Part shown: in pieces, positions 1 to 64,000 of the stretch
Position numbering within the stretch: the first letter of the stretch is position 1
Layout of the letters: every line of letters begins with the position of its first letter
Assembly (NCBI GenBank): GCA_002070215.1
Contig: MWCV01000009.1
Coordinates: 21,778-85,777 of the forward strand
Direction: 5' to 3'
DNA length: 64,000 nucleotides
From: Chloroflexi bacterium ADurb.Bin180
GTDB lineage: Bacteria; Chloroflexota; Anaerolineae; UBA2200
Program-made: the position numbers and the translations under genes
Notes under the pieces: model-generated
The model's input: the letters and a program-made list of their open reading frames with translations, nothing else
Told to the model about the DNA's origin: nothing
The model's database searches: none

Positions 1-59
1 TTGCTACGTTGAGGGGGCTCGCGGGTGCGGCGAGACGAGCCTGGTGAGGATCTATGTGG

Positions 60-1193
60 CTAGTTGTGTGCCAACTCCGCCGGGCGGAGCTTTAATCCCA
101 TGCGCTCCAGCGTCTCGCGGGTGATGTGCCAGTCCAGAATCCGCCAGCGAAAGCACACCGGTCTCTCCCGCGAAGGATCGTGCGAGAGGTACTTGAGCTG
201 ACCGAGGTAGGTGTACTCGCCGGTCTTGTCCGTGCGCAGAAAGAGGTAGATGTGGTTGCGCCGCTCGTCGTGGCAGATGAACTGCTGCACCCACTTGTCT
301 TCCAGGCCCTGGCCGGGCTGAGACTCCCAGTGCAGCACCCCGTCCTCGGTCACCCACTCGCGGAACTTGTGGTCCGCCTGCTCCTGGCCAAAGGTGACAA
401 AGAAGGCAAAGTCGCCGTCGCGTTCCGGTACCTTGACGATGCCGTGGTAGCCCCAGGTGCCGGTGTAGGGTGTGAAGGGCGCCTTGGGCGCTAGGATGTC
501 GCGGACCTCGCGCCGCGTATAGTCGCGGTAGAGCGTGAGCCCGCCCCCGGCTTGCCAGAGGCCAGCCTGCTCCCGCGCAACTGCCAATTCCGGTGAAGGT
601 GGGTCTCCCGCAGCAGCCGCCCTGGCTTCGCTCTCGGCCAGCAGCGCCGCTTGCTTGCCCGCCTCGGTCAGTTGCCACACGCCGGTGGGTGAGTCGGCCG
701 CCAGCAGACCGCGCTGCACGAGTTTGAGCCTGGCCCATTGCGCCGCGTTGCGCCAGCGGACCGTCCTGGGGCTCGATGGCACGGAACCACGGTCGTGCTC
801 GGTCAGCAGAGGCCCCATGATCTGGCCTACTCGGTCCAGTACCTGCGCCACGCGCGCCGAACCGCCCAGCTCGTGCACCGCCCTTAGCACCGGCTTTTCG
901 AATGCCTCCTGAGGCGTCTTGAGCCCCGACCGCGATGCTCTGCCCAGCTTCTTCCTTCTGCTACGGCGGCGCGGCGCACTCGCGGAGGCCGGGGCCTGCT
1001 CCCACTCGTTCTTGAGGGCCAACACCTTGTCCCGAAAGGCGGCAACCTGCTTACCCTTGGCGGCGAGCTCGCTGGCAGCGCGGAAGTCCCCAGCCGACCC
1101 CGCCGCGGCCACCTTCTTGGCCAGGGCCTCGATGGCCGCCTGGATCTCCTCCAGCACCATATCAAACGCTACCGCGACCCCATTCTCCGCCAT
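60..1193 (-). CDS. DUF3427-domain protein, last gene of the defence operon
   Basis: 377-aa ORF. The C-terminal block 'TPYTGTWGYHGIVKVPERDGDFAFFVTFGQEQADHKFREWVTEDGVLHWESQ...NHIYLFLR' is typical of DUF3427, a domain normally fused to the C-terminus of PLD/helicase defence proteins. An AAGGAG Shine-Dalgarno (SD) sits 6 nt upstream of the ATG at 1193. It lies 86 bp downstream of the PLD-SNF2 gene on the same strand. Confidence 0.7.
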   Translation of the reverse strand: MAENGVAVAFDMVLEEIQAAIEALAKKVAAAGSAGDFRAASELAAKGKQVAAFRDKVLALKNEWEQAPASASAPRRRSRRKKLGRASRSGLKTPQEAFEKPVLRAVHELGGSARVAQVLDRVGQIMGPLLTEHDRGSVPSSPRTVRWRNAAQWARLKLVQRGLLAADSPTGVWQLTEAGKQAALLAESEARAAAAGDPPSPELAVAREQAGLWQAGGGLTLYRDYTRREVRDILAPKAPFTPYTGTWGYHGIVKVPERDGDFAFFVTFGQEQADHKFREWVTEDGVLHWESQPGQGLEDKWVQQFICHDERRNHIYLFLRTDKTGEYTYLGQLKYLSHDPSRERPVCFRWRILDWHITRETLERMGLKLRPAELAHN

Positions 1194-1279
1194 TGGTCAC
1201 TCCTTACGTTGGCTGACCCTCTTCCAGGGCACGGGCCACTATCGCCTCACTGCAGACCAAGCGCGGCAACTCGTCGTGC

Positions 1280-4200
1280 TCATTGCTGCCCGCGAGCGCA
1301 CTCGTTGGCAAGCGTCTCGGCGGCCGCCCATCGCGGGTCGGCGAGAGCTGCGTCCACCTCTGAGCCAGCCACTCTGGCGCGAAGCGAAGCTGCGCTGAGC
1401 GACGCCACATAGAGGTCTATATCCCTCGTCTCGTCGGCTGGCCATTCCGGGTAGTCTCCCAGCAGCCGCACCGCCTGGTGGTAGCGTCCGTTCTTTGTCC
1501 CCTCGCGCTGGACGGCCTGCCGCAGCAGCTCGGTGAGGTTCCCGTCGCTCATGCAGCGCAGAGTGCGCCCCAGCTCTCGCAGCAGCCGATTGCGGGCCGC
1601 CTCGACCTGCGCGCGCAAGCCGTCTTGCTCAGTCCTTTGCGTTGCCTCGGCCAGTGCATCCACGCGCTCCCGGGCTGCCCGCTGCGCCTCTTGGCTGGCG
1701 ATAACGACCAGGGCCGGCGATGCGCTCTGACCTGCCCAACGCGCCAGTAGCTCGCGCAGCTCAGCAGCCGACTTGACCGTCACGATGCCTCTCTCTCCCA
1801 GCCAGCGGGCCTCGGCACAGCGAAAGGCCCCATTCTGGGCCTGGGCCAGAACCAGCGGTAGCCGGCTGCCCACCGGAAGGCGACCAGCCAGGTCTTGAAT
1901 CGCTTGACTGCCGAGGGTGAGTGGCAGCAGGCTTGGGTCACGCTCCAGCGCCTCACGTTCCGTGGTCACGTCCGCTGCTCTGCGAATGCCGTGTAGATGC
2001 CACGCACCGCCCTTGCGGCGCCGAGAGGCGCGCACCGGTCCCTCGAGCTTGGCCAGCTCCTCGAGGGCCTGCTCCAGATCCGGCCTGCTGACGGGCGGAG
2101 TGGGGCGCTCCTGCCTCTTGGCCGAGGCATCGGCGTACGCCGCCATGACCATCTCGTCGGCTTGCAGTCGGCCAGCCAGGTCCTTCAGGGACGCCAGCAA
2201 CCCGTCCATCTCCGAGCTGGATAGGGGTCTCTGCAGTACCCCACGCGCCGCTGCCAGCACCGGCTGCATCGGTCCCACATAGTGCTCAAACAGGCCGCAG
2301 CGCTCGCGCAGCAATTCGTACACGCGCAGGTCAACGCTGTCGTCGAGGAACAGGTTACGGATGGGCAGCACGGGCGCCTGCTGGCCGATGCGGTCAATGC
2401 GGCCGATGCGCTGCTCCACCTTGCTCGGGTTCCAGGGAAGGTCATAGTTGATCAGCGCGCTCGCCGCCTGGAGGTTCAATCCCTCGCTCGCGGCATCGGT
2501 GCAGATCAGAATCCTGATCCGACCATCGCTGAGCCGTTCGGTCACCTCAGCGCGGCTGACCTGGTGCCATTGACCGCCCTCCAGCACCTGACCACCGCTG
2601 CCGCTGAAGCAGCCCAACGTCTGCCCATAGACCGGCCGCAGCCGGTCCCGCAGGTATTCCATCGTATCCTGGTACTCGCTGAACACCAGCACCGACCTGC
2701 CACCTGCCGCGACCTCATCCAGCAGCCTGGAGAACCGCATGAGCTTGCTGTCGGTACTGCCCAGCGCATCCAGCCGCTGCAACAGATGGTCGATTTCGTA
2801 CGCCTCCTGCTCGGCGGCCTGCGGCGTCGATGGAGCGGCCGGATCGATGCGCTCGTCCATACCGGCATCGGCCAGGTCGCGTGCGTCCATCTGCTCCCCT
2901 TCGGGTTTCAGCCAGGCCTCCCACCATTCCCGCCGCATGACCTTTTCGCACAGTTGCCGGCGTCGCTCCAAGCTGCGACGCAGGGCCAGCGGACAACTCG
3001 CGGCTCGCCGCCGGTACACCGTCATCACGAAACCTTTGCCGCCCTTTTCTCTCTCGAGCTCGTCAAAGCGGCGGTCGATGTAGCTAGTGATGGCCACGTA
3101 CGAGTCTCGCTCCGCCTGGTCCTCATAATCAAATAGTACGTCGTGTACGTCCCGCCTGGCAGGCGGCTGCGGCAGCAAGCCCATCTGATAATACCCGTGC
3201 AGGGTGCGGCGGGTGTTGCGATGCATTCGCCGGCCTAGCGGCGCGCCGTGCCGCAACCATTCAGCGATGCCCGCGCGCTGGGGGCCCATGGTGTGAAAGG
3301 CCAGGTTCTGCGCTGTCTGAGACACGCTTCTGGCCACAATCCCGCCCGGGCCAGCCGGAAAATCCCGGTCGGAAAGAATGAGCCGTGCCACCCGTTCTGC
3401 CTCTGACAGGGGTAGCGCCTTGGTGCGCAGCTTGGCCAGTGCGCCATAGTAGCCGCGTACCTCGTCGAACTCGACCATCCAACGGCCGCCGATGCCCAGG
3501 ACGGACAGCAAGTCCCAGGGCTCCCACGGCCTGGTTTGCATCGGAGTGGCGCTGAGCAGCAGGATGCCGCGCGTGCGGCGCTTGAGCTGCAAGTCCCGCA
3601 ACAGCTCGAGCAAGAGGGTCCCCGAGTTGAACTCGCCTTCTATGTCTGACCGCCGCCGTGCCGCGTGGGCCTCGTCTAGCAGGACCAGGTCCCACGGCGG
3701 TGCGCTTAGCACGGCCTCGCGGTTGCCCGAAAGGCGGGCCCACTCACGGCTCAGCAGTAGCACTGGCTCATGGGCCAGGGCCGTCGCTGGGTCGGTTGGT
3801 GCTGCTCGTCCGTCTGGCCACATCAGCTTGCCGCCGTCGCAGATGGGCACGATCAGCCCACCCTTCTCTCGTAGCTCGTCTTGCCACTGCTTGAGCAAGC
3901 CGGCTGGCACCAGCAACAGCGCCCTCTGTACGCCGCCGCCGGTCAATAGTCGCCTGAGGGCCAGAATGGCTTCGATCGTCTTGCCCATGCCCACTTCATC
4001 GCACAACATTCGGCCTGCCGGGAAGGCCGCGGCACAGTCGTCGACCACCGGTCCCTGATGCGGCCAGAGGTCGACGGGCGCCGTAGCGTCGCAGGCCAGT
4101 TGCCCGTCCGGTAGGTAGGGGGCCACCGCCAGCCAGTTCCACAGCATCGCTGCTCTGGCGCTTGGTAGGTCGAGAGTGACCTCCCCGGGGGGCTCAGTGG

Positions 4201-4906
4201 GGGCTAGCTTGACCAGCTCGAGTCGCACGGCATCGGGCAAGGGCAAGGAGGTGACGTACTCGTCGCGGTCCTGCCACAGTTCCTCGAAACGAGACCGGTA
4301 ATAATCGGTGAAGCTGCTATCGTTCCACGAAGTGCGCAGCTCCACTTCCTCATAGTTCTCGACCAGCGCCGAGCCGCTCTCGTTGTCGCTGCCCATAAAG
4401 GCCACACGCTGGCCGTATTCGTCGGTGATCACGCCGAACTTGGCATGGCTCATGCCCCCAAAACGCCGCATGACGCCTACGCGCACTTCCAGCCAGCCCT
4501 TGGCCACCAGCCACGCCAGCATGGCCAGGCGGTTCTTTTCCAGGGCCGATTGGGGGGTTTTGAACTGTGCCAGGAGGCGGCGCACCAGTGGCTCCTGGTC
4601 GCCAGTGGTCAGCAGCGCTCGCAGGTCGTCCGGGTCGAGATGCTCGTTCACTAGCAGCCGCACCGCCGGCTTGGGCGCCTGGTCGCCCAGCCGTTGCAGA
4701 TTCTCGATAAAGCCACCAAAGCCGCGCGCCGCCACGCTGAGGACGTGGCTGGAAAAGTAGCCACAACAGCGGTCATAGCTCACGGCGCAGCGGAGGGCCG
4801 GAACGTACAACTGGTTCAGCAGCTCGGGGTCGGGAGCTCGCAGCCGGTCAGGCCAAGTGTGCTGGCGCAGCCCCAGTCCCTCGCTCGCATTGCTGCCCAT
4901 GAGCAT
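1280..4906 (-). CDS. PLD(HKD) nuclease-like domain fused to an SNF2-family helicase
   Basis: 1208 aa. The N-terminal HKD motif is 'HAKFGVITDEYGQRVAFMGSDNES' (HxK(x)4D(x)6GSxN). SNF2 motifs are 'DEVGMGKT' (I), 'LLDEAH' (II), 'LLLSATP' (III) and 'QRIGRIDRIGQ' (VI). A GGGAGG SD precedes the ATG at 4906. Confidence 0.85.
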   Translation of the reverse strand: MLMGSNASEGLGLRQHTWPDRLRAPDPELLNQLYVPALRCAVSYDRCCGYFSSHVLSVAARGFGGFIENLQRLGDQAPKPAVRLLVNEHLDPDDLRALLTTGDQEPLVRRLLAQFKTPQSALEKNRLAMLAWLVAKGWLEVRVGVMRRFGGMSHAKFGVITDEYGQRVAFMGSDNESGSALVENYEEVELRTSWNDSSFTDYYRSRFEELWQDRDEYVTSLPLPDAVRLELVKLAPTEPPGEVTLDLPSARAAMLWNWLAVAPYLPDGQLACDATAPVDLWPHQGPVVDDCAAAFPAGRMLCDEVGMGKTIEAILALRRLLTGGGVQRALLLVPAGLLKQWQDELREKGGLIVPICDGGKLMWPDGRAAPTDPATALAHEPVLLLSREWARLSGNREAVLSAPPWDLVLLDEAHAARRRSDIEGEFNSGTLLLELLRDLQLKRRTRGILLLSATPMQTRPWEPWDLLSVLGIGGRWMVEFDEVRGYYGALAKLRTKALPLSEAERVARLILSDRDFPAGPGGIVARSVSQTAQNLAFHTMGPQRAGIAEWLRHGAPLGRRMHRNTRRTLHGYYQMGLLPQPPARRDVHDVLFDYEDQAERDSYVAITSYIDRRFDELEREKGGKGFVMTVYRRRAASCPLALRRSLERRRQLCEKVMRREWWEAWLKPEGEQMDARDLADAGMDERIDPAAPSTPQAAEQEAYEIDHLLQRLDALGSTDSKLMRFSRLLDEVAAGGRSVLVFSEYQDTMEYLRDRLRPVYGQTLGCFSGSGGQVLEGGQWHQVSRAEVTERLSDGRIRILICTDAASEGLNLQAASALINYDLPWNPSKVEQRIGRIDRIGQQAPVLPIRNLFLDDSVDLRVYELLRERCGLFEHYVGPMQPVLAAARGVLQRPLSSSEMDGLLASLKDLAGRLQADEMVMAAYADASAKRQERPTPPVSRPDLEQALEELAKLEGPVRASRRRKGGAWHLHGIRRAADVTTEREALERDPSLLPLTLGSQAIQDLAGRLPVGSRLPLVLAQAQNGAFRCAEARWLGERGIVTVKSAAELRELLARWAGQSASPALVVIASQEAQRAARERVDALAEATQRTEQDGLRAQVEAARNRLLRELGRTLRCMSDGNLTELLRQAVQREGTKNGRYHQAVRLLGDYPEWPADETRDIDLYVASLSAASLRARVAGSEVDAALADPRWAAAETLANECARGQQ

Positions 4907-4946
4907 CTTCCTCCCTCTCTCCTCATCGCGGCACCGCTAGTTACTG

Positions 4947-7865
4947 CTAGGCCTCGTACTCTTCCTCGTCCTCTTTGAGCAGCCGCGGCTGCGCTTGCAC
5001 TGGCGCTCTCCACTCTGGCGCCGGCAAGGAAAACAGCGGCCCCAGCAGCTCGTGCCAGGCGCGGAATTCGGGGAATTTGTCCGCCGCAGTGGTCTTGCCC
5101 CTTTTGCCGGGGAACTGCACCGCCGGCGGCGCGGCCTTGACCAGGGCATCCATCAGCCGGGCACAGGGGCTAGCGGCACCCCACCCCTGCTGGCGCGCCA
5201 TGCCGCGCGCCGCGCCAATGCCGGCCTGCCCGGCACCGGCCTCGGCGTAGCGCAAGGCCAGGGCGTGACAGGCATCGATGGCGGTATGGAAAGTCTCATC
5301 TGCGGGGTGAATGAGCCGCACGGTGCGACTGCGGCGGCCGCCCCCGACCCCGGGCAGCTCCATCTGCTCTTCCTTGCGCTTCAGTGCCTTTTCCCGGCGT
5401 CGCTCCTTGGCCGAGAGCAGGCGCACCTTGTCGCCGCTCTTTTCCACCAGCCCGGCACTCACCAGGCTGTTCACGTCCATGCCCACCGAGCGGCCGAGCA
5501 GCATGGCCTCGTTAAAGCGGAACTCTTGCGCCGCCAGCACATCCCAACACAAGAGCACAAAGCGGCTCTCGGCATCGACCCCCGTCAGGCCGCGCTCGGC
5601 GAGCTGGGCTGCGCGCCAGTCGGCCACGGCGTCGGCCGCAGCCTGTATGGCCTGGCTCACGCCCACCGGTTCGCCGGTGTCGGTCTTGACCGCGGCATAG
5701 CGGGTAAAGACCTGCATCGCTGGGCCAAAGGCGCCCACTAGCTGGTCCACTGCGGTCAACCCCTCGGCCTTGAGGCGGCTGGCGGTGCTCTGGGCGGCCT
5801 GGCGGATTTCGGCTTGCATCGCCTCGTCAAAGTAGCCACGCTCGGCCCCCGGCTCGCGCTTGCGCGCCACCAGCAGCACCGTGCTTTGGGCGGCGTTCTT
5901 GTTGGCCTGGTGCAGGCTGTGCTGGCTCTCGGTGCGCACTGGCCAGGTCGCGCTGATGGTGAAGCCGGCATCGATCAGCGACTGGAACAGGTTGGCCCAG
6001 GCGTCCTGTTGCTTGTGCGTGAACATCACCGTGAGCACGCCGTCGTCGCGGAGCACGCGATGGCACTCGCGGAAGATGTCGGTCATGAGCTGCTGGTAAA
6101 AGGCGTGCGCCTTGACCCGGGCTTCTCCCTTCTCCTGGTCGTCCTCGCGGTGGCGGCTGAGGTTGACCACCGCCTCCTGATCGTGCTCCGACAGGTAGGT
6201 GGAGAACCACTCGGGCCGGCGGTGGCCCTGGGTGCGCTTGAGCCAGACGTAGAAGAAATCGGCCAGCTCCGAGTACTGTACGTTGTCGGCATAGGGCGGA
6301 TCGACCACTACAGCGGTCACGGACTGGTCCCCCAGGTCAACCAGATGAGTGGCGCTGCCCTGGGTGACGGTGACCGGCTGTACGTGCTCGGCGCGCGGGA
6401 GCCTGGCAATATCCTCGTAGGCCTCGAGAACGTTGTCGATGGCCCAGGCCAGGCCCGCGCCCGAAACGCAGGCCGCCAGCTCCCCAAACGTCGCCTTGAA
6501 GGCATAGTCGTGTCGGTCCCACTTCCCAGCGATGACGCAGCGCCCGGCGTCCCACCTTCCCAGGATGCAGTTAAAGTTGCAGAACTTGTCAGCGATGAAT
6601 GCCAGCAGGTGCACCACCGCCTCGCCCAACTCCTGGCCCTCGGCCTCGAGGATCTCTGGCCGCAACCGACGCAGCTCCTCCACCAGCAGACCCATGGCCA
6701 GCAGTTGCCGCGGCGCGAACATATCGGCAAAGGTACGCATGCCAACGTTGAGCGGCTCCTTGGTCTTGTCGCCCAGGGGGATTTGCTCCGTGGGAACGAT
6801 GCCATCCCTCTCCCAGTCTGGCCTCAGGCGCTTGAGCTCGCGCTCGGCCGCCTGCAGCGCCTCGAAATCCCGCTTTTCCGGCGGGCGGAACTCGAGCTTG
6901 CGCGCTTTGGTGGCCACGGCATAGAGGCGATACCCCATCTGGCCCTGCTGAGCCAGGGCCTTGATCGTCTCCGACGGGATTTCCTCCTGGGTAAAGAGCG
7001 ACCAACCCCGGCCGCCGTCGTAGGTAGGCTGTGGCGCCGTGCGCAACTGTCCAGCACCCTTGCCCACCTGGCGCACGCGGATGGTCCACTCGCCCTTGGC
7101 GCGGTTGGTCACCACCGGTTCAGCCACGATGTGCGGCCCGCCCTTGACCCGCGATAGGCTCCAGTCTCCCACCAGAGGCGTGGGGTGGCCGGTGCCGGGG
7201 CAAGGCACCGTGCGCGCAAAGATGTAGGTGTAGGCGGGTATCGGCCCCTCGACGGCATAGAACTCGGACATCCGCTCCACGAACCGGTCGCGCCAAATAG
7301 CGGCCCACTTCCTCGCTGCTGTTGCTGGGTTGGACCCCAGGCGCAGCGGGTAGTCGACCGTCGCTTCCAGGATAGAGCAGGCGACCGGGCTGTACTCATT
7401 GGCCATAGCGATCAGTCCGAGTCTCGCTGCCTCCAGCGGGATTGACCCGCCACCGGCCATGGGATCGAGTGTCGTGGGCACTTGGCCCCAGGTCGCGTGC
7501 AGGGCCTGGTGCATCCGCTCTACGTCGGGCTCTCTAATGGTAGCGGAGAAGGCCCGCGGTCCATGCGGATTGGGAATGCGTTCGGTCGCGTCGCCCCTGC
7601 CCTCCAAGACCTGGCTATTTCGCGCAATGGTTGCCGAGTCCGCATAGAACCCCAGCAGCCGCTCGAAAACGTCGTGCGGAAAGTCAGCCGGTAGGAGCGA
7701 TCCCAACACCGCGGCGCGGGAGATGGTCAGCGGCCGCCGGGCCCACCACACGTGCAGGCGGTTTGGCGGCGGATGCAGGCCGGTGCTGTTCTCGCGCATA
7801 CACTCTACGCCGATGGCCTGGGCTGGCAGCCAGTCTTCAATCAGTACGCGTCGTTTTGGGTTCAT
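4947..7865 (-). CDS. DUF1156-type N6-adenine DNA methyltransferase
   Basis: 972 aa. The N-terminus 'LIEDWLPAQAIGVECMRE...LHVWWARRPL' is characteristic of DUF1156. The SAM-binding motif I is 'LDPMAGGGSIPLEA' and the catalytic motif IV is 'VVVDPPYADNV' (DPPY). A GGAGG SD is present. Its start codon overlaps the stop of the upstream small ORF (ATGA). Confidence 0.85.
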   Translation of the reverse strand: MNPKRRVLIEDWLPAQAIGVECMRENSTGLHPPPNRLHVWWARRPLTISRAAVLGSLLPADFPHDVFERLLGFYADSATIARNSQVLEGRGDATERIPNPHGPRAFSATIREPDVERMHQALHATWGQVPTTLDPMAGGGSIPLEAARLGLIAMANEYSPVACSILEATVDYPLRLGSNPATAARKWAAIWRDRFVERMSEFYAVEGPIPAYTYIFARTVPCPGTGHPTPLVGDWSLSRVKGGPHIVAEPVVTNRAKGEWTIRVRQVGKGAGQLRTAPQPTYDGGRGWSLFTQEEIPSETIKALAQQGQMGYRLYAVATKARKLEFRPPEKRDFEALQAAERELKRLRPDWERDGIVPTEQIPLGDKTKEPLNVGMRTFADMFAPRQLLAMGLLVEELRRLRPEILEAEGQELGEAVVHLLAFIADKFCNFNCILGRWDAGRCVIAGKWDRHDYAFKATFGELAACVSGAGLAWAIDNVLEAYEDIARLPRAEHVQPVTVTQGSATHLVDLGDQSVTAVVVDPPYADNVQYSELADFFYVWLKRTQGHRRPEWFSTYLSEHDQEAVVNLSRHREDDQEKGEARVKAHAFYQQLMTDIFRECHRVLRDDGVLTVMFTHKQQDAWANLFQSLIDAGFTISATWPVRTESQHSLHQANKNAAQSTVLLVARKREPGAERGYFDEAMQAEIRQAAQSTASRLKAEGLTAVDQLVGAFGPAMQVFTRYAAVKTDTGEPVGVSQAIQAAADAVADWRAAQLAERGLTGVDAESRFVLLCWDVLAAQEFRFNEAMLLGRSVGMDVNSLVSAGLVEKSGDKVRLLSAKERRREKALKRKEEQMELPGVGGGRRSRTVRLIHPADETFHTAIDACHALALRYAEAGAGQAGIGAARGMARQQGWGAASPCARLMDALVKAAPPAVQFPGKRGKTTAADKFPEFRAWHELLGPLFSLPAPEWRAPVQAQPRLLKEDEEEYEA

Positions 7866-8323
7866 CGCACTGCCTCCATCAGGATGCGGAACGCGCGCAG
7901 CGCGCGTGTGTTATCGACCTGACCCAGCAGCCCTAGCCACCAGGCTGCCTGGTCGCCCGGGGTGTGGCGGATGTGCTTGGCCGCCAGCAGCAAGCGCTCG
8001 CCATCGCGCAGGCCAGCGGCGAGCAGCCCGTAGCAGGCCACCCGTGCCCCCCAGTCGGCATCCAACGGGTGGAAGGCCCCCCGCGAAAGCACGTCCTCGC
8101 TCCTCTGGCCAGCCTCAGCTTCGTTTCGTCCGGCCAGCACGGCCTGGCGCAACATCATCGCCGCCGCCCCAAAGCACAAGGGGCTCAGCGCGGCCACACG
8201 TCGCAGTCGGTCTCGGCCGGCGTTGTTGGCCTGGCGGCGGTAGATCACCGCTGCCGTGCCACCCTTGCGGTCAACAACGCGCAGGGCAAAAGGCGCCTGC
8301 CTGGTTGGGCTAGCTGGCACCAC
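7862..8323 (-). CDS. small hypothetical protein (153 aa) coupled between the ATPase and methylase genes
   Basis: The ORF overlaps the methylase start by 4 nt (ATGA) and the ATPase gene's 3' end by 14 nt, which is a translational-coupling geometry. It may correspond to the small conserved ORF that usually sits between DUF499 and DUF1156 genes, but this was not verifiable here. In high-GC DNA a spurious ORF remains possible. Confidence 0.45.
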   Translation of the reverse strand: MVPASPTRQAPFALRVVDRKGGTAAVIYRRQANNAGRDRLRRVAALSPLCFGAAAMMLRQAVLAGRNEAEAGQRSEDVLSRGAFHPLDADWGARVACYGLLAAGLRDGERLLLAAKHIRHTPGDQAAWWLGLLGQVDNTRALRAFRILMEAVR

Positions 8324-11300
8324 TGGTCTCCTCCTCGCCGAACTCGGCCTCTACCGACACCGTGCCAGCGGCCTTGACTTTCGCGTTGCGCACCGGTTCC
8401 TCGCCCAGGGGCCTGGCCGGCGCGGCCAAGTCGAGCGCCAACGACGCGCTGAACTGCACCGTGGCGGCATTGCAGGCCCGCTGCATCTCCCTGGCTCGCT
8501 CGATGGGCTTGAGCGGAGAGCTGTGCTTGACGTCGTTGACGGCGAAAAAGAGCTGGCCTCCGCCCGACAACTCTCCCGAGACATTGACGCTCAGCCATAG
8601 GGCCCGCGCCCCAAACGGCTGCGCGATGTCGATGAGGTCGCCGGCGCGGTCCAAAGAGTTGGTCGACAGGGTCAGCCGTAGCAGCGGCCGCCGTGCCGCG
8701 TACTTGACCGCCTCGTCCCACTCCTTAGTGCTGACCGTCTTGGCCTCGCCGCTCGGATGCCAGGCGCGGTACTTGTCGTCAACCACCACCATCAACTGGC
8801 CGTCTACCTCTTGCCCGTTCAACTGGCCGGCGTCAATGGCGTCGCGCACCTTTTGCTCGCTGGTGAACTTGTCGGTGGCTGCCTGATGGATAGTGAGCAG
8901 CTCGCCTGATGGTGCGGCCGCCACCTGCTGCCAGGCCGAGGCGCAGGGCGCGCTGGACGGTGCCAGCAGTACGTCGCTGCTTAGACTGAACGCCGGACAC
9001 TGGACACCGGCCTGCAGCGAGCGCTGCTCGGGCGGTCCCGTATAGCAGCCCTGCCGGGCATAGACAGACCCGTCGGGCAACCGCAGCAAGAGCCGGCCTT
9101 CTTCAATGGCTTTGCGGATGGCCTTGCGCACCGGTTCCTCGTCGCGCATCAGGCGCAATCGAGGACTGGCCAGGGCGCGTTCGTGCACCGCGCTGGCCAG
9201 TACGGCGCCGTCGTGCTCCAGCGAAGGTGTGGCCCCCTTGACCAGCTCGTCTAGCAACAGGTCCACGTCCAAGGCATCGCCGGCCTCATAGATCAAGTGC
9301 TTGTCGTCCAGCATGTCCTTCAGTTTCGTCTGACCATCGACGTCCCTGAGCGGCCCCACATTGGAGACCAGATACTCCTCAGTCAGGGTGACCGATGGCC
9401 GGCCCTGGAAGACCACGCGGTTGAAGGCGCGCAAAGTCTGGCGGCGCGCCGTGAGCTGCAGGTCCGGCAGCAGTGCCTTGACCTCGTCGAGCAACGGGGT
9501 GGTGCGGGTCCGGCCGGTGCAGCGCTCCTGCTCCTGGCGCTGGATCTCTTGCGCCACAGTGAGCCGGCGCGTGGCCTGGGCCGCAACTTCGAACTGTGCC
9601 GGTGTAGCCGCGATGCCCAGGATCGCGTTGCGGAAGCGGCGCGGGAACCGGTTGCCCGCATCGGCCTCCTCGGTATAGTCGCATATCTCCTGGGCGAGCG
9701 CCTCGGATTCAGTCAGCACCAGCTTGAGCTGGGCACTATCGGCTACGGCGCTGGGACCGTTGGGGTAAGCCACCAGAGTAAAGACAGTACCGCGAAAGTA
9801 GTTGTGGGCCATCGTGCGCACCGCCTGCCGGGCGTCTTCGCTGCTGACAGTGCCGCTGCGCTCCTCGATGATCTTGTTGATGTTGGGCTCATAGCGGAAC
9901 TGGAAGCGAGTGCGGCCCTCATCGTGGTAGATGTGCCAGCAGTGTTGGAGCAGCCGGTCCACGGCCTCGCCTGGCTCCGAGCCGGTCTCGTTCGGGCGGA
10001 GCACAGCCAGGGTGAGGTCGGCCTTGCTCATGGTGGCCCTTTCGTTCAGCGGCAGGCTTTCGAGCAGCAGGGCGGTCGCCACACGGCGATGGACGTCCGA
10101 TCCCTGCACCTCATCGAGCTGTCGTGCGTGACGCAGCACGTCGGCATTGACGGACGGCTTGAACGAGTCGCGGTGCAGCCGGTCGAGCAGGTCGGCCTGG
10201 ATGCGGCTACTGCCCCAGTCGAGGTCGCCGGCCGAGATGAGGAACAGGTCGCGCTCTTGCTCCCACACATCGCGGACGATGCGGGCAAACAGGCGCAGCG
10301 TGCCGCGGCTCTTGTGGAAATCCTGCAGTGCGGCCAGGCGATCCTGTGCCGTCTCTAGCAGGCGGGGATGGAAGGGATAGGTGCGGGAAATGACCTTGGC
10401 ATAGTCAACGGCGGCTCCACCGGGCAGTGCCTCGGGCAGCTCAGCCTTGACCCGCTCGTAGGCACGGTAATACTCGCTGGAGGCAGTCTCCGCTGCGCCT
10501 CGCTCTATATGTTCAAAGAGGCGGCGCACAATGACTTCCGCCGCCTCCTTGCCGACGGGGTCAAAGCCGCTCGCCCTGCGACCGATGATGCCGTCCAAGT
10601 CGCTTGCTGCTGCGCTTAGCCTGGTGGCTTCGATCAGCTCGTGCGCCTGCTTGGCGTACACGGGCTGACCGGCCGGGTCCGTGAGCACCAGCACCGCCTG
10701 GCGTCGTGCCCCTACCTCGGCCATCAGCGTAGAAACGAACGAGAGCACGGCATTCTTCTCCTGTTCGTTCAAGATAGCCATATACATCACCAGCTCATCG
10801 AGGAGGATGAGCACCGGGCCGTCGGGTAGCATCTCACGCACCTTGCTGGCTGGGGGCACGTCGTCTGGCGAGTCCATCGCTTCGATCGCCCGGTACGCCG
10901 GCTCTCCGCCCAGTTGATAGGCCACCTCGCCCCACAGGCTGTGGACCTTGATAGCTCCATGCTCCGCAACCAGGGATTTGCCAAAGGCCCGCGCATCGAG
11001 CCCGGCTACGGCAACCCTACGTGGCCGGCCGGCGGCGGGCAGGAGTTGCGTTCCCAGCGTGGGCCTGGCGATGTTGTGCGCCAGGTGCCACAGCGCGATG
11101 AGGGTGTGGGTCTTGCCGCCGCCAAACCCAGTGCTCAGGCGGAGCGGAAAACCGGCCTCGTTGGGATTGGCCAGACGGTCGAAAACCGTGGTGACGACCT
11201 TCTTGAGTGTCGCGGTCGGGTAGGTGTTGGCGAAGAACCGCTCGGGATCCTGGTACACACTAGGGGCTACCCCGCCGACGACTTGGCCGAAATCGGCCGC

Positions 11301-11372
11301 AAAAATGGCGTCCTCGAGGTCGCCTCTGAGCACCTCGGGGCGTGGAACACAGGTTTCTCGTACCGACTTCAT
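8310..11372 (-). CDS. DUF499-type P-loop ATPase (BrxC/PglY-like), first gene of the defence operon
   Basis: 1020 aa. Walker A is 'LRLSTGFGGGKTHTLIALWHL' and Walker B is 'PVLILLDELVMYM'. An AAGGAGGG SD precedes the ATG at 11372. Confidence 0.8.
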   Translation of the reverse strand: MKSVRETCVPRPEVLRGDLEDAIFAADFGQVVGGVAPSVYQDPERFFANTYPTATLKKVVTTVFDRLANPNEAGFPLRLSTGFGGGKTHTLIALWHLAHNIARPTLGTQLLPAAGRPRRVAVAGLDARAFGKSLVAEHGAIKVHSLWGEVAYQLGGEPAYRAIEAMDSPDDVPPASKVREMLPDGPVLILLDELVMYMAILNEQEKNAVLSFVSTLMAEVGARRQAVLVLTDPAGQPVYAKQAHELIEATRLSAAASDLDGIIGRRASGFDPVGKEAAEVIVRRLFEHIERGAAETASSEYYRAYERVKAELPEALPGGAAVDYAKVISRTYPFHPRLLETAQDRLAALQDFHKSRGTLRLFARIVRDVWEQERDLFLISAGDLDWGSSRIQADLLDRLHRDSFKPSVNADVLRHARQLDEVQGSDVHRRVATALLLESLPLNERATMSKADLTLAVLRPNETGSEPGEAVDRLLQHCWHIYHDEGRTRFQFRYEPNINKIIEERSGTVSSEDARQAVRTMAHNYFRGTVFTLVAYPNGPSAVADSAQLKLVLTESEALAQEICDYTEEADAGNRFPRRFRNAILGIAATPAQFEVAAQATRRLTVAQEIQRQEQERCTGRTRTTPLLDEVKALLPDLQLTARRQTLRAFNRVVFQGRPSVTLTEEYLVSNVGPLRDVDGQTKLKDMLDDKHLIYEAGDALDVDLLLDELVKGATPSLEHDGAVLASAVHERALASPRLRLMRDEEPVRKAIRKAIEEGRLLLRLPDGSVYARQGCYTGPPEQRSLQAGVQCPAFSLSSDVLLAPSSAPCASAWQQVAAAPSGELLTIHQAATDKFTSEQKVRDAIDAGQLNGQEVDGQLMVVVDDKYRAWHPSGEAKTVSTKEWDEAVKYAARRPLLRLTLSTNSLDRAGDLIDIAQPFGARALWLSVNVSGELSGGGQLFFAVNDVKHSSPLKPIERAREMQRACNAATVQFSASLALDLAAPARPLGEEPVRNAKVKAAGTVSVEAEFGEEETSGAS

Positions 11373-11762
11373 CGGAGATCCCTCCTTAGCTATGCCGAAT
11401 GACGTCGCGTGGCCGGCCAGGCAAGAAGAACAGGCGCTGCTGGTCCAAGCGCTGGGCCGGGCCGGACTCTGTCCTGCCTGTCTCTGGATTCAGTTAGCTG
11501 CAATTGGGGAGCCCCGCCGAGCGCGAGGGGCAAAGCCGCCAGCATGAGGGGCACTGCGCAGGGCCGTATGGAGATGCCACAGGGGAAAGGACGCCGCATC
11601 ACACTCTCCCAGGCGATGGTTGGAATGGCGGCGAGGGCGCAACTCACCGCTGTGAGCTGGCAAGGCAGCTCACTGGGACATTATACTGTTGTTGCGGCCA
11701 GCCCGCAACAAAATAACACGGCTGACCCCTCGCGGGCCAGCCGTGTCCTCTTACTCCCTCCC

Positions 11763-11811
11763 TCGCGCTATTCCGTCGGCGGAGCGTCGGCCTCCAGCCG
11801 CTCCAGCGTCT
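11763..11811. repeat. 49-bp direct repeat, copy 1 (3' tail of the DUF3427 remnant); copy 2 is at 18863..18911
   Basis: 'tcgcgctattccgtcggcggAgcgtcGgcctccagccgctccagc' at 11763-11811 matches 18863-18911 with 2 mismatches. Both copies encode the C-terminal '...LERLEADAPPTE*' of a minus-strand ORF. Confidence 0.8.
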
Positions 11812-12105
11812 GGCGGGCGATGTGCCAGGCCCCGCTGCGCCAGCGCAAGCACAACCTGTCGGCCGACCCGTGACGGCACAGAGAGTCCCGGTGCATTACC
11901 CCACCTCGGTGATCCACTCGCGGCACTTGCGGTCGGCCCACTCCTGACCAAAGGTGACCAAAAAGGCGAAATCTCCGTCGCGCTCCGGCACCTGGACAAT
12001 CCCATGCTGACCCCACGTGCCGAGGTGAGGCCTGAAGCGACTACCAGGCGCCCGGATGTCGTGCACTTTTTGTCGGGTGTAGTCAGCGTATAGCTTCAGT
12101 TGCAC
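11768..12105 (-). pseudogene. frameshifted remnant of a second DUF3427 gene
   Basis: Two overlapping frames (69-aa and 82-aa ORFs) together encode '...YTRQKVHDIRAPGSRFRPHLGTWGQHGIVQVPERDGDFAFLVTFGQEWADRKCREWITE...WHIARQTLERLEA'. This is clearly homologous to the C-terminus of the 60..1193 protein. The upstream part of the gene is absent. Confidence 0.65.
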
Positions 12106-12138
12106 CTAGGGCTCCTCGTGCTCAAGCACCCCGCGACA

Positions 12139-13242
12139 CTATGACTCGCCGTGGGGTTTGAGTTCAGCTGCGAACTTGTCCAACTCATTGAGCATCAGCT
12201 CAAATGCGTTCACCATCGCCTCCAGATTAGCCTCGTCGACCGTAGCGCGGAGATAGTAGTTGCCGCCCTCTTTGAAGAGGCCGGTAGCGAGGATCTTCCG
12301 GCGCAGAGCGTCAGCAAAGGTCGGCTCGCGGATTGATCCAGCGAAATAGAATTCGAACCTACGCGGCGCCCAGCAGTAGGCAAACGTCGTCACGCCTGTG
12401 GGGAGGTCGGCACGCAAAGAGAGGCCCACCCGACCCCAATAGACAATGCAGCGTCCCGCTGCGGCTTGGTCGAGGGCGTGGGTAAAGAACTGCTTTGCGC
12501 CCGGGGCGCATTTGGCGAGGAACTCCTCTTGCGTGATCGGCCGAGTGGGCTGGGGTCGTCTCGCAGCCTCTGTCAGGCCGATAACACGGGGTGCTATGGC
12601 AGGGGGGTGGTCACCCTTCGCACTCTGGTACTGCTTCAGCTCGATGGCCAGCACCCGTACGTTCTCCATCTCCTCGTTCAAGAACTCCACCAAGCGGCGC
12701 AGCTCACTTGGCGTGCTATCCGTCACGAATATCAGGCGGATGCGCCGGCCCGCCAGGTTGCCTTCGACGACGCTCCAATATGCATCCTGGTCTTTATCTG
12801 CACCGAGGAGCTTGCTAACCTGGTCCTCCAGCGTTGCGCCCGCCTGCTCCGCCGTTTTCTCGGCCTGTGCCTTGATCTGGTCCACGCTCCAGTACTGAAC
12901 GCCGTTGGCCGCATAGTCGAGCATCTGCACCACGACCTCGCGACGAGTCCTTGTATCGGTTGCCCTCTTGCACTCCACAAAGGTGGGGATGCCGAACTGG
13001 TCAAGGAACAAGTGGTCGAGGCTCCACCTCCCCGCACCATCGGCGACGTCGGGGACGGGCATCTCGCGTGTGACCAGCATCCAGCGGCAGGGGTCGTCGG
13101 GTTCGATCTGGTCGCCTGGCAGCAGGTCTGGGTACTTGGCAAGCAGGTCCTGAAGCGCGTCCTCGCTCACATATTCACTCTCCTCCAGCGGAACCAGCGT
13201 TCCCTTCTCCTTGCCGATCAAGAAGATCTTGGATTTGAACAT
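12139..13242 (-). CDS. RecB-family-like PD-(D/E)xK nuclease-domain protein
   Basis: 'DHLFLDQFGIPTFVECKR...VVVQMLDYA' supplies the D...ExK...QxxxY motifs of RecB/Cas4-type nuclease cores. The preferred start is the ATG at 13242 (MFKSKIFLIG...), preceded by a GAGGGAGG SD. The ORF track extends it to 13275. Confidence 0.6.
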   Translation of the reverse strand: MFKSKIFLIGKEKGTLVPLEESEYVSEDALQDLLAKYPDLLPGDQIEPDDPCRWMLVTREMPVPDVADGAGRWSLDHLFLDQFGIPTFVECKRATDTRTRREVVVQMLDYAANGVQYWSVDQIKAQAEKTAEQAGATLEDQVSKLLGADKDQDAYWSVVEGNLAGRRIRLIFVTDSTPSELRRLVEFLNEEMENVRVLAIELKQYQSAKGDHPPAIAPRVIGLTEAARRPQPTRPITQEEFLAKCAPGAKQFFTHALDQAAAGRCIVYWGRVGLSLRADLPTGVTTFAYCWAPRRFEFYFAGSIREPTFADALRRKILATGLFKEGGNYYLRATVDEANLEAMVNAFELMLNELDKFAAELKPHGES

Positions 13243-13332
13243 CGCCCGTTCATCCTCCCTCAGCATTGTAAACATGGACGCTATCGTACGGTCGGCGGCT
13301 ACGGCACGAGAGCTAGTATGCTGTCGCCACGT

Positions 13333-13884
13333 TCATCGCCGAGCCTGGCCCGTCGGAAGGCACCAGCCGCAGTCGGCAAAGGGCCACCCCTTGCCTGCTG
13401 CAAAGGCACAGGCCTCCTCATACGTCGCGAACCCTCTGTAACCGCCTTCACCGTACTTGTGCTCGCCGCCATGCTGCCTGATGTACTTGCAGCCCGCGAG
13501 GTGAATCCTCGACCGGGAGTTGGCTCGGTTCCAGTACACGACGTAGCGTGCGTTGTCCAGGTCAGATGGCGCTGGCGAAGCGCGGGACCTGCCCCTGATG
13601 GAGGTGTTAGACTCCTCAGAGGCCTCACCGAGAATGCCAGTCGCCCCTACGGGCACGGGCGCAACCATGCTGTCCTCTGGCGCCGATGGCCGTGGCTGGC
13701 CCGGCCCCACGGGGATCTGGCCGACAGAGCCAGGTGCCTGCTCGGCAAGGACGGATGCATCGCTGTTCTTGATGAGGTTCGCCCGCCCTGTGCGCACCAT
13801 CCTTCGCCTTATGAAGTACCACGATGCGCCGGCGGCGAGCACGACCGCAGCTATCACCACCACCCGGTTCGGGGTCACCGTCAA
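13333..13884 (-). CDS. small membrane-anchored hypothetical protein with a Cys-rich C-terminus
   Basis: 183 aa. It has an N-terminal hydrophobic helix 'VVVIAAVVLAAGASWYFI', then a Pro/Ala/Ser-rich linker. The C-terminal ~70 aa carry 4 Cys ('HLAGCKY...EEACAF...FADCGWC'). It uses a TTG start with a poor SD, so the start is uncertain. Confidence 0.4.
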   Translation of the reverse strand: MTVTPNRVVVIAAVVLAAGASWYFIRRRMVRTGRANLIKNSDASVLAEQAPGSVGQIPVGPGQPRPSAPEDSMVAPVPVGATGILGEASEESNTSIRGRSRASPAPSDLDNARYVVYWNRANSRSRIHLAGCKYIRQHGGEHKYGEGGYRGFATYEEACAFAAGKGWPFADCGWCLPTGQARR

Positions 13885-13964
13885 TCTCCGTTCATGTCGC
13901 TTAGCCCTTCCGTGGCCGTCCGCCTTCTGGCGCCAAGAGCGCCATCGGCCTCGGAGACTACCCC

Positions 13965-16900
13965 TTAGCCATTCTGAATGAGCTCAATGAGCCGCTCGAT
14001 TTCGGCGCAGTCGATGCCTCCCCGCTCATCATCCTGGCTGGTTAGCAAAGTGCCATTGGGCCCTCCGCCCTGCGCGGCCGGAAGGATGCCCAGCGAGGCA
14101 TACCATTGCAGCTTGCGCTCCCACTTGCGCCGATAAGTAGGCTCTCGCAGCTTGCCCAGATGCTCCCAGTAGAACACCGCACCCGTCTCGTCATCGGCGA
14201 TGGTAAAGTCCGGGTAGCGCGGCGCGCCGCTCTTGCCGAGCAAGGGCTGCTCGTAGCGATACTCAATGTTGCGCGCATGAAGCATGTTGGCAATAATGAC
14301 CTCGGACTTGCTGCGGACCGGTTCACCGCGGAGGGTGCTATGGATGAGCTCCTGCTCGAGGAAGCGCTCCGTTGGTCCCTGCGCCTTGCCTGTCGCTTGC
14401 TCCCTGGATGGCAGGCGCACTAGATTGGGGGCGTGTAGGAGATTGGTCAGCCGCGCCGCGGCGTCGGAGTGATAGTCGTCGGAGAAGGCGCGCAACTCGT
14501 GAAAGTCGCCCTGGTGGAGAATGACCAGGCGGTCGTGCTGGCGGGTCAATGCGGTGTAGAGCAGCTCGCGCGACAACAGCCGACAAGGATTGGGTAGGAC
14601 GACTATGGTCAGTCCGAACTCGGACCCCTGCGCTTTGTGAATGGTGAGGGCGTAGGCGAGCTCCAACGGCGGATCGCCCTCTTCGCCGAAATCCTTGCCA
14701 CCAAAGCCGTAGGAGAACCCGAGCTGCGAGGCGAACTCTACCTGCAGTTTCCAGGGCGGGTCCCTGAATGGCCAATTCCTGCCTTTGAACTGGCCAACCA
14801 CAATCCCCACTTCGCCGTTGGCCACGTAGGCCAAGGCGTCCTGCTTTGGGTAGACGTCACGGTGGCGGTGGTTGACCAGGTTGATCACCTTGTCCCCGTA
14901 CAAGATGCCCTGTGGACCGATTGGCTTGGGAATGCGGCGCTGGGCGTTGAGAAGGTGCGCATCTCTTGCGGTCTGTCCGCGAAACCGTGTCTGGATGGTG
15001 CGGTTCAGCGCGTCCACACCGTGGGGAAGATTGCGCACCGGCGACAAGATCTGCCAGGCCTCGGCCCTCGTGGCGGCCCCTTCGCGACTGCCGGTAGTGG
15101 GCCAGAAGTAGTTGCGGCCTGCGTAGGGTGCCCCTCCGAGCGTTTGCTCGAAGGCGGCCGCGTCTGTCGCGTCCTGGAGTCGCAACTCCTCAACCAGCAC
15201 CTGCAGCAGCTTCTCCTGTAGCTCGTCCGAGTTGTCCCAGCGCACGAGCCGCAGCCGCGGCGAGAGGTCAGCGTCGGTCACCTGAGACCAGACCTCGTCA
15301 TCGCCAGGCTCCAAAGGCCGCCCGCTGAACCATTTGGCTAGCTCGAGGTCCAGGAACCGGTCGGTTTCCGCGGTTCCGGTAGCCTGCTGGCGGCGGACTA
15401 CCGTTAGCTCAGCTAGCCCAGGCACCACGAGGGGGAACAGTGCGTGGGCGTTCTCTGGCGTGAGGGCCCGCACGATGTCCAAGAATGGGCGGCCAGCGCC
15501 AATGGGCGGCAACTGCCGAGGATCGCCAACCAGCACCAGACGATCAACGCGGTCGAGCGCGTCCAGCACGGCCGCCAGCATGGCTTCGGTGAGCATGGAG
15601 CACTCGTCGATGATGACCGTGCGAGCGATATCGACCTTGGGAGCGGTGGACAATCGGTAAGTTCCGGTTGGTCCGTAGTAGCGATCCTTATCGAGGAGGA
15701 ACTGGGCGATGGTCTGCGCTCCAGGGATGTTGATCTTGACCCTCGCCTTGCCGGTGGGGGCCAGCACCAGCACCCCTCCGGCCTGGACCTCCGGCGCCTT
15801 GCACAGAACGCGTACCACGGTGGTCTTGCCTGTGCCGGCTGCGCCTGCAAGGACGCTCAGGCGCGAGGCGAACAGCTCCTGCAGTGCAGCCGTCTTCTCC
15901 TGGCGCGCAGACTCTTCAGTCTCGTCGCCGACGGGCCCCGTTAGCTCTCGGTCTAGCCTCTCGCGCCAGTCAATCTGGGCTTCGTGTCTCCTGCCCCTGA
16001 CACGCCTCTGCACCGCATTGCGAATGACCTCGCCGAACTCGCGCTGCTCTTTGAGTTGGTAGGCTGACGTGCCGTCGGCCAGTCGGACAATGGTGACGGA
16101 GGGTGCCAGATCCGTCTCGAGCACGTTCATCATGTCTTCATCGAGTGGCAGCTCTGGCTGCACCTGCTGGGCGCGAACGCGCCTCACGACTTGCGAGCGA
16201 GTTTGCAGGGTGTGACCCTCCAAGGCGGCGAGCTCTAGCTCTTGAACGATGAAAGCGCGCACTCGTCGTGCGTCAGTTGGATCGTCCACGCGCGACGGCG
16301 CCGGCAGGGCGTACTTCTCGCGCAGACTTGGGTCCGGAAAGACACCCCTGTCCACAGTACCCAGGGCAATCGCCGCCGGGGCCACGCGGTCACGCTCGTA
16401 GAGCTCGTATGGGTTCTTGAGCAGGTCGGAGTCATTGCAGTCGATTCGCAGCTCCTGGCGCGAGCCATCTTCGTGGACATAATAGCGGGTGGCCTGTTCT
16501 GGGAGCAGCTCAAAGCGACTCAGCAGTTGCAGCAGCGCGCGGCGTTCAGCGGGCAGGGCGATCCACTTCCTGCTGGTGGTGGCAGTGACGTGTTTGCGGA
16601 GAGCCTCCTGGAACGTTCGCGGTTCACGCAGCAACTTGTCTACCACCGGCCAAGGATCCCCGCCGTGCGCGGCCATTATCCTCTCCAATTCATAGGCCAG
16701 CAGAGTGCCCTTCTCAATGCCAAATGCAGTGAGGGCGGACCCGAGGCCGGGACAGGGTCCGCGCATCCGCCACAGCTCGCTCAATCGCTTGTCGATCCAG
16801 TCCCGTGCCTGGTCCCAATTGCCAGGCACGATGCTGGCGATGTTCTGCAGAGCTTTGTCGCAGGCCAGGAGCGCGGCGATGGCTCCGTCGTTGGTCACGT

Positions 16901-17750
16901 GCTCTGAGGTAAAGCTGAAGGACCAGAATTGGTCATCCGGAACAAAGGCCACATAGGGAGTTGGATCCTCCTCCGGGTGCGATCCGAGATAGGCGAGCAC
17001 CTCGTGGTATGGCAAGAGGAACCCTTCAGTGCCGGCAGGGCGGATCGAATGCTGCACGGCTCGGTCCCAGATCATCGATTGCAGAGCACCAGGCTGCTGG
17101 TAGCAGTACTCTACGGCGTTGGCGACGGCAGTCACACGCCCCACGCCCACCAGCACACGGCGAGTGTCCTCCACGAGAGGAGTACGCTTGGCATAGAAGA
17201 AGCAGAGCGACTGGTTCGGCTGGATCGCGCTGAAGAAGGTATCGAGCATCAGCAGTTGGTTGTGCTTGCTCTGCAGCCACGCAGTGGTGAAACCCATCAA
17301 CTCGGTGGCCTTCTGCTCTAGCTCTGGTGCAAAACCTAGCTCCAGTTCGGCTGTACGAGCTGGTGCGTTCTCTTTGAGCATCCAGTTGAAGGGGATACAG
17401 GCTGCTGAGTAGGCTGGGTGGCGGTAGGGGGTGGGTCCAAAGTGGGCATGAGCCTGGCTGCGTTCAACATAGGGGTGATTGAGTGTTCGCGTACTTTCCT
17501 GTGGGCACATAAAGTTGCCCCGTTCGCTGAGACAAGCAGGAAGCTGGTTAGGTGGGATCTCGGTCCAGCGCCTGCCTGCAAGCGCGCACTCCGCATCGTC
17601 GTCGCGCGTGTCACGAATGCGCCCCAGGATCAGGCAGGATAGGTTATCCTTTGGCTTCTGGCAGACCTTGCCGGTCCAGTCGGTGTCGTGCCAGGGCACC
17701 CGAATGGAGAGGTGCCGCAGGGGAAGCTGTCTCGCTCCGTCGGAAAGCAT
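13965..17750 (-). CDS. RecD/TraA-like SF1 helicase with an uncharacterised N-terminal domain and a C-terminal Vsr/DUF559-like PD-(D/E)xK endonuclease domain
   Basis: 1261 aa. Walker A is 'LAGAAGTGKTT', motif II is 'VIIDECSMLTE' and the RecD-type motif VI is 'ALTIHKAQGSEFG'. The C-terminal nuclease-like block is 'SKSEVIIANMLHARNIEYRYEQPL...YPDFTIADDETGAVFYWEHLG'. A GGGAGG SD lies 8 nt upstream of the ATG at 17750. Confidence 0.85.
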   Translation of the reverse strand: MLSDGARQLPLRHLSIRVPWHDTDWTGKVCQKPKDNLSCLILGRIRDTRDDDAECALAGRRWTEIPPNQLPACLSERGNFMCPQESTRTLNHPYVERSQAHAHFGPTPYRHPAYSAACIPFNWMLKENAPARTAELELGFAPELEQKATELMGFTTAWLQSKHNQLLMLDTFFSAIQPNQSLCFFYAKRTPLVEDTRRVLVGVGRVTAVANAVEYCYQQPGALQSMIWDRAVQHSIRPAGTEGFLLPYHEVLAYLGSHPEEDPTPYVAFVPDDQFWSFSFTSEHVTNDGAIAALLACDKALQNIASIVPGNWDQARDWIDKRLSELWRMRGPCPGLGSALTAFGIEKGTLLAYELERIMAAHGGDPWPVVDKLLREPRTFQEALRKHVTATTSRKWIALPAERRALLQLLSRFELLPEQATRYYVHEDGSRQELRIDCNDSDLLKNPYELYERDRVAPAAIALGTVDRGVFPDPSLREKYALPAPSRVDDPTDARRVRAFIVQELELAALEGHTLQTRSQVVRRVRAQQVQPELPLDEDMMNVLETDLAPSVTIVRLADGTSAYQLKEQREFGEVIRNAVQRRVRGRRHEAQIDWRERLDRELTGPVGDETEESARQEKTAALQELFASRLSVLAGAAGTGKTTVVRVLCKAPEVQAGGVLVLAPTGKARVKINIPGAQTIAQFLLDKDRYYGPTGTYRLSTAPKVDIARTVIIDECSMLTEAMLAAVLDALDRVDRLVLVGDPRQLPPIGAGRPFLDIVRALTPENAHALFPLVVPGLAELTVVRRQQATGTAETDRFLDLELAKWFSGRPLEPGDDEVWSQVTDADLSPRLRLVRWDNSDELQEKLLQVLVEELRLQDATDAAAFEQTLGGAPYAGRNYFWPTTGSREGAATRAEAWQILSPVRNLPHGVDALNRTIQTRFRGQTARDAHLLNAQRRIPKPIGPQGILYGDKVINLVNHRHRDVYPKQDALAYVANGEVGIVVGQFKGRNWPFRDPPWKLQVEFASQLGFSYGFGGKDFGEEGDPPLELAYALTIHKAQGSEFGLTIVVLPNPCRLLSRELLYTALTRQHDRLVILHQGDFHELRAFSDDYHSDAAARLTNLLHAPNLVRLPSREQATGKAQGPTERFLEQELIHSTLRGEPVRSKSEVIIANMLHARNIEYRYEQPLLGKSGAPRYPDFTIADDETGAVFYWEHLGKLREPTYRRKWERKLQWYASLGILPAAQGGGPNGTLLTSQDDERGGIDCAEIERLIELIQNG

Positions 17751-17799
17751 CGTTCAAACCTCCCGAGTTGCTAGTTTTGGTGCACTCGGCACATCCGGA

Positions 17800-18171
17800 C
17801 TACCCTAGGCCTCGTGCCGTTGATGCTTTCTCTGCGGCAAAGCTTGCACGGGTTCCTGGTGTTCCGGCTGTGTCCCGTAATACCACGCGATCATCGTTGA
17901 GCTCTTGCCAGATGAGCTCCTTGGCCGACTCGAGGCCATGGCGAGACATCCCTTGAAGCAGGTCCAGTACCCTCTGTTGTGCGTCTGTGGACACGGAGAC
18001 CTCCTGGTGGGTGTCGACCAAGCAACGGTGGCGCGGCCGCAGCGCGGGCGACGGTTTATGGGTTACAGCCGCGCGGCGTGGGGCACTGCGAGACGGCTGG
18101 GTTTCTGCGACTAGGCCGTCTAGCGAGGGGCCAACACGGCTCACGGGGGCATTATAGCCGTACCGTGGCAA
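17800..18171 (-). CDS. hypothetical small ORF upstream of the helicase gene
   Basis: 123-aa ORF. The C-terminal half, 'QQRVLDLLQGMSRHGLESAKELIWQELNDDRVVLRDTAGTP', looks protein-like while the N-terminal half is Arg/Pro-rich. There is no clear SD, so the call is weak. Confidence 0.2.
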   Translation of the reverse strand: MPRYGYNAPVSRVGPSLDGLVAETQPSRSAPRRAAVTHKPSPALRPRHRCLVDTHQEVSVSTDAQQRVLDLLQGMSRHGLESAKELIWQELNDDRVVLRDTAGTPGTRASFAAEKASTARGLG

Positions 18172-18208
18172 GCCTACAAACGTGTGCAGCAGGACGGACG
18201 TCCTCTCC

Positions 18209-18514
18209 CTACCCCCCCGCCACCCACGTTCCCTCCGCGGAGACCGACGTCAGACACTCGTAAGGCGGGTAGGGGAAGCTGATGGTAAGTTTGACTCCGC
18301 GAATGCTGTACGTGCCATGTGCCTCGGCGGCCGAATCAAACGTGCCGCTGAAGGCGAACATGGTGTCGTCGTAGAGGAACTGACCGTCGGTGATGGCCCG
18401 GGGCCCGGCGTTGCTCATCCCCGGCTCGCCGCGGACATTGCAGCCCGGCGCGTCACAGTTGATGGTGATCCAGAAATCCCTGCACTCGGAGCCGTCCGGC
18501 AAGACGTGGAACAT
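18209..18514 (-). CDS. hypothetical protein (~101 aa)
   Basis: From the internal Met, 'MFHVLPDGSECRDFWITINCDAPGCNVRGEPGMSNAG...TISFPYPPYECLTSVSAEGTWVAGG' has a non-degenerate composition. The upstream part of the 165-aa ORF is Arg/Pro junk. The SD is poor. Confidence 0.3.
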   Translation of the reverse strand: MFHVLPDGSECRDFWITINCDAPGCNVRGEPGMSNAGPRAITDGQFLYDDTMFAFSGTFDSAAEAHGTYSIRGVKLTISFPYPPYECLTSVSAEGTWVAGG

Positions 18515-18610
18515 CACCGGCCTGTTCGCGTCGGCGGTGCCGGGCCACAGCACGGGCGGGGTGCGGAAGCGAGCCACGAGGGGCACCAGGACTCGCGCCG
18601 CCCGTACGGG

Positions 18611-18807
18611 AGGCGCCCGGGCGGTTCCCGAACTGCCGCTACGCGAGGGGGCGGTTGTCGAGCAGCCCGTACGGGAAGGGGGAAGCAGGTCGCGAGGTGC
18701 CCCCACGGCCGGCCAGAGGGCGGTTCCCGAACCGCCCCTACGGGAGGCGGAAGCGCGGTTGTCGAACCGCTCCGACGACAGACGCGAGGGCGGCCCACCA
18801 GGCGCTC
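18611..18807. repeat. cluster of GC-rich palindromic hairpin repeats (GGCGGTT-N4-AACCGCC family), including a ~103-bp imperfect tandem duplication
   Basis: Repeated elements are 'gggcggttcccgaacTgccGctacgCgaggg' (~18613) and 'ggcggttcccgaacCgccCctacgGgaggcgg' (~18718), plus 'gcggttgtcgagcagccc' (~18647) and 'gcggttgtcgaaccgc' (~18755). Each is an inverted repeat of GGCGGTT/AACCGCC around a 4-nt loop. Confidence 0.55.
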
Positions 18808-18846
18808 GAATAAAAAGCGGGGGGCGGTTAGAAAACCGCCCCCCGC
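18808..18846 (-). terminator. Rho-independent terminator of the giant surface-protein gene
   Basis: Read on the minus strand just after the stop at 18869: 5'-GCGGGGGGCGGTT-TTCT-AACCGCCCCCCGC-TTTTTATTCG. This is a 13-bp perfect GC stem with a 4-nt loop and a T-tract. Confidence 0.75.
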
Positions 18847-18868
18847 GATTCCCTGTCTGCAGGTCGCG

Positions 18869-21800
18869 CTATTCCGTCGGCGGGGCGTCTGCCTCCAGCC
18901 GCTCCAGCAGCTCCTTCGGCGGCACTACCGGCGTGGCCGTGGGCATCGGCCGGTCGTCCCTGGGCAGCGGGATCGGCTCGTCGCGCACGATCACCGGCGA
19001 CCCGCCGGGCAGCCAGTACTGGATGACCAGCCGCGGCCTCTTGCTGACCTGCTCGGCCTCGGCGCTGGCAAAGAAGAACGATGCCGTCGACGTTCCGCCG
19101 CGCAGCAGCACCCCCTCGGCCGGCATTCCGGCGTACCACTGCTTGACCAGGTTGGTCACATCCCAGCCGTACCAGCGGGTGGGCCCGGCGGTGGTCAGCC
19201 GGTCCTCCGGCGCCGGCCGGCGGTCGGTGCTCACATCGCCCAGGCCGCCAGCTCCCCAGGGGAAGCCAGTGCGGGCGTTGGTCCAGGTGGCCTCGGAGAT
19301 GGTCACCGTGCGGGTGATGGCGTACACGCCCAGCTCCATATCCGCTCCGCCCCAGCCGGCGGCATAGAGCTGCAGGCTGGCCTGGTGCACCGTGGCCCCG
19401 GCCGGCAGAGCCGGCAGGGTAAAGCGCAGGAGCGAGACGTTGGTCTGCTTGTAGCCGGCCTTGAGCAGCGGCGAGAGGGCATAGTTCGCCTGCGGGGCGT
19501 AGCGGTACAGGTAGGTGTCTTCGCTCTGGCCAGAGCTGCCCTGCTGGATGACCAGCGTGGTCAGCCCGGGCAGAGGCGTGGGCGTGGCCGTGGGCGTGGG
19601 CGTCGGTGTGGGCGGAGGCGGCGGCACCGGCGTGGGCGGGTTCGTCTGGCAGGCCCTGACGCAGGCCACGTCGCTCATCGGGATGGGGATCTCGATCTCG
19701 TCCGCGCCGAGCCAGGCATAGTTGGTCAGGCAGTGTCCGGCCGCCCAGCCATAGGTCTGGGCCCGGATCCACACGGCCAGGCTGTTGCCCGGCCCGAGTG
19801 AGCCGAGGTGCCAGACCACCTGGTTCACCCCGTCAAAGGTGCCGCCGGGCACATAGGTATAGGGGTAGCCGATGCCGGTCTGCACCGAGTAGGGCGCGAT
19901 GCCCGCCGGCAGCGTATCGGTCAGCACCACATTGTTGATCGCCGATGAGCTGGTGTTGGTCACAAAGATATAGTACCAGAAGGTCCACGTGGCGCAGACG
20001 TCGCCGTGCGGCCTCATCTTGAGCGGGTCGATCGGGCTGTCAAAGCCAAAGTCCAGTGTATAGTTGGTCGGCTGGTCCACGGTCAGGTCGGTGGTGAACT
20101 GGCCCGGCGTGGTCAGGTAGTATCCGCCAATCGGCTGCACGGTCACCGTGTAGGTGGTGCTGAGCAGCAGGTGGGGGAACAGGTACATCCCGTTGGTGCC
20201 GGTGGTCGTGGTCACCACCAGTCCGGAAGAGCTGGTGAGGGTCACCACAACGCCGGGCAGGCCGAGCTCGAGCGGATCCTGGATGCCGTCCGCGTTCGGG
20301 TCGTACCACACGCGGTCGCCGACCTCGCCCAGGCCGCGCACGCCATAGTCGTGGTCCTCGTTGGTCGGGTTGGCCGACGTGAGCAGCGACGAGAAGTGGC
20401 CCGGCGTGGTCAGCCAGGTGCCGGGCGGCAGGCTGGCCAACTGGAGGGTGGTGGTGTAGTAGGTGTCCAGCGCCAGGTTGGTAAAGGTGTACACGCCATT
20501 GGCGTCGGTGGTGGTGGTGTAGGTGTGGCCGAACTGGTCGACCATCGTGATGACCACGCCGGGCAGGCCTGGCTCGCCAGGTCCCTGCACGCCGTTGCCG
20601 TCATAGTCCAGCCAGACCGTGTCGCCAATCGCGCCCGGCGGGTAAAAGCCAAAGTCGATGGTCAGGTTGGTGTTGGCGTTGCCGTCTTCCGAGGTCGGCT
20701 CCCCGCCGATGGTGAGCGTGACCGGTCCGCTGGAGATGCCGTTCGCCGCCGGATTCGGATCGTCGATGCCGTTCTCGTCCACGTCCTGATCGAGGTCGGC
20801 ATCGGGCGAGCCGGCGCCGGTGGACGAGCGCAGTCCATAGAGCGGCGCGGTCGGGGTGGCCCAGTTGCTGGCGGCGATGTGCACCACATAGCTGCCCGGC
20901 GCCAGGCCGGTGAAGAGATAGTCACCGTTGGCGTCGGTGGTGGTATAGACGGGGTTGCCGCTGCCGTCGAGCACCAGCGAGCCGTCGGCGTGGCGCAGCT
21001 CGACGCGCACGTTCGGGATGCCCGCCTCGCCGCCGTCCTGGCGGCCGTTGTCGGTGGTGCCTACTCCGTCATCGCGCCAGACGCGGTTGCCCAGGGCCAG
21101 CAGCACATAGTCTTCTACTTCGCCGTTGGGCGCCTGGCCCGTGGGCTCGGTGGCCTGGCGCGGGCCAGAGGTGTAGCGGAAGCGGCTGTAGACCGTGGCC
21201 GTGACAAACGACGGCGTTGGGAAGGTCAGGGTGTTGACCCCCGCCGTCAGCGGCTGGTCGCTAAAGATCTTGTCTCCGGCATCAAAGATGCCGTTCCCGT
21301 TAAAGTCGATCCAGGCGTTGAGGTAGCCGGCCTGAGAGGCCACTACCTGGATGGTAGCCGTCGAGTTGGGCATGATCGGCGTGAGGAAGGTGATGCCGTC
21401 CTCGTCGTCGGGCACGCCGTTGAGGTCATCGCCGTTGGCGTTGCTGTTGGGCTGTCCGTCCGGCTCAAAGTCCACGCTGTTGCCCAGGTACAGGCCGGGC
21501 ACGATGGTGTGCCGCGGGCCGTTGCTGGCAAAGGTCGTGGGATACGGCCCGTCGGGCAGGTCGCCCCAGTCCGACTGGATGAGGCCGGCGTCCAGGGTGT
21601 CGTTCACCTCGGCCGGTCCCAGGGTCACGGTGCCGGTGTGGCCGGTGTAGACGTTGGCGTCGCTGTCCAGGGTATCGTCGAGACCCTGGTCCTGGCTGGT
21701 AAAGCCAAAGCCCACCGGCGGCTCAAAGCCCACGCTGTAGGTGCCTGCGGGCAGGCCGGGGAACTCGTACCAGCCGGGGTTGCCGCTCACCGGGTGGTTG

Positions 21801-24800
21801 TGGGTGGTGGTGGTGATGGGATTGCCGGACGCGTCGCGCACCGGGTTGCCGCTCGCGTTGAGCAGGCTCACCACGATGCCGTTCATGCCGTCGGCCGGCA
21901 GCTCGTTCTGGATGCCGTCGCCGTTGCGGTCGAACCAGACATAGTCGCCCAGGGAGGCCAGTGCATAGTCCTCGACCTCGCCGTTGGGCGCGAGGCCGGT
22001 GGGCAGGGTGGCCTGATTCTGTCCGGTGGTAAAGCGGAAGCGGCTGTACTGCACCCCGGTGGCGTTGGCCGGCACGACAAAGGTAATGGCGTTGGGCCCC
22101 GCCGCCAGCGGCGTATCGAGGGCGATCTGTTCGCCCGGGTCAAAGGTGCCGTTCCCGTTAAAGTCGATCCAGGCGTTGAGATAGCCCGCCGTGGAGGCAG
22201 TCACGGTGATGGTGGCGCTGCGGCCGGGCACGAGCGGCGTGGCAAAGATCACGCCGTCTTCGTCGTCGGGCACGCCGTTGATGTCGTCACCGGTGGCGGT
22301 GGCGTTGGGCTGGCCGTTGCCCTCGCCGTCGACCCCCGCGCCCAGGTACACACCGCTCACGATCTGGTGGTGCGGTCCATTGCTGGCCGCCAGGGTCGGG
22401 AAGGTCGGATCGGGCAGGTCGCCCCAGTCGTACTGCACCAGGCCGGCATCCACGCTCAGGTCGGCCGTGTGCGGTCCGATGGTGTAGACGCCGGTGAGTC
22501 CGGTGGTCGGATTGGCATCGCTGTCGGTGGCGTCAGAGCCGATGTTGGCGGCGGTAAAGCCCAGGCCCGCCGGCGCCACAAAGCCGATGCGATAGTCGCC
22601 CGCCGGCAGACCGGCGAACTGGTACCAGCCGGGGTTGCCGGTGGTGGGATGGTTCGTAGTGGTCGTAGTGATGGCGTGGCCCGCGGCATCGAGCACCGGG
22701 TTGCCGCTGGCGTCGAGCAGGCGCACCTGCACGCCGTTGAGGCCGTTCGTCGGGCCGTCGTCCTGCTGGCCGTTGCCGTTGGCATCGAGCCAGACATAGT
22801 CGCCGATGACGCCCAGCACATAGTCCTCCACCTCGCCGTTGGGCGCGCGGCCGGTAGGCGCGGTGGCCTGGCCCTGGCCGGAGGTAAAGCGGAAGCGGGC
22901 ATAGTCGTAAGGCGTGTCGACCGCCGTGGCCGGCACGTTGACGACGAGCTGGTTCGGGCCGGCGGCGAGCAGCAGGTCGGAGGCGATCTTTTCGCCCGCC
23001 TCCAGAACGCCGTTGTTGTTCCAGTCGATCCAGGCGTTGAGGTAGCCAGCCTGCGAGGCGGTCACGGTGATGGTGGCCGGGCGACCGGCGACGAGCGGCG
23101 TATTAAAGACGACACAGTCTTCGTCATCGGGCACGCCGTTGATGTCATCGCCGGTGGCGGTGAGGTTGGGCTGGCCGTCGGGCTCGGCGTCGACGCTGCT
23201 GCCCAGGTACAGGCCGGTGATGATCTGGTGGTTGGCCCCGTTGTTGGCGGCCAGAGTCGGATAGGGTCCGTCGGGCAGGTCGCCCCAGTCGAACACGACC
23301 AGGCCGGCGTCGAGCGTCGGGTTGGTCTGGCCGGGCCCCAGGGTTACCGTCTGTGTGCGCCCGTTCGCGGGCACATAGTCGCTGTCGATGGTGTCGTCGC
23401 CGCCCACGTTGGGCGTGGTGAACTCGTATCCCGCCGGCGGGGCAAAGCTCACGCTGTAGGAGCCGGCCGGCAGGCCGGGGAACTCGTACCAGCCGGGGTT
23501 GCCGCTCACCGGGTGATTGTGGGTAGTGGTGGTGATGGCGTTGCCCAGGGCGTCGCGCACCGGGTTGCCGCTCGCGTCGAGCAGGCTCACCACAACGCCG
23601 TTCACGCCCGGCTCGCCGCTGGTCTGCAGTCCGTCGCCGTTGCCGTCGAGCCAGACATAGTCGCCCAGCGCGGCGAGGACGTAATCCTCCACCTCACCGT
23701 TGAGCGCGAGGCCGGTCGGCAGGGTAGCCTGGTTCTGTCCGGTGGTAAAGCGGAAGCGGCTGTACTCCACGCCGGTGGCGTTGGCCGGCACGGCAAAGGT
23801 GATGGCGTTGGGGCCCGCGGCCAGCGGCGTATCGAGGGCGATCTGCTCGCCCGGGTCAAAGGTGCCGTTCCCGTTAAAGTCGATCCAGGCGTTGAGATAG
23901 CCCGCCGTGGAGGCAGTCACGGTGATGGTGGCGCTGCGGCCGGGCACGAGCGGCGTGGCAAAGATCACGCCGTCTTCGTCGTCGGGCACGCCGTTGCTGT
24001 CGTCACCGGTGGCGGTGGCGTTGGGCTGGCCGTTGGCCTCGCTGTCCACCGAGGCGCCCAGGTAGACGCCGGGCTGGATGACGTGGCGTGGTCCGTTGCT
24101 GGCCGCCAGGGTCGGGAAGGTCGGATCGGGCAGGTCGCCCCAGTCGAGGCGGAGGATGCCCGCGTCCCAGGTCATATCGTTCTCGCCCAGGTCGAGGTGG
24201 GTGGTCGCTGTCTGGCCGGTGGCCGGGTTGGCGTCGCTGTCCAGCGCGTCGTTGGCGCCCTGGTCCGGCAGGGTAAAGCTGTAGCCAGGCGGCAGGGTAA
24301 AGACGACGTAATAGTCGCCGGGCGGCAGGTACTCAAAGAGGTACAGGCCGCTGCCATCGGTCACGTCGGTGGCCAGCGGCGTGCCTGTTCCGCTGTACAG
24401 GGTAACGGTGACGCCGGGCACTGGCGGCTCGCCGTTGTCCTGGATGCCGTTATAGTTCGAGTCGTACCACACGTAGTTGCCCAGCGATCCGGCCACCTGC
24501 AGGGGCACGTTGCTGTACTCAACATAGCGCGGGTTGTTGGGCGAGTTGCCGCCGTCGCGTTCACCCGGCACGGTCCCGGGCAGCGTGCTGGTCCAGGCCA
24601 TCACGCTGTTGGTCAGCACCGAGCCGGGAGCGATGCCCGCGTTCACCGTGGCGGTGAACTGGTAGCTGTAGCTGACGCCAGGGTCCATCTGGCTCACGAA
24701 CCAGGAAATCAGCGTCGGCCCACTGCCGACCACGCTCGCGGGAGCCGGCGTACCCGGCAGGACTCCGCCGTAGGTGAGGCCTGGCGGCAGCGTGTCGAGC

Positions 24801-27800
24801 AGGGTCACGTCGTAGGCCACGCTGTTGTTGACGCCCGCAGCGTTGCTAAAGTTAAAGGTGTAGGTCACGATGTCGCCCGGCTTGAGGCCCAGCGGCGCCG
24901 TGGCCGACTTGAGTATGCCAATGTCCGGCTCGACAATGGTCACGTTGACCGTGTTCGAGTCGCGCGGGCCATAGGTCTGGCCGTACTCGTTCTGCCAGGT
25001 GAAGCGTGCCGTATCCGGCACCACCGTGCCGGCGGTGTTGGTGATCAGGTTGCGCACCGTGGCGGTGATAACCACATAGCCCTGCGTGCTCGAAAGGATC
25101 GAGGTCCACGAGGCGCTCACCGTCTGTCCGTTGACCGCCGCGGCCGGGCCGACTCCGCCGTGCGCCGAGGCGCCGTTGACGGTAAAGCGCGCGTCGACCA
25201 CGTCCGTCACCAGCACCGTGTACATCGTGGCGGTGATGGCCGGGCTGGGCACGGTGACCGTGTAGTATAGCTGCTGGCCGATGGTCGCAGTGATGGGCGA
25301 GACGGCCTTGACGATGTGCACGTCCGACGGGGTATAGTGCACGACCGAACCCTGGCCGTCGGCAAAGCTGCGCTCAGTCTGGGTAAAGCCGAACTGCGGA
25401 CCCAGCCCTGGCTGCGAGTCATAGTAGGGCACCACGGCCGTGTTGGTCAGCACCACGCCGGCGCTGATGCTCGGCGAGACCACCGTGCTCACGGTGAGGG
25501 TAAAGGCCTTGCTGACCGTAGGCGCCACGATGGTGCCGTTGAGTGGCGACACCAGCCAGGTGATCACGCCAGTGGCGCCGGGCGTCGGCGCAGAGAGGAT
25601 CGCTGGCGACCCGCTGCCGGGCGACGAGGCCAGAGCATAGCCCTGGTAGACTACGCCGCTCGGGAGGACGTCGCTGATGACAATGTCATAGGCCGGCGTC
25701 TGCGTGCTGTTGGCCACGACCAGGAAGTAGTTGATCGGCGTACCAGCACCGACGATGCTGCCATCGGGCGGGCTGCTGGTCTTGGTGATGGCCAGCGTGG
25801 GCCGGCCAAAGTACGAGTTCACCGTGGCGGTCTGTGAGAACGAGTCGGTCACGGTAAAGGCGCCATTGTCCTGGATGTCCCAGTTGACCGTCTGGCTGTT
25901 GCTGCGGGCCGTGCCGCCTGCCACCACGGCCACTTCGGCACCGGTGCGGCTGCGCCCGGTGAACTGGGCGGTGAAGGTGACCACCACCGTCTGCGTTACC
26001 GCCGTGGTATTGGTAAAGGTGTTCATCCACCACTCGATGGCCTCATTGGCCGTGGTGGTCTTGTAGGTGCCGACGTTGGGGTTGCTGCCGCCGGCGTTGT
26101 TGCCCTGGATCACGCTGTAGGGCACGTTGGTATAGTGCGCCGCCACCGTGTCCAGGGTGCCGGGGAGGGAGCCGCCAATCTGGAACGTGCCGGGCACATA
26201 GTGCAGCCCGGCCTGCATATTGTCCCACTGCCACGGCCAGTAGGCCACCAGGTTCGGCGGCACGGACGTGGTCAGGGTGTACGTTACCAGGTCGCCAATG
26301 CGCAGCTTGGCGGTGAGAGCGCCGCTGGCGCTGGCCGGAGCCACGGCCTTGGCCGTGACCAGGCTGCGCGGCACGACGTCGGCCTGGGCGGTGGTGGTGT
26401 AGGGCCGCTCCTGCCCGGGGTAGGGATTGCCGTCGGGCAGCGACGAGTAGACCGCAGTGACATAGTTCGTAATGGTGATGCCGGCCGGCGCATTGAGCAG
26501 CCGCGCCGTGTAGGTGAGCGCCGTGACCGGCGCCGGCGGCGTCAGCGGAATGCTGGTCAGCCACCAGGTGATCCAGGTGGTGTTGCCCACGGTCCAGCTC
26601 TGGCCGCCCTGGCCGATGCTCTGGATGGCCAGGCCGGTGGGCATCGTGTCGGTCACCACCACGTCATAGGCGGTGGAGGTGCCGGTGTTGGTCAGGTAGA
26701 CGGTATAGTTGAGCAGCGCATTGCCATCGAGGTTGGTGGTGGAACCGGTCGAGCTGACCACCGCCTTGCGCCGCTCCAGGAACGGCTCGACGATGTTCAC
26801 CTGGGCCGTGTCGACAAAGGTGTAGGTCTGGCCGTCGTCGACGTAGCTCATCCGCAGCGTGTTGACACGGCTCACACCGCTCACGTTCGATGGAATGTTG
26901 AGGATGGTGGCCGTGATCACGCCGTCGATCTGCACCGAGCCGGGCAGGTTGCCCAGCGCCCAGACGATGTTGCCCGTGCCGAGGAATGCCGGTGACGAGG
27001 TGGGCGTGTTCGACTCGACGTAGTAGGGCCCGTTCACGTTGCCGTCGACGTCGCTGCTGTAGCGGATGGTCGAGGCGAGGTAGCCCAGCCCGGTCGGCAG
27101 AGTGTCGGTCAGAGTCAGCGAGTTGTAGGTTCCATCGTGGTCTTCCAGCGTGCTGGTAAAGGTGAACACGACGATGGCGCCGATGGTGTCGGTTTGCAGC
27201 GGCGGCCCCTTGTCAAAACTCCGGTTCAGGGTGACATAGGCCGTGTAGCCGGTGGTGGCATAGATGCAGCCCACGGCGCACGAGCCGGTGGCATAGACGC
27301 TGTCGGTCTGCATGCCCGTGGCCGAGACGGTGGCCGTGACCACTGCCTGCCAGGTGCTATGAGCGGCCAGGGTGAAGGGCGGCGACCAGGTGATGACGTT
27401 GCCGCTGATGCCCGGCGTGTTGCTGCCGCCGGGGTAGTTGCCGGGCCCGGCCTGCGGCGAGACAAGACCCGAGCCGAGCAGGTCGGTGACGACCACGTTT
27501 GGCGCATAGATGCCGCTGGTGTTGGTGATGCGCACCGTCCAGGCCACTACCTGGCCGGCGCTGGCCACCTGGGTGAGCGGCGACTTGGTCGCGACCAGCG
27601 TCGGGCTGGCCACGGTCACATTCTGGCTGGCGGTGGCCGTGTAGGAGCCGGTGCCGGCGCAGGTGCCGCTGTCGTCATAAAGCACGTTGATGACGTTGGG
27701 CCCGCCGGCGGGCACCGAGCAGCCGCCGGAGGTCGTGGGGTTGACCACGCGCAGCACGACCGTGGTCACTCCCGTGGGCAGAGGTGTGGAGGTCCAGCGC

Positions 27801-30800
27801 CAGACCGGGGCCGTATCCCCGGCCGATGGGTAGATGTTGGCAGCGGTGCTGGCAGAGACCGTCTCGGCGTAGGCATAGCCGGATGGCAGAGTATCGGTCA
27901 GCCACACGTTGTAGGCGGGCGGGCCGTTGTTGGTGAGGGTTACGGTGAGCACGCCGCCGCACTGGTGGAGCTGCGCTGGCGGCACGTCGGTGGTCAGCCC
28001 CGGCGGGTCAATGACTGGCCTGGTGCGCAGGGTGGAGTGCGCTGTATAGATCTGCTTGCAGGTCGTCTCGGGGCAGCCCCAGGTGGTGGTCATCCAGTTG
28101 GTCGTGTCGACCGCGGTGCAGGCGCCGCTGTTGACCGTGGCCGTGATGTAGGCGGTCCACGAGCTGTTGGTCAGCGTGCCGACGTTCCAGGCAATGACCT
28201 GTCCGCTCTGAAAGCTGGGTGCCGGGCTGGCCGCCACGTAGGTGACGTTGGCCGGCAGCGTGTCGGTGACCAGCGTCTGGTAGGCCGGGGTCTGGCTGCT
28301 GTTGGCCACGGACAGGACCCAGTTGACCGCGTCGCCCGGCTCGGCATAGATCATCGCCGGGTTCTTGGAGATGGTGACTCGCGGCGGGTCAGCCACGAGA
28401 GTGTAGCGGCTTTCGGCCGTGGGCAGCAGGTTGCCGCAGCGGTCCACATAGCTGGCATCGACGACCAGGTGCCCGCCGGCAAAATCGCAGTTCACATAAA
28501 CGCTGTAGCGAATCCAGACCGTCTGGTGCGGGTAGAGCCGCGCCAGAGCGGCGATCTGGCTGGAGGTCCACACCAGCGGGCCGTTCGGCGCGCCGGAGGG
28601 ATCAGAGCCGGCAATCCAGCCGCTGACGGGCGGGGTGGTGCCTTCGCCGATGGCGTACTCGGTGGTGCCGGTCTGGTAGGCCAGGCCGGTGGCCAGGGTT
28701 TCGGTGACCGCGGCCGAATAGACGCTCATCAGGCCAGCGTTGCGCACCGTGGCCGTGACCGTGCGCGTGGCGCAGGTCTGCACCGGTGAGCGCATGATGG
28801 TGGTGTTGAGCAGGGCCGTCACCGGCAGCTCGACGTGCGAATGTTTGACCGGCAGCACGTCGCAGGTGTGGCCCAGGCAGTTCTGGAACCCGCGCAGGGT
28901 GTTGGTCAGGTTGTTGCAGCTCAGGATCTCGGCGACCAGGGTGATCGTGTAGCGCTCGCCGGACTCGATGGCCAGGTCGGGCCAGGTAATGACGTTGCTG
29001 CTGGTGATGGGCACCACGCCCTGTGCCGAGCCGTGCGTCGACAGCACCTGCGAGCTGAGGTAAGCCAGGCCGCTGCCCAGCTCATCGACCAGGGTGATGC
29101 CGTGCACAGCGCCGGCACCAGAGTTGATGGCCGTCAGCGTCCAGGTGACCGTGTCTCCCGCCGCATAGATCACTTCGGGGAACTTGTACAGCAGGGGGGT
29201 CCAGTCCCAGGCCGTGGCCGAGGTCGACGTGCTGGACGAGCAGCGGTCGTCATAGTTCTCGTCGTTGGAGCAGAGGTTGTCGAAATAGACCGTGGCCGTC
29301 AGTTGCCCCTGGGTATCGCAGCGGCGCTGCGTGGGGAACCACATCGTGGCCGTGGTAGCCGTGGCAAAGGCATCGCCGTAGTACACGTCAAAGCCCAGGC
29401 CGTCGGAGATGACCATGACCGGCGTCACCCCGCCGAATGCTGGCGGGCCCAGTGGAGAGAACGAGTTGACCGCCACGCGCATTCGCACGTCATAGGCCGG
29501 AGTGGCACCGCGGGTCAGGGTGATGGTGGGGGTGTACGGAGCGCAGTCGACCACCACGGCGGGCACGCCGCTGATGGCCACGCCCACGGTGGGCGCCGTC
29601 ACATCAAAGAACACGCCCTCGGCCGTGACGCCCGTGTCGCAGGCGGCGCACCAGAAGGTGCCGCCCGCCCCCACGTTGAGGTAGGACCAGTCGTACACGT
29701 TGCGGCCGGCGCAGCCCGTGTCGACCACCGTGGCCCGATAGGTCACGACCATCGTGGCCCCGGGCACAGTCACCGCACAGGTGGGTGAGATGTTGTTGAG
29801 CACGAGCGGATTGGTGCTGGCCACGCTAAAGGTGGCCGGGCAGCTTGTGGCGCCGTTGCTGATGTTGATGGCCGCGCTCCCGCCCACATAGACCAGCGAG
29901 CTCAGCGCTTCGGTAAAGCTCATCCGGCTCCACGCCGGCACCGTGATGTACGAGGAGGCGAACTGGAAGGTGTTGGTAAAGTAGCGCGTGGTGCAGGCCT
30001 CGGCCGCTGCTGGCGAGACAGCCTTGGCTGACGTGGTGCCCCGCTCGCACTGTACATAAGTAGTGGTCGTGCTGGTGCCGTTCACGTTGCAGCCCTGGCA
30101 GTCGCTGCCACTCGCGCCCAGAGTGTTGACTACCGTTTGCCCGCAGCAGGAGCAGACCTCCGGACAGGAAGCGCCGGGGCCAAAGACTACCGTGCGCGAC
30201 CACGGCGAGGTGCTGGTGGTCCAGGTGATGGTGTAGCGCCCGTTGGCCGCGACCACCGTTCCGCCGCCGGCATCGAGCAACTGATAGCCGCAGCCGGCCT
30301 GGAACACGTCGGTGATATAGACCATGCTGGTCAGGTTGGCCGACACCACCGAGAGGGTGTAGGTGATGCGGTCTTCAGCATAGACTTCGGACGGGCCGGT
30401 CTTGGTCACCTGGAGCGAAGGTGTGGCTCCGGTAACGCTCCACGAGCCGCTCTTGGTGGGGAAGGTAAAGGGCGAGGCGCAGCCATCGGGAAAGTTATAG
30501 TACTGCGCCGTGAACAGCAAGGGCCCGCCGGACACGCCGCAGGGCGGTGTGGGCAGGGACAGGGTAAAGGTCAGCACATAGGTGCTGCCCTTGGGAATAT
30601 CGGGCAGATGGAACGCTCCGCCGCTGTAGGGCGCGGAAGAAGCCGTGAGCACCAGCGGCGAAAGGTTGACGCTGAGGGTGGGCGTGTACGCGGTGCCGTC
30701 GCCCGAGTTCACCACCGGTATCTGGAAGGTGCCGCTGCCGGCGCAGTAGCTGATGTTGATCGCCGGCAGGGTATAGTCCAGCGATGGTGCGTCGAGGCGC

Positions 30801-31663
30801 AGGTCCACTGCTGCCTTGGCATACTGCGTCTGGCAGGGGCTGCCGTTGCAGCCCCAGTGGGCCCAGGCCTCGTTCTCCAGGTTGGCGCAGGAAACGACCC
30901 TGGCGCTGAGGCTGAAGGTGTACACTTGGCCTGGTGCCAGGGAGGCGTAGGAGGTGCTGGTGGTGCCGGCCACGAACTGCAAGCCTGAGCCGAGCGCGTC
31001 GGTGACCACCACGTTGGAAACGCGCCCGTATCCGGTGTTTTCGATGTACACCGTCCAGGTGACAATGTCGCCGAGGCCGGCCTTGATCACTGCCGGTTCC
31101 TTACGCAGGGTGATGGCGCCCGGCAGCACGTCAAAATCAAGACGCCGCACGAACAGGTCGTTCTGGGCGTCGGTGATGGTCACCTGGTTCTGGCCCGATG
31201 GCGCGGTGCAGGTAGCGTTGTAGCCAAAGCTGCGCGACGTCGACTGGCCCGGTGCCAGACTGGCCACCGTCGCCGTCCACGAGGTGGGCGTAAAGCCGGC
31301 CGGCATCGTGTCCGTGATCAGCACGCTGGTGGCGGTGATGGTATCGTTGTTGGTAATAAAGACGGTGTAGGTGACCCGGTCGCAGATCTCGACCTTGGTC
31401 GGACCTACCAGGGTGATGCGCAAGTCGATGTCGGGGGCTTGAGCGCCGGCATCGCCGTTCCTGGCCGGCGCCGTCGACGGCGCTGGCGGTTGATGCTGCG
31501 GGAGGAATGATGCCGGAGGTAGAAAGAGCGGGGCGCCGCTCTCTGGCGCGGCAACGGCCGGCTGAGAGAGCACCGTGCCGGCCAGCGCCACCAGACCCAG
31601 GAATGTGATGGCGGCGATGAAGAACAGCACAAAAGACCCACGAGACTCACCCTTGGTTCTCAT
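18869..31663 (-). CDS. giant secreted/surface adhesin-like protein (DUF11 repeats, Cna-B/SdrD-B-like domains, GEVED-motif domains, Pro/Thr linker, DNRLRE-like C-terminal domain)
   Basis: 4265 aa from the ATG at 31663, with a GAAGGGGG SD. It opens with a signal-peptide-like '[33 protein letters not shown]'. The ORF track extends it to 31750. DUF11-like blocks such as '[28 protein letters not shown]' recur. Cna-B-like blocks such as '[36 protein letters not shown]...[15 protein letters not shown]' recur, as does the 'NGEVEDYVL' motif. A PTPTPT linker lies at ~19560-19650. The C-terminus is '...[30 protein letters not shown]...'. Confidence 0.85.
   Translation of the reverse strand: [4264 protein letters not shown]
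20700..24150. repeat. four tandem ~860-bp (~290-aa) repeat units inside the giant gene, each encoding a GEVED-type domain plus a Cna-B-like domain
   Basis: The DWGDLPD-encoding string 'gggcaggtcgccccagtc' occurs at ~21555, ~22420, ~23280 and ~24140. Units 1 and 3 are near-identical at the nucleotide level. The 80-mer 'gtcacggtgatggtggcgctgcggccgggcacgagcggcgtggcaaagatcacgccgtcttcgtcgtcgggcacgccgtt' is exact at ~22195 and ~23915. Confidence 0.85.
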
Positions 31664-31809
31664 GAGACCCCCTTCGCACAACGGTTGTGTTACTGCCAGA
31701 CATACTGTACTCCGTTTGTCCGTTTTTGCCAAACTGGCCATTTCGCGCATTGGGGCGATCGGGTTATAATCTCGCCCAGTCTATCGGTGAAGGGAGGTGC
31801 ATCGCGTCG

Positions 31810-33342
31810 ATGTCACCGGGCAAAATCATCTCCAACTTTTCCCTCTCCAGCCTGGACGGCGACCCCGCCGACAAGACCGCCCTGCTCATCAATCCGCCGG
31901 TCTATGACACCCAGTACTGGGCGCGCTGGTCGCAGCCCTATGGCCTGCTGCGCATCGCCAGCCTGCTCCGCGACGCCGGCTACAAGCGCCGCGAGCTGTA
32001 CGACTTTATGGAAGTGGACCAGAAAGGCCACGTGCACCACCACCGCATCTCGGCCCACGAGTCCTACGCCGAAAAGAGCGAGCCCACCAAGCCGTGCACG
32101 CCCTGGCGCGTGGCCAAGGATGATGCCCGCATCGACTTCTGGAAGTGCCACTTTGGCCACCGGTGGGAGCATTTCGAGCAGTGGCTGGACGACCACGGTT
32201 ACACCGCCGATCACCCGCCCGACGAGATCTATATCTCGGCCATCATGACCTACTGGTGGGAGAGCGTGCGCGACCTGACCGCGCGCCTGCGCAGCCGCTT
32301 TGGCAAAAAGACGGTCATCATCGTCGGCGGCATCTATCCCACCCTCTGCCCGCAGCACTGCGCCGACTATACCTCGGCCGATGTGGTGGTGGCCGGCGAA
32401 GTGGCCGAGGCCAACGACCTCTGGCCCGACCTCTCGCTTTACGAGCGCAAACCCCAGTACGCCATCGTCACGCCGTCGCGCGGCTGCCCCTACAACTGCT
32501 CCTACTGCGCCCAGCGCACGATCAACGCCAGCCGGCGCAAGGTGGCCTACCGCCCGGCCAAGGACATCGTGGCCGAGATTCGCCACCAGATTGACGAGTA
32601 CGGCGTCAAGGACATTGCCTTCTACGCCGATTTCCTGCTGTGGGATTCCGAGAGCAACTTTGAGCAGGTGCTCAAACCGCTCATTGCCGACCAGACCCGC
32701 CACGTGCGCCTGCACGCCCCCGAGGGCCTCGACGTGCGCTATCTCAACCGCTCGCAAAAGCTGGTCGACCTGATGCGCGCGGCCCACTTTGCCAAGCTCT
32801 ACCTGCCGGTGGAGAACATTGACGAGACCTACCTGCGCACGATGAACCGCCGTCATGTGCGGTTGAAGGACTTTGTCGATGCGGTCAAGGCCTGCGAAAA
32901 GGCCGGCTTCAAGCTGCGCAACCTCGAGGTCAATGCTTTTGTGCTGTACGGCCTGCCCCGCGAGTCCATCGACGGTGTGGTCAAGACGGTGCTGTTCGTC
33001 TCCGAGGTGCTGGGCTCGATCATTCCCATGCTCTTTACGCCCGTGCCGACCACCGGCATCTATCAGGACTATGTGCCGTACTTTCGCACTCGCGGCTGGG
33101 ACAAAGAGCTGCAGATGCTCAACGGCAAGGTCTATCCCTTCCTGGAGCTGAACGAGGGCTCGCTGCCCGACTATATCGACCTGCAGCGGCTGATGTTCAT
33201 GCTCAACACGCACTATCGGGATGCGTCGTTCCGGCCCTTTGCCGACAGCCGGGTCAGCAATGCCTTTCGCAACAATCTAACCAACGCCTTCTACAAGTAC
33301 ATCACCACCGGGCTCATGGAGCCGGAGTACCTGGGCTCGTAA
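31810..33342 (+). CDS. B12-binding-domain radical SAM protein
   Basis: 510 aa from the ATG at 31810, with an AAGGGAGGTG SD ~10 nt upstream. The ORF track starts earlier at 31687. The radical-SAM cluster 'CPYNCSYC' (CxxxCxxC) is present. The N-terminus 'KTALLINPPVYDTQYWARWSQPYGLLRIASLLRDAGY' is typical of the B12-binding-like domain of class B rSAM enzymes. It is transcribed divergently from the giant gene across a 147-bp gap. Confidence 0.85.
   Translation: MSPGKIISNFSLSSLDGDPADKTALLINPPVYDTQYWARWSQPYGLLRIASLLRDAGYKRRELYDFMEVDQKGHVHHHRISAHESYAEKSEPTKPCTPWRVAKDDARIDFWKCHFGHRWEHFEQWLDDHGYTADHPPDEIYISAIMTYWWESVRDLTARLRSRFGKKTVIIVGGIYPTLCPQHCADYTSADVVVAGEVAEANDLWPDLSLYERKPQYAIVTPSRGCPYNCSYCAQRTINASRRKVAYRPAKDIVAEIRHQIDEYGVKDIAFYADFLLWDSESNFEQVLKPLIADQTRHVRLHAPEGLDVRYLNRSQKLVDLMRAAHFAKLYLPVENIDETYLRTMNRRHVRLKDFVDAVKACEKAGFKLRNLEVNAFVLYGLPRESIDGVVKTVLFVSEVLGSIIPMLFTPVPTTGIYQDYVPYFRTRGWDKELQMLNGKVYPFLELNEGSLPDYIDLQRLMFMLNTHYRDASFRPFADSRVSNAFRNNLTNAFYKYITTGLMEPEYLGS
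32951..33342. repeat. direct repeat, copy 1 (the functional 3' end of the radical SAM gene); copy 2 is at 40968..41358
   Basis: ~392 bp at ~96% identity to 40968-41358, with about 14 differences. Most differences are synonymous, for example cgggatgcg versus cgcgacgcg. Confidence 0.9.
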
Positions 33343-33681
33343 AGACTGTCAGCGTACCTTTACCGCGAACGTGCCTGACGGGGCGGTCAGTTCCTTGGGT
33401 GGCCGGTCCCGTGCGTCAGGAAAAGTCGGTCCCGGTTACACATTTCGCCAGGCTGTGGAGTCCGAGTAGAATTGGTACGGGCTCAGACGTGCGACCCAAC
33501 ACATTTCGGCGCTCCTGGGGGGACGTCGTTGTGGTAGGTCGCCCAGCGATTTTAGCAGCTTGATGGCTGTCGTGCGGCGCCAGCTAACGCCGGCGATGCG
33601 AATACCGTCTTGTCGTCTGTCTTCTTGTTGCGTACCGCAAAGGTGCGGAAGTGTCTTAACTAGCAACGCAAAGGAGCTACG

Positions 33682-36600
33682 ATGACCGATACCACACCCC
33701 GAGTCACCTTTGTGCAACTCCTCGAACGCGTCAAGTCAGGCAACCATCTGCCTGATTTTTGGGCGGGCATCGACGATACTCGCAAGCTCCACATGCTTGA
33801 AAAGGCCGGCTTCAAGGATGCTCCCTCCATGGTCAAGAAGCCGAAGCGCCGAGCCAACTACCTCAGAATTCACATGCCCGCACTCACGTTTATGTTGAGC
33901 AGTGAGGAGGTGGCGCGCGATGTCGTTTTGGCGTGGCTTGCTGCAAACTCAGACCTGGAGTCTCCTCAGCAAACTGAAGCCCTGGATGACGACAGCAGCG
34001 CTCATCTACTCACGGTAAGCGTGGATTCCTGGAAGGCGTCAGGGCAGTGGTGGAAGGTAGCTCTTGCGTTCTCCACAACCATGCTGCTGGGAGAGCCGGA
34101 TGACCATGCACGCCACCAGATCAGTCAGATGCTTGACCGTTTCGAGACTGGCTTCCCCGAACTGCTCGACACATTGCGTTCAGAGCACGCATCAGAATCC
34201 AAGAACGTGAGTTTGCATCCATCCCTGGACAGACTGATGCATGAGGCCGAGAGACTGTGGCAGCTTCTCGACCAGTTGCAGGCTCAGAGGGAATCGCCTG
34301 TTGCTCTGGCTAAGGTCCCTGGCATGAGCGAACTTCCCGCGTTGGTGGCGGCGGTGACGGAAGCATACAGCAGCGTTCAAGCCGACCTTGTCAGGACGTC
34401 GCAATCGGTCGAATTACCACGCGACGTCGTACCGCCTGCGCAGTGCTCGACTCTGGAGCAACTCCGATCCGCGTATCAGGCAGTGCAGGTTGCGCTGGCT
34501 GAAAGGGAACGCACCGATAGCCTGAGGCGGCTGGCGGAGGACCGCAACCGACTGGCTGATTCGCTCGAGCCGCTGACGCTCCTCGTGAGAAAAGACGGCC
34601 GGCCCATGGCCGAACTGGAATCCGTGCGGGCGCAAGCCAGGCAAATGGCAGACAGTCTCAGGGATGCCCCGTTGGTGCCGGGTTCCGAATCCACACCTGA
34701 ACTGACCACTGACAGCAGCAAGGCATTAGTCGTGTTGTTGAACCTGGTCTCCGGAAAGCTGGAGGACGCCGAAGACTCCGAGGTGGACCATGCTTTCCAG
34801 ACGGTTGCTGACGCGCTGGGTCGCCCGTTAGCCATGGCGGCCTTGCGCGGGCTCCTCGAAGTAGCGGCTGAGCCAAGCAAGGCCAACACCGCCGTTCCGG
34901 CCGCCGACACTGCAGATGAATCGCCAAAGCGTACGCCAACGGAGCAAGCCAAAGCACCGTCGCTGGAGCCATCGGAGGTGCCCGCCACTGCTGTCGCAGT
35001 CCCATCTGTGAAGGACGGCGAACCACCTAGCTCAGGCGGACTACCGACTCAAACGAGTCCTGCAGAATCAGCAAGTGCTCCCAACGAACCTCCGCCTATC
35101 ACGGCACCATCGGGCCCTAGCTCGAACACCCAGCCTCCGGCTGTCTCCCCTGCACCCCATACCGATGAGGGCCCGACCACAGCAGGTGAGGTCGATGCTC
35201 ACTTCTGGCAGATGGTGGAGACAGATCTCCCGGCTGCCTACTGGCTTTCGAGGGCATACGAAGCTATGGAAGAGACGGCGCCTGTTCCTTCGTGGCTGTT
35301 GGCCGCTCTTCAGGGCGCTCGATGGCTCCCCGACGCCCGAGATCATGTGGCCGATGACCTTGCCGAGCTGGCATTGGTGCATGAGGTTGGTCCCAACAAG
35401 GTGCATCGCCTGATGGCTACGGCAGCATCCTTGGTACCGGCTCTTGTCTCGCCCAACACAGGCATGAGTTCGTGGCTGCACGATGCCGGAGTCGATGCAA
35501 TCTACGAGCTTGTAGAGGCAGTTCGCGCATTCGCGGCCCACGGGTATGGGCTTCGCCACGAAGATCTCACCGGAGTGGTGAGTAAGGCACAGGTCAACGC
35601 GGAAATCTCCGATGTCGTGCTGCGTGCAAGGGCTTGGCTCCAGGACGCCCCCAAGCGTAGAATGCCGTACCACCGGGCGACCGAAGTCTGGCGCGTCTGG
35701 ACCAGCCAGACAGGGCCTTTGTACCAAGTCGTCGCCCAAGTGGCGACGAACGATGAATCCACCGTGGACAAAGCTTTGGAGGCCGTCAAGGAGTGGCGAC
35801 GGCGCCCGCTAACCGAACGAGTTCGCAGAGACGATCCCTACCGGAAGAGTCAGGGGAGCAAGCCGATCATCTCCTCCTCCCTGGTGAAGCTTGTGAACGA
35901 ATCGGAAGAAGCCATCGCCGTAGTGGAGGAGTGGGCTGAGCTCCAACGGAGATCACGTGATCTTGAGGAGAGGGGCGACTGGTTCCACGAGCAGGTCACT
36001 CTTCTTGTTGAGAGCGTCAAGGCCACTCTACCTGGATGCTTGGCTGGTCTGACATCGGCTCTGGCCAACGATGCTCCGGTCGGCGAATGCGTAGCGCTAG
36101 AGGAAGTTCTTGCTTCGGTCCATGAGGTCGCGGCCCTGCTCGCGCTCGGGCCCCAACCTTCAAGGCGTCTGCCAAGGCTCACGGGCCCACTCGCCCTCCC
36201 ATCCCCCGACCTGACCGGAGGCCTAGCGCGGGCCCTCCTGTGCTTTCCAGAGTTGCAGCTGGCTGACGATGGCCAACCAACTCCTGAGGCGATGAAGCCC
36301 TTGCTGCAGCTGCTGATCGACCCGGACCTCTCCACTGCGGACTTGCGCCTCCTGCTGCGACGGTGGTTCGAATCACAGGACTACAGGTTCATCGACCAGA
36401 TTCTAGAGGCTCTTGGTGATCAAGCTGACCTAGCAGATCTTCGGCGAACCGCACGCGAGGCCCAGCGCGGCTCCGAGGACATCGTGCTGGAGAGGTGGAA
36501 CCAGGTGTCTGGCAAGCTGGCCCAGGCCGTTGCCGACGAGGTCTTGACCCCGGAGGAGCGGTCTGAGTGTGATGGCGAACTCCAGGACGTCAGGGGAGCT

Positions 36601-39600
36601 ACTGGCAGGTACAACTACCGGGTCCTCCACCAACGGCTTTCTGCCCTGGAGAATCGCGTCGATAGGGCGCGGCAAGAGAGGCTGAACGCACAGCAGCAGG
36701 AATGGAAGTCCGTCGCGGAGAGGCTGCCTAGGTCTATCACTGACGCCGCCACCCGCACACTGATCATCTCTGCTGTTGATCAATCGCTCGAGCGGCGAGA
36801 CACAGTGGTTGTCGCCGACTTGATCGCCCATCTAAAGGCTTCTCTGGATGCCGGTCACCTGCCCGATACTTCCCTCTTCATGTCGACTCGGCCGACTGGG
36901 GATGCTTTCGCCGAGTTCGTGGCCGGCGTGCCGGAGTTGAGTGAGATGATCGGCACCAGAGGTTTGGCGAAACTTGCCAACGCAATTGCTGCTGCCGGCA
37001 AGGCTGAGCGGCGAATCGGTCCGCTTTCCTTCAACCTGCCAGCGCCTCGGCTCAAGGAGGCGCGTAGCGCCTTGCTGGCTTGGAGCGAGTTGACCAGTCT
37101 TCCCGTAGATGGGCTGGTGAACCCGACTCCACTTGCCGTCGTTCTGCGCTACCTTGGCTTTACCATCAGTGGGGAGTGTGGGGAGGTCGTCGAGCAGCGT
37201 GAGCACGACCGCGACTGGTCGCACTTGACCGTGAGGATGTCCGCTGCAGACCTTTCGCCGATTCCCGCCTTCGGCTCACTTCAGGACAACCGCTACAGCA
37301 TTGTCTGCCAGTGGGAGCGACCGTCAGCTGACGTCATTGGCAGCATGTTGCGCCACCTGAGGTTGATTGGCAAGAGCGTTGTCCTTCTCTACTTCGGACG
37401 CCTGACCGTTAACCAAAGGTGGCAACTGGCACAACAGGCCCGCAAAGAACGGCTTTCTATGGCTGTGCTTGATTCGAATCTCCTGCTTTACCTGTCGCAG
37501 GAAAGGGGCTCTCGGCTGCCTGTTTTTCTGCAGTGCTCCCTTCCCTTCGCGGTCGTCAATCCTTACGTGCCCACCGGCACCGTGCCGCGCGAGATGTTCT
37601 TCGGCCGCCAGGACATGATCCAGGCTATTCAGTCGCCTTCAGGACCTGCTATGGTCTTCGGCGGTCGACAGTTGGGCAAGTCCGCCCTGCTGCGGCGCGT
37701 TCAGAACGAGTACGATCGGCCTGAACGAGAGCAGTTTGCTTTGTACGAGGACATCAAGCTGATCGGTGATCCTACCAGCCGGCAGCCCTGTGAGGCGCTA
37801 TGGGTTAGGCTCGCGGACGGTCTGATCCGACATGGGGTACTCAAGTCACGGGGCGAGACTCCAGACAAGATACTCGCACAGATCAGAGATGCCATGGAGA
37901 ACCATCCTGGTCGGCGGGTGCTCGTACTCTTGGATGAAGCCGACATGTTCTTGAAATCCGACTCTGATCAGGGCTTCACCGTGGTCAGTGAGCTCAAGCG
38001 ACTGATGGACGACACTCAGCGACGCTTCAAGGTGGTGTTTGCTGGACTCCATAACGTGCAGCAGTATCAGGGTATTCCCAACCAGCCGCTTGCGCACCTG
38101 GATAGTCTGGTGGTGAATCCACTGGAGCCGCGAGCCGCACGTCAGCTGGTGGAGATCCCAATGAGAGCGCTCGGTTTTCGTTTCTCAGATCAGCAGGCAG
38201 TTCCACGGGTTTTGGCCTACACCAACTACCACCCTGGGCTGATTCAGCTCTTTTGTCACGCGTTGGTCGAGAGGCTCCTAAGGCGCCCAGCGAGTCCTGC
38301 CGCTGACTTGGAGGTCAGGCAGAGTGACGTGGAAGACGTCTACCGCTCAGAAGAGGTTCAGCGGGCGCTCCGCGAGCGCTTTGAATGGACCCTTGCTCTG
38401 GACGCCCGATACCAGTTGGTGGCGCTGGCTCTCGTACATGATCAAATGGCCGAACACGATGGCTACGGCCGCGCCTACAGCCTGTCCGATGTGCTCTCGA
38501 TTTGTCGTGGCTGGTGGCGTCAGGGCTTTGAGAAAGTTCGCCTTGACCAACTGCAAGGCGTGCTCGATGAGATGTGTGGCCTTGGGGTGCTAGTCCGGAA
38601 CACGATAGACCATACTTATCGGCTTCGAAGCCCCAACCTGGTGCGCCTCATGGGAAGCCCAGAAGACATCGAGAATGCGCTCCTTGCCCTCGGAGATCAA
38701 CAGCCTGCCATCGAGGGGGTCATTGGCGAGAGCCACCACGCGGCGCTCGATGATTGCGCCTCTATCTACAGTCCGTTCACCTACTCTCAGGCTCGAACGC
38801 TCAATGCCAAGCGATTCGGAGTCAGCCTGATGTTCGGATCGGAAGCCCTCGGACTGGCAGACGCGAAATTGGCGTCACAGCAGTTCGTTGCGCCCGAGGT
38901 GCTGGCCGACAAGGCCGGCCGCTGGGATGAGTTGAGCTTCCTGGCTCGGTCAGGGGAAGCCATGCGTCACGCACTGCAGAAGCTCTTGGCACAGTACCTG
39001 AATGTGCCGCGGCTGGTCGCCTACCGCGAAATGCACGGCACGAGCGAGCAACTGGCTGAGCAAGTGAACTCGGCGATCGAGTTCTGCACCAAACACGCCC
39101 GAAGCCAGAGGCAGTGGTTGCGGGTCCTTCTGGCGTTCGATCCGGCGGCGACATGGGAATGGCTGAGTGTTCCCGTGGCAAGAAGACAAGAGCTCGAACG
39201 CTCGGCAGATGCCCTGGTCTGGCTTCGGCGGTGGGACGAGGATGGCCTCAAGCAAATCACGGAACAGCATGGCAAGCGAGTCAATTCGCGTGTCCTGCAA
39301 AGGCTACTGCGCGAGACGGGCGGCTGGCCCTTGCTGCTACGACGTCTTGTCGCGGGGTGGTCTTCTGAGCTGGACGATCCTGAGGAGGGGCTCGAGCGGC
39401 TCTTGAGTGACCTACTTGAGCCAAGCGGCGCGCCACCCATTCAGTTCTGGAAGTCGCTCGGAGTAATGGAAGTCCCGCTTGCCGAGCAGGTGCTTCGTGC
39501 GATCGCCGTCCTGGGAGAACCCGTGGAGCCGGGTGATCTGCCGTCACTAATGGAGGGTCAGGTGGTCCCCTGCGAAGGGGAGTGCGCATCGCTATGTGAG

Positions 39601-39696
39601 TATCTGGCACAATTGGGGGTCTTGGAGGAGTCCGGTACGGGCTTGGTAGTCGAGCCCACTGTATCGAGATTGCTCGCTGCGGTTGGGACGGCGTGA
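33682..39696 (+). CDS. giant (2004-aa) protein with a central AAA+/STAND-type P-loop NTPase domain flanked by long, mostly alpha-helical regions of unknown function
   Basis: An AAAGGAG SD lies 6 nt upstream of the ATG at 33682. The Walker A context 'FFGRQDMIQAIQSPSGPAMVFGGRQLGKSALLRRV' (nt ~37600-37700) has the FxGR...GxxxxGKS arrangement typical of STAND/AAA_16 NTPases. Walker B is 'RVLVLLDEADMF' (nt ~37915-37950). The N-terminal ~1250 aa and C-terminal ~500 aa have no motif I can recognise. Confidence 0.8.
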   Translation: MTDTTPRVTFVQLLERVKSGNHLPDFWAGIDDTRKLHMLEKAGFKDAPSMVKKPKRRANYLRIHMPALTFMLSSEEVARDVVLAWLAANSDLESPQQTEALDDDSSAHLLTVSVDSWKASGQWWKVALAFSTTMLLGEPDDHARHQISQMLDRFETGFPELLDTLRSEHASESKNVSLHPSLDRLMHEAERLWQLLDQLQAQRESPVALAKVPGMSELPALVAAVTEAYSSVQADLVRTSQSVELPRDVVPPAQCSTLEQLRSAYQAVQVALAERERTDSLRRLAEDRNRLADSLEPLTLLVRKDGRPMAELESVRAQARQMADSLRDAPLVPGSESTPELTTDSSKALVVLLNLVSGKLEDAEDSEVDHAFQTVADALGRPLAMAALRGLLEVAAEPSKANTAVPAADTADESPKRTPTEQAKAPSLEPSEVPATAVAVPSVKDGEPPSSGGLPTQTSPAESASAPNEPPPITAPSGPSSNTQPPAVSPAPHTDEGPTTAGEVDAHFWQMVETDLPAAYWLSRAYEAMEETAPVPSWLLAALQGARWLPDARDHVADDLAELALVHEVGPNKVHRLMATAASLVPALVSPNTGMSSWLHDAGVDAIYELVEAVRAFAAHGYGLRHEDLTGVVSKAQVNAEISDVVLRARAWLQDAPKRRMPYHRATEVWRVWTSQTGPLYQVVAQVATNDESTVDKALEAVKEWRRRPLTERVRRDDPYRKSQGSKPIISSSLVKLVNESEEAIAVVEEWAELQRRSRDLEERGDWFHEQVTLLVESVKATLPGCLAGLTSALANDAPVGECVALEEVLASVHEVAALLALGPQPSRRLPRLTGPLALPSPDLTGGLARALLCFPELQLADDGQPTPEAMKPLLQLLIDPDLSTADLRLLLRRWFESQDYRFIDQILEALGDQADLADLRRTAREAQRGSEDIVLERWNQVSGKLAQAVADEVLTPEERSECDGELQDVRGATGRYNYRVLHQRLSALENRVDRARQERLNAQQQEWKSVAERLPRSITDAATRTLIISAVDQSLERRDTVVVADLIAHLKASLDAGHLPDTSLFMSTRPTGDAFAEFVAGVPELSEMIGTRGLAKLANAIAAAGKAERRIGPLSFNLPAPRLKEARSALLAWSELTSLPVDGLVNPTPLAVVLRYLGFTISGECGEVVEQREHDRDWSHLTVRMSAADLSPIPAFGSLQDNRYSIVCQWERPSADVIGSMLRHLRLIGKSVVLLYFGRLTVNQRWQLAQQARKERLSMAVLDSNLLLYLSQERGSRLPVFLQCSLPFAVVNPYVPTGTVPREMFFGRQDMIQAIQSPSGPAMVFGGRQLGKSALLRRVQNEYDRPEREQFALYEDIKLIGDPTSRQPCEALWVRLADGLIRHGVLKSRGETPDKILAQIRDAMENHPGRRVLVLLDEADMFLKSDSDQGFTVVSELKRLMDDTQRRFKVVFAGLHNVQQYQGIPNQPLAHLDSLVVNPLEPRAARQLVEIPMRALGFRFSDQQAVPRVLAYTNYHPGLIQLFCHALVERLLRRPASPAADLEVRQSDVEDVYRSEEVQRALRERFEWTLALDARYQLVALALVHDQMAEHDGYGRAYSLSDVLSICRGWWRQGFEKVRLDQLQGVLDEMCGLGVLVRNTIDHTYRLRSPNLVRLMGSPEDIENALLALGDQQPAIEGVIGESHHAALDDCASIYSPFTYSQARTLNAKRFGVSLMFGSEALGLADAKLASQQFVAPEVLADKAGRWDELSFLARSGEAMRHALQKLLAQYLNVPRLVAYREMHGTSEQLAEQVNSAIEFCTKHARSQRQWLRVLLAFDPAATWEWLSVPVARRQELERSADALVWLRRWDEDGLKQITEQHGKRVNSRVLQRLLRETGGWPLLLRRLVAGWSSELDDPEEGLERLLSDLLEPSGAPPIQFWKSLGVMEVPLAEQVLRAIAVLGEPVEPGDLPSLMEGQVVPCEGECASLCEYLAQLGVLEESGTGLVVEPTVSRLLAAVGTA

Positions 39697-40967
39697 TCCT
39701 AAGCCGTGATAGATTTGAACTGCCCGGCGTCCAGTCATGGGTCGCCGGGATAGCCGATGACCTCGACAAGGGCCAGACAGTATGCCTGCTGCTCCCACAG
39801 CCAGTCGAAGCCGGATTGTTCTGGCCGCCGATTCGCGAGCGCCTGGGCAAGCTTGGAAATAGCATCGCAGAGGTGCATACGCCGGGCATTCCCACGGGTG
39901 CCAGGATGCCGTCGGAGCTTGCCAAGGCTCTAGGCGTCAAGTGGCCCGCATCGACAACTCCGCGCACGTTGCCTGAGCTTGTCCGGAACCCAGAACTACC
40001 GGGGATCATCCATCTGGAGGACTGGGCGGAACTTGCACCTGCGGCTCAGCACGAGTGGCTTACCATCGCTCGCCGCTGGGCCGACTACTCCCGGTCGGCT
40101 TCCTGCGAGGGAGAGGGCTCCACAGCTCTCCTTATCATAGCCAACGCGACCGACAACCTGCAGCCAACGCTAGACTCCGATGTGGCGTTTCGGATCCGAC
40201 TGTGGTGGCAGGTTCCGTCCGTGCTGGAGACGATGCAGCTCTGCCGCATCACAGCGGAGGGGAGTTGGCGCACTCCGCTCCACGAATGGCGGGAGCATAT
40301 ACTGCCCTCATTGGTGGCAGGTGACCTGGAGGCTGCCACCGAGATATGGGACGATTCTCTGTGGGATGTGGACTCACTTCTGCCGCGATTGGATAGCTTG
40401 GCTGAAAAGAGAGGTTGGACGCGAGGGACGATAGAGCCATTGACCAACGGGTGGTTCACCGATCAGAGCCCGGTAGTGGGTGCTGAGTCGGGCCTGGAGC
40501 CACCCCGCAGGCTCTTGAGTCTTTGGGCGCGAGGTCTGGTATGCAGCACTCTGGAGTACGGGCCCACTTTGTCACCGGTCGCGCTTGCCGTTCTGGGGAA
40601 TCGTCGTGAGATTGAGCGGCGTCTGTGGCGCGGGCAGGTGGGCCTGCTCATGCCCATAATCGACGAGCTGCGGCTCGATATCTGTGGGCGTTGGGCTCGC
40701 CGCTTCGGCGCAGATTGGCCGACGAGATGGACTCTTCCAGATTCAGAAGAGGAGGCGCGGGCGATCTACGCTAGTCCGCTGAACTGCGGCTGGGGGCACA
40801 TGGAAACGCTCCTGCGAGGTAGGGCCGAACTGATACGGGAGCGTCCTCTGCTGCCAATGATCGCGCATTCGCGCTACGTGCGCAACGAGCTGGCTCACTC
40901 TCGTCCAGTAAGGTACTATGACTTTAAGGAGCTGCTCGATGCCCGCGGGCTGCTGCCCAGGCTCTAG
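39693..40967 (+). CDS. hypothetical 424-aa protein translationally coupled to the giant NTPase gene
   Basis: Its GTG start at 39693 overlaps the upstream TGA stop (GTGA). It has no recognisable catalytic motif, only a possible degenerate nucleotide-binding-like segment 'GQTVCLLLP...ALLIIANATD'. Its stop codon sits exactly at the junction with the repeat copy. Confidence 0.7.
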   Translation: MILSRDRFELPGVQSWVAGIADDLDKGQTVCLLLPQPVEAGLFWPPIRERLGKLGNSIAEVHTPGIPTGARMPSELAKALGVKWPASTTPRTLPELVRNPELPGIIHLEDWAELAPAAQHEWLTIARRWADYSRSASCEGEGSTALLIIANATDNLQPTLDSDVAFRIRLWWQVPSVLETMQLCRITAEGSWRTPLHEWREHILPSLVAGDLEAATEIWDDSLWDVDSLLPRLDSLAEKRGWTRGTIEPLTNGWFTDQSPVVGAESGLEPPRRLLSLWARGLVCSTLEYGPTLSPVALAVLGNRREIERRLWRGQVGLLMPIIDELRLDICGRWARRFGADWPTRWTLPDSEEEARAIYASPLNCGWGHMETLLRGRAELIRERPLLPMIAHSRYVRNELAHSRPVRYYDFKELLDARGLLPRL

Positions 40968-41358
40968 CCTGCCGCGCGAGTCCATCGACGGTGTGGTCAA
41001 GACGGTGCTGTTCGTCTCCGAGGTGCTGGGCTCGATCATTCCCATGCTCTTTACGCCCGTGCCGACCACCGGCATCTATCAGGACTATGTGCCGTACTTT
41101 CGCACTCGCGGCTGGGACAAAGAGCTGCAGATGCTCAACGGCAAGGTCTATCCCTTCCTGGAGCTGAACGAGGGCTCGCTGCCCGACTATATCGACCTGC
41201 AGCGGCTGATGTTCATGCTCAACACGCACTATCGCGACGCGTCGTTCCGGCCCTTTGCCGACAGCCGGGTCAGCAACGCGTTTCGGAGCAACCTGAGCAA
41301 CGCGTTCTACAAGTACATCACCACCGGGCTCATGGAGCCGGAATACCTGGGCTCCTAG
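40968..41358 (+). pseudogene. displaced 3' fragment of a radical SAM gene (direct-repeat copy 2)
   Basis: It encodes '...LPRESIDGVVKTVLFVSEVLGSIIPMLFTPVPTTGIYQDYVPYFRTRGWDKELQMLNGKVYPFLELNEGSLPDYIDLQRLMFMLNTHYRDASFRPFADSRVSNAFRSNLSNAFYKYITTGLMEPEYLGS*'. This is about 98% identical at protein level to the C-terminal ~130 aa of the 31810..33342 product. It has no start codon or upstream part. Confidence 0.85.
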
Positions 41359-41517
41359 CGGGAATAGCCGGCGCCCGGCAATAGCGAACAAGCTCCCCCG
41401 CACGCTGGAGATTCCCACGCCCCTGGGGCGCAGCTCGGAGCTGGCAGTGACGGGCCACGACGGTCGCCGCCGAAGCAATCTCCCCCATCGTCGCCAGTCT
41501 GTCGGAGGTAGGGGCCG

Positions 41518-43593
41518 GTGACACACTATCGACAGCGGATCGTTCTTGCGGGGATCATCCTTCTTGTGCTGGGCTGCGCATGGCTCGCCTTCCCTGCCGG
41601 GAGCTTCCGCGGCGCGGGCCTGCTCCGGACGCACCTGCCTTTGCGCATCGCCTACGCCGCCGAGCTGGCCAACAGCGGTCTGCCCCTGTGGACGCCGCTG
41701 CTGTACGGCGGCTACCCCCTGCTGGCGGACCCGCAGATGGGAGCCCTTTACCCTCCCCATCTCCTTCTCTACCGCTGGCTGCCGGTGACCTCTGCCTTCT
41801 GCGTTCTCCTGGGCCTCCACCTGCTTTGGGCGGCACTCGGTTTCTATCTGCTCGCCGCGCGGCAGGGGGTGCGGCGCGGGTCCGCCCTGGTTGCGGCCCT
41901 CGTCTATTGCCTGGCCCTGGCTCTCGTTGCCCGGTTCGGTCCCGCGAGCGCCCTGGCCTGCCTGTCCTGGCTGCCCTGGCTCCTCCTGCTAACCGGCCGT
42001 CTGGCGGAGCCCTCTGGCTCATTGCCTGCAGCCCGGCAGACCTCTCTGCTAGCCCTGACCGCGGGGATGACCCTGCTGGCCGGCCCGCCCCGGCGGGCCC
42101 TGCTGTGCCTGCTGGCGGCCGCAGCGTACGGGGCATACCTGTCGCTGGCCCGCGGCCCGCGTCGTCGAACTCTCCCGGCCGTTCTTCTCCTGGCCGGGCT
42201 GCTGGCCGGAGCGGCTCTGGCCTCAGTGCAGCTACTGCCGATGCTCGAGCTGGAGCGGCTGTCCGTGCGGCCTGCGGCTCTCGACCCGGCAGCTCTCCCG
42301 GCCCTCCCTCGCTCCGCGTTGAGCGTGCGGCCGAGGTCCCTGCCCTTCCTCGCCGCGCAGACGGGGATCTACCGCATCTTGACTCAGGAGAAGGACGGCA
42401 TTCCCGCGTCCGGGCAGGTCGAGTCCTACTCCTCCAATCTGTCCCTTGTGTGGGGCCTGCCCACGGCAAGCGGCCTCGCCTCTTTGGTTCCCGCCCGCTA
42501 CGCCCGCTACACCGCTGGCATGACCTCGGCGATGCTCAACCTGCTGGGGGTCAAGTACTATCTGCTGCCCCAGGACTCGACCGCTGCCGCCTACGACCTG
42601 AACGACCCCTTCCTGTACAGTCCGCTGAACGACGTGCTGCCCACGGGGCTGAGGGTGGCCGCCGGCTTCGAGCTCGAATGGTATCTCAGCGATTCGGCCG
42701 AGCTGCGCGATGGCGAGCCCGTGGCGGTTTTCGATTACGTCACCGAGGAATCAGTTGACCTGAACGAGAATGTCCTGACCGTCGGCTCCCACGTCGCCGA
42801 CTGGGCCTATGAGCGCAGCGACGTCCGGGCGGTCGTGGCGCACAATCAGGCCCCCATCGCCCGCACCTTCCCGGCGCGCTCCGGTTCACCGCCGGAGGAT
42901 CACGTAGGCTATGTGTACCGCGCTGTGGTGCGGCTCCCCTACGCGGTACTGGTGAATGGACTGCAGATGCCGGCCATTCTGCCGCCGGACCGCATCCACG
43001 TTGAGCGGGCCACCATGATCGATGGGCAGGGCCACCGGCATCTCCTCTCGCACCTCAAGGGCCTGGGCGACCACACCCTGGCCTACCGCAGCGAGGATGT
43101 GGCCATCTTGGAGAACCACGATGTCCTGCCGCGGCTTTTCCTGGCGTACGAGGCGCGGCCGGTGCCGGACGATGCGCAGGCGCTGGCCCTTCTGCATGGT
43201 GGCCAAGTGGACCTGCAACGGGAGGTTCTGCTGGCCGCTGCGGAGGTTGCGCCTGCCCGGCCGCCGACGGCGGGAACGGAGCGGGTGGCACTGGCGGAGT
43301 ACGGCTCTCGCCGCGTGGCGGTGGAAGTGGAGGTGCCTGCCGATGGCTACCTGGTGCTGACCGATAGCTGGTACCCCGGCTGGCGAGTGTCGGTGGATGG
43401 CCGGGAGGCCCCTCTCCTGCGCGCGGATTTCCTCTTCCGCGCCGTCCACCTGACCGCGGGCGAGCACCGGGTCGAGTTCACCTATCAGCCCGAGCCCTTC
43501 CGCACCGGGGGATGGATCAGCGCAGCGGCAGCGGTCTTTGTTCTGGCGCTCTGGCTGTGGGGTGGAAAGAAGTACGGCCTGGTGGGCGCCTGA
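41518..43593 (+). CDS. YfhO-family polytopic membrane protein (putative glycosyltransferase)
   Basis: 691 aa from a GTG start with a GGAGG SD 9 nt upstream. It has multiple hydrophobic helices and the YfhO-like motif 'LPLWTPLLYGGYPLLADPQ'. The C-terminus 'YPGWRVSVDGREAPLLRADFLFRAVHLTAGEHRVEFTYQPEPF' resembles YfhO C-termini. Confidence 0.65.
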   Translation: MTHYRQRIVLAGIILLVLGCAWLAFPAGSFRGAGLLRTHLPLRIAYAAELANSGLPLWTPLLYGGYPLLADPQMGALYPPHLLLYRWLPVTSAFCVLLGLHLLWAALGFYLLAARQGVRRGSALVAALVYCLALALVARFGPASALACLSWLPWLLLLTGRLAEPSGSLPAARQTSLLALTAGMTLLAGPPRRALLCLLAAAAYGAYLSLARGPRRRTLPAVLLLAGLLAGAALASVQLLPMLELERLSVRPAALDPAALPALPRSALSVRPRSLPFLAAQTGIYRILTQEKDGIPASGQVESYSSNLSLVWGLPTASGLASLVPARYARYTAGMTSAMLNLLGVKYYLLPQDSTAAAYDLNDPFLYSPLNDVLPTGLRVAAGFELEWYLSDSAELRDGEPVAVFDYVTEESVDLNENVLTVGSHVADWAYERSDVRAVVAHNQAPIARTFPARSGSPPEDHVGYVYRAVVRLPYAVLVNGLQMPAILPPDRIHVERATMIDGQGHRHLLSHLKGLGDHTLAYRSEDVAILENHDVLPRLFLAYEARPVPDDAQALALLHGGQVDLQREVLLAAAEVAPARPPTAGTERVALAEYGSRRVAVEVEVPADGYLVLTDSWYPGWRVSVDGREAPLLRADFLFRAVHLTAGEHRVEFTYQPEPFRTGGWISAAAAVFVLALWLWGGKKYGLVGA

Positions 43594-43988
43594 GGGCGTT
43601 CACGCCTGGGCCGAGCCTTGGCTCCCCCGAGCGTAGCGAATGGTCGATGTTCATATCAACCCCATTACTCACACAGACACGATGGAAATCCGTATCTGGT
43701 CTGCAGGCAAGGTTGCGCACTCGGTTGCATAACTCCTCCGCGCTTTGCCCAACTCGTGAGCAACGCCAACCGGTTCGCTTTTCAACTTCGGCTAACACAA
43801 AGAAACGTGTCTTCCCCAGATGCAGCATCTCCTCTACTTCGGACCTGCACAGCGTGCCTTGGCAGTAGCCTAGCAGCAACACCCGAATCTGCTCTGCAGT
43901 GAAACGTCGATGTATCTGGTCCATTGATCCCTCCTACAGGTGTCGGAGGAGTCTACCACAAATCGTGGGCGGCAAGGCCCCGGCGGCA

Positions 43989-44046
43989 GTTCACTTTTCA
44001 ACCTAAAATGGTTCACTTTTGAACTGTAAACAGTTCACTTTTCAAC
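43989..44046. promoter_or_regulatory. three copies of a 14-bp palindrome GTTCACTTTT(C/G)AAC spaced 22 bp apart, a candidate operator array
   Basis: The copies are at 43989-44002, 44011-44024 and 44033-44046. The middle copy, GTTCA-cttt-TGAAC, is a perfect inverted repeat. The array sits 30-85 bp upstream of the -35 of the regulator promoter. Confidence 0.5.
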
Positions 44047-44073
44047 TTTGGATGACAAATGCAAAATTGCCTA

Positions 44074-44102
44074 TTGACAAAGCCGAAAAGTGCCGCTATA
44101 CT
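44074..44102 (+). promoter_or_regulatory. near-consensus sigma70-type promoter for the GntR regulator/catabolic operon
   Basis: TTGACA at 44074-44079, a 17-bp spacer, then TATACT at 44097-44102. It lies in a locally AT-rich segment ~100 bp upstream of the regulator's start codon. Confidence 0.5.
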
Positions 44103-44204
44103 GTGGCACAGTAGATTGTTAGACAATAGACATTGTACAAGTAGTGAGCAGAGCAGCTCGAGGGTTTACGACAACTAGCGTCAGTTTCTGAGTGGAGACT
44201 GTGC

Positions 44205-45059
44205 ATGACCCAACGACTGGTCCGCGACGTTACGTACGATGTAGTAGCGACAAGAGAGCGTGTCTCCGACGGTGTTGCTTCAGCCATGGTGTGGGCCAAT
44301 CACCTTGGCCTCAGCCGTGGGTCGCTGTCGCAAGTCGCGGCTGATATGCTCCGAGCGATGATTCGAGATGGCCGTCTCGCACCCGGCGCCAAGCTCCCGG
44401 GTGAGCCTAAGCTTGCCTCCAACCTCAAGGTAAGCCGCGGGACGCTTCGGTCGGCAATCCACCAGCTCGAACAGCAAGGGCTGGTCTGGAAACGCCGGGG
44501 TGTGGGCACGTTCGTCAGTGCCCGACGACTGCTGCATAACCGCCTCGACCTTTACCTCAGTCTCACTGATCTCATCGAATCCACTGGCCGCAAGCCAGGC
44601 GTAAGTGACCTCTCCGTAGAAGTGATCCCCGCCGACGACCATACGGCCGAGAACCTCCAGGCGCCACTCAATGCGCCGGTCGTATGTTTGCGCCGCACCC
44701 GCACCGCCGACGACGTAGCAGTGATTGCCAATATCGATTACTTCCTGCTCGCCCAGCTCGGGACTGGCTCTGCTTCGGATTTGCTGCGCCGGCTGACCCA
44801 TGGCCTCGAGGAGCTCGGTGGGTTGCAGCGCTTTTTTGAGCGAGAGCTGGGCCGTCCTCTGGATCATGCCATCACTACTATACGGCCCGTGCGAGCCGAT
44901 CACCGACTGCTGCAGGAGATACGCCTGCCAATTACCCGTGGAGCCGTGCTTCTCTGCCTTGAGCAGACCGACTATGACCGCTTCCAGCATCCGCTGATCA
45001 CTGGTTTCGAGTACCACGTCCCCGAGTTCTGCGATTGCACGATCTACCGACACCGCTGA
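44205..45059 (+). CDS. GntR-family (HutC/UTRA subfamily-like) transcriptional regulator
   Basis: The GntR helix-turn-helix is 'DMLRAMIRDGRLAPGAKLPGEPKLASNLKVSRGTLRSAIHQLEQQGLVWKRRGVGTFV'. It is followed by a ~200-aa effector domain. A GGAG sits 7 nt upstream of the ATG. Confidence 0.85.
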   Translation: MTQRLVRDVTYDVVATRERVSDGVASAMVWANHLGLSRGSLSQVAADMLRAMIRDGRLAPGAKLPGEPKLASNLKVSRGTLRSAIHQLEQQGLVWKRRGVGTFVSARRLLHNRLDLYLSLTDLIESTGRKPGVSDLSVEVIPADDHTAENLQAPLNAPVVCLRRTRTADDVAVIANIDYFLLAQLGTGSASDLLRRLTHGLEELGGLQRFFERELGRPLDHAITTIRPVRADHRLLQEIRLPITRGAVLLCLEQTDYDRFQHPLITGFEYHVPEFCDCTIYRHR

Positions 45060-45166
45060 TGACTAGAACATACCCGCTTCAAAGGAGGTGCTCGCGCAAA
45101 ACTTTCGGTGCCGCATCACGAGTCGGGTTGATTACGGTCGATTTCTAGACAGGGAGGACAGCTGAT

Positions 45167-46609
45167 ATGCGGTCGAGAAGCAAATCGTTACAGATCTGGT
45201 TGATAGCTACTATCGTTCTGGCCGTAGTGCTAGGCAGCTGCAAGTCTGCCCCGGCGCCTACGGCAACTGCTGAACCTCAGGTACAGGGATTCAACTGGCG
45301 GAAGTACGCTGGAACAGAGCTGTATCTCTTCTTGAACAAGCACCCGTACGCCGAGGCTTTGCTCGGCCAGATCGGCAAGTTCGAGGAGAAAACCGGCATC
45401 AAGGTCAGATACGACATGCTTTCGGAAGGCGAGTTCATGGAAAAGCTGCGGATCGAGCTCGCTGCCGGGACAGGCCTGTACGATGCCTTTATGACCGGCC
45501 CCTATACGGAATGGGAATACGCTCCGGCTGGCTGGCTGGAACCGCTCGAGCTATTCGTTAACGATCCGGCCAAGACCGACCAGGCGTACTACAAGTTCGA
45601 AGACTTTTACCCCAACACGCTCGCCGCCAACATGTGGGACCTGAACGTGGGCAGCGGTGTGGGGCAGGGCCACCTGTGGGCCGTTCCGACCATGGTCGAG
45701 ACTTATATCATTGCCTACCGCGCCGATCTCTTCGCCAAGTACAATCTCAAGGCTCCGACCACGCTGCAGGAAATGTACGATGCCGCCTCCGTCCTGACCA
45801 AAGGCGAGGGTGGTGATTTTCGCGGCTGGTTGGGCGCTGGCGACAAGGGCGGCAACGCAGTCTGGACCGGATTCCCCTCAACATTAATGTCGCACGCCGC
45901 GACCAAGCTGCCCGACTTTGACATCGTTGACGGCAAGCTCAAGTGCGTCATCAACCAGCCCGCTCTGGTGCCCGTTACGGACCTATGGATCAAGAACGTG
46001 CGCGACAACGGACCCCTGGGCTGGACCGCCATCACCTGGTACGATGCCATGGAGCTGTTCTCTACCGGACGCTATGGCATGATTTATGACTGCGACTTTT
46101 TCGCCTCCAACTTTGAGGACCCCGTCAAGTCGCAGGTCGCGGGCAAGGTCAAGTACGCGTCGCCCGTAGCGCCCGTGGGCGGCACGCCTGCCTCTAGCAT
46201 GTGGACCTGGGGCTTGAGCATGAACTCCAAGTCCAAGAACAAGGACGCCGCCTGGTTGCTCATGCAGTGGGCTACCGGCCCCGATACCCTGCTGGCCGCC
46301 ACACGCGACTTTAGGAACTATAACCCCACTCGCAAGTCAGTATGGGATGATCCGACCGTCTCTGCCACGCTGGGCAAGTGGGGCGAGGGCACTTATATGA
46401 CGGCCGTGCGCGCCAACCTGGAAAAGTACGCCCGGATTGGCTGGACACCAGAACCTCAGATCTGGACTCTGGCCGACTACTGGTCTGTGGCCCTGCAGGA
46501 AATTTGGTCAGGCGCCAAGACCACTCAGCAAGCTCTGGATGATGCAGCAAAGCAAATGGATGCTACTATCGCTCAGGTGGGCATCAAGCCCGGTCCGATA
46601 GGCAAGTAA
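45167..46609 (+). CDS. ABC transporter substrate-binding lipoprotein (family 1, sugar-type)
   Basis: The lipoprotein signal 'MRSRSKSLQIWLIATIVLAVVLGSCKS' contains an LGSC lipobox. An extracellular solute-binding fold follows. A GGGAGG SD is present. Confidence 0.9.
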   Translation: MRSRSKSLQIWLIATIVLAVVLGSCKSAPAPTATAEPQVQGFNWRKYAGTELYLFLNKHPYAEALLGQIGKFEEKTGIKVRYDMLSEGEFMEKLRIELAAGTGLYDAFMTGPYTEWEYAPAGWLEPLELFVNDPAKTDQAYYKFEDFYPNTLAANMWDLNVGSGVGQGHLWAVPTMVETYIIAYRADLFAKYNLKAPTTLQEMYDAASVLTKGEGGDFRGWLGAGDKGGNAVWTGFPSTLMSHAATKLPDFDIVDGKLKCVINQPALVPVTDLWIKNVRDNGPLGWTAITWYDAMELFSTGRYGMIYDCDFFASNFEDPVKSQVAGKVKYASPVAPVGGTPASSMWTWGLSMNSKSKNKDAAWLLMQWATGPDTLLAATRDFRNYNPTRKSVWDDPTVSATLGKWGEGTYMTAVRANLEKYARIGWTPEPQIWTLADYWSVALQEIWSGAKTTQQALDDAAKQMDATIAQVGIKPGPIGK

Positions 46610-46725
46610 TTCCCGCTGGAGGCGGACGGCAGCATCTCGCTGTCCGCCTCCAGACTCGCGCGAGCTCCGTTATCCGTGGACGGCTTGGTAACGTAAGGTA
46701 GCCAGAACGAAGGGAGCGAGTGACT

Positions 46726-47649
46726 ATGACGAGTATAAGTACCCCGGTGGGCACAGCGGCACCAAAAACGCTAACCACCGGCCGTGGCAGGGGCAGTCCA
46801 TCACGCAAGTGGCTGCCCGTGGTCTTGACGGGTCCGGCCTTCTTTGTGCCCTTTGTGCTGACCCTCGCCTGGATCCTGGGAGTCTACTGGAGTCTGACCG
46901 ACTATGACCTCCGCTTCGGGCTGCGCAACTATATCGGCCTGGCGAACTATATTGACCTGCTCAAGCTGCCGCTGTTCTGGACCTCGGTCAAGGTAACTCT
47001 GCAGTACACAGTGCTGACCGCAGGAATCGAGCTGCCCATCAGTCTGGGCTTTGCCATGATGCTGAACCGGGCCACCGGCTGGACGGCCAGATTGGCACGC
47101 AGCGTTATTATGGCTCCGCTCTGCATCTCGCCGGTCATCGCTGCTCTGATGTGGAAAATTATGCTGGGACCCAATCAGGGCCTGTTCAACTATGCGCTGC
47201 ATCTTGTTGGCCTGCCCAAGGTGGACTGGTTTGGCGATCCTCGCGTCGCCATGTGGTCGTTGATGATCGTCGACTGCTGGTTGTTCATCCCCTTTACCAC
47301 GCTCATTCTGTGGGGCGGGTTACAGAGTCTGCCCAAGACCCCCTATGAGGCGGCCGCAGTGGATGGCGCTTCAAGCTGGTTTACCTTCCGCAGGCTGACC
47401 CTGCCGCTGATGAAGCCCTTTGTGATGATCGCTCTGTTGTTCCGCGTCTGCGACAGCCTCAACGTCTTTGACACCATCTTTGCCACCACCAAAGGCGGAC
47501 CGGGGCGGGTCACGTTCGCGCTGAACTTGCTCGGGTACGACTCGGTGATGAGATGGTTCCGTCTCGGCTCCGGCCTGGCCGCCATGATGATCACGTACTT
47601 CCTGGCCTATGCCGTAGCCAAGCGCCTGATCGCATTTTTCCCCAAGTAG
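46726..47649 (+). CDS. ABC transporter permease (MalF/UgpA-like)
   Basis: It has 6 predicted TM segments and the EAA-like loop 'YEAAAVDGASSWFTFRRLTLP'. The ATG at 46726 has an AAGGGAG SD. The ORF track begins at GTG 46720. Confidence 0.85.
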   Translation: MTSISTPVGTAAPKTLTTGRGRGSPSRKWLPVVLTGPAFFVPFVLTLAWILGVYWSLTDYDLRFGLRNYIGLANYIDLLKLPLFWTSVKVTLQYTVLTAGIELPISLGFAMMLNRATGWTARLARSVIMAPLCISPVIAALMWKIMLGPNQGLFNYALHLVGLPKVDWFGDPRVAMWSLMIVDCWLFIPFTTLILWGGLQSLPKTPYEAAAVDGASSWFTFRRLTLPLMKPFVMIALLFRVCDSLNVFDTIFATTKGGPGRVTFALNLLGYDSVMRWFRLGSGLAAMMITYFLAYAVAKRLIAFFPK

Positions 47650-47664
47650 GAGGAGATCTCAACC

Positions 47665-48534
47665 ATGCACAGCACAGGACGCTCGCGTCGTGCAATAGGG
47701 GCAGTCATGATGTACGCTGCCTACATCCTCCTGATGGCATTCATTGTGTTCCCGCTTATCTGGATGCTGCTGATGTCGTTCAAGAATCCGACGGACGTAA
47801 TGGCCATACCGCCCAAGCTGTTCTTCAAGCCCACGTTGGACAACTACATCCGGCTGTTCTTTGGGCGTCAGCGCGAGGGCTACGCGCTGGTCAAGAGCGA
47901 CTTTCCATTGGCGATGAAGAACACCATTATCATCGCCGGAGGCGCGACCATCGTCTCCATGATCACCGGGACGCTGGCTGGCTATGCGTTGGCGCGCCTC
48001 CGTTTTGCCGCACGCGATTTCCTGGCCTTTACGATCCTGTCACTGCGCTTTTCGCCACCGCTCAGCATGATTATACCGGTGTACATCCTTTACCGCCGGA
48101 TCGGCCTGTACAACACCCATGTGGGCTTGATGCTGATCTACCAGATCATCTCCATGCCGATCATCATCTGGGTGGTGCGCAGCTACATTGAATCTGTGCC
48201 CGTGGACCTGGAACAGGCGGCTTGGATCGATGGCTATTCCTGGTGGCAGGGGTTTAGCAAGGTTCTCTTCCCTCTGATCGCCCCGGGCGTGGCCGCGACA
48301 TCAGTGCTGGCGTTCGTCTTTTGCTGGAACAACTTTGTGTTCGGCTTGATGCTGGGCGCCGCCGAAACGCACACCCTGACTGTCGCCACCAGCGCGTTTA
48401 TCTCCTACGAGCAGGTCCTGTGGGGGCAAATGGCCGCTGCCTCCGTGGTGACGATCATCCCGGCGATGATTTTTATCTTCCTGGTGCAGCGGTGGGTGGT
48501 TCGCGGCCTGACCTTTGGCGCCGTCAAGGGCTAG
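47665..48534 (+). CDS. ABC transporter permease (MalG/UgpE-like)
   Basis: An AGGAGG SD precedes it. The EAA motif is 'LEQAAWIDGYSWWQGFSKVLFPL'. It is a multi-TM protein. Confidence 0.85.
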   Translation: MHSTGRSRRAIGAVMMYAAYILLMAFIVFPLIWMLLMSFKNPTDVMAIPPKLFFKPTLDNYIRLFFGRQREGYALVKSDFPLAMKNTIIIAGGATIVSMITGTLAGYALARLRFAARDFLAFTILSLRFSPPLSMIIPVYILYRRIGLYNTHVGLMLIYQIISMPIIIWVVRSYIESVPVDLEQAAWIDGYSWWQGFSKVLFPLIAPGVAATSVLAFVFCWNNFVFGLMLGAAETHTLTVATSAFISYEQVLWGQMAAASVVTIIPAMIFIFLVQRWVVRGLTFGAVKG

Positions 48535-48555
48535 ACGAATCAGAAAGCGAGTGAG

Positions 48556-49659
48556 ATGGCAACCATCGTTCTGAAGGATCTTGTCAAAAAGTACGGTGAC
48601 GTCGAGGCTGTCAAGGGCATCAACCTGGAGATCCGCCACAAAGAGTTCTTTTGCTTCCTGGGCCCTTCGGGCTGCGGAAAGACGTCGACCCTGCGCGTGA
48701 TCGCCGGGCTCGAGGATATTACCGCCGGTGAAGTGTGGATAGGTGACAGGAAGGTCAACGGACTGGCACCCGCTGACCGCGACGTCTCGATGGCTTTTGA
48801 GACCTATGCTCTCTATCCGCCTTTGACGGTTCGCGAAAACCTGGCCTTCCCATTGGCGGCTCGCGGCGCCACTAAAGAGGCAATCGCGAACAAGGTCGCC
48901 GAGGTCGCGCGTATCCTGGACCTCAGCGATGTGCTGGATAAGAAGCCGGACCAGATCAGCGGCGGGCATCAGCAGCGGGTGTCGCTGGGCCGCTGCATCA
49001 TCCGTTCGCCCAACGCGTTTCTGTTCGACGAGCCGCTCTCGCACGTGGACTCGAAGGCGCGCCGCCAGATGCGCGGCGAAATCCGGCGCATTCAGCTCTC
49101 GCTGGGCATTACCTCGCTCTATGTGACCCATGACCAGTCGGAAGCACTGGCCCTGGCCGACCGGGTGATGATCATGAACGCGGGCGAGATCCAGCAAGTC
49201 GGCACACCGGACGAGGTCTACGACCGTCCGGCCAACCTGTTCGTGGCCGACTTTGTTGGCGAGCCGCCATTCAACCTTCTGGATTGCCGGCTGGTGAAGG
49301 AAGATGGTGTGAGCCGGTTCCGCCTGGACAAGGGCGGGTTCAGCCTTCGCGTACCCGATCGGTTGCTGCCTCTCCTTGCCGACCACGGCGATCAAGTGCT
49401 CAAGCTCGGCATCCGACCGATGTACATCGTTCCGCGGCTCACTCAGCCCGAAGAGCGGACCGTAGCGGGCAAGGTGTATGTGTTTGAGAATCTGGGCGAA
49501 GAAGGCGTGCTCACCGTGGACGTCGCCGGCGACCTGGTGCGTGTCACCACCACTCCTGACTTTCGGGGCAAGTCCGGCGACCCGGTGTGGCTCGACATGG
49601 ACACGAGCCGGGTGCACGTGTTTGATCCCGTTACCACGCGCAATATCACCCTGGACTGA
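48556..49659 (+). CDS. ABC transporter ATP-binding protein (MalK/UgpC-like), copy 1
   Basis: Walker A is 'GPSGCGKTS', the ABC signature is 'LSGGHQQR' and Walker B is 'FLFDEPLS'. It has a C-terminal MalK-type regulatory/TOBE domain. Confidence 0.9.
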   Translation: MATIVLKDLVKKYGDVEAVKGINLEIRHKEFFCFLGPSGCGKTSTLRVIAGLEDITAGEVWIGDRKVNGLAPADRDVSMAFETYALYPPLTVRENLAFPLAARGATKEAIANKVAEVARILDLSDVLDKKPDQISGGHQQRVSLGRCIIRSPNAFLFDEPLSHVDSKARRQMRGEIRRIQLSLGITSLYVTHDQSEALALADRVMIMNAGEIQQVGTPDEVYDRPANLFVADFVGEPPFNLLDCRLVKEDGVSRFRLDKGGFSLRVPDRLLPLLADHGDQVLKLGIRPMYIVPRLTQPEERTVAGKVYVFENLGEEGVLTVDVAGDLVRVTTTPDFRGKSGDPVWLDMDTSRVHVFDPVTTRNITLD

Positions 49660-49680
49660 CCAGGAGAGGGGAATCGAACG

Positions 49681-50793
49681 ATGGGTGAAGTAGTGCTGGA
49701 GAACGTCTGGAAGCGCTACGGCAAGACCGAAGCGGTGAAAGGACTCTCTCTGGAGGTCAAGGAAGAAGAGTGCATCGTCATCCTGGGCCCTTCCGGGGCT
49801 GGCAAGACGTCCACTCTCAAGATGATCGCGGGACTGGAAGACATCAGCTCCGGCCACATCTTCGTCAACGGCCGCCTGGTCGACAACCTTGAACCGCACG
49901 AGCGCAATGTGGCTATGACCTTTGAGACCTACGCCTTGTACCCGCACTTCTCAGTGTACGACAACCTGGCCTTTCCGCTGCGCTCGCCCAAACACAAGGT
50001 GCCCGAAGTAGAGATCAAGCAGCGCGTGGACAAGGTGGCAGATATGCTTGGCATTGGCGGCCTGCTCGACCGCCTGCCGGCTCAGCTCAGCCAGGGGCAG
50101 AAGCAGCGCGTGGGCCTGGGACGCACGCTGGTTCGCCAGCCATCTGTGTTTCTCTTCGATGAGCCGCTGGCCCACGTGGATGCCAAGATTCGCAACCGCA
50201 TGCGTATGGAGATCAAGCGTATCCAGGAAGAGTTGCGCACCACGTCGATCTTTGTCACCCACGACTATCTGGAAGCGCTTTCGCTGGGCGACCGCATCGC
50301 CGTCCTCGACAAGGGCGTGCTGCAGCAGATTGGAGCACCGCAGCAGATCTTCGAAAACCCTGCCAACAGCTTTGTGGCCGGGATCGTGGGCGACCCGCCG
50401 TGCAACCTCTTTGATGCCCGCGTGGCGCGCTTGGGCGGCGAGATGGCCTTCGTCAGCCGGGATGGCTGCTGCCAAATGCCGATGTCCCCGGGTTTGGCGG
50501 AGACACTGCGTCCCCACGTGGGCGAGGAGGTCAAAGTGGGCGTGCGGCCGATGTACGTTACCCCTTCATTCGTCGCGAGCGAGGGATGCATAGCCGGCAC
50601 GGTGTATGTCTTTGAGCGTTTTGAGACCAAGGGTGTGCTCCAGGTCCAGGTAGGGGAGACACGTATCGCCGCGATGACCACGCCGGATCTGAAGGTACAG
50701 CTCAACCAGCCCGTGTGGCTCAAGGTTCAGCCGCGGCGTGTGCTGGCGTTCGACGTCGCGTCAGGGCGCGCGCTTCCGCCGTCCGATGTCTAG
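49681..50793 (+). CDS. ABC transporter ATP-binding protein (MalK/UgpC-like), copy 2
   Basis: Walker A is 'GPSGAGKTS', the signature is 'LSQGQKQR' and Walker B is 'FLFDEPLA'. Confidence 0.9.
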   Translation: MGEVVLENVWKRYGKTEAVKGLSLEVKEEECIVILGPSGAGKTSTLKMIAGLEDISSGHIFVNGRLVDNLEPHERNVAMTFETYALYPHFSVYDNLAFPLRSPKHKVPEVEIKQRVDKVADMLGIGGLLDRLPAQLSQGQKQRVGLGRTLVRQPSVFLFDEPLAHVDAKIRNRMRMEIKRIQEELRTTSIFVTHDYLEALSLGDRIAVLDKGVLQQIGAPQQIFENPANSFVAGIVGDPPCNLFDARVARLGGEMAFVSRDGCCQMPMSPGLAETLRPHVGEEVKVGVRPMYVTPSFVASEGCIAGTVYVFERFETKGVLQVQVGETRIAAMTTPDLKVQLNQPVWLKVQPRRVLAFDVASGRALPPSDV

Positions 50794-50926
50794 CGGGCGC
50801 GCGGCCTGGAGCGTGAAAGGGCTTTGGGACTCGGTTTGACAGGCGTCGCGCGGTGCCCGGCATCGACTGGTCGTGATGGTTGCGCCGGCGCCGAAATCAT
50901 AGAAGATGATCGAGAAAGGAGCTGCA

Positions 50927-51742
50927 ATGACTGACATGGGTAAGAAGTTGAGGATGGGGCGTATTTTCAACCCCAAGACCGGCAAAGCAGTGGTGATGCC
51001 GATGGACCAGCCGCTCTACGGCTATCACGAGGCTTTGGTCGATTTGGTTCCACTGGTGCATGGGCTGATCGAAGCCGGCGCCACCGCGTTTCTGCTTGCC
51101 CGCGGCACGGCCAAGGCAGTCGCCGACGAGTTGGCCGGCCGAGCAGGATTGATCTACCGAACGCACGTGGCCACGGCCTTTAGCCGGGTCGACACCGAAT
51201 ACGCCGTCTACTCGACCGTAGAAGAGGCCCTCCGCCTGGGCGCCGATGCCGTGGCTCCCTGCGTGTTCCTGGGCTCTCCGACCGAGAAGGACGACCTCAC
51301 CGCCTGGGGCCTGATGGCCGACGAATGCGACAAGTGGGGCATGCCCATCTTTCCCGAGGTTCATCCGCCCGCCGTGCTGCCCGGTGCCAAGGTTTATGAT
51401 GGACCGTATGGTTGGGAGGAAATGCGCCTGACCATCCGCATCGCCTCAGAGGTCGGCGCGGACTTTATCAAGACCTGGTACAGCGGTGACGCTGAGAGCT
51501 ACCGCAAGATCCTCAGCTTCAGCCAGGTGCCCGTGCTTATCGCTGGCGGCGCGCCGACCGACGACGCTCGCAAGGTGCTGCAGATCGTGCGCGGTGCGAT
51601 GGATGCCGGAGCGGGCGGTGTGTCGATGGGCCGCAAGGTCTGGGGCGGCAAGACCCCGTTCGCGATGTGCCGTGCGGTTTCAAAGATCATCCAGGAAAAT
51701 GCCACCGTGGATGAAGCGCTTAAGGAGTTCAACAGGAAGTAG
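50927..51742 (+). CDS. class I aldolase of the DeoC/FbaB (DhnA) family, LsrF-like
   Basis: 'LRMGRIFNPKTGKAVVMPMDQP' and 'ADFIKTWYSG...VPVLIAGG...GGVSMGRKVW' align with LsrF/FbaB-type enzymes, including the Schiff-base Lys context 'IKTWY'. An AAAGGAG SD precedes the ATG at 50927. Confidence 0.75.
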   Translation: MTDMGKKLRMGRIFNPKTGKAVVMPMDQPLYGYHEALVDLVPLVHGLIEAGATAFLLARGTAKAVADELAGRAGLIYRTHVATAFSRVDTEYAVYSTVEEALRLGADAVAPCVFLGSPTEKDDLTAWGLMADECDKWGMPIFPEVHPPAVLPGAKVYDGPYGWEEMRLTIRIASEVGADFIKTWYSGDAESYRKILSFSQVPVLIAGGAPTDDARKVLQIVRGAMDAGAGGVSMGRKVWGGKTPFAMCRAVSKIIQENATVDEALKEFNRK

Positions 51743-51908
51743 TGACCCGATCGCGGCGGCCGGGCAGGCCAGCGTCCAGTGCTCACTGAACCCAAAAGCC
51801 TGCCTGGCTGGCCGCGACGTACGGGTGTTTCAGAGCTGTTGCGCGATGCTTCGGAACCGACCGCCCGTCGAGCTGACGCCGGTCCACACTGATGACGGAG
51901 TGCTGAGA

Positions 51909-52916
51909 ATGAAAGAAGCCTTGCTCTATGGTGTACGCGACCTCAGGGTGGTAGAGTCACCCAAACCCGAGATTGGCCCCTACGACGTGCTGGTGCGTGT
52001 GCGGGCCTGCGGCATCTGTCCGACCGACCTGCGCAAGTACCTCTTGCTCCACGAGTCGGCGCAGGTGCCACACCTACCGCTCAACATGGGACACGAGTTC
52101 GCTGGCGATGTGGTGGAGGTGGGTGCCAAGGTAACGCGGCCGATCAAGGTGGGCATGCGCGTGGCGGCCTCGGACTATGGTGGTTACGCCGAGTACGCGC
52201 GGCTTGGTCCCTGCCGCACGGAAGAGGACATCGCCATCGAGGCCATCGACACCGTGTTTGAGCTGCCGGAGAACGTGTCGTACGAAGAAGGAACCCTGAT
52301 GGAGCCGCTGGCCTGCGCGATCCATGCGGTGCGCGACCAGGCCAAGATCCAGGTGGGCCAAACGGTCGCCATTCTCGGCTCGGGCCAAATGGGCCTGCTC
52401 AAGATGGGTGTCGCTCAGGCCATGGGCGCGCGGGTCATTATGGTCGACCTGCGCGAGGATCGTTTGGCCTGGGCGGTCAAGCTGGGCGCCGACGAGACCG
52501 TCAACGCCAGCACGGAAGATCCTGTGGCAGCGGTGCGACGGCTCACTCACGGCGAGGGAGCGGAGGCGGTGATCGTGTCGCCCGGGCGCGTGCCCGAGAT
52601 GATACCGCAGGCGCTGGGCATGGCCGCATACCTGGGCCGTGTAGTGCTGTTTGGCGGATACAAGAAGGGCACCTCGGTGCCGTTCGACCCGAACGTCATT
52701 CACTATGGCGAGATCATCCTTACCGGCTGTGAAGGCATCGGCGTCAAGCCCTCGCCCACGGATTTACTTACTTTCAAGATCGCGCTGGACCTGATCGCTT
52801 CGGGGCGTGTGCCGGTGAGCAAGATCATCACCCACACGTTCCCGCTGGACGAGATCACGGTCGCCTTTGGCGTGTTGGAGCGGATGGAAGCGATGAAAGT
52901 CGTGCTCAAGATCTAG
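51909..52916 (+). CDS. zinc-dependent medium-chain alcohol/polyol dehydrogenase
   Basis: 'GPYDVLVRVRACGICPTDL' is the catalytic Zn site. 'ILGSGQMGLLKMGVAQAMGA' is the Rossmann GxGxxG. It is 335 aa from the ATG at 51909, with a GGAG SD. Confidence 0.85.
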   Translation: MKEALLYGVRDLRVVESPKPEIGPYDVLVRVRACGICPTDLRKYLLLHESAQVPHLPLNMGHEFAGDVVEVGAKVTRPIKVGMRVAASDYGGYAEYARLGPCRTEEDIAIEAIDTVFELPENVSYEEGTLMEPLACAIHAVRDQAKIQVGQTVAILGSGQMGLLKMGVAQAMGARVIMVDLREDRLAWAVKLGADETVNASTEDPVAAVRRLTHGEGAEAVIVSPGRVPEMIPQALGMAAYLGRVVLFGGYKKGTSVPFDPNVIHYGEIILTGCEGIGVKPSPTDLLTFKIALDLIASGRVPVSKIITHTFPLDEITVAFGVLERMEAMKVVLKI

Positions 52917-52954
52917 GGCGGGCCAGTCAGCGCACTATCAGGGGAGGATGTCGG

Positions 52955-53119
52955 ATGACCCTCAAAAGCATCTTGAAGAGTCTGTTGCGGCGGGTTGTAT
53001 TCGCACTCGCCATCGGGGCACTGCTGTTCGCGATTCAGCCGCTGGTTACGCGGGTGCCCTGGCTGCATGCGACTATCGTCATCCTGTTGTTCCTGTTCGC
53101 CTGGGAATACATCGTCTAA
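52955..53119 (+). CDS. unlisted small hydrophobic protein (54 aa, two predicted TM helices)
   Basis: Translation gives 'MTLKSILKSLLRRVVFALAIGALLFAIQPLVTRVPWLHATIVILLFLFAWEYIV*'. An AGGGGAGG SD lies 7 nt upstream. It is in the 240-bp gap between the dehydrogenase and kinase genes and is below the 60-aa ORF-track cutoff. Confidence 0.45.
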   Translation: MTLKSILKSLLRRVVFALAIGALLFAIQPLVTRVPWLHATIVILLFLFAWEYIV

Positions 53120-53155
53120 GGTGGAGCGCAATGAACCTCAGGTGGTGGCGGTAGA

Positions 53156-54706
53156 ATGAGCGAAGGACGGTTCTTGCTCGGCGTGGACGTGGGTACCTAC
53201 GGCTCCAAGGGAGTCGTGGTGAACCAGGCTGGCCGCGTGCTGGCCACTAGCTTTGCCGAGCATGGCGTAGACAGTCCTCGTCTGGGCTGGTACGAGCATG
53301 ACCCGGAGCGTGTCTGGTGGAACGACCTGACGCGGATCATCCAGGAGCTGCTGGATCGTTCGGGCATCGACCCGCGCGAGGTCGCCGCACTGGGCGTGAG
53401 CGGTCTGAGTCCTGAAGTGACCGCGGTGGATGCCGAGGGGCGAGTGCTGCGCCCGGCCATCCTGTACTCGGACACTCGGGCGGCCGCTGAGTCCGAGCGC
53501 ATCATAGAGAAGCTGGGCGAGCAGCGGATCCTGGACGTCGGCGGGAACGCGCTCTCGGTGCAGTCCGCCGGCCCCAAGGTGCTCTGGCTCCGCGATCATG
53601 AGCCCGAGGTCTTTGGCCGAACCCGCTACATCTATGACGCGCCCAGCTACCTGACCTACCTTCTCACCGGCGTGTCGCGCATGGACTATGGGCAGGCCTG
53701 CTGGTTTCACCCGCTGTTCAACATCCGCGACCTTAAGTGGGATGAGAGCGTGTGCACCGAGCTGGGCATCTCCAGCAGCATCTTTCCTCCGCTCGGGTGG
53801 GCCACGGAGGTCGCGGGCGGCATCTCGCGGAGCGCCGCACAGGCCACGGGGCTGGTGGAAGGAACGCCGGTGATCACCGGAACCGGTGACGGCCCGGCCG
53901 AGCAGGTGGCCGTCGGTGCCTCGGAAGAGGGAGAGGCGGCGTTGGTGTACGGCAGCACGATGTGCCTGCTCGCGCTGTCCAACACGCCGCGAGTGCACGC
54001 GCGGGCGGCGGCGGCCATCGGAGCGGTTCCCGGTCGCCGCTTGCTGATGACCTACATGAACGCCTCCGCGGCGCTGACACGCTGGTTTCGCGACAACTTT
54101 GGTCAGGTGGAACGCGAGGCAGAAGCGAGCCTCGGCATCAACGCCTACCAGCTGCTCAGCGCCGAGGCCGCCCAGGTTCCTCCCGGGTCCGAGGGCCTGG
54201 TGGTACTGCCTTACTTTGCCGGCGAAGGCCACCCGATCCTAGATACATCAGCCCGCGGCTTGATCCTGGGGCTGACCCTGTCGCACAAGCGCGGCCACCT
54301 CTACCGCGCCTTGCTCGAGGGAGTGGCCTACGGCCTGCGTCATAACCTGGAGACGTTCCAGGAGGCCGGTCTGCCCATCCGGAGATACCTGGCCGTGGGC
54401 GGCGGGACCAAGAGCAAGCTGTGGACGCAGATCGTGAGTGACGTTGTAGGCATCAACCAGGAGCTGGTATCCGTGCCCTTCGGGGCGCCGTTCGCTGACG
54501 CCTATCTGGCCGGCTACGGCGTGGGGATGTTCCGCGATATGCGGACCCTGCGCGACGAATGGGCGCAGATTTCCGGACGGGTGTCTCATCAGCCCGAGCT
54601 GTGGCCCGTGTACGACCGCTATTATCAGGTATACCGTGCGCTTTACGAACCACTGAAGAAACATATGCATACGCTGGCCGAATTGTCTATGGCAGCAAGA
54701 GATTGA
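53156..54706 (+). CDS. FGGY-family carbohydrate kinase, copy 1
   Basis: The N-terminus 'LLGVDVGTYGSKGVVV' is the FGGY phosphate-1 motif. It is 516 aa with the conserved FGGY_N and FGGY_C layout. Confidence 0.85.
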   Translation: MSEGRFLLGVDVGTYGSKGVVVNQAGRVLATSFAEHGVDSPRLGWYEHDPERVWWNDLTRIIQELLDRSGIDPREVAALGVSGLSPEVTAVDAEGRVLRPAILYSDTRAAAESERIIEKLGEQRILDVGGNALSVQSAGPKVLWLRDHEPEVFGRTRYIYDAPSYLTYLLTGVSRMDYGQACWFHPLFNIRDLKWDESVCTELGISSSIFPPLGWATEVAGGISRSAAQATGLVEGTPVITGTGDGPAEQVAVGASEEGEAALVYGSTMCLLALSNTPRVHARAAAAIGAVPGRRLLMTYMNASAALTRWFRDNFGQVEREAEASLGINAYQLLSAEAAQVPPGSEGLVVLPYFAGEGHPILDTSARGLILGLTLSHKRGHLYRALLEGVAYGLRHNLETFQEAGLPIRRYLAVGGGTKSKLWTQIVSDVVGINQELVSVPFGAPFADAYLAGYGVGMFRDMRTLRDEWAQISGRVSHQPELWPVYDRYYQVYRALYEPLKKHMHTLAELSMAARD

Positions 54707-56038
54707 ATGGAAGGGAGCCTCGTGACCACTGGACAGCATCTCATTCTGCATCGAACTTCCCGCCGCGAGATGAAAGAAGGCAAGATACCGGTCATCGTCA
54801 AAGGTGAGGGCGTTTATGTTTGGGACCAGGCCGGGCGCAAGTACCTGGACTTTGTCTCCGCGGTGACCCGCGTTTCGCACCTGGGATACGGCCGCAAGGA
54901 GATTGCTCAGGCGATGTACGACCAGGCCTGTCAGCTCAGCTACTATAGCCCGTTTCAGTTCGCCACCCAGCCGGCCATGGAGATGGCTGACGTGCTCGCC
55001 GAGGTGGCGCCGGGTCAGATCAGCCAGTTCTTCTTTGTCTGCGACGGCTCCGAGTCCGTAGAGGCCGCGCTGAAACTGGCCAAGCACTACCATTACTTCC
55101 GCGGTGACAAGCAGCGCCACAAAGTCATCTCCCGGCGAGGGGCCTATCACGGCACTACCGGTGGCGCACTGCGCGCGCTGGGCGTGGTGCTGCCGATGCG
55201 CCACATCATGGAGCCAGTTGGACCGGGGACGGTGTGGGCAGAGTCACCCTACTGCTATCGCTGCCCGCTGCACCTGTCCTACCCGGCCTGCGACCTGGCC
55301 TGCGCCAGGGACGTGGCGCGGATTATCGAGTTCGAAGGACCCGAGCAGGTCTCGGTGTTCATTGGTGAGCCCATTCAGCAAGGGTTCGGCGTGCTTCCCG
55401 CGCCCCCGGGGTACTGGAAGACCATCCGCGAGATCTGCGACCGCTATGGCATCCTCATCATTCACGACGAAATCATCTCGGCCTTTGGTCGAACCGGCAA
55501 GTGGTTTGCCAGTGAGCATTTCGGCGTGTGGCCTGATCTGGTCACGATGGCCAAGGGCCTGGCCAGCGGCTATGCGGCGCTGGGTGCGGTGGGCTGCACC
55601 GAAAAGGTGATCGAGCCCGTGGACACGTTCCATCACATCCACACCTATGGCAATCATCCGGTGGCTTGCGCCGCGGCACTGGCTTCGATGCGCATTATGA
55701 AGAACGAGCATCTGGTGCAGCACGCCGAGCGTATGGGTGTTTACCTGAAGCAAGGCCTGGAGTCGCTGTCCGGACATCGCGTCTTTGGCGAGGCGCGCGT
55801 GGTGGGGGTGTGGGGCGCTATCGACTGCACCACCGACCGCCAGACCCGAGCTCCGTTCCCGGCCGAGCGGCTGGCGAGCCTGGTGCGCCGGGCGCAGGAC
55901 AAGGGATTGATCATCAAGAGTATGGGCCAGGCACTCGAGTTCGCTCCACCGCTGATCATCGAGAAGGAGCATATCGACCGGGCCGTGCGCATTCTGGACG
56001 AGTGTCTGACCGAAGAAGAAAAGGACATGAATCTGTAG
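54707..56038 (+). CDS. class III (omega-type) PLP-dependent aminotransferase
   Basis: 'IHDEIISAFGRTGKWFASE' is the PLP-lysine region. 'GDKQRHKVISRRGAYHGTT' matches the aminotransferase class III fold. Its ATG immediately follows the kinase stop. Confidence 0.85.
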   Translation: MEGSLVTTGQHLILHRTSRREMKEGKIPVIVKGEGVYVWDQAGRKYLDFVSAVTRVSHLGYGRKEIAQAMYDQACQLSYYSPFQFATQPAMEMADVLAEVAPGQISQFFFVCDGSESVEAALKLAKHYHYFRGDKQRHKVISRRGAYHGTTGGALRALGVVLPMRHIMEPVGPGTVWAESPYCYRCPLHLSYPACDLACARDVARIIEFEGPEQVSVFIGEPIQQGFGVLPAPPGYWKTIREICDRYGILIIHDEIISAFGRTGKWFASEHFGVWPDLVTMAKGLASGYAALGAVGCTEKVIEPVDTFHHIHTYGNHPVACAAALASMRIMKNEHLVQHAERMGVYLKQGLESLSGHRVFGEARVVGVWGAIDCTTDRQTRAPFPAERLASLVRRAQDKGLIIKSMGQALEFAPPLIIEKEHIDRAVRILDECLTEEEKDMNL

Positions 56039-56085
56039 CAACTGCGCATTGGCAGCGCAGGTCGCCGGGGAGAGCCGCTAAAGCA

Positions 56086-57636
56086 ATGGGCGCCGACTAT
56101 CTGTTGGGAATCGACGTAGGCACTTTCGGCTCCAAGGGCGTCCTGGTGGACGTCCACGGCCGGATTCTGGCGTCTGCCTTTGTGGAGCATGGCGAAGAAA
56201 GCCCTAGGACAGGCTGGTACGAGCAGGATGCGGACGCGGTCTGGTGGGGCGATCTGATCAAGATCACGGGCCGCCTGGTAGGTACTGTGCCAGGCGGCGC
56301 CGGCTCGGTCGCCGCGGTTGGGGTCAGCGCCGTGACACCAGATGTGTTGCCGGTCGACGCCCGGGGCAACGCTCTCCGCAGGGCGATCCTGTACTCGGAC
56401 ACCCGGGCGGCGAGCCAGGCCAAGCGCATGGTGGAGGTCCTTGGCCAGGACGCGATCCTTGCCACCTGCGGCAATGCTCTGTCAGTGCAGTCCGCTGGCC
56501 CCCGGCTTCTCTGGCTGCGGGAAAACGAGCCTGACCTGTTCTGGAGAGCGCACAAGATTATGGACGCGCCGGCGTTTCTCGTGCATCGCCTGACCGGCAC
56601 CTTCTGCGCCGACCGTTCTTCCATTGGCGCGTATCACCCGTTCATGAATATCCGCACACTGGAGTGGGACGAAGCCATCTGCGCCGAGTTTGGGGTGCCG
56701 GTGGACAAGCTGCCCGAGCTGCGTTGGTCAACCGACATCGTGGGCTCGGTGACCCGGGCAGCGGCAGCGGCGACTGGCCTGGTTGAGGGCATCCCGGTGA
56801 TCGCAGGCGCCGGCGACGGAATAGCCGAAATGGTGAGTGTTGGCCCCGAGCACGAAGGCGAGGCTGCCCTGCTGTATGGCACCACCATGGTTCTCGTCAC
56901 GCTGACCAGGCGCCTCCGGCCGCACCCGAAGGTGATCACGCTGGCAGGTCCGCTTCCCGGAACCTATGTGTCCGGCGCCTACATGAACACCTCGGCAGCT
57001 CTGTCGCGATGGTTCCGCGACAACTTGGGTCAGGTGGAGCGCCGGCTCGAAGCTCAACTGGGCATCAACGCCTATCAGCTGCTCAGCAGCGATGCGGCCG
57101 AGGTGCCACCTGGGTCCGCAGGCCTGGTGGTCCTGCCGTACTTTGCCGGTGAGGGTTACCCGATCCTGGATGAGCAGGCACGCGGTCTGATTCTGGGCCT
57201 CACCCTGACCCATACGCGAAAGCATGTCTACCGCGCCCTGCTCGAGGGCGTGGCCTACGGACTGCGGCATAACTGGGAGACCATTCTCAGCGCTGGCGTC
57301 AACATCACTCGGATTCGGGCCGTTGGCGGAGGCACCAAGAGCGCAGTATGGACTCAGATCATCAGTGACGTGATCGGACAGGACCAGGAGCTGGTGGCCT
57401 CACATCTCGGCGCTCCCTACGGTGATGCCTATCTGGCAGGGCTGGGCATAGGCATGTTCCGCGACCTATCGACCTTGCACGAGGAGTGGGTGCGGACCAT
57501 TGGCGTGGTCAAGCACAGGCCCGAGATCAAGCCAGTGTACGATTCGTACTATGCCGTGTATAAGGAGCTCTATCCGCCTCTGGCGGATTCAATGCATACT
57601 CTCGCTCGGATTTCGGTCGAGCCAGTGAACGTCTAG
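56086..57636 (+). CDS. FGGY-family carbohydrate kinase, copy 2
   Basis: 'MGADYLLGIDVGTFGSKGVLV...' is co-linear with copy 1 at roughly 55-60% identity. The ORF track extends spuriously upstream to 55666. Confidence 0.85.
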   Translation: MGADYLLGIDVGTFGSKGVLVDVHGRILASAFVEHGEESPRTGWYEQDADAVWWGDLIKITGRLVGTVPGGAGSVAAVGVSAVTPDVLPVDARGNALRRAILYSDTRAASQAKRMVEVLGQDAILATCGNALSVQSAGPRLLWLRENEPDLFWRAHKIMDAPAFLVHRLTGTFCADRSSIGAYHPFMNIRTLEWDEAICAEFGVPVDKLPELRWSTDIVGSVTRAAAAATGLVEGIPVIAGAGDGIAEMVSVGPEHEGEAALLYGTTMVLVTLTRRLRPHPKVITLAGPLPGTYVSGAYMNTSAALSRWFRDNLGQVERRLEAQLGINAYQLLSSDAAEVPPGSAGLVVLPYFAGEGYPILDEQARGLILGLTLTHTRKHVYRALLEGVAYGLRHNWETILSAGVNITRIRAVGGGTKSAVWTQIISDVIGQDQELVASHLGAPYGDAYLAGLGIGMFRDLSTLHEEWVRTIGVVKHRPEIKPVYDSYYAVYKELYPPLADSMHTLARISVEPVNV

Positions 57637-57700
57637 CAGCTCTGGGCAGCGGCGAGCTTTCCGCGAGCTGATAGATCACTATCGAGGAAGGAGAAATCGG

Positions 57701-59602
57701 ATGTTGGGTTGTGTAGCAGGCAGGATTCTGCACGTTGATCTTACGAAAGGTCAGCTGAAGGTCGAGGAGCCGCCCGAATCCTTCTACCGCAAGTATGGCG
57801 GTGGCAGCGCGATGGGCACGTACTATATTCTCAAGCATACTCCCGCCGGAATAGATGCGTTTTCTCCCAAGAACACGCTTACGCTCTTTGTCGGTCTGGC
57901 GACGGGACTGCCGGTTTCGGGTCAGGCCCGAGTTTGCGCCAACGCCAAGTCGCCCCTGACAGGTGCCATCGGCGACTCGCAGGCCGGCGGTTTCTTCCCG
58001 GCCGAGCTGAAGTTCGCAGGCTTTGACGGCGTCGTCATTCGCGGCAGGTCCAAGACGCCGGTCTATCTCTGGCTGCACGACGGCCAGGCCGAGCTGTGCG
58101 ATGCATCTGGGCTGTGGGGGAAGGACACGGGGGAGGTTGAAGACCTGCTGCAGAAAGAGCTCAACGACCCCAAGATCCAGGTCCTGCAGATCGGTCCGGC
58201 AGGTGAGCGGCTGGTGCGTTTCGCCAGCCTGATCAACATGTGCAATCGCGCCAATGGGCGGACCGGCATGGGTGCGGTGATGGGTTCCAAGAACCTGAAG
58301 GCGGTAGTAGTGCGCGGCACGGGCAAGCCGACAGCGGCGCACCCGGAAGAGCTGGCGGCGATCAGCAAGCAGGGCCTGCAGAGTCTCGCTGACATACCCG
58401 ACATGACCGGCCTGTCAAACAATGGCACGAGCGACGGCCTGGGCTGGCAGAACGACTTTGGCACCCTGCCTACCCGCAACTGGAACGAAGGTCAGTTCGA
58501 GCATTTCGAGAACCTTACCGGCCAGAAGATGACCGATACGATTCTGAAGGAGAGGGATACCTGCTTCGGTTGCATCGTCCGCTGTAAGCGCGTGGTCGAG
58601 ACCGAGTACGACGGACGCAAGGTCCTTCCGCGCTATGGTGGCCCGGAATACGAGACCATGAGCACGCTGGGCTCGTACTGCGCCGTGTCCGAGCTGGGCG
58701 CCGTTGCCCTGGGCAACCAGCTGTGCAACCAGCTCGGCCTGGATTCGATCAGTGCCGGCGCTACGGTCGCCTTTGCCATGGAGTGCTTTGAGAATGGACT
58801 GCTCACAGAGAAGGACACGGGCGGAATAGATTGCAGGTTCGGCAACGCTCGCGCTATGCTGCGCCTGCTGGAGATGATCGCTGAGCGCGAAGGGCTGGGC
58901 GACCTGTTGGCCGAAGGGACGGAGCGCGCCGCGGCCAAGATTGGCAAGAACGCCGCCGAGTTTCTCATCACTGCCAAGTCGCAGGAGGCGCCTGCCCACA
59001 TGCCTCACGCCAAAAGGTCGCTGGGACTCATCTACGCGGTGAACCCCTTTGGCGCCGACCACCAGTCGTCGGAACACGATCCCACCTACGAGGATGGTGC
59101 GTTCCCGCTGTACCCGCAGCGTCTGGCTATGTTGGGGTTGACCTCGCCTCAGCCGGTAGGCAGCATGAATGACGAGAAGGTACGCTTTGCCTATCTGACG
59201 CAGCTGTTCTTTAGCGCGATGGACTCTTACTCGCTGTGCCAGTTTGTCTGGGGCCCCACCTACGAGCTGTACGGCCCACAGGAGACGGTGGCCATGCTGC
59301 GTGCCGTGACCGGTTGGGACGACCTGACCCTCGACGAGCTGATGAGCGTGGGAGAGAGGCGCCTGAACATGATGCGCGCCTTTAACGCCCGTGAGGGTCT
59401 GGACCGCAAGCAGGACAAGCTCGCGAGCAGGTTCGCCCAGCCGCTGGGAGGCACGGGACGTACGGCGGGCGTGTCCATCGATCCGGCCGAACTGGAACGC
59501 CACAAGGACTCGTACTACAAGCTGGCTGGCTGGAGCAAAACTACCGGCAACCCGAGCGCGAAAAAGCTGGCCTCGTTGGGTCTGGACTGGATCAAGCCCT
59601 AG
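57701..59602 (+). CDS. aldehyde:ferredoxin oxidoreductase (AOR) family, tungsten/molybdopterin enzyme
   Basis: The N-terminus 'GRILHVDLTKGQLKVEEPPESFYRKYGGGSAMGTYYIL' is typical of AOR. It is 633 aa. A GAGGAAGGAG SD is present. Confidence 0.8.
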   Translation: MLGCVAGRILHVDLTKGQLKVEEPPESFYRKYGGGSAMGTYYILKHTPAGIDAFSPKNTLTLFVGLATGLPVSGQARVCANAKSPLTGAIGDSQAGGFFPAELKFAGFDGVVIRGRSKTPVYLWLHDGQAELCDASGLWGKDTGEVEDLLQKELNDPKIQVLQIGPAGERLVRFASLINMCNRANGRTGMGAVMGSKNLKAVVVRGTGKPTAAHPEELAAISKQGLQSLADIPDMTGLSNNGTSDGLGWQNDFGTLPTRNWNEGQFEHFENLTGQKMTDTILKERDTCFGCIVRCKRVVETEYDGRKVLPRYGGPEYETMSTLGSYCAVSELGAVALGNQLCNQLGLDSISAGATVAFAMECFENGLLTEKDTGGIDCRFGNARAMLRLLEMIAEREGLGDLLAEGTERAAAKIGKNAAEFLITAKSQEAPAHMPHAKRSLGLIYAVNPFGADHQSSEHDPTYEDGAFPLYPQRLAMLGLTSPQPVGSMNDEKVRFAYLTQLFFSAMDSYSLCQFVWGPTYELYGPQETVAMLRAVTGWDDLTLDELMSVGERRLNMMRAFNAREGLDRKQDKLASRFAQPLGGTGRTAGVSIDPAELERHKDSYYKLAGWSKTTGNPSAKKLASLGLDWIKP

Positions 59603-59623
59603 CACCAAAAGCGGAGGCGTAGA

Positions 59624-59857
59624 TTGCAGATCAAAGTTACCCTGCATTCTATCCTGTGCGAGTTGCTGCCGGCCGAAAACCGAGGCGTGGCCACTCTGGA
59701 CATAGTGCCAGGAACGACTCTAGCTGACGTCTCGGACCGGCTGGGAATCAAGGGTCGAGTGATCTTCACCGTCAACGGGAAAGTGGTCACCGAGTCGGCG
59801 AGCCGCCTGCACGCTGGCGACGATGTTCAGGTCTATGTGTCAGTGCACGGGGGGTAG
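59624..59857 (+). CDS. MoaD/ThiS-like small sulfur-carrier/ubiquitin-fold protein
   Basis: 77 aa ending in '...VYVSVHGG*', a C-terminal Gly-Gly. It has a TTG start with a GGAGG SD 6 nt upstream. It immediately follows the AOR gene. Confidence 0.6.
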   Translation: MQIKVTLHSILCELLPAENRGVATLDIVPGTTLADVSDRLGIKGRVIFTVNGKVVTESASRLHAGDDVQVYVSVHGG

Positions 59858-59858
59858 A

Positions 59859-61181
59859 GTGACTAGCAATCAGGAGAATCTTTATGCTCGCGCCAGGCAA
59901 CACCTTGTCGCGGGGGTTGGGGCCGCTGGACGCTTTAACGGTAGCCTGGGACACCCGGTTTACTTCGCACGAGGTGATGGCGCCTACCTGTGGGATGTGG
60001 ATGGCCGCCGCTACCTCGACCTGAACTGCTCGCATGGTGCGACCATCCTGGGCCACAATCATGCCAGCACCAGGGCGGCCATCATCCGTGCCCTCGACGC
60101 GGGAGTCCTGGCAGCGTGCGAGACGGAGAGCACGGTCGCCCTGGCCGAGCGCATTGGCAGCTTTTTGCCGTGTGCCGAGCGCGTGCGTTACCTGCCCTCT
60201 GGCACGGAGGTCACGCTGGTGGCGCTGCGGCTGGCGCGCGCGGCCACAGGGCGTTCCAGGATCCTGCGTTTTGAGGGTCACTTTCACGGCATGCATGAAC
60301 TGGTGCACTACGCTCCGCGTGAGCCGCTCGACGCTTCACGGCCCTTTGCGCTGGGAAACCCGGCGACCGCCGGGGTTCCGCGCGAGATGGGCGACTATGT
60401 GTGCATCGCCCCATGGAATGACGTCGCGGCGTTTGACGCGGTGATGGCCGCCTACGGCTCTGAGCTGGCCGCGGTCATTCTGGAGCCGGTGTCCTACAAC
60501 ATGGGCTGCGTCCCCGCCGAGCGGGCTTTCCTGGAGCACGTCCGGCTCAAGACCGCATCTAACGGCACGGTGCTGATCTTTGACGAGATCCTCTCCGGGT
60601 TTCGCACCGGGGTGGACTGCATGCAGGGGCACTATGGCGTCACGCCGGACCTGTGCACGCTGGGCAAAGCCATCGCCAACGGAGTGCCGATCGCGGTGCT
60701 GGCCGGCAAGCAGGCGTTCATGGACGAGCTGGCACCGACCGGAGCGGTGGCGCAAAGCGGTACGTACAGCGGCCATCAGTTCGGTGTTCAGGCGGCGCTG
60801 GCCACGCTGGACGAGCTGCAGGAGCCCGGCTTTTATCGTCGCCAGGAGGCGCTCGCAGCACAGCTCTATGGCGGCCTGGCCGCGCTGCTGAAGGATCACC
60901 GGGTGGTCGGTCGGGTTCAGGGACTTGGTGCCCGTTTCGGACTATACTTTGGGGTGGGTTCCGAGGTGCGGAACTATCACGATGCTTCGCGGCGTGATGT
61001 GCAGGCGATGCATCGCTTTGTCCGCGGCTGCTATGCCCGTGGGGTTTACTTTCAGACCATCGGCCACGCCATCGGCCATTCGGGCTTCAACGGGGCCTGC
61101 ACCGAAGGGGACATCACCTGGGCGCTGGAGCAGTTCGATGCGGTACTCGGAGATATGCGCCGCGAGGGCGTCGGCGGCTAG
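59859..61181 (+). CDS. class III aminotransferase of the glutamate-1-semialdehyde 2,1-aminomutase (HemL-like) family
   Basis: 'TSNQENLYARARQHLVAGVGAAGRF...GAYLWDVDGRRYLDL' aligns with the HemL N-terminus '[25 protein letters not shown]'. The GTG at 59859 is the preferred start. The ORF track begins at 59823, overlapping the MoaD gene. Confidence 0.75.
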   Translation: MTSNQENLYARARQHLVAGVGAAGRFNGSLGHPVYFARGDGAYLWDVDGRRYLDLNCSHGATILGHNHASTRAAIIRALDAGVLAACETESTVALAERIGSFLPCAERVRYLPSGTEVTLVALRLARAATGRSRILRFEGHFHGMHELVHYAPREPLDASRPFALGNPATAGVPREMGDYVCIAPWNDVAAFDAVMAAYGSELAAVILEPVSYNMGCVPAERAFLEHVRLKTASNGTVLIFDEILSGFRTGVDCMQGHYGVTPDLCTLGKAIANGVPIAVLAGKQAFMDELAPTGAVAQSGTYSGHQFGVQAALATLDELQEPGFYRRQEALAAQLYGGLAALLKDHRVVGRVQGLGARFGLYFGVGSEVRNYHDASRRDVQAMHRFVRGCYARGVYFQTIGHAIGHSGFNGACTEGDITWALEQFDAVLGDMRREGVGG

Positions 61182-61254
61182 TTGGAACGGTCGTTAAAGC
61201 AATGACCGGCCCAGATCGGCGCCGGTCGCAAACCGAATCTAATGGAGGCAAGTC

Positions 61255-61554
61255 ATGGTAGCCAAGGTCAAGATCACGGTAGCCAAGCGCACGTCGAACG
61301 CGGATCTCATCGCGGCGTACGGCAACAAGGTGCTGCCGCAATGCGACGTGCTGAAGGATGGACAAGAATTCATCTCGGAAGAATTCAAGGTCCCGCCGGG
61401 GTTCTGCCCCTGGGCGTGGGTAGACATCCAGCGCGACGTCGTCGTGCTCGCCTGCGGTGGCAACTTTGATTGGGTGAAGCAGAAGGGGCTCGGCTTTTCG
61501 AGCTGCACGGACGGTTTTCGGCCGGTGGTGTTCCGACTCGAGCGCATTGAGTAG
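61255..61554 (+). CDS. small Cys-containing protein resembling the TIGR04076 family
   Basis: 99 aa, 'MVAKVKITVAKRTSNADLIAAYGNKVLPQCDVLKDGQEFISEEFKVPPGFCPWAWVDIQ...GGNFDWVKQKGLGFSSCTDGFRPVVFRLERIE'. It matches the KVKITV...YGN...C...GQ.F...P.GFC..AW...C.DG.RPV.F.LE pattern of that family. A GGAGG SD lies 6 nt upstream. Confidence 0.6.
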   Translation: MVAKVKITVAKRTSNADLIAAYGNKVLPQCDVLKDGQEFISEEFKVPPGFCPWAWVDIQRDVVVLACGGNFDWVKQKGLGFSSCTDGFRPVVFRLERIE

Positions 61555-61602
61555 AGCCGCGGTGGCAGCCCGCACTCACGGGGCTGGCAGGAGCAAAGCG
61601 GT

Positions 61603-62418
61603 ATGAGGCTTGAAGGCAAGGTGACGCTGGTCTCGGGAGGCAGCTCGGGCATCGGCCGGGCGACGGCCATGCTGATGGCCAACGAGGGCGCCCGGGTCGT
61701 TCTCGCGTGCCGCGACCAGGCGCGCGGCGACGAGGTCGTGCGGGAGATCCGCGCGCAGGGCGGTCAAGCGAGCCTGGTGCGCTGTGATGTGTGCGAGCTC
61801 GCTGACTGCGAGGCGGCCGTGGCGCACACCGCGGACACCTGGGGCCGACTGGATGTGCTGTTCAACAACGCCGGGGTGATCTTTCCCGGTCGCAGCGTGG
61901 TGCAAACGTCACTGCAGGAGTGGCAGAAGACGTTCGATACCAACGTCAGCGGCGCCTACCTGATGTCCAAATTCGCCATTCCCCTCATGACGGCCAGCGG
62001 TGGAGGCGTGATCATCAACACGGCCTCCGACAAGGGGCTGGTAGGGAGGCGCGGGTGTGCTGCCTATTGCGCCTCCAAAGGAGCGGTGGTCCAGCTAACC
62101 AGGGCGATGGCGCTGGACCACGCCCGCGAGGGCATTCGCGTCAACTGCATCTGCCCGGGCAGCGTGGATACGCCTATGCTGCGGCATGAGATGGAGCTGC
62201 TCGGCGACCGGGACGCCATGCGCGAGGCGTTTGCCGCCAAGCACCCTCTGAACCGCATTTGTACGCCGGAAGAAGTGGCCGCGGTGGTGGTGTTTCTGGC
62301 ATCGAGCGAGGCTGCCTTTATCACCGGCGCCGCGCTGAGCGTCGATGGCGGGCGCCTGGCGGGCGAGCTCGACGCATCGCTGTGGCCGCGGCCCTCAGGC
62401 GGTACCCTCCCCGGTTGA
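61603..62418 (+). CDS. SDR-family short-chain dehydrogenase/reductase
   Basis: 'GKVTLVSGGSSGIGRA' is the TGxxxGxG motif. 'YCASKGAV' is the YxxxK catalytic motif. 'NAG' is also present. Confidence 0.85.
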   Translation: MRLEGKVTLVSGGSSGIGRATAMLMANEGARVVLACRDQARGDEVVREIRAQGGQASLVRCDVCELADCEAAVAHTADTWGRLDVLFNNAGVIFPGRSVVQTSLQEWQKTFDTNVSGAYLMSKFAIPLMTASGGGVIINTASDKGLVGRRGCAAYCASKGAVVQLTRAMALDHAREGIRVNCICPGSVDTPMLRHEMELLGDRDAMREAFAAKHPLNRICTPEEVAAVVVFLASSEAAFITGAALSVDGGRLAGELDASLWPRPSGGTLPG

Positions 62419-62675
62419 CCACGGCCGCGCGCCTCAAGCGCTGCTGACTGCATCTCTCACTCACGCCAGCATTCGGCAAAGGGTGAGCTGTCCCGACTCG
62501 TCGGACGCCTCACTGACTCACGGTGGTCTGCCCCATGCCCGGCCGGCTTTGCCGGCGTGCTGAGGGCAGCCGGGACCAGCCCGCCTTCGTCATCCTCTTG
62601 CGCAGCCCGCGGCTCACCCCGCCCTCGATTCCGCGTTCAGCGTCGGTACCCTCGAGTCTCTTAAGTTTCCCAACT

Positions 62676-63780
62676 CTACTTTGCATAACACGGACCGCCG
62701 TAGGGCGGCGGTGGCATCTCGAGCATCGCCGGGACGTTGCTGGCAAAGCGGTTGCGGAAGGTATAGTTTACCGTGCTCACGTGGCTGCTGACGGCGGCGA
62801 ATCCGCCATGGGGCGCGCAGGACAGGCCGATGTCGAGCAAGCCGGCGGCCCAGGCGCGATGCAGCCAGTACTGCACGCCGTACGAGCCGAGGTTGCCCAG
62901 ATCGTGGCTGGCATCGCAGCCGGCGGGATCGGAAGGGTTGGGGAAGGCGACACAGCCGGTGACGTGTCCGAGGGCCGCCGGAGGCGTGACGAATTTCGTG
63001 GACGTAATAGTCCAGCGTGCTGGAGAGGCCGCGCCAGTCGCGCTTGAAATTGCGCTGCACGTCGTCCTGGATAGACTGGGCGAGGTACTTGTTCCCGTCG
63101 ATCACGTCGCAGCAGTAGAGCTGACCGGGGGCGGCCTTCAAATTGACGCCGGCCACGTTGGAGGTCATCTAGTCGTGGAGGTTCTTCGACGTCCAGGGCA
63201 GGTAACCGATCGGGCCGGGGTTCACATAGTAGGCAATGCGGATCGTCTGCAGGGCGATGAGCTCGGCGGTAAGCGCCTTGATCGGCATGGTAGCAAAGGT
63301 GCCGCTGCAGGGGATCTCGCCCACGGGCAGACCATCGCGCAGGGTGGCGAACCCGCGGCGGATACGGGTATGGGCCTTGTCTTTGTCGGGGCAGACGTTG
63401 ACAAAAGCGGCGATGTCGTCGATGCCCGTGCGCAGATAGACCGGCGGACCGTAGCCCCGCGAGGTCAATGGCAGGTAGACGCGCCGGGGAATGGCAGCCA
63501 CTCCCGCCGCCGGAGCGACTTCCTGGGAGCGTTGACCTGCCGAAGCGGGACGGCAGCCAAAGGGAGGCTACTGGGTTGTCGGGCCGGTTTTCAGAGCGGC
63601 CAGTCCCGCCGCCGGAGCGACTTCCTGGGAGCGTTGACCTGCCGAAGCGGGACGGCAGCCAAAGGGAAACTGCTGCGTTGTCGGAGTGGATTCCAGAGCG
63701 GCCAGCGTGGACGACTCGGCAGGGAGGGCGGCGGCGAGAGGGGGGTCAAGCACCACGGGCAGCCACAGCGCCAGCGCCAC
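62676..63780 (-). pseudogene. decayed gene for a secreted protein (in-frame amber at 63169-63171, at least one frameshift, internal tandem duplication)
   Basis: A signal-peptide-like N-terminus 'MALALWLPVVL...' opens the gene. The protein-like reading 'PIKALTAELIALQTIRIAYYVNPGPIGYLPWTSKNLHD*MTSNVAGVNLKAAPGQLYCCDVIDGNKYLAQSIQDDVQRNFKRDWRG' is interrupted by TAG. The downstream sense reading continues only in another frame ('...YWLHRAWAAGLLDIGLSCAPHGGFAAVSSHVSTVNYTFRNRFASNVPAML'). Confidence 0.5.
63503..63698. repeat. 98-bp tandem duplication (two copies) inside the pseudogene's 5' region
   Basis: 'gccgccggagcgacttcctgggagcgttgacctgccgaagcgggacggcagccaaaggga' occurs at ~63501-63560 and again at ~63599-63658. 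The period is ~98 bp, which is not a multiple of 3. Confidence 0.75.
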
Positions 63781-64000
63781 CAGTGCCAGCAGGCAGCGCG
63801 GATCAGACTACGGAGGGTCCAGGCAACGTGTTGGGGCATTTCCTTCAACCCCCTTTTTCGAGCAAGAGCCAGGCGGTTGCCAACGACCTGCCATCGATTC
63901 TACGGCCAGCGACCGGGTGGTGCAAAGCCGTGGCCGAGAGTGTGGAAAAAGAGGGGATTGGAGGAAGTGCTCTCCCTCTGAGGGGAGAATTCGGCCGCTT

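Follow-up and report, generated by a model that had tools for sequence, protein, structure and literature searches.

Two coupled genes in the 64,000-nucleotide window (the whole stretch of DNA analysed, from the MAG of Chloroflexi bacterium ADurb.Bin180) encode a large protein whose P-loop ATPase is intact and belongs to the STAND/ORC-like assemblage, and a smaller partner in which an inactive AAA+ fold is followed by a HEPN motif. The best reading of this family, whose function we infer, is a new variant of NTPase-plus-nuclease immunity: we see an even chance that the two genes form one module, in which an ATP-driven switch or sensor controls an exchangeable nuclease directed against viruses or plasmids. 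The suggestion of a defence role draws on the exchange of nuclease partners together with the patchy, mobile distribution of the family. As the earlier note on this DNA supposed, the pair is of an undescribed type, with no match as such in PADLOC, Pfam or NCBIfam, and family members are now labelled 'hypothetical protein' almost everywhere.

The 2004-residue reading frame proposed in the earlier note is a real gene: its ATG lies 5 nt downstream of the Shine–Dalgarno sequence AAAGGAG, a public annotation made independently for this organism (L007) calls the same gene of 2004 aa, and chance is excluded because homologues reach E values of 1e-91 to 1e-278 (Table 1). The Walker strings were also correctly placed. 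GGRQLGKS occupies residues 1327–1334 (nt 37660–37683) within the stretch FFGRQDMIQAIQSPSGPAMVFGGRQLGKSALLRRV (residues 1306–1340), and VLVLLDEADMF occupies residues 1413–1423, with Walker B at nt 37927–37944; both motifs are invariant or nearly so among homologues, and a sensor-1 region, KVVFAGLH, follows at 38029–38052. The only Pfam match to the large protein is AAA_22 (residues 1321–1461, E 5.8e-9, above the curated cut-off), and outside the ATPase domain no Pfam or NCBIfam model matches either protein of the pair. PADLOC and NCBIfam searches with the large protein returned nothing significant; in PADLOC-DB v2 (Avs, BREX, Hma, Mads and others) its one match was to mad8, at E 0.01 and spanning 48 residues, and the partner had no match.

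The flanks of the ATPase had been described as free of recognisable motifs, which holds insofar as no nuclease, protease, TIR, SIR2 or TPR model of Pfam matched the large protein; the C-terminal ~500 residues, however, model as another AAA+-lid-winged-helix module, one that lacks a P-loop. Aligned to the ATPase module with hhalign, this second module gives a weak match (E 1.6e-4, 280 colinear columns, probability 50%); it probably represents a degenerate copy of that module. On the N-terminal side, residues 1–400 share 8–36% identity with close homologues and, searched alone, gave no matches, while residues 506–1190 matched no Pfam or PDB entry and contain the near-invariant E1046, F1079, W1134 and G1159. 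We assume that the variable head and the conserved region of ~700 aa, together ~1200 residues on the N-terminal side, constitute the sensing or scaffolding part.

Table 1. Features of the two-gene cassette, with positions in the window
Feature	Positions	Strand	Basis or remark
Direct repeat copy 1	32953..33342	+	3' end of intact B12-binding radical-SAM gene (31687-33342); left cassette boundary
Cassette upstream non-coding region	33343..33681	+	promoter-like site 33445-33472; Shine-Dalgarno AAAGGAG 33670-33676 (consensus matches only)
Large AAA+ protein gene, 2004 aa	33682..39696	+	ATG start; homologues
aa 1-400, variable N-terminal region	33682..34881	+	common to two closest homologue clusters only
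aa 401-505, Pro/Ala/Ser/Thr-rich low-complexity linker	34882..35196	+	composition; low conservation
aa 506-1190, conserved middle region	35197..37251	+	22-31% identity along colinear alignments with most homologues
aa 1191-1295, small conserved alpha/beta domain preceding ATPase	37252..37566	+	PAFGS motif, invariant D1264
aa 1296-1535, AAA+ P-loop ATPase core	37567..38286	+	Pfam match, motifs, model
aa 1536-1680, helical lid and winged-helix domain of ATPase module	38287..38721	+	
aa 1690-2004, predicted second alpha/beta, helical, winged-helix module without Walker A	38749..39693	+	model topology; hhalign
Partner gene, 424 aa	39693..40967	+	GTG start overlapping large-gene TGA stop (GTGA), 4 bp
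Partner aa 304-424, predicted Swt1-like HEPN domain	40602..40964	+	motif, homologue profile matches, model
Direct repeat copy 2	40968..41358	+	duplicated radical-SAM 3' fragment, own TAG stop; right cassette boundary

The earlier assignment of a STAND-like NTPase is supported by the P-loop and at odds with the overall domain order, and the large protein is a candidate STAND member. Under the P-loop definition of STAND (Walker A GxxxxGK[ST], Walker B hhhhD[DE] and a preceding hhGRxxE-type motif), the protein carries GGRQLGKS, LLDEAD (residues 1416–1421) and FFGRQDM (residues 1306–1312), all kept in homologues, and it displays the NOD-type order of NTPase, helical domain and winged helix. Matches to STAND-family profiles were weak among 25 homologues at E 1e-4 (AAA_16 in five, nSTAND1 in one). 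Avs and other STAND proteins are ordered effector, NTPase, C-terminal sensor (PMC13581612), whereas this tripartite order is absent here: the ATPase starts at residue ~1296 of 2004 with ~1300 residues ahead of it, a degenerate AAA+-like module rather than TPR, WD40 or LRR repeats follows, and the putative effector sits on a separate protein carrying a dead AAA+ domain. The Avs models of PADLOC found no match. The nearest structural neighbours are instead archaeal PF01637 ATPases and ORC/Cdc6, DNA-loading AAA+ proteins with which the large protein shares an AAA+ base, a lid and a C-terminal winged helix; the corresponding profiles stayed below their cut-offs (PF01637 ATPase_2, E 0.061 and 13.6 bits versus 33.2; TIGR02928, E 0.037 and 12.9 bits versus 181). 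Proteins of the archaeal PF01637/ORC-Cdc6 group are stand-alone ATPases of 350–400 aa and, unlike the large protein, have no giant N-terminal region or nuclease partner. Assignment to housekeeping regulators of the MalT/AfsR/LAL type, an outcome that the earlier note had allowed for, finds no footing, as the NTPase carries neither a LuxR-type HTH nor a SARP domain and no DNA-binding output domain was found.

The likely effector of the pair is to be sought outside the large protein, in the C-terminal HEPN domain of the partner, probably an RNase. Residues 1–300 of the partner are modelled as a Cdc6/ORC-like AAA+ base, lid and winged helix without Walker A. HEPN domains are characterized by Rx4-6H, the arginine being followed by a polar residue (N/D/H) and the motif lying at the end of the penultimate helix, ahead of the last one (PMC3710099). 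The window partner contains RNELAH (R397, N398 and H402; nt 40881–40898), and all 57 partners carry R[N/D/H/T]xx[A/S]H ~25 residues before the C-terminus (RNxxxH in 51, R[D/H/T]xxxH in 6), with R397 and H402 invariant. In the AF2 model (pLDDT 85–92 around the motif), helix 378–401 ends at R397–A401, H402 lies in a loop and the last helix spans 408–420, so the motif is predicted to occupy the position expected for HEPN. Thirty-four of 55 partner C-termini matched PF18731 HEPN_Swt1 at E<=1 (best E 4.9e-5), and a few matched DUF4145, HEPN_MAE_28990, Ribonuc_2-5A or Abi_2. The window's own HEPN fragment did not match PF18731 at E<=1, and a profile search with the HEPN part against the PDB found nothing; structural searches with the partner were dominated by its AAA+ part, which placed the HEPN fold outside their reach. 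The predicted HEPN assignment of the window partner rests on homologues, motif and model. Relative to Swt1-like and Abi2 HEPN RNases, the partner differs by its fused inactive AAA+ and winged-helix domains, a combination not found in the literature examined, and by additional conserved residues specific to its family: R327, which is invariant, and R310, W312 and P321, which are nearly so (at least 90% of sequences).

Conservation of the pair in other genomes, which the earlier note had proposed as a check, is extensive: it is kept across about a dozen phyla and in at least 528 species genomes, the family falls into no fewer than 2,132 clusters at 50% identity, and a partner homologue lies directly downstream in 57 of 91 loci. 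The overlap at these loci is mostly 4 bp, in keeping with the GTGA junction in the window and with the translational coupling stated in the earlier note. Other nucleases can take the place of the HEPN partner, namely a PLD-SNF2 helicase-nuclease in cyanobacteria and an MBL/beta-CASP/RMMBL nuclease in Actinobacteria and Acidobacteria. The family is patchily distributed within genera, occurs on 29 plasmid records (most copies are chromosomal) and is present in two copies in some genomes (L017/L020; L001; L087). The flanks of 41 loci are heterogeneous, with no third gene conserved beside the pair and defence genes only sporadic; McrBC, RM and PIN genes adjoin homologues in L001 and L010, while ordinary metabolic genes, or others of no evident relation, make up the majority of the neighbours sampled. 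In this raw tally the association of the family with defence islands, which the earlier note had proposed to check, is weak.

If the pair is an immune module, a phage or plasmid cue would act on the N-terminal region of the large protein, and ATP binding would lead to a hetero-oligomer in which the partner binds, through its dead AAA+ domain, to the AAA+ modules of the large protein, much as BrxC is bound by BrxB in BREX. The oligomer would bring two HEPN domains together to form a composite Rx4H active site, and RNA cleavage would then stop growth of the infected cell or destroy invader transcripts. Docking via AAA+ pairing is an analogy only, because the partner and the large-protein modules showed no relation in profile-profile comparison. 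The analogy is that in each pair one ATPase is active and its AAA+ partner inactive, and PDB 9zll (BrxC-BrxB) is among the structural matches of both proteins; BrxC itself is about half the size of the large protein, and the N-terminal regions are unrelated.

The same likeness is consistent with an unlikely alternative, a BREX-related, DNA-directed restriction system without methyltransferase, in which the ATPase would load or polymerise on foreign or abnormal DNA, rather than respond to a phage protein, and recruit the nuclease. ORC, MuB, TnsC and BrxC load or polymerise on DNA, as would be in keeping with the DNA-loading structural neighbours of the large protein and with the two or three winged-helix domains of the pair. 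DUF499 ATPases, moreover, are often fused to Swt1/Abi2-type HEPN domains and work with a PLD-SNF2 helicase (PMC12839542, PMC3710099), so that DUF499 (HmaC) and BrxC-like systems use the same effector types as this family; HEPN is N-terminal on the active protein there, whereas here it is C-terminal on the inactive one. Against a DNA-directed system, DUF499 and BrxC profiles were unmatched (DUF499 in 0 of 25 homologues), the surroundings of the pair hold no conserved BREX gene, whether methyltransferase, PglZ or another, leaving self/non-self discrimination without explanation, and the HEPN and RMMBL partners suggest an RNA rather than a DNA target. Membership in BREX/DUF499 was rejected on the DUF499 and methyltransferase results.

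A further alternative arises at the N-terminus. Eight of 38 sampled homologues carry a complete sigma-70 factor (regions 1.2, 2, 3 and 4; E down to 3.6e-26) fused in frame N-terminally, and on a Brasilonema plasmid the fusion is annotated as a single CDS; these fusions, seen in cyanobacteria, could point to transcription control instead of immunity. The ATPase would then act on RNA polymerase or nascent RNA as a transcription-coupled regulator or RNA-surveillance machine, its RNases processing or degrading certain transcripts during stress or development of filamentous or multicellular bacteria. The RNA-type nuclease partners, the many loci amid ordinary genes and the abundance of the family in Streptomyces, cyanobacteria, myxobacteria and Chloroflexi fit such a role, which we nevertheless consider distinctly unlikely: most members lack a sigma or HTH domain, conflict systems typically exchange their nuclease partners, the two copies in some genomes recall diversifying immune genes, and the patchiness within genera, plasmid carriage and repeat-bounded setting in the window also argue against it. 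Plant NLRs employ integrated decoys as a detection principle, and an AAA+ immune machine guarding the transcription apparatus could likewise present N-terminal bait or adaptor domains (sigma-70, or the RNaseH-annotated domain at the N-terminus of alphaproteobacterial homologues) as integrated decoys on an ORC-like chassis instead of an NLR-like one. The bait would detect phage factors that hijack host components, whereupon the active AAA+ module and the inactive one in tandem with it would join the dead-AAA+ nuclease subunit and RNA or DNA would be cut; we regard this decoy arrangement as quite improbable.

Should the immune reading prove right, a widespread family would be added to the NTPase-plus-nuclease class, with a layout that differs from that of Avs and NLR proteins in its very large N-terminal region, its tandem active and degenerate AAA+ modules and its trans effector bearing a dead AAA+ domain. 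With only two genes, BrxC-BrxB-like logic and an RNase output that would be easy to assay, the system could serve as a tractable model, the BrxC-BrxB mechanism itself being still unclear, and through the sigma-70 fusions a connection of such systems to RNA polymerase can be tested directly. In annotation work, the family may be defined by the core module (residues 1191–2004) plus a partner ending in RNxxxH.

The repeat-bounded insertion described in the earlier note is confirmed, as both genes are enclosed exactly between two copies of a ~390-nt direct repeat, the second of which begins immediately past the partner stop codon. The first ~270 nt of the copies are identical and the last ~120 nt contain about 12 differences; radical SAM and B12-binding domains were found by Pfam and NCBIfam in the product of the gene that supplies copy 1, and L007 and L008, two independent assemblies, share the right junction. 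A selfish module of mobile elements, serving addiction or stabilisation, in which the large ATPase restrains a HEPN RNase toxin and loss of the element kills the cell, would suit this setting, the plasmid occurrence, the coupled downstream position of the putative toxin and the frequent role of HEPN domains as toxins (PMC3710099), but is very improbable given that a conserved 2000-aa ATPase with intact motifs far exceeds the need of an antitoxin, most copies are chromosomal without obvious mobile-element genes adjoining, and SNF2 helicase and beta-CASP partners are not typical toxins.

The defence-rich island of the earlier note is confirmed only in part: the window does contain defence genes, namely Hma (1280–11372), PDC-S11 (12139–13275) and PDC-S68 (13965–17750), but the nearest lie ~16 kb from the pair, with the radical-SAM gene and a surface-protein gene of 12.9 kb in between. 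Hma is itself a DUF499-type system, and its genes form a separate operon on the opposite strand, more than 22 kb from the pair.

The reading frame reported in the earlier note does exist, its quoted Walker A context falling at aa 1306-1340 and its Walker B string at aa 1413-1423, and the proposed translational coupling to the partner gene is borne out by their overlapping stop and start codons (see table). Both genes have the same calls in GCA_022707605.1 and an independent assembly from Logan. The 424-residue partner matches BWY10_00846 of Chloroflexi bacterium ADurb.Bin180 at 100% identity, which places the window in a Chloroflexi MAG. Pfam recognized AAA_22 alone in the large protein (aa 1321-1461, E 5.8e-9), PADLOC and NCBIfam searches gave no significant match for either protein, and PDB sequence searches with aa 1-1180, aa 1181-2004, and partner profiles A3 and A4 returned nothing meaningful. 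An AF2 model of aa 1181-2004, based on a 25-sequence alignment (pLDDT 78.9), provides the domain boundaries tabulated here. The second module, from which the GK[ST] motif is absent, can be aligned colinearly to the first by hhalign across 280 columns (E 1.6e-4, probability 50%) and is probably its degenerate duplicate.

Coordinates and conservation of the gene pair, its protein regions, the upstream genes and selected homologues
Feature	Location	Strand	Basis	Identity to close homologues
Large gene	33682-39696	+	ORF, ATG start, 2004 aa	
Shine-Dalgarno AAAGGAG	5' of large gene's ATG	+	sequence match	
Partner gene	39693-40967	+	ORF; GTG start overlaps TGA stop of large gene	
N-terminus of large protein				8-36%
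Pro/Ala/Ser/Thr-rich linker	aa 401-505		composition	
Middle region	aa ~506-1190			25-43%
Small alpha/beta domain	aa ~1204-1290		AF2 model	47-53%
P-loop ATPase	aa ~1300-1535		AF2 model	53-68%
Helical lid and winged helix	to aa ~1675		AF2 model	41-56%
Second alpha/beta domain	aa ~1710-1850		AF2 model	
Further helical region, winged-helix hairpin at end	C-terminal of second alpha/beta domain		AF2 model	
Second module, alpha/beta part	aa 1690-1880			30-52%
Second module, C-terminal part	aa 1881-2004			21-33%
Hma/BREX-related three-gene system, complete	1280-11372	-	profile matches	
PLD + SNF2 helicase	1280-4906	-	PLD_Helicase E 1.9e-69, HmaA 1.9e-50	
DUF1156 methyltransferase	4947-7865	-	HmaB 1.9e-81	
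DUF499 ATPase	8310-11372	-	HmaC 7.4e-74	
PDC-S11 candidate defence gene	12139-13275	-	PADLOC, E 1.8e-11	
1261-aa SF1 helicase, PDC-S68 candidate	13965-17750	-	PADLOC full-length match, E 0, 1569 bits	
4293-aa surface-type protein	18869-31750	-	SdrD_B, DUF11, GEVED, CarboxypepD_reg, CBM96 domains	
Cyanobacterial members with in-frame sigma-70 (about aa 235-500)	L065 5084-12454; L094 4600-11469			
Same sigma-70 group, cyanobacterial members	L045, L054, L061, L067, L075, L076, L079, L080, L085, L089			
3256-aa member, annotated 'RNaseH domain-containing protein'	L092 1702-11472, Azospirillum oryzae plasmid NZ_CP054617.1			

N-terminal to the ATPase core, the middle region is conserved, aligns colinearly among family members (22-31% identity), and has no match in Pfam or PDB; no Pfam family recurs in it when the N-terminal parts of 38 homologues are scanned, the only matches being to sigma-70 (in a cyanobacterial subgroup) and weak ones of coiled-coil type. 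Residues 1-400 are common to the two closest clusters only, and aa 1-430 as sole query gave zero matches. Heads that are otherwise unrelated have in common, at their very N-termini, a short pattern whose end reads L-x-x-[LK]-[AL]-G-[FYI] (window 33700-33830, aa ~19-48; homologue L045, aa 4-33; homologue L065, aa ~20-40), exemplified by 'LHMLEKAGF', 'LFQKLGY', 'LFFTLGY', and the Streptomyces consensus 'LLxxLGI'. This resemblance may be chance, the hhalign comparison of the window N-terminus with sigma-containing N-termini not being significant (probability 0.5%).

The partner appears to supply a nuclease. All 57 of 57 partners carry R-[N/D/H/T]-x-x-[A/S]-H about 25 residues before the C-terminus, with R327, R397, and H402 invariant; in the partner model, the penultimate helix (378-401) closes with this motif and H402 begins the loop to the last helix. 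The Rx4-6H motif of HEPN domains occupies the same position and likewise has a polar residue after the arginine (PMC3710099). When partner C-termini were scanned singly, 34 of 55 matched PF18731 HEPN_Swt1 (best E 4.9e-5) and a few matched other HEPN-type families, the window partner's own C-terminal fragment giving no PF18731 match. Assignment of the partner C-terminus as HEPN is thus well supported but not proven. Profile-profile comparison detects no relation between the partner and the large protein, and we therefore do not claim the partner as a paralogue of the second module.

The pairing is conserved well beyond this genome, as the earlier note had asked to see: a partner homologue lies directly downstream in 57 of 91 loci, usually with a 4-bp overlap, and also in the closest homologue, P0072. 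The large ORF mostly spans 1700-2450 aa across the 91 loci; nearly all of the 150 phmmer matches listed are 1400-2100 aa long with the core C-terminal. A scan by pattern, limited to a single genome for each species, yielded at least 528 loci, spread over Chloroflexota, Bacillota, Latescibacterota, Binatia, Thermodesulfobacteriota, Cyanobacteria, Myxococcota, Acidobacteriota, Actinomycetota, Planctomycetota, Pseudomonadota, and further lineages; an exhaustive phmmer search (E <= 1e-30) gave at least 2,132 clusters at 50% identity. Family members occur on 29 plasmid records; with none among 50,697 phage genomes and only five partial matches in IMG/VR, a phage origin was rejected. Some genomes hold two members (Streptomyces locus L001, L017/L020 of one Caldilineaceae genome, and L087), lying within ~10 kb of one another at L001 and L087; at L001, one copy accompanies a 777-aa upstream gene and the other an HEPN-type partner.

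Where the HEPN partner is missing, the large gene is coupled to a different nuclease gene: a ~1100-aa PLD + SNF2 helicase in filamentous cyanobacteria, or a downstream MBL/beta-CASP/RMMBL nuclease of ~680-740 aa in Actinobacteria. In two Acidobacteria the latter type lies upstream, beside the HEPN partner, and the ~770-aa upstream gene of Streptomyces has no recognizable domain. The head is equally variable. Eight of the 38 sampled homologues, all cyanobacterial, carry a complete sigma-70 (regions 1.2, 2, 3, and 4; E down to 3.6e-26) at the N-terminus of the same ORF, a fusion annotated as one CDS on Brasilonema plasmid pBOCT2; in these sigma-70 members an unassigned ~230-aa domain precedes sigma-70, and the PLD-SNF2 helicase is coupled in place of the HEPN partner. 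In the Azospirillum member, WP_149198910.1, flanked by 'ATP-binding protein' and 'AAA family ATPase' genes, the last ~1750 residues match the middle region and core and the first ~1400 are extra; Microvirga and Bradyrhizobium plasmids bear similar annotations. The middle region and core thus constitute the conserved unit of about 1500 aa; the N-terminal head and the nuclease partner that accompany it vary.

A conflict system fits the pair best, because a conserved ATP-dependent switch is combined with exchangeable nuclease effectors and a variable head, and also because of the patchy, plasmid-borne distribution, the occasional multiple copies per genome, and the fresh repeat-bounded insertion. 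The large protein would sense an invader cue and, via contacts of AAA+ type, assemble with the partner, whose dead AAA+ domain would act toward it as BrxB does toward BrxC; assembly would bring HEPN domains together and lead to RNA cleavage. Three alternatives remain beside the conflict-system reading: a DNA-directed, BREX-like mode of recognition; a role in transcription or RNA surveillance, to which the sigma-70 fusions and the RNA-type nucleases point; and an addiction module. A housekeeping regulator of the MalT/AfsR type, named beforehand as what would undercut the candidate, is not supported, given the lack of an HTH output domain and the lower structural similarity.

Although the module may be likened to Avs/NLR and BrxC-BrxB systems in its working, it differs in membership from each: the large protein has the wrong domain order for STAND/Avs and no repeat sensor, and DUF499, methyltransferase, and PglZ of BREX and its relatives are absent. 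We rate it as a candidate form of NTPase-controlled nuclease immunity. The suggestion of an undescribed type holds insofar as the pair has no PADLOC match and is not described in the 2013 HEPN survey, the 2020 conflict-systems paper, the 2026 BREX survey, or the 2026 STAND survey. Its spread, unusual architecture, and sigma-70 fusions make the module noteworthy.

A direct repeat of ~390 nt (32953-33342 and 40968-41358), derived from a B12-binding radical-SAM gene at its 3' end, lies exactly on either side of both genes and the intergenic stretch before them, in agreement with the repeat-bounded insertion first noticed. The first ~270 nt of the copies are identical and about 12 positions differ in the last ~120 nt; both copies are in frame up to a stop codon, copy 2 having its own. 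The junction of partner and radical-SAM fragment also occurs in independent assemblies and is therefore not an artefact of this contig. The pattern fits acquisition by recombination inside the radical-SAM gene, and the copies look like the footprint left when two diverged alleles of that gene recombined. The metagenome contigs searched contained no empty site, with the radical-SAM gene joined directly to the right flank, and the window has no integrase adjoining the pair and no tRNA gene. Since no radical-SAM gene recurs beside homologues, we place this gene outside the system.

A conserved third gene was likewise rejected: 123 flanking genes in 41 loci matched 147 Pfam families, each in at most three proteins, with only occasional defence-type genes (N6_N4_Mtase, BrxL, PDDEXK_9, AAA_21). 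The defence-rich island proposed for the window is confirmed only in part: Hma, PDC-S11, and PDC-S68 are present, but these lie ~16-32 kb upstream of the pair, past the surface-protein gene. The expectation of defence islands around homologues holds in part, clearly at L001 (McrBC, N6 methylase, PIN) and likewise at L010 (McrBC), whereas other loci, such as L096, have metabolic surroundings. The module is self-contained, mobile, and patchy. The helicase of the window's Hma system, with its N-terminal PLD, fits the 'Type-2 BR' layout (PMC12839542).

Several further repeats were observed. Between the PDC-S68 helicase and the surface-protein gene, 18580-18785 holds a cluster of overlapping direct repeats of ~72 nt with many 'CCCGTACGGGAGGCG'-like units; the surface-protein gene contains internal ~858-nt repeats (21049-24241), the long ORFs opposite it presumably being artefacts of its high G+C. 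A 45-nt stretch (11763-11807) has a second copy at 18864-18908, the two being 96% identical. Finally, 53138-54706 and 56065-57636, which lie 2927 nt apart and belong to repeat families D7, D11, and D12, are 70-78% identical across several hundred nt; they are presumably paralogous genes.

Follow-up and report, generated by a model that had tools for sequence, protein, structure and literature searches.

What is broken down by a gene cluster that combines a sugar-type ABC importer, kinases and an aldolase with aminotransferases and an aldehyde oxidoreductase, and do all these genes serve one pathway? The cluster lies in a 64,000-nucleotide stretch of DNA from Chloroflexi bacterium ADurb.Bin180 (the window), is headed by a repressor gene and occupies 18 kb of the plus strand (44205-62418), with intergenic gaps of 0-166 nt (Table 1). 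It probably joins a sugar-alcohol route, consisting of import, oxidation, phosphorylation and splitting, to a unit that turns amines into aldehydes and then acids, burning both a polyol and its amino derivative.

Organization and regulation of the cluster

Gene identities and gene order were established from ORF calls and from Pfam and NCBIfam searches, which placed every gene family named in the original prediction on the plus strand. That gene list stands, and its order was corrected: the ATPase genes are followed by those for the aldolase, the Zn-dehydrogenase, a 54-residue ORF, kinase 1, transaminase 1, kinase 2, the aldehyde:ferredoxin oxidoreductase (AOR), a MoaD-like protein, transaminase 2, a TIGR04076 protein and a short-chain dehydrogenase (SDR). 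The start had been placed at 45167, which is too late, as a GntR/UTRA regulator gene and a promoter lie just upstream; the 54-residue ORF is also a cluster member.

Table 1. Features of the cluster and of its regulatory region
Feature	Position	Strand	Evidence or remark
Regulatory region	43989-44102	+	Repeats, then promoter-like site, then short palindromes after the -10 element
GntR-family regulator with UTRA effector domain (HutC/PhnF type)	44205-45059	+	Pfam GntR 68 bits, UTRA 58 bits
Family-1 solute-binding protein, lipoprotein-type signal peptide	45167-46609	+	Pfam SBP_bac_1 104 bits
ABC permease 1, UgpA/MalF type (BPD_transp_1)	46720-47649	+	Pfam, NCBIfam
ABC permease 2, MalG type (BPD_transp_1)	47665-48534	+	Pfam, NCBIfam
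ABC ATPase 1, UgpC/MalK type, TOBE and OB_MalK domains	48556-49659	+	UgpC model 389 bits, cut-off 432
ABC ATPase 2, a second, different UgpC/MalK-type subunit	49681-50793	+	Pfam, NCBIfam
Class I (Schiff-base) DhnA/MJ0400-type aldolase	50906-51742	+	Pfam DeoC 101 bits
Medium-chain Zn-dependent dehydrogenase, polyol or threonine dehydrogenase-like	51909-52916	+	Pfam ADH_N, ADH_zinc_N
Conserved 54-residue ORF, two predicted hydrophobic helices	52955-53119	+	Between Zn-dehydrogenase and kinase 1
FGGY carbohydrate kinase 1, XylB-like	53156-54706	+	Pfam FGGY_N, FGGY_C; XylB model 322 bits, cut-off 380
Class III omega-transaminase 1, amine:pyruvate type	54707-56038	+	Pfam Aminotran_3 308 bits
FGGY carbohydrate kinase 2	56086-57636	+	59% identical to kinase 1, sister paralogue
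Single-subunit aldehyde:ferredoxin oxidoreductase (AOR family)	57701-59602	+	Pfam AFOR_N 243 bits, AFOR_C 389 bits
MoaD/ThiS-family beta-grasp protein, 77 residues, C-terminal Gly-Gly	59624-59857	+	TTG start
HemL-like (GSA-aminomutase-like) class III aminotransferase (transaminase 2)	59859-61181	+	Pfam Aminotran_3 194 bits
TIGR04076 family protein, small, four cysteines	61255-61554	+	NCBIfam TIGR04076 68 bits, cut-off 33
Short-chain dehydrogenase/reductase (SDR)	61603-62418	+	Pfam adh_short_C2 234 bits; NF004791 310 bits, cut-off 312

The interpretation that accompanied this list was supported in part. Module A comprises the GntR/UTRA regulator, a CUT1 importer with two ATPases, the class I aldolase, the Zn-dehydrogenase, the 54-residue membrane ORF and an FGGY kinase. 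Module B, an add-on to module A, comprises the omega-transaminase between two sister kinases, the AOR, the MoaD-like protein, the HemL-like transaminase, the TIGR04076 protein and the SDR. The idea of one conserved pathway had to be abandoned: the cluster is a composite, as relatives of the importer/kinase/aldolase core occur without transaminase or AOR.

The regulatory region carries three 14-bp repeats, GTTCACTTTT[C/G]AAC, at a spacing of 22 bp (43989-44046); in a search of the whole window, the three exact repeats were confined to this region. They precede a promoter-like site, TTGACA-17-TATACT (44074-44102), that agrees with the consensus at 11 of 12 positions. The best NCBIfam match of the regulator is PhnF (95 bits, under the cut-off). 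No terminator-like sites were found between the cluster genes, and short contigs from RNA libraries span some of the gene junctions, although DNA carry-over is possible and one transcript is not proven by them. Together, the single strong promoter, the uninterrupted intergenic regions and the RNA-library contigs weakly indicate the co-transcription that had been assumed, and expression as a single transcript may be expected.

Import and the sugar-alcohol route

The solved structures nearest to the binding protein are 5iai, labelled 'sugar ABC transporter', and 4rya, which binds sorbitol and mannitol. The transporter is of the CUT1 type, in agreement with the predicted uptake of a carbohydrate-like compound. 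Judged by these similarities, it is of the sugar or polyol type and not of the amine type, which counts against the pathway proposed below.

The aldolase had been described as LsrF-like, but the archaeal MJ0400 model is nearer: it scores 225 bits with the MJ0400/ADH-synthase model NF005556 (cut-off 241) and 135 bits with the LsrF model (cut-off 297), and 165 bits against MJ0400 itself (2qjg). In the alignment to 2qjg, K189 is the predicted Schiff-base lysine, matching K184 of MJ0400, and the active-site Asp is conserved alongside it, which speaks for an intact core. The subfamily is characterized by the motif ADFIKTWY. The position of the catalytic Tyr153 of MJ0400 is occupied by His, and by Phe or Leu in relatives, suggesting that cleavage may deviate from a plain retro-aldol reaction. 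Near aldolase relatives at 44-49% identity, FGGY kinases and amino-acid-type permeases are found in six of the seven long loci, an amine-linked setting for the subfamily.

As read from the translation, the Zn-dehydrogenase has the catalytic Zn ligands and apparently misses the structural-Zn loop; all its NCBIfam equivalog scores are far under the cut-offs. The 54-residue ORF matched no family in searches that included NCBIfam, and has counterparts in the identical position in locus L148 (80% identical), in locus L063 (57 residues) and on contig P0124 (53 residues).

The duplicated kinase had been taken to indicate two related substrates or two sequential steps. This claim was changed: kinases 1 and 2 are sister paralogues arising from a recent, lineage-specific duplication.

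Transaminases, AOR and their partners

The start codon of transaminase 1 abuts the stop codon of kinase 1 with zero gap. Among PDB structures it lies closest to amine, putrescine and polyamine:pyruvate transaminases. In L147, a relative at about 85% identity, the kinase-transaminase-kinase order is retained, and the same genome as the cluster has a second pair of class III transaminase and FGGY kinase elsewhere. Relatives of transaminase 1 at roughly 65% sit in unrelated contexts, and the enzyme may therefore be a generalist. An omega-transaminase of the amine:pyruvate family from C. violaceum interconverts L-erythrulose and 2-amino-1,3,4-butanetriol (PMC6710532, PMC5813273).

The AOR has the C-x2-C-x3-C motif for a 4Fe-4S cluster and 1aor as its best PDB match (353 bits). 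It had been predicted to be of the tungsten type; the family assignment was borne out, and tungsten versus molybdenum is not readable from the sequence. The MoaD call was weak at first (ThiS 20.7 bits in a direct HMM search, under the cut-off) and is now supported by its homologues, 46 of 49 of which match Pfam ThiS, by the invariance of the Gly-Gly, and by an AlphaFold2 model (pLDDT 86) whose best PDB folds are MoaD subunits (TM 0.78-0.80). MoaD-like genes are known within an aor operon (PMC6365974).

Transaminase 2 starts with a GTG directly after the stop codon of the MoaD-like gene (59859), with an alternative ATG at 59823. It reaches 343 bits with the hemL model TIGR00713 (cut-off 527); since a search of the genome found neither hemA nor hemB, it does not appear to be a housekeeping HemL.

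Conservation and distribution

Module A recurs at 47-64% identity in other loci, which contain neither an aminotransferase nor an AOR. In L063 the shared genes are those for the binding protein (55% identical), permeases (50 and 61%), ATPases (64 and 61%), Zn-dehydrogenase (47%), a kinase (52%) and the small ORF; the L063 aldolase is of the DeoC family and only 29% identical to that of the cluster. L062 has the aldolase (53%), the Zn-dehydrogenase (48%) and three kinases, and on contig P0124 the order of module A is identical to that in the cluster. The ATPase pair also occurs in L063, on P0124 and in L125. The predicted logic of a kinase and a class I aldolase, together with the dehydrogenase, is thus kept as a unit in other organisms.

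The AOR-MoaD-transaminase trio is retained on one short metagenome contig (L163). AOR orthologues (60-62%) adjoin class III transaminases in five of the 12 same-class genomes inspected. In same-class genomes the orthologous AOR gene and two class III transaminase genes have as neighbours genes for a PotABCD-like importer, for an AsnC regulator and for a protein resembling saccharopine dehydrogenase. Two further sugar loci combine an AOR with a relative of transaminase 2 (66-67%). These three observations uphold the suggested link between transamination and aldehyde oxidation.

The distribution of the cluster is accessory: it was not found in the same-genus genome search or in nine same-family genomes. 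Its DNA is present in many digester metagenomes, with short pieces in RNA libraries. The occurrence in digesters and the eight AOR paralogues in the genome agree with the anaerobic setting that had been proposed.

Comparison with known systems

No published pathway matching the whole cluster was found described in the literature, nor was a close orthologue with an established role found for the cluster genes. The L-fucose (FucK/FucA), L-rhamnose (RhaB/RhaD) and Zn-dependent polyol dehydrogenase routes share its logic of a ketose that is phosphorylated by an FGGY kinase and split to dihydroxyacetone phosphate (DHAP) and an aldehyde, which is then disposed of. However, the cluster aldolase is a class I enzyme of the DhnA/MJ0400 type, unlike the class II metal enzymes FucA and RhaD. 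In contrast to the fucose and rhamnose routes, the ketose would come from a dehydrogenase and a transaminase instead of an isomerase, the aldehyde would go to a ferredoxin-linked AOR instead of FucO or AldA, and the cluster encodes two kinases as well as two transaminases. The best-scoring family for the aldolase, that of MJ0400/ADH synthase (AroA') and the FbaB/DhnA class I aldolases, shares the Schiff-base Lys and active-site Asp; the cluster enzyme differs from MJ0400 by falling under the subfamily cut-off of 241, by lacking Tyr at the Tyr153 position and by its bacterial, catabolic context with kinases and importer, whereas MJ0400 serves archaeal aromatic amino acid synthesis.

The putrescine transaminase pathway (PatA/SpuC, PatD, GabT, GabD) likewise combines two class III transaminases with aldehyde oxidation, and the solved structures closest to transaminase 1 include SpuC-type enzymes. 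In the cluster, however, the oxidising enzyme belongs to the AOR family and has a MoaD-like partner, transaminase 2 resembles HemL, and the unit is set inside a sugar-type operon without a polyamine importer. In the tungsten AOR operon aorABCDE of Aromatoleum aromaticum the AOR gene is followed by the MoaD-like AorD/AorE, as in the cluster, which has one such gene and not two; in that operon the MoaD-like gene is regarded as serving cofactor maturation (PMC6365974). Among the ORFs of the window, none near the AOR is AorA- or AorC-like. Since genes for these Fe-S (AorA) and FAD (AorC) subunits are absent, the AOR resembles the single-subunit, ferredoxin-dependent archaeal type.

Proposed pathway and alternatives

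We tentatively propose a funnel, at a probability of about 0.4, in which substrates, reaction order and the role of each paralogue are predicted from sequence. The CUT1 importer, with its polyol-type binding protein and heterodimeric ATPase pair, would bring in a sugar-alcohol-like compound, which the Zn-dehydrogenase would oxidise to a ketose. An FGGY kinase would phosphorylate the ketose, and the Schiff-base aldolase would split the product into DHAP and a short aldehyde. Transaminase 1 would convert the 2-amino analogue of the polyol to the same or a related ketose, and polyol and amino-polyol would therefore share one route of kinase and aldolase. The AOR, helped in its maturation by the MoaD-like neighbour, would oxidise the aldehyde products to acids with ferredoxin as acceptor; transaminase 2 may supply it with aldehyde from a further primary amine, and the SDR and TIGR04076 protein may perform accessory redox steps. 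The whole locus would be under one repressor, module B having probably been acquired within this lineage on top of a module A conserved elsewhere. It counts against this reading that no cluster enzyme reaches an NCBIfam equivalog cut-off.

Because relatives of module A function without transaminase or AOR, the amine branch may be unconnected to the imported compound. The cluster would then hold two independent pathways in one transcription unit without common substrate, namely a plain polyol route and a general unit that takes polyamines or omega-amino compounds through aldehydes to acids, similar to the putrescine transaminase pathway but with the AOR replacing NAD-dependent aldehyde dehydrogenases. 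This is possible, if somewhat doubtful. A diamine requires two transaminations and aldehyde oxidation, putrescine and polyamine:pyruvate transaminases are among the solved structures closest to transaminase 1, and the same-class AOR locus with its PotABCD-like importer is an amine locus and not a sugar locus; however, an amine-type importer is missing from the cluster, which has one promoter, no internal terminator-like site and a second transaminase that is HemL-like and not GabT-like, and the gapless position of transaminase 1 between the kinases is conserved. A synthesis cluster for iminosugars or amino-polyols appears very unlikely. According to PMC8382821, bacterial azasugar synthesis has a three-gene signature of class III aminotransferase, Zn-dehydrogenase and phosphatase, the first two of which have counterparts here (the latter sorbitol dehydrogenase-like), but kinases stand in place of the phosphatase, an importer and a HutC-type repressor head the cluster, aldolase and AOR indicate breakdown, and exporter and tailoring enzymes are absent.

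The resemblance to autoinducer-2 processing by LsrK and LsrF that had been pointed out failed all specific tests. The Lsr system of E. coli and Salmonella (LsrK, LsrF, LsrG, LsrACDB) also has an FGGY kinase and a DhnA-family enzyme beside an ABC importer, and like LsrF the aldolase subfamily lacks Tyr at the Tyr153 position. It is nevertheless scarcely credible that the cluster acts on a phospho-diketone through a kinase like LsrK and a thiolase like LsrF: the kinases score 191 and 167 bits with the LsrK model (cut-off 528), the XylB and MJ0400-type models score higher than those of LsrK and LsrF, the binding protein is of family 1 and not of the LsrB type, and LsrG is absent. An improbable but less remote alternative is a pathway for a nitrogen-free polyol or rare ketose, linked to module B solely by the aldehyde passing from aldolase to AOR, the transaminases acting on downstream oxo-acids or semialdehydes or detoxifying aldehydes by amination. 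It would fit a binding protein of the polyol type and the conservation of module A, but leaves two different transaminases without reason, and the conserved AOR-MoaD-transaminase trio and the position of transaminase 1 unexplained. Also in line with it, L063 carries genes for an Fe-alcohol dehydrogenase and two SDRs downstream, suggesting that aldehyde disposal varies from lineage to lineage.

Gene content and organization of the cluster

All gene families that the original prediction had named from the sequence alone were recovered by Pfam and NCBIfam, including the TIGR04076 family (68 bits, with a cut-off of 33). The cluster that it had drawn from them was real in its families, but its gene order had to be corrected, and a small ORF and the regulator had to be added. 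The revised order is given in the table. On the downstream side, the contig stops about 2 kb past the SDR gene, which cuts off this edge of the cluster.

Features of the gene cluster, in 5' to 3' order
Feature	Position	Strand	Remark
Promoter-like site, TTGACA-17-TATACT	44074-44102		ahead of the regulator gene
Whole cluster	44205-62418	+	18 consecutive ORFs
GntR/UTRA regulator		+	
Family-1 binding protein		+	
Two permeases		+	
Two different UgpC/MalK-type ATPases	48556-50793	+	CUT1 importers usually have one
DeoC/DhnA class I aldolase		+	
Medium-chain Zn-dehydrogenase		+	
54-aa hydrophobic ORF	52955-53119	+	two hydrophobic helices; between Zn-dehydrogenase and kinase 1
FGGY kinase 1		+	
Class III omega-transaminase		+	transaminase 1
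FGGY kinase 2		+	
Aldehyde:ferredoxin oxidoreductase (AOR)		+	AFOR_N + AFOR_C
77-aa Gly-Gly protein		+	MoaD-like
HemL-like class III aminotransferase		+	transaminase 2
TIGR04076 protein		+	
SDR		+	

Intergenic gaps across the cluster range from 0 to 166 nt; the start codon of transaminase 1 immediately follows the stop codon of kinase 1, and transaminase 2 starts with a GTG one base past the stop of the MoaD-like gene. Within 43500-63000, the site ahead of the regulator is the sole strong promoter-like site, and terminator-like sites occur at chance frequency, none of them being intergenic. In the region 43989-44160, three exact 14-bp repeats GTTCACTTTT[C/G]AAC with a spacing of 22 bp could be identified just 5' of this promoter, and the palindromes ATTGT-TAG-ACAAT and TTGTACAA are found just 3' of its -10 element. 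These repeats and palindromes are likely operator sites. A scan of 43000-64000 with Rfam gave no family match, and hence no riboswitch clue to the ligand.

Contigs of 151-338 nt, for which DNA carry-over is possible, match each half of the cluster with at least 99% identity in four metatranscriptome runs from three studies. Ten of the 17 protein-coding genes are touched, uncovered parts not being equivalent to silence, and the contigs cross the junctions or spacers ATPase 1/ATPase 2, transaminase 1/kinase 2, MoaD/transaminase 2 and transaminase 2/TIGR04076. Such short contigs weakly favour transcription of the cluster; neither its level, nor the strand, nor a single transcript follows from them.

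Importer and small membrane ORF

The importer has the make-up of a CUT1-type ABC carbohydrate transporter: its binding protein is of family 1, its two permeases are of the MalF/MalG type, and it includes a MalK/UgpC-type ATPase whose C-terminal regulatory domain is of the TOBE/OB type. Among proteins of solved structure, the binding protein is closest to a 'sugar ABC transporter' and to one that binds sorbitol/mannitol. The pairing of the ATPase genes, which implies a predicted heterodimer, is kept in two related loci (L063 and L125) and on the P0124 contig. A counterpart of the 54-aa ORF is present at the equivalent place in L148 (80% identical), in L063 (57 aa) and on the P0124 contig (53 aa). 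It is without any family match, and may be a membrane accessory of the polyol module.

Kinases and aldolase

Both kinases have FGGY_N and FGGY_C domains, and the invariant columns of the kinase alignment are intact in both. Assignment to the XylB equivalog was rejected, as they score 322 and 278 bits against a TIGR01312 cut-off of 380 and are XylB-like only. In the maximum-likelihood tree the two are sister paralogues within a four-member clade (support 97/88); other clades show independent kinase duplications within such clusters. The order kinase 1, transaminase 1, kinase 2 is retained in one related locus (L147, about 85% identity), and the order Zn-dehydrogenase, small ORF, kinase 1 in another (L148, about 78%).

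The aldolase is a class I enzyme of the DhnA/FbaB/MJ0400 group (Pfam DeoC, 101 bits), with the DeoC/LacD TIM barrel and a Schiff-base lysine: K189 aligns with the Schiff-base K184 of MJ0400, and D34 with its active-site D33. It is nearest to this archaeal protein (165 bits to 2qjg, compared to 100 bits for the LsrF structure). In the alignment, MJ0400 Tyr153 falls on His, and on Phe or Leu in relatives, albeit with an indel there and Tyr residues nearby. The reaction may differ from plain FBP-type cleavage. Assignment as 2-amino-3,7-dideoxy-D-threo-hept-6-ulosonate synthase failed on both models (225 bits, NF005556 cut-off 241; 191 bits, TIGR01949 cut-off 299).

Relatives of the aldolase at 44-49% identity, from Actinomycetota, Acidobacteria and Limnocylindrales, are always accompanied by an FGGY kinase, and by an amino-acid-type permease in six of the seven long loci. 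Six loci (L001-L004, L007 and L008, at about 2000-14000 in each) combine this permease with one or two FGGY kinases and a class I aldolase of the ADFIKTWY type. Frequent additions in these loci are an SDR, a D-serine-dehydratase-like PLP enzyme and a GlpA/EryB-like flavoprotein that carries a BFD domain. The source genome itself has a second pair of aldolase (33%) and Zn-dehydrogenase (31%) on its contig C2 (109193-110974, L162), with no FGGY kinase nearby.

AOR, MoaD-like protein and transaminases

The AOR has AFOR_N and AFOR_C domains and the C-x2-C-x3-C 4Fe-4S motif in its translation, and its best PDB match is 1aor. It thus falls in the family of tungsto- or molybdopterin aldehyde:ferredoxin oxidoreductases, within which the sequence does not tell tungsten from another metal. 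No AorA- or AorC-like gene is present at the cluster, which points to a single-subunit, ferredoxin-dependent enzyme as the predicted form. Eight AOR-family paralogues, 28-38% identical to this one, are encoded in the source genome.

The call of a MoaD-like carrier in the original prediction was borne out: the C-terminal Gly-Gly is invariant in 49 homologues, 46 of which match Pfam ThiS; the protein of the window itself falls short of the HMM cut-off. Its AlphaFold2 model (pLDDT 86) has the beta-grasp fold of the MoaD/ThiS sulfur carriers, the top PDB folds being MoaD of molybdopterin synthase (TM 0.78-0.80). MoaD-like genes in an aor operon have been considered putative cofactor maturation factors (PMC6365974).

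Identical order of the AOR end (66%), MoaD-like gene (55%) and transaminase 2 (66-71%) was found on a single metagenome contig of 1.3 kb (L163). AOR orthologues (53-67% identity) are common in genomes of the same class; in five of 12 inspected loci (L165-L168 and L171; AOR 60-62%) two class III transaminases and a second AOR come after the orthologue, and a sixth has a MoaD-like gene behind its AOR. In L171 (32-14605), the sole annotated locus of the set, a PotABCD-like importer, an AsnC regulator, a saccharopine-dehydrogenase-like gene and an SSF symporter adjoin the AOR and transaminase genes. Such a locus is a candidate for anaerobic polyamine or amine catabolism, in which AORs would replace NAD-dependent aldehyde dehydrogenases.

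Transaminase 2 was rejected as HemL (GSA-aminomutase), scoring 343 bits against a TIGR00713 cut-off of 527. The 95%-complete genome contains no match to hemA (TIGR01035) or hemB (PF00490), for which control genomes were positive, and the enzyme is therefore not a housekeeping HemL. In other sugar loci, its relatives at 66-67% identity are accompanied by Gfo/Idh/MocA oxidoreductases and by a different AOR, and those within the phylum (45-57%) have no neighbours in common with the window.

Transaminase 1 belongs to the amine:pyruvate omega-transaminases, one of which interconverts L-erythrulose and 2-amino-1,3,4-butanetriol (PMC6710532, PMC5813273). Transamination of a ketose to a 2-amino-polyol is thereby established in this family. 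The contexts of its relatives at about 65% identity are mutually unrelated, and so give no substrate clue. Elsewhere in the source genome, a class III aminotransferase, an FGGY kinase and a RuBisCO-like protein are encoded in a row (contig C7, 62459-65481; L161:5082-9482, minus strand), in what looks like another putative amino-sugar-type module.

Composite origin and distribution

Kinase relatives at 52-59% identity lie in loci that repeat the first half of the cluster as a block, which runs from the regulator through the importer genes (binding protein, both permeases and both ATPases), the aldolase, the Zn-dehydrogenase and the small ORF to the kinase; context counts throughout refer to samples of genomes. 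In L063 the identities are 55% for the binding protein, 50 and 61% for the permeases, 64 and 61% for the ATPases, 47% for the Zn-dehydrogenase and 52% for the kinase, and only 29% for its DeoC-family aldolase; L062 has an aldolase of 53%, a Zn-dehydrogenase of 48% and three kinases. None of these block-repeating loci contains a transaminase, AOR, MoaD-like or TIGR04076 gene. Together with the gene orders in L147 and L148, this argues that the amine genes were recruited into an older polyol-type operon, which they would have joined in this lineage along with the kinase duplication.

The source genome is a Chloroflexota MAG of 3.13 Mb that is 95% complete. Fourteen DNA runs from many studies, mostly of anaerobic digesters and also of biofilm and biosolids, contain at least half of the sampled words of the cluster's 10-kb core. 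Among 400 Chloroflexota genomes, no close orthologue of the whole cluster could be identified, the best kinase match reaching 46%, and neither the same-genus genome (88% complete) nor any of nine genomes of the same family has a match to transaminase 1. Among the matches listed in a metagenome scan with the kinase alignment, relatives at 38-46% lack other cluster genes, and one partial match of 55% lies on a 2.2-kb contig. Other genes follow the YfhO-like gene at the syntenic position of the same-genus genome. That genome also has the radical SAM and YfhO-like genes adjacent, without the 8-kb insert (window 31783-41349 compared to L160), in keeping with a strain-specific insertion. Base composition does not indicate recent transfer, as the GC content of the cluster is 62.2% versus 63.0% for the genome. 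The cluster is therefore accessory, yet compositionally not foreign.

Proposed function

From the gene identities, their order and the conserved sub-units described here, we infer substrates and an order of reactions in which a polyol and its 2-amino analogue are funnelled to a ketose that is phosphorylated and split, with oxidation of the resulting aldehyde. We give this scheme a probability of roughly 40%. A polyol-type compound would be imported, and the ketose would be formed from the polyol by the Zn-dehydrogenase or from the 2-amino analogue by transaminase 1. The kinases would phosphorylate two related ketoses, or two positions, and the class I aldolase would yield DHAP and an aldehyde. 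The AOR would convert aldehydes to acids with ferredoxin, and transaminase 2 would turn a further primary amine into an aldehyde for it; the SDR and the TIGR04076 protein have no step in this scheme.

In the main rival, a polyol route and a generic amine-to-aldehyde-to-acid unit have no more in common than their transcription unit. We consider this rival somewhat less probable than the funnelling scheme. The first-half block does occur elsewhere free of amine genes, and transaminase 1 is embedded between the kinases both here and in L147. A nitrogen-free polyol route with the transaminations downstream is a minor alternative. Synthesis of iminosugars, another minor alternative, is suggested by the azasugar signature of aminotransferase, sugar-phosphate phosphatase and Zn-dehydrogenase, as described in the literature (PMC8382821); no phosphatase of that three-gene set is found among the cluster genes, whereas an importer and an aldolase are present.

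An AI-2-type system, also minor, takes up a resemblance (LsrK/LsrF) noted in the original prediction, and here every specific test fails. The kinases reach 191 and 167 bits for LsrK (cut-off 528) and the aldolase 135.5 bits for LsrF (cut-off 297), the binding protein is SBP_bac_1 and not of the LsrB type (periplasmic binding protein type I), and the cluster genes include no LsrG-like ORF.

The funnelling scheme follows the same logic as the fucose/rhamnose routes, with their kinase and ketose-1-phosphate aldolase, and the polyol dehydrogenase routes, but the cluster differs from these by its class I aldolase, transaminases and AOR. No described pathway of this make-up was found in searches of the open-access literature (FGGY with DhnA or class III aminotransferase; TIGR04076; AOR with aminotransferase in Chloroflexi). 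To our knowledge, transaminase + FGGY kinase + aldolase and AOR + MoaD-like + transaminase are recurring associations without a described function. The distinctive points of the cluster are that the former triad is joined to a polyol importer/dehydrogenase core and to the latter trio.

A more specific proposal, which we put forward tentatively and hold to be less likely than not, is an undescribed anaerobic route for amino-polyols (of the 2-amino-alditol type, or hydrophilic relatives of sphingoid or azasugar backbones). In this route an amine:pyruvate transaminase would replace the polyol dehydrogenase in forming a ketose, the duplicated FGGY kinases and the apparently Tyr-less class I aldolase would lead from it to DHAP, and the trio, dedicated to this task, would turn the amino/aldehyde fragment to an acid while reducing ferredoxin. 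If true, the amino-polyol reading would explain both recurring associations together, add a carbon-and-nitrogen source to digester food webs, and provide a physiological role for bacterial AORs, with the first AOR-family enzyme that is an integral step of a bacterial sugar-type catabolism.

In anaerobic digesters, Chloroflexota rank with the most abundant and the least cultured bacteria, and their diet is largely deduced indirectly. The cluster illustrates how a standard polyol route may be extended by kinase duplication and by oxygen-independent amine and aldehyde enzymes, i.e. transaminases and a ferredoxin-linked AOR instead of oxidases and NAD-dependent dehydrogenases. The binding protein, the aldolase and the pairs of kinases and transaminases are small, clean biochemical targets.
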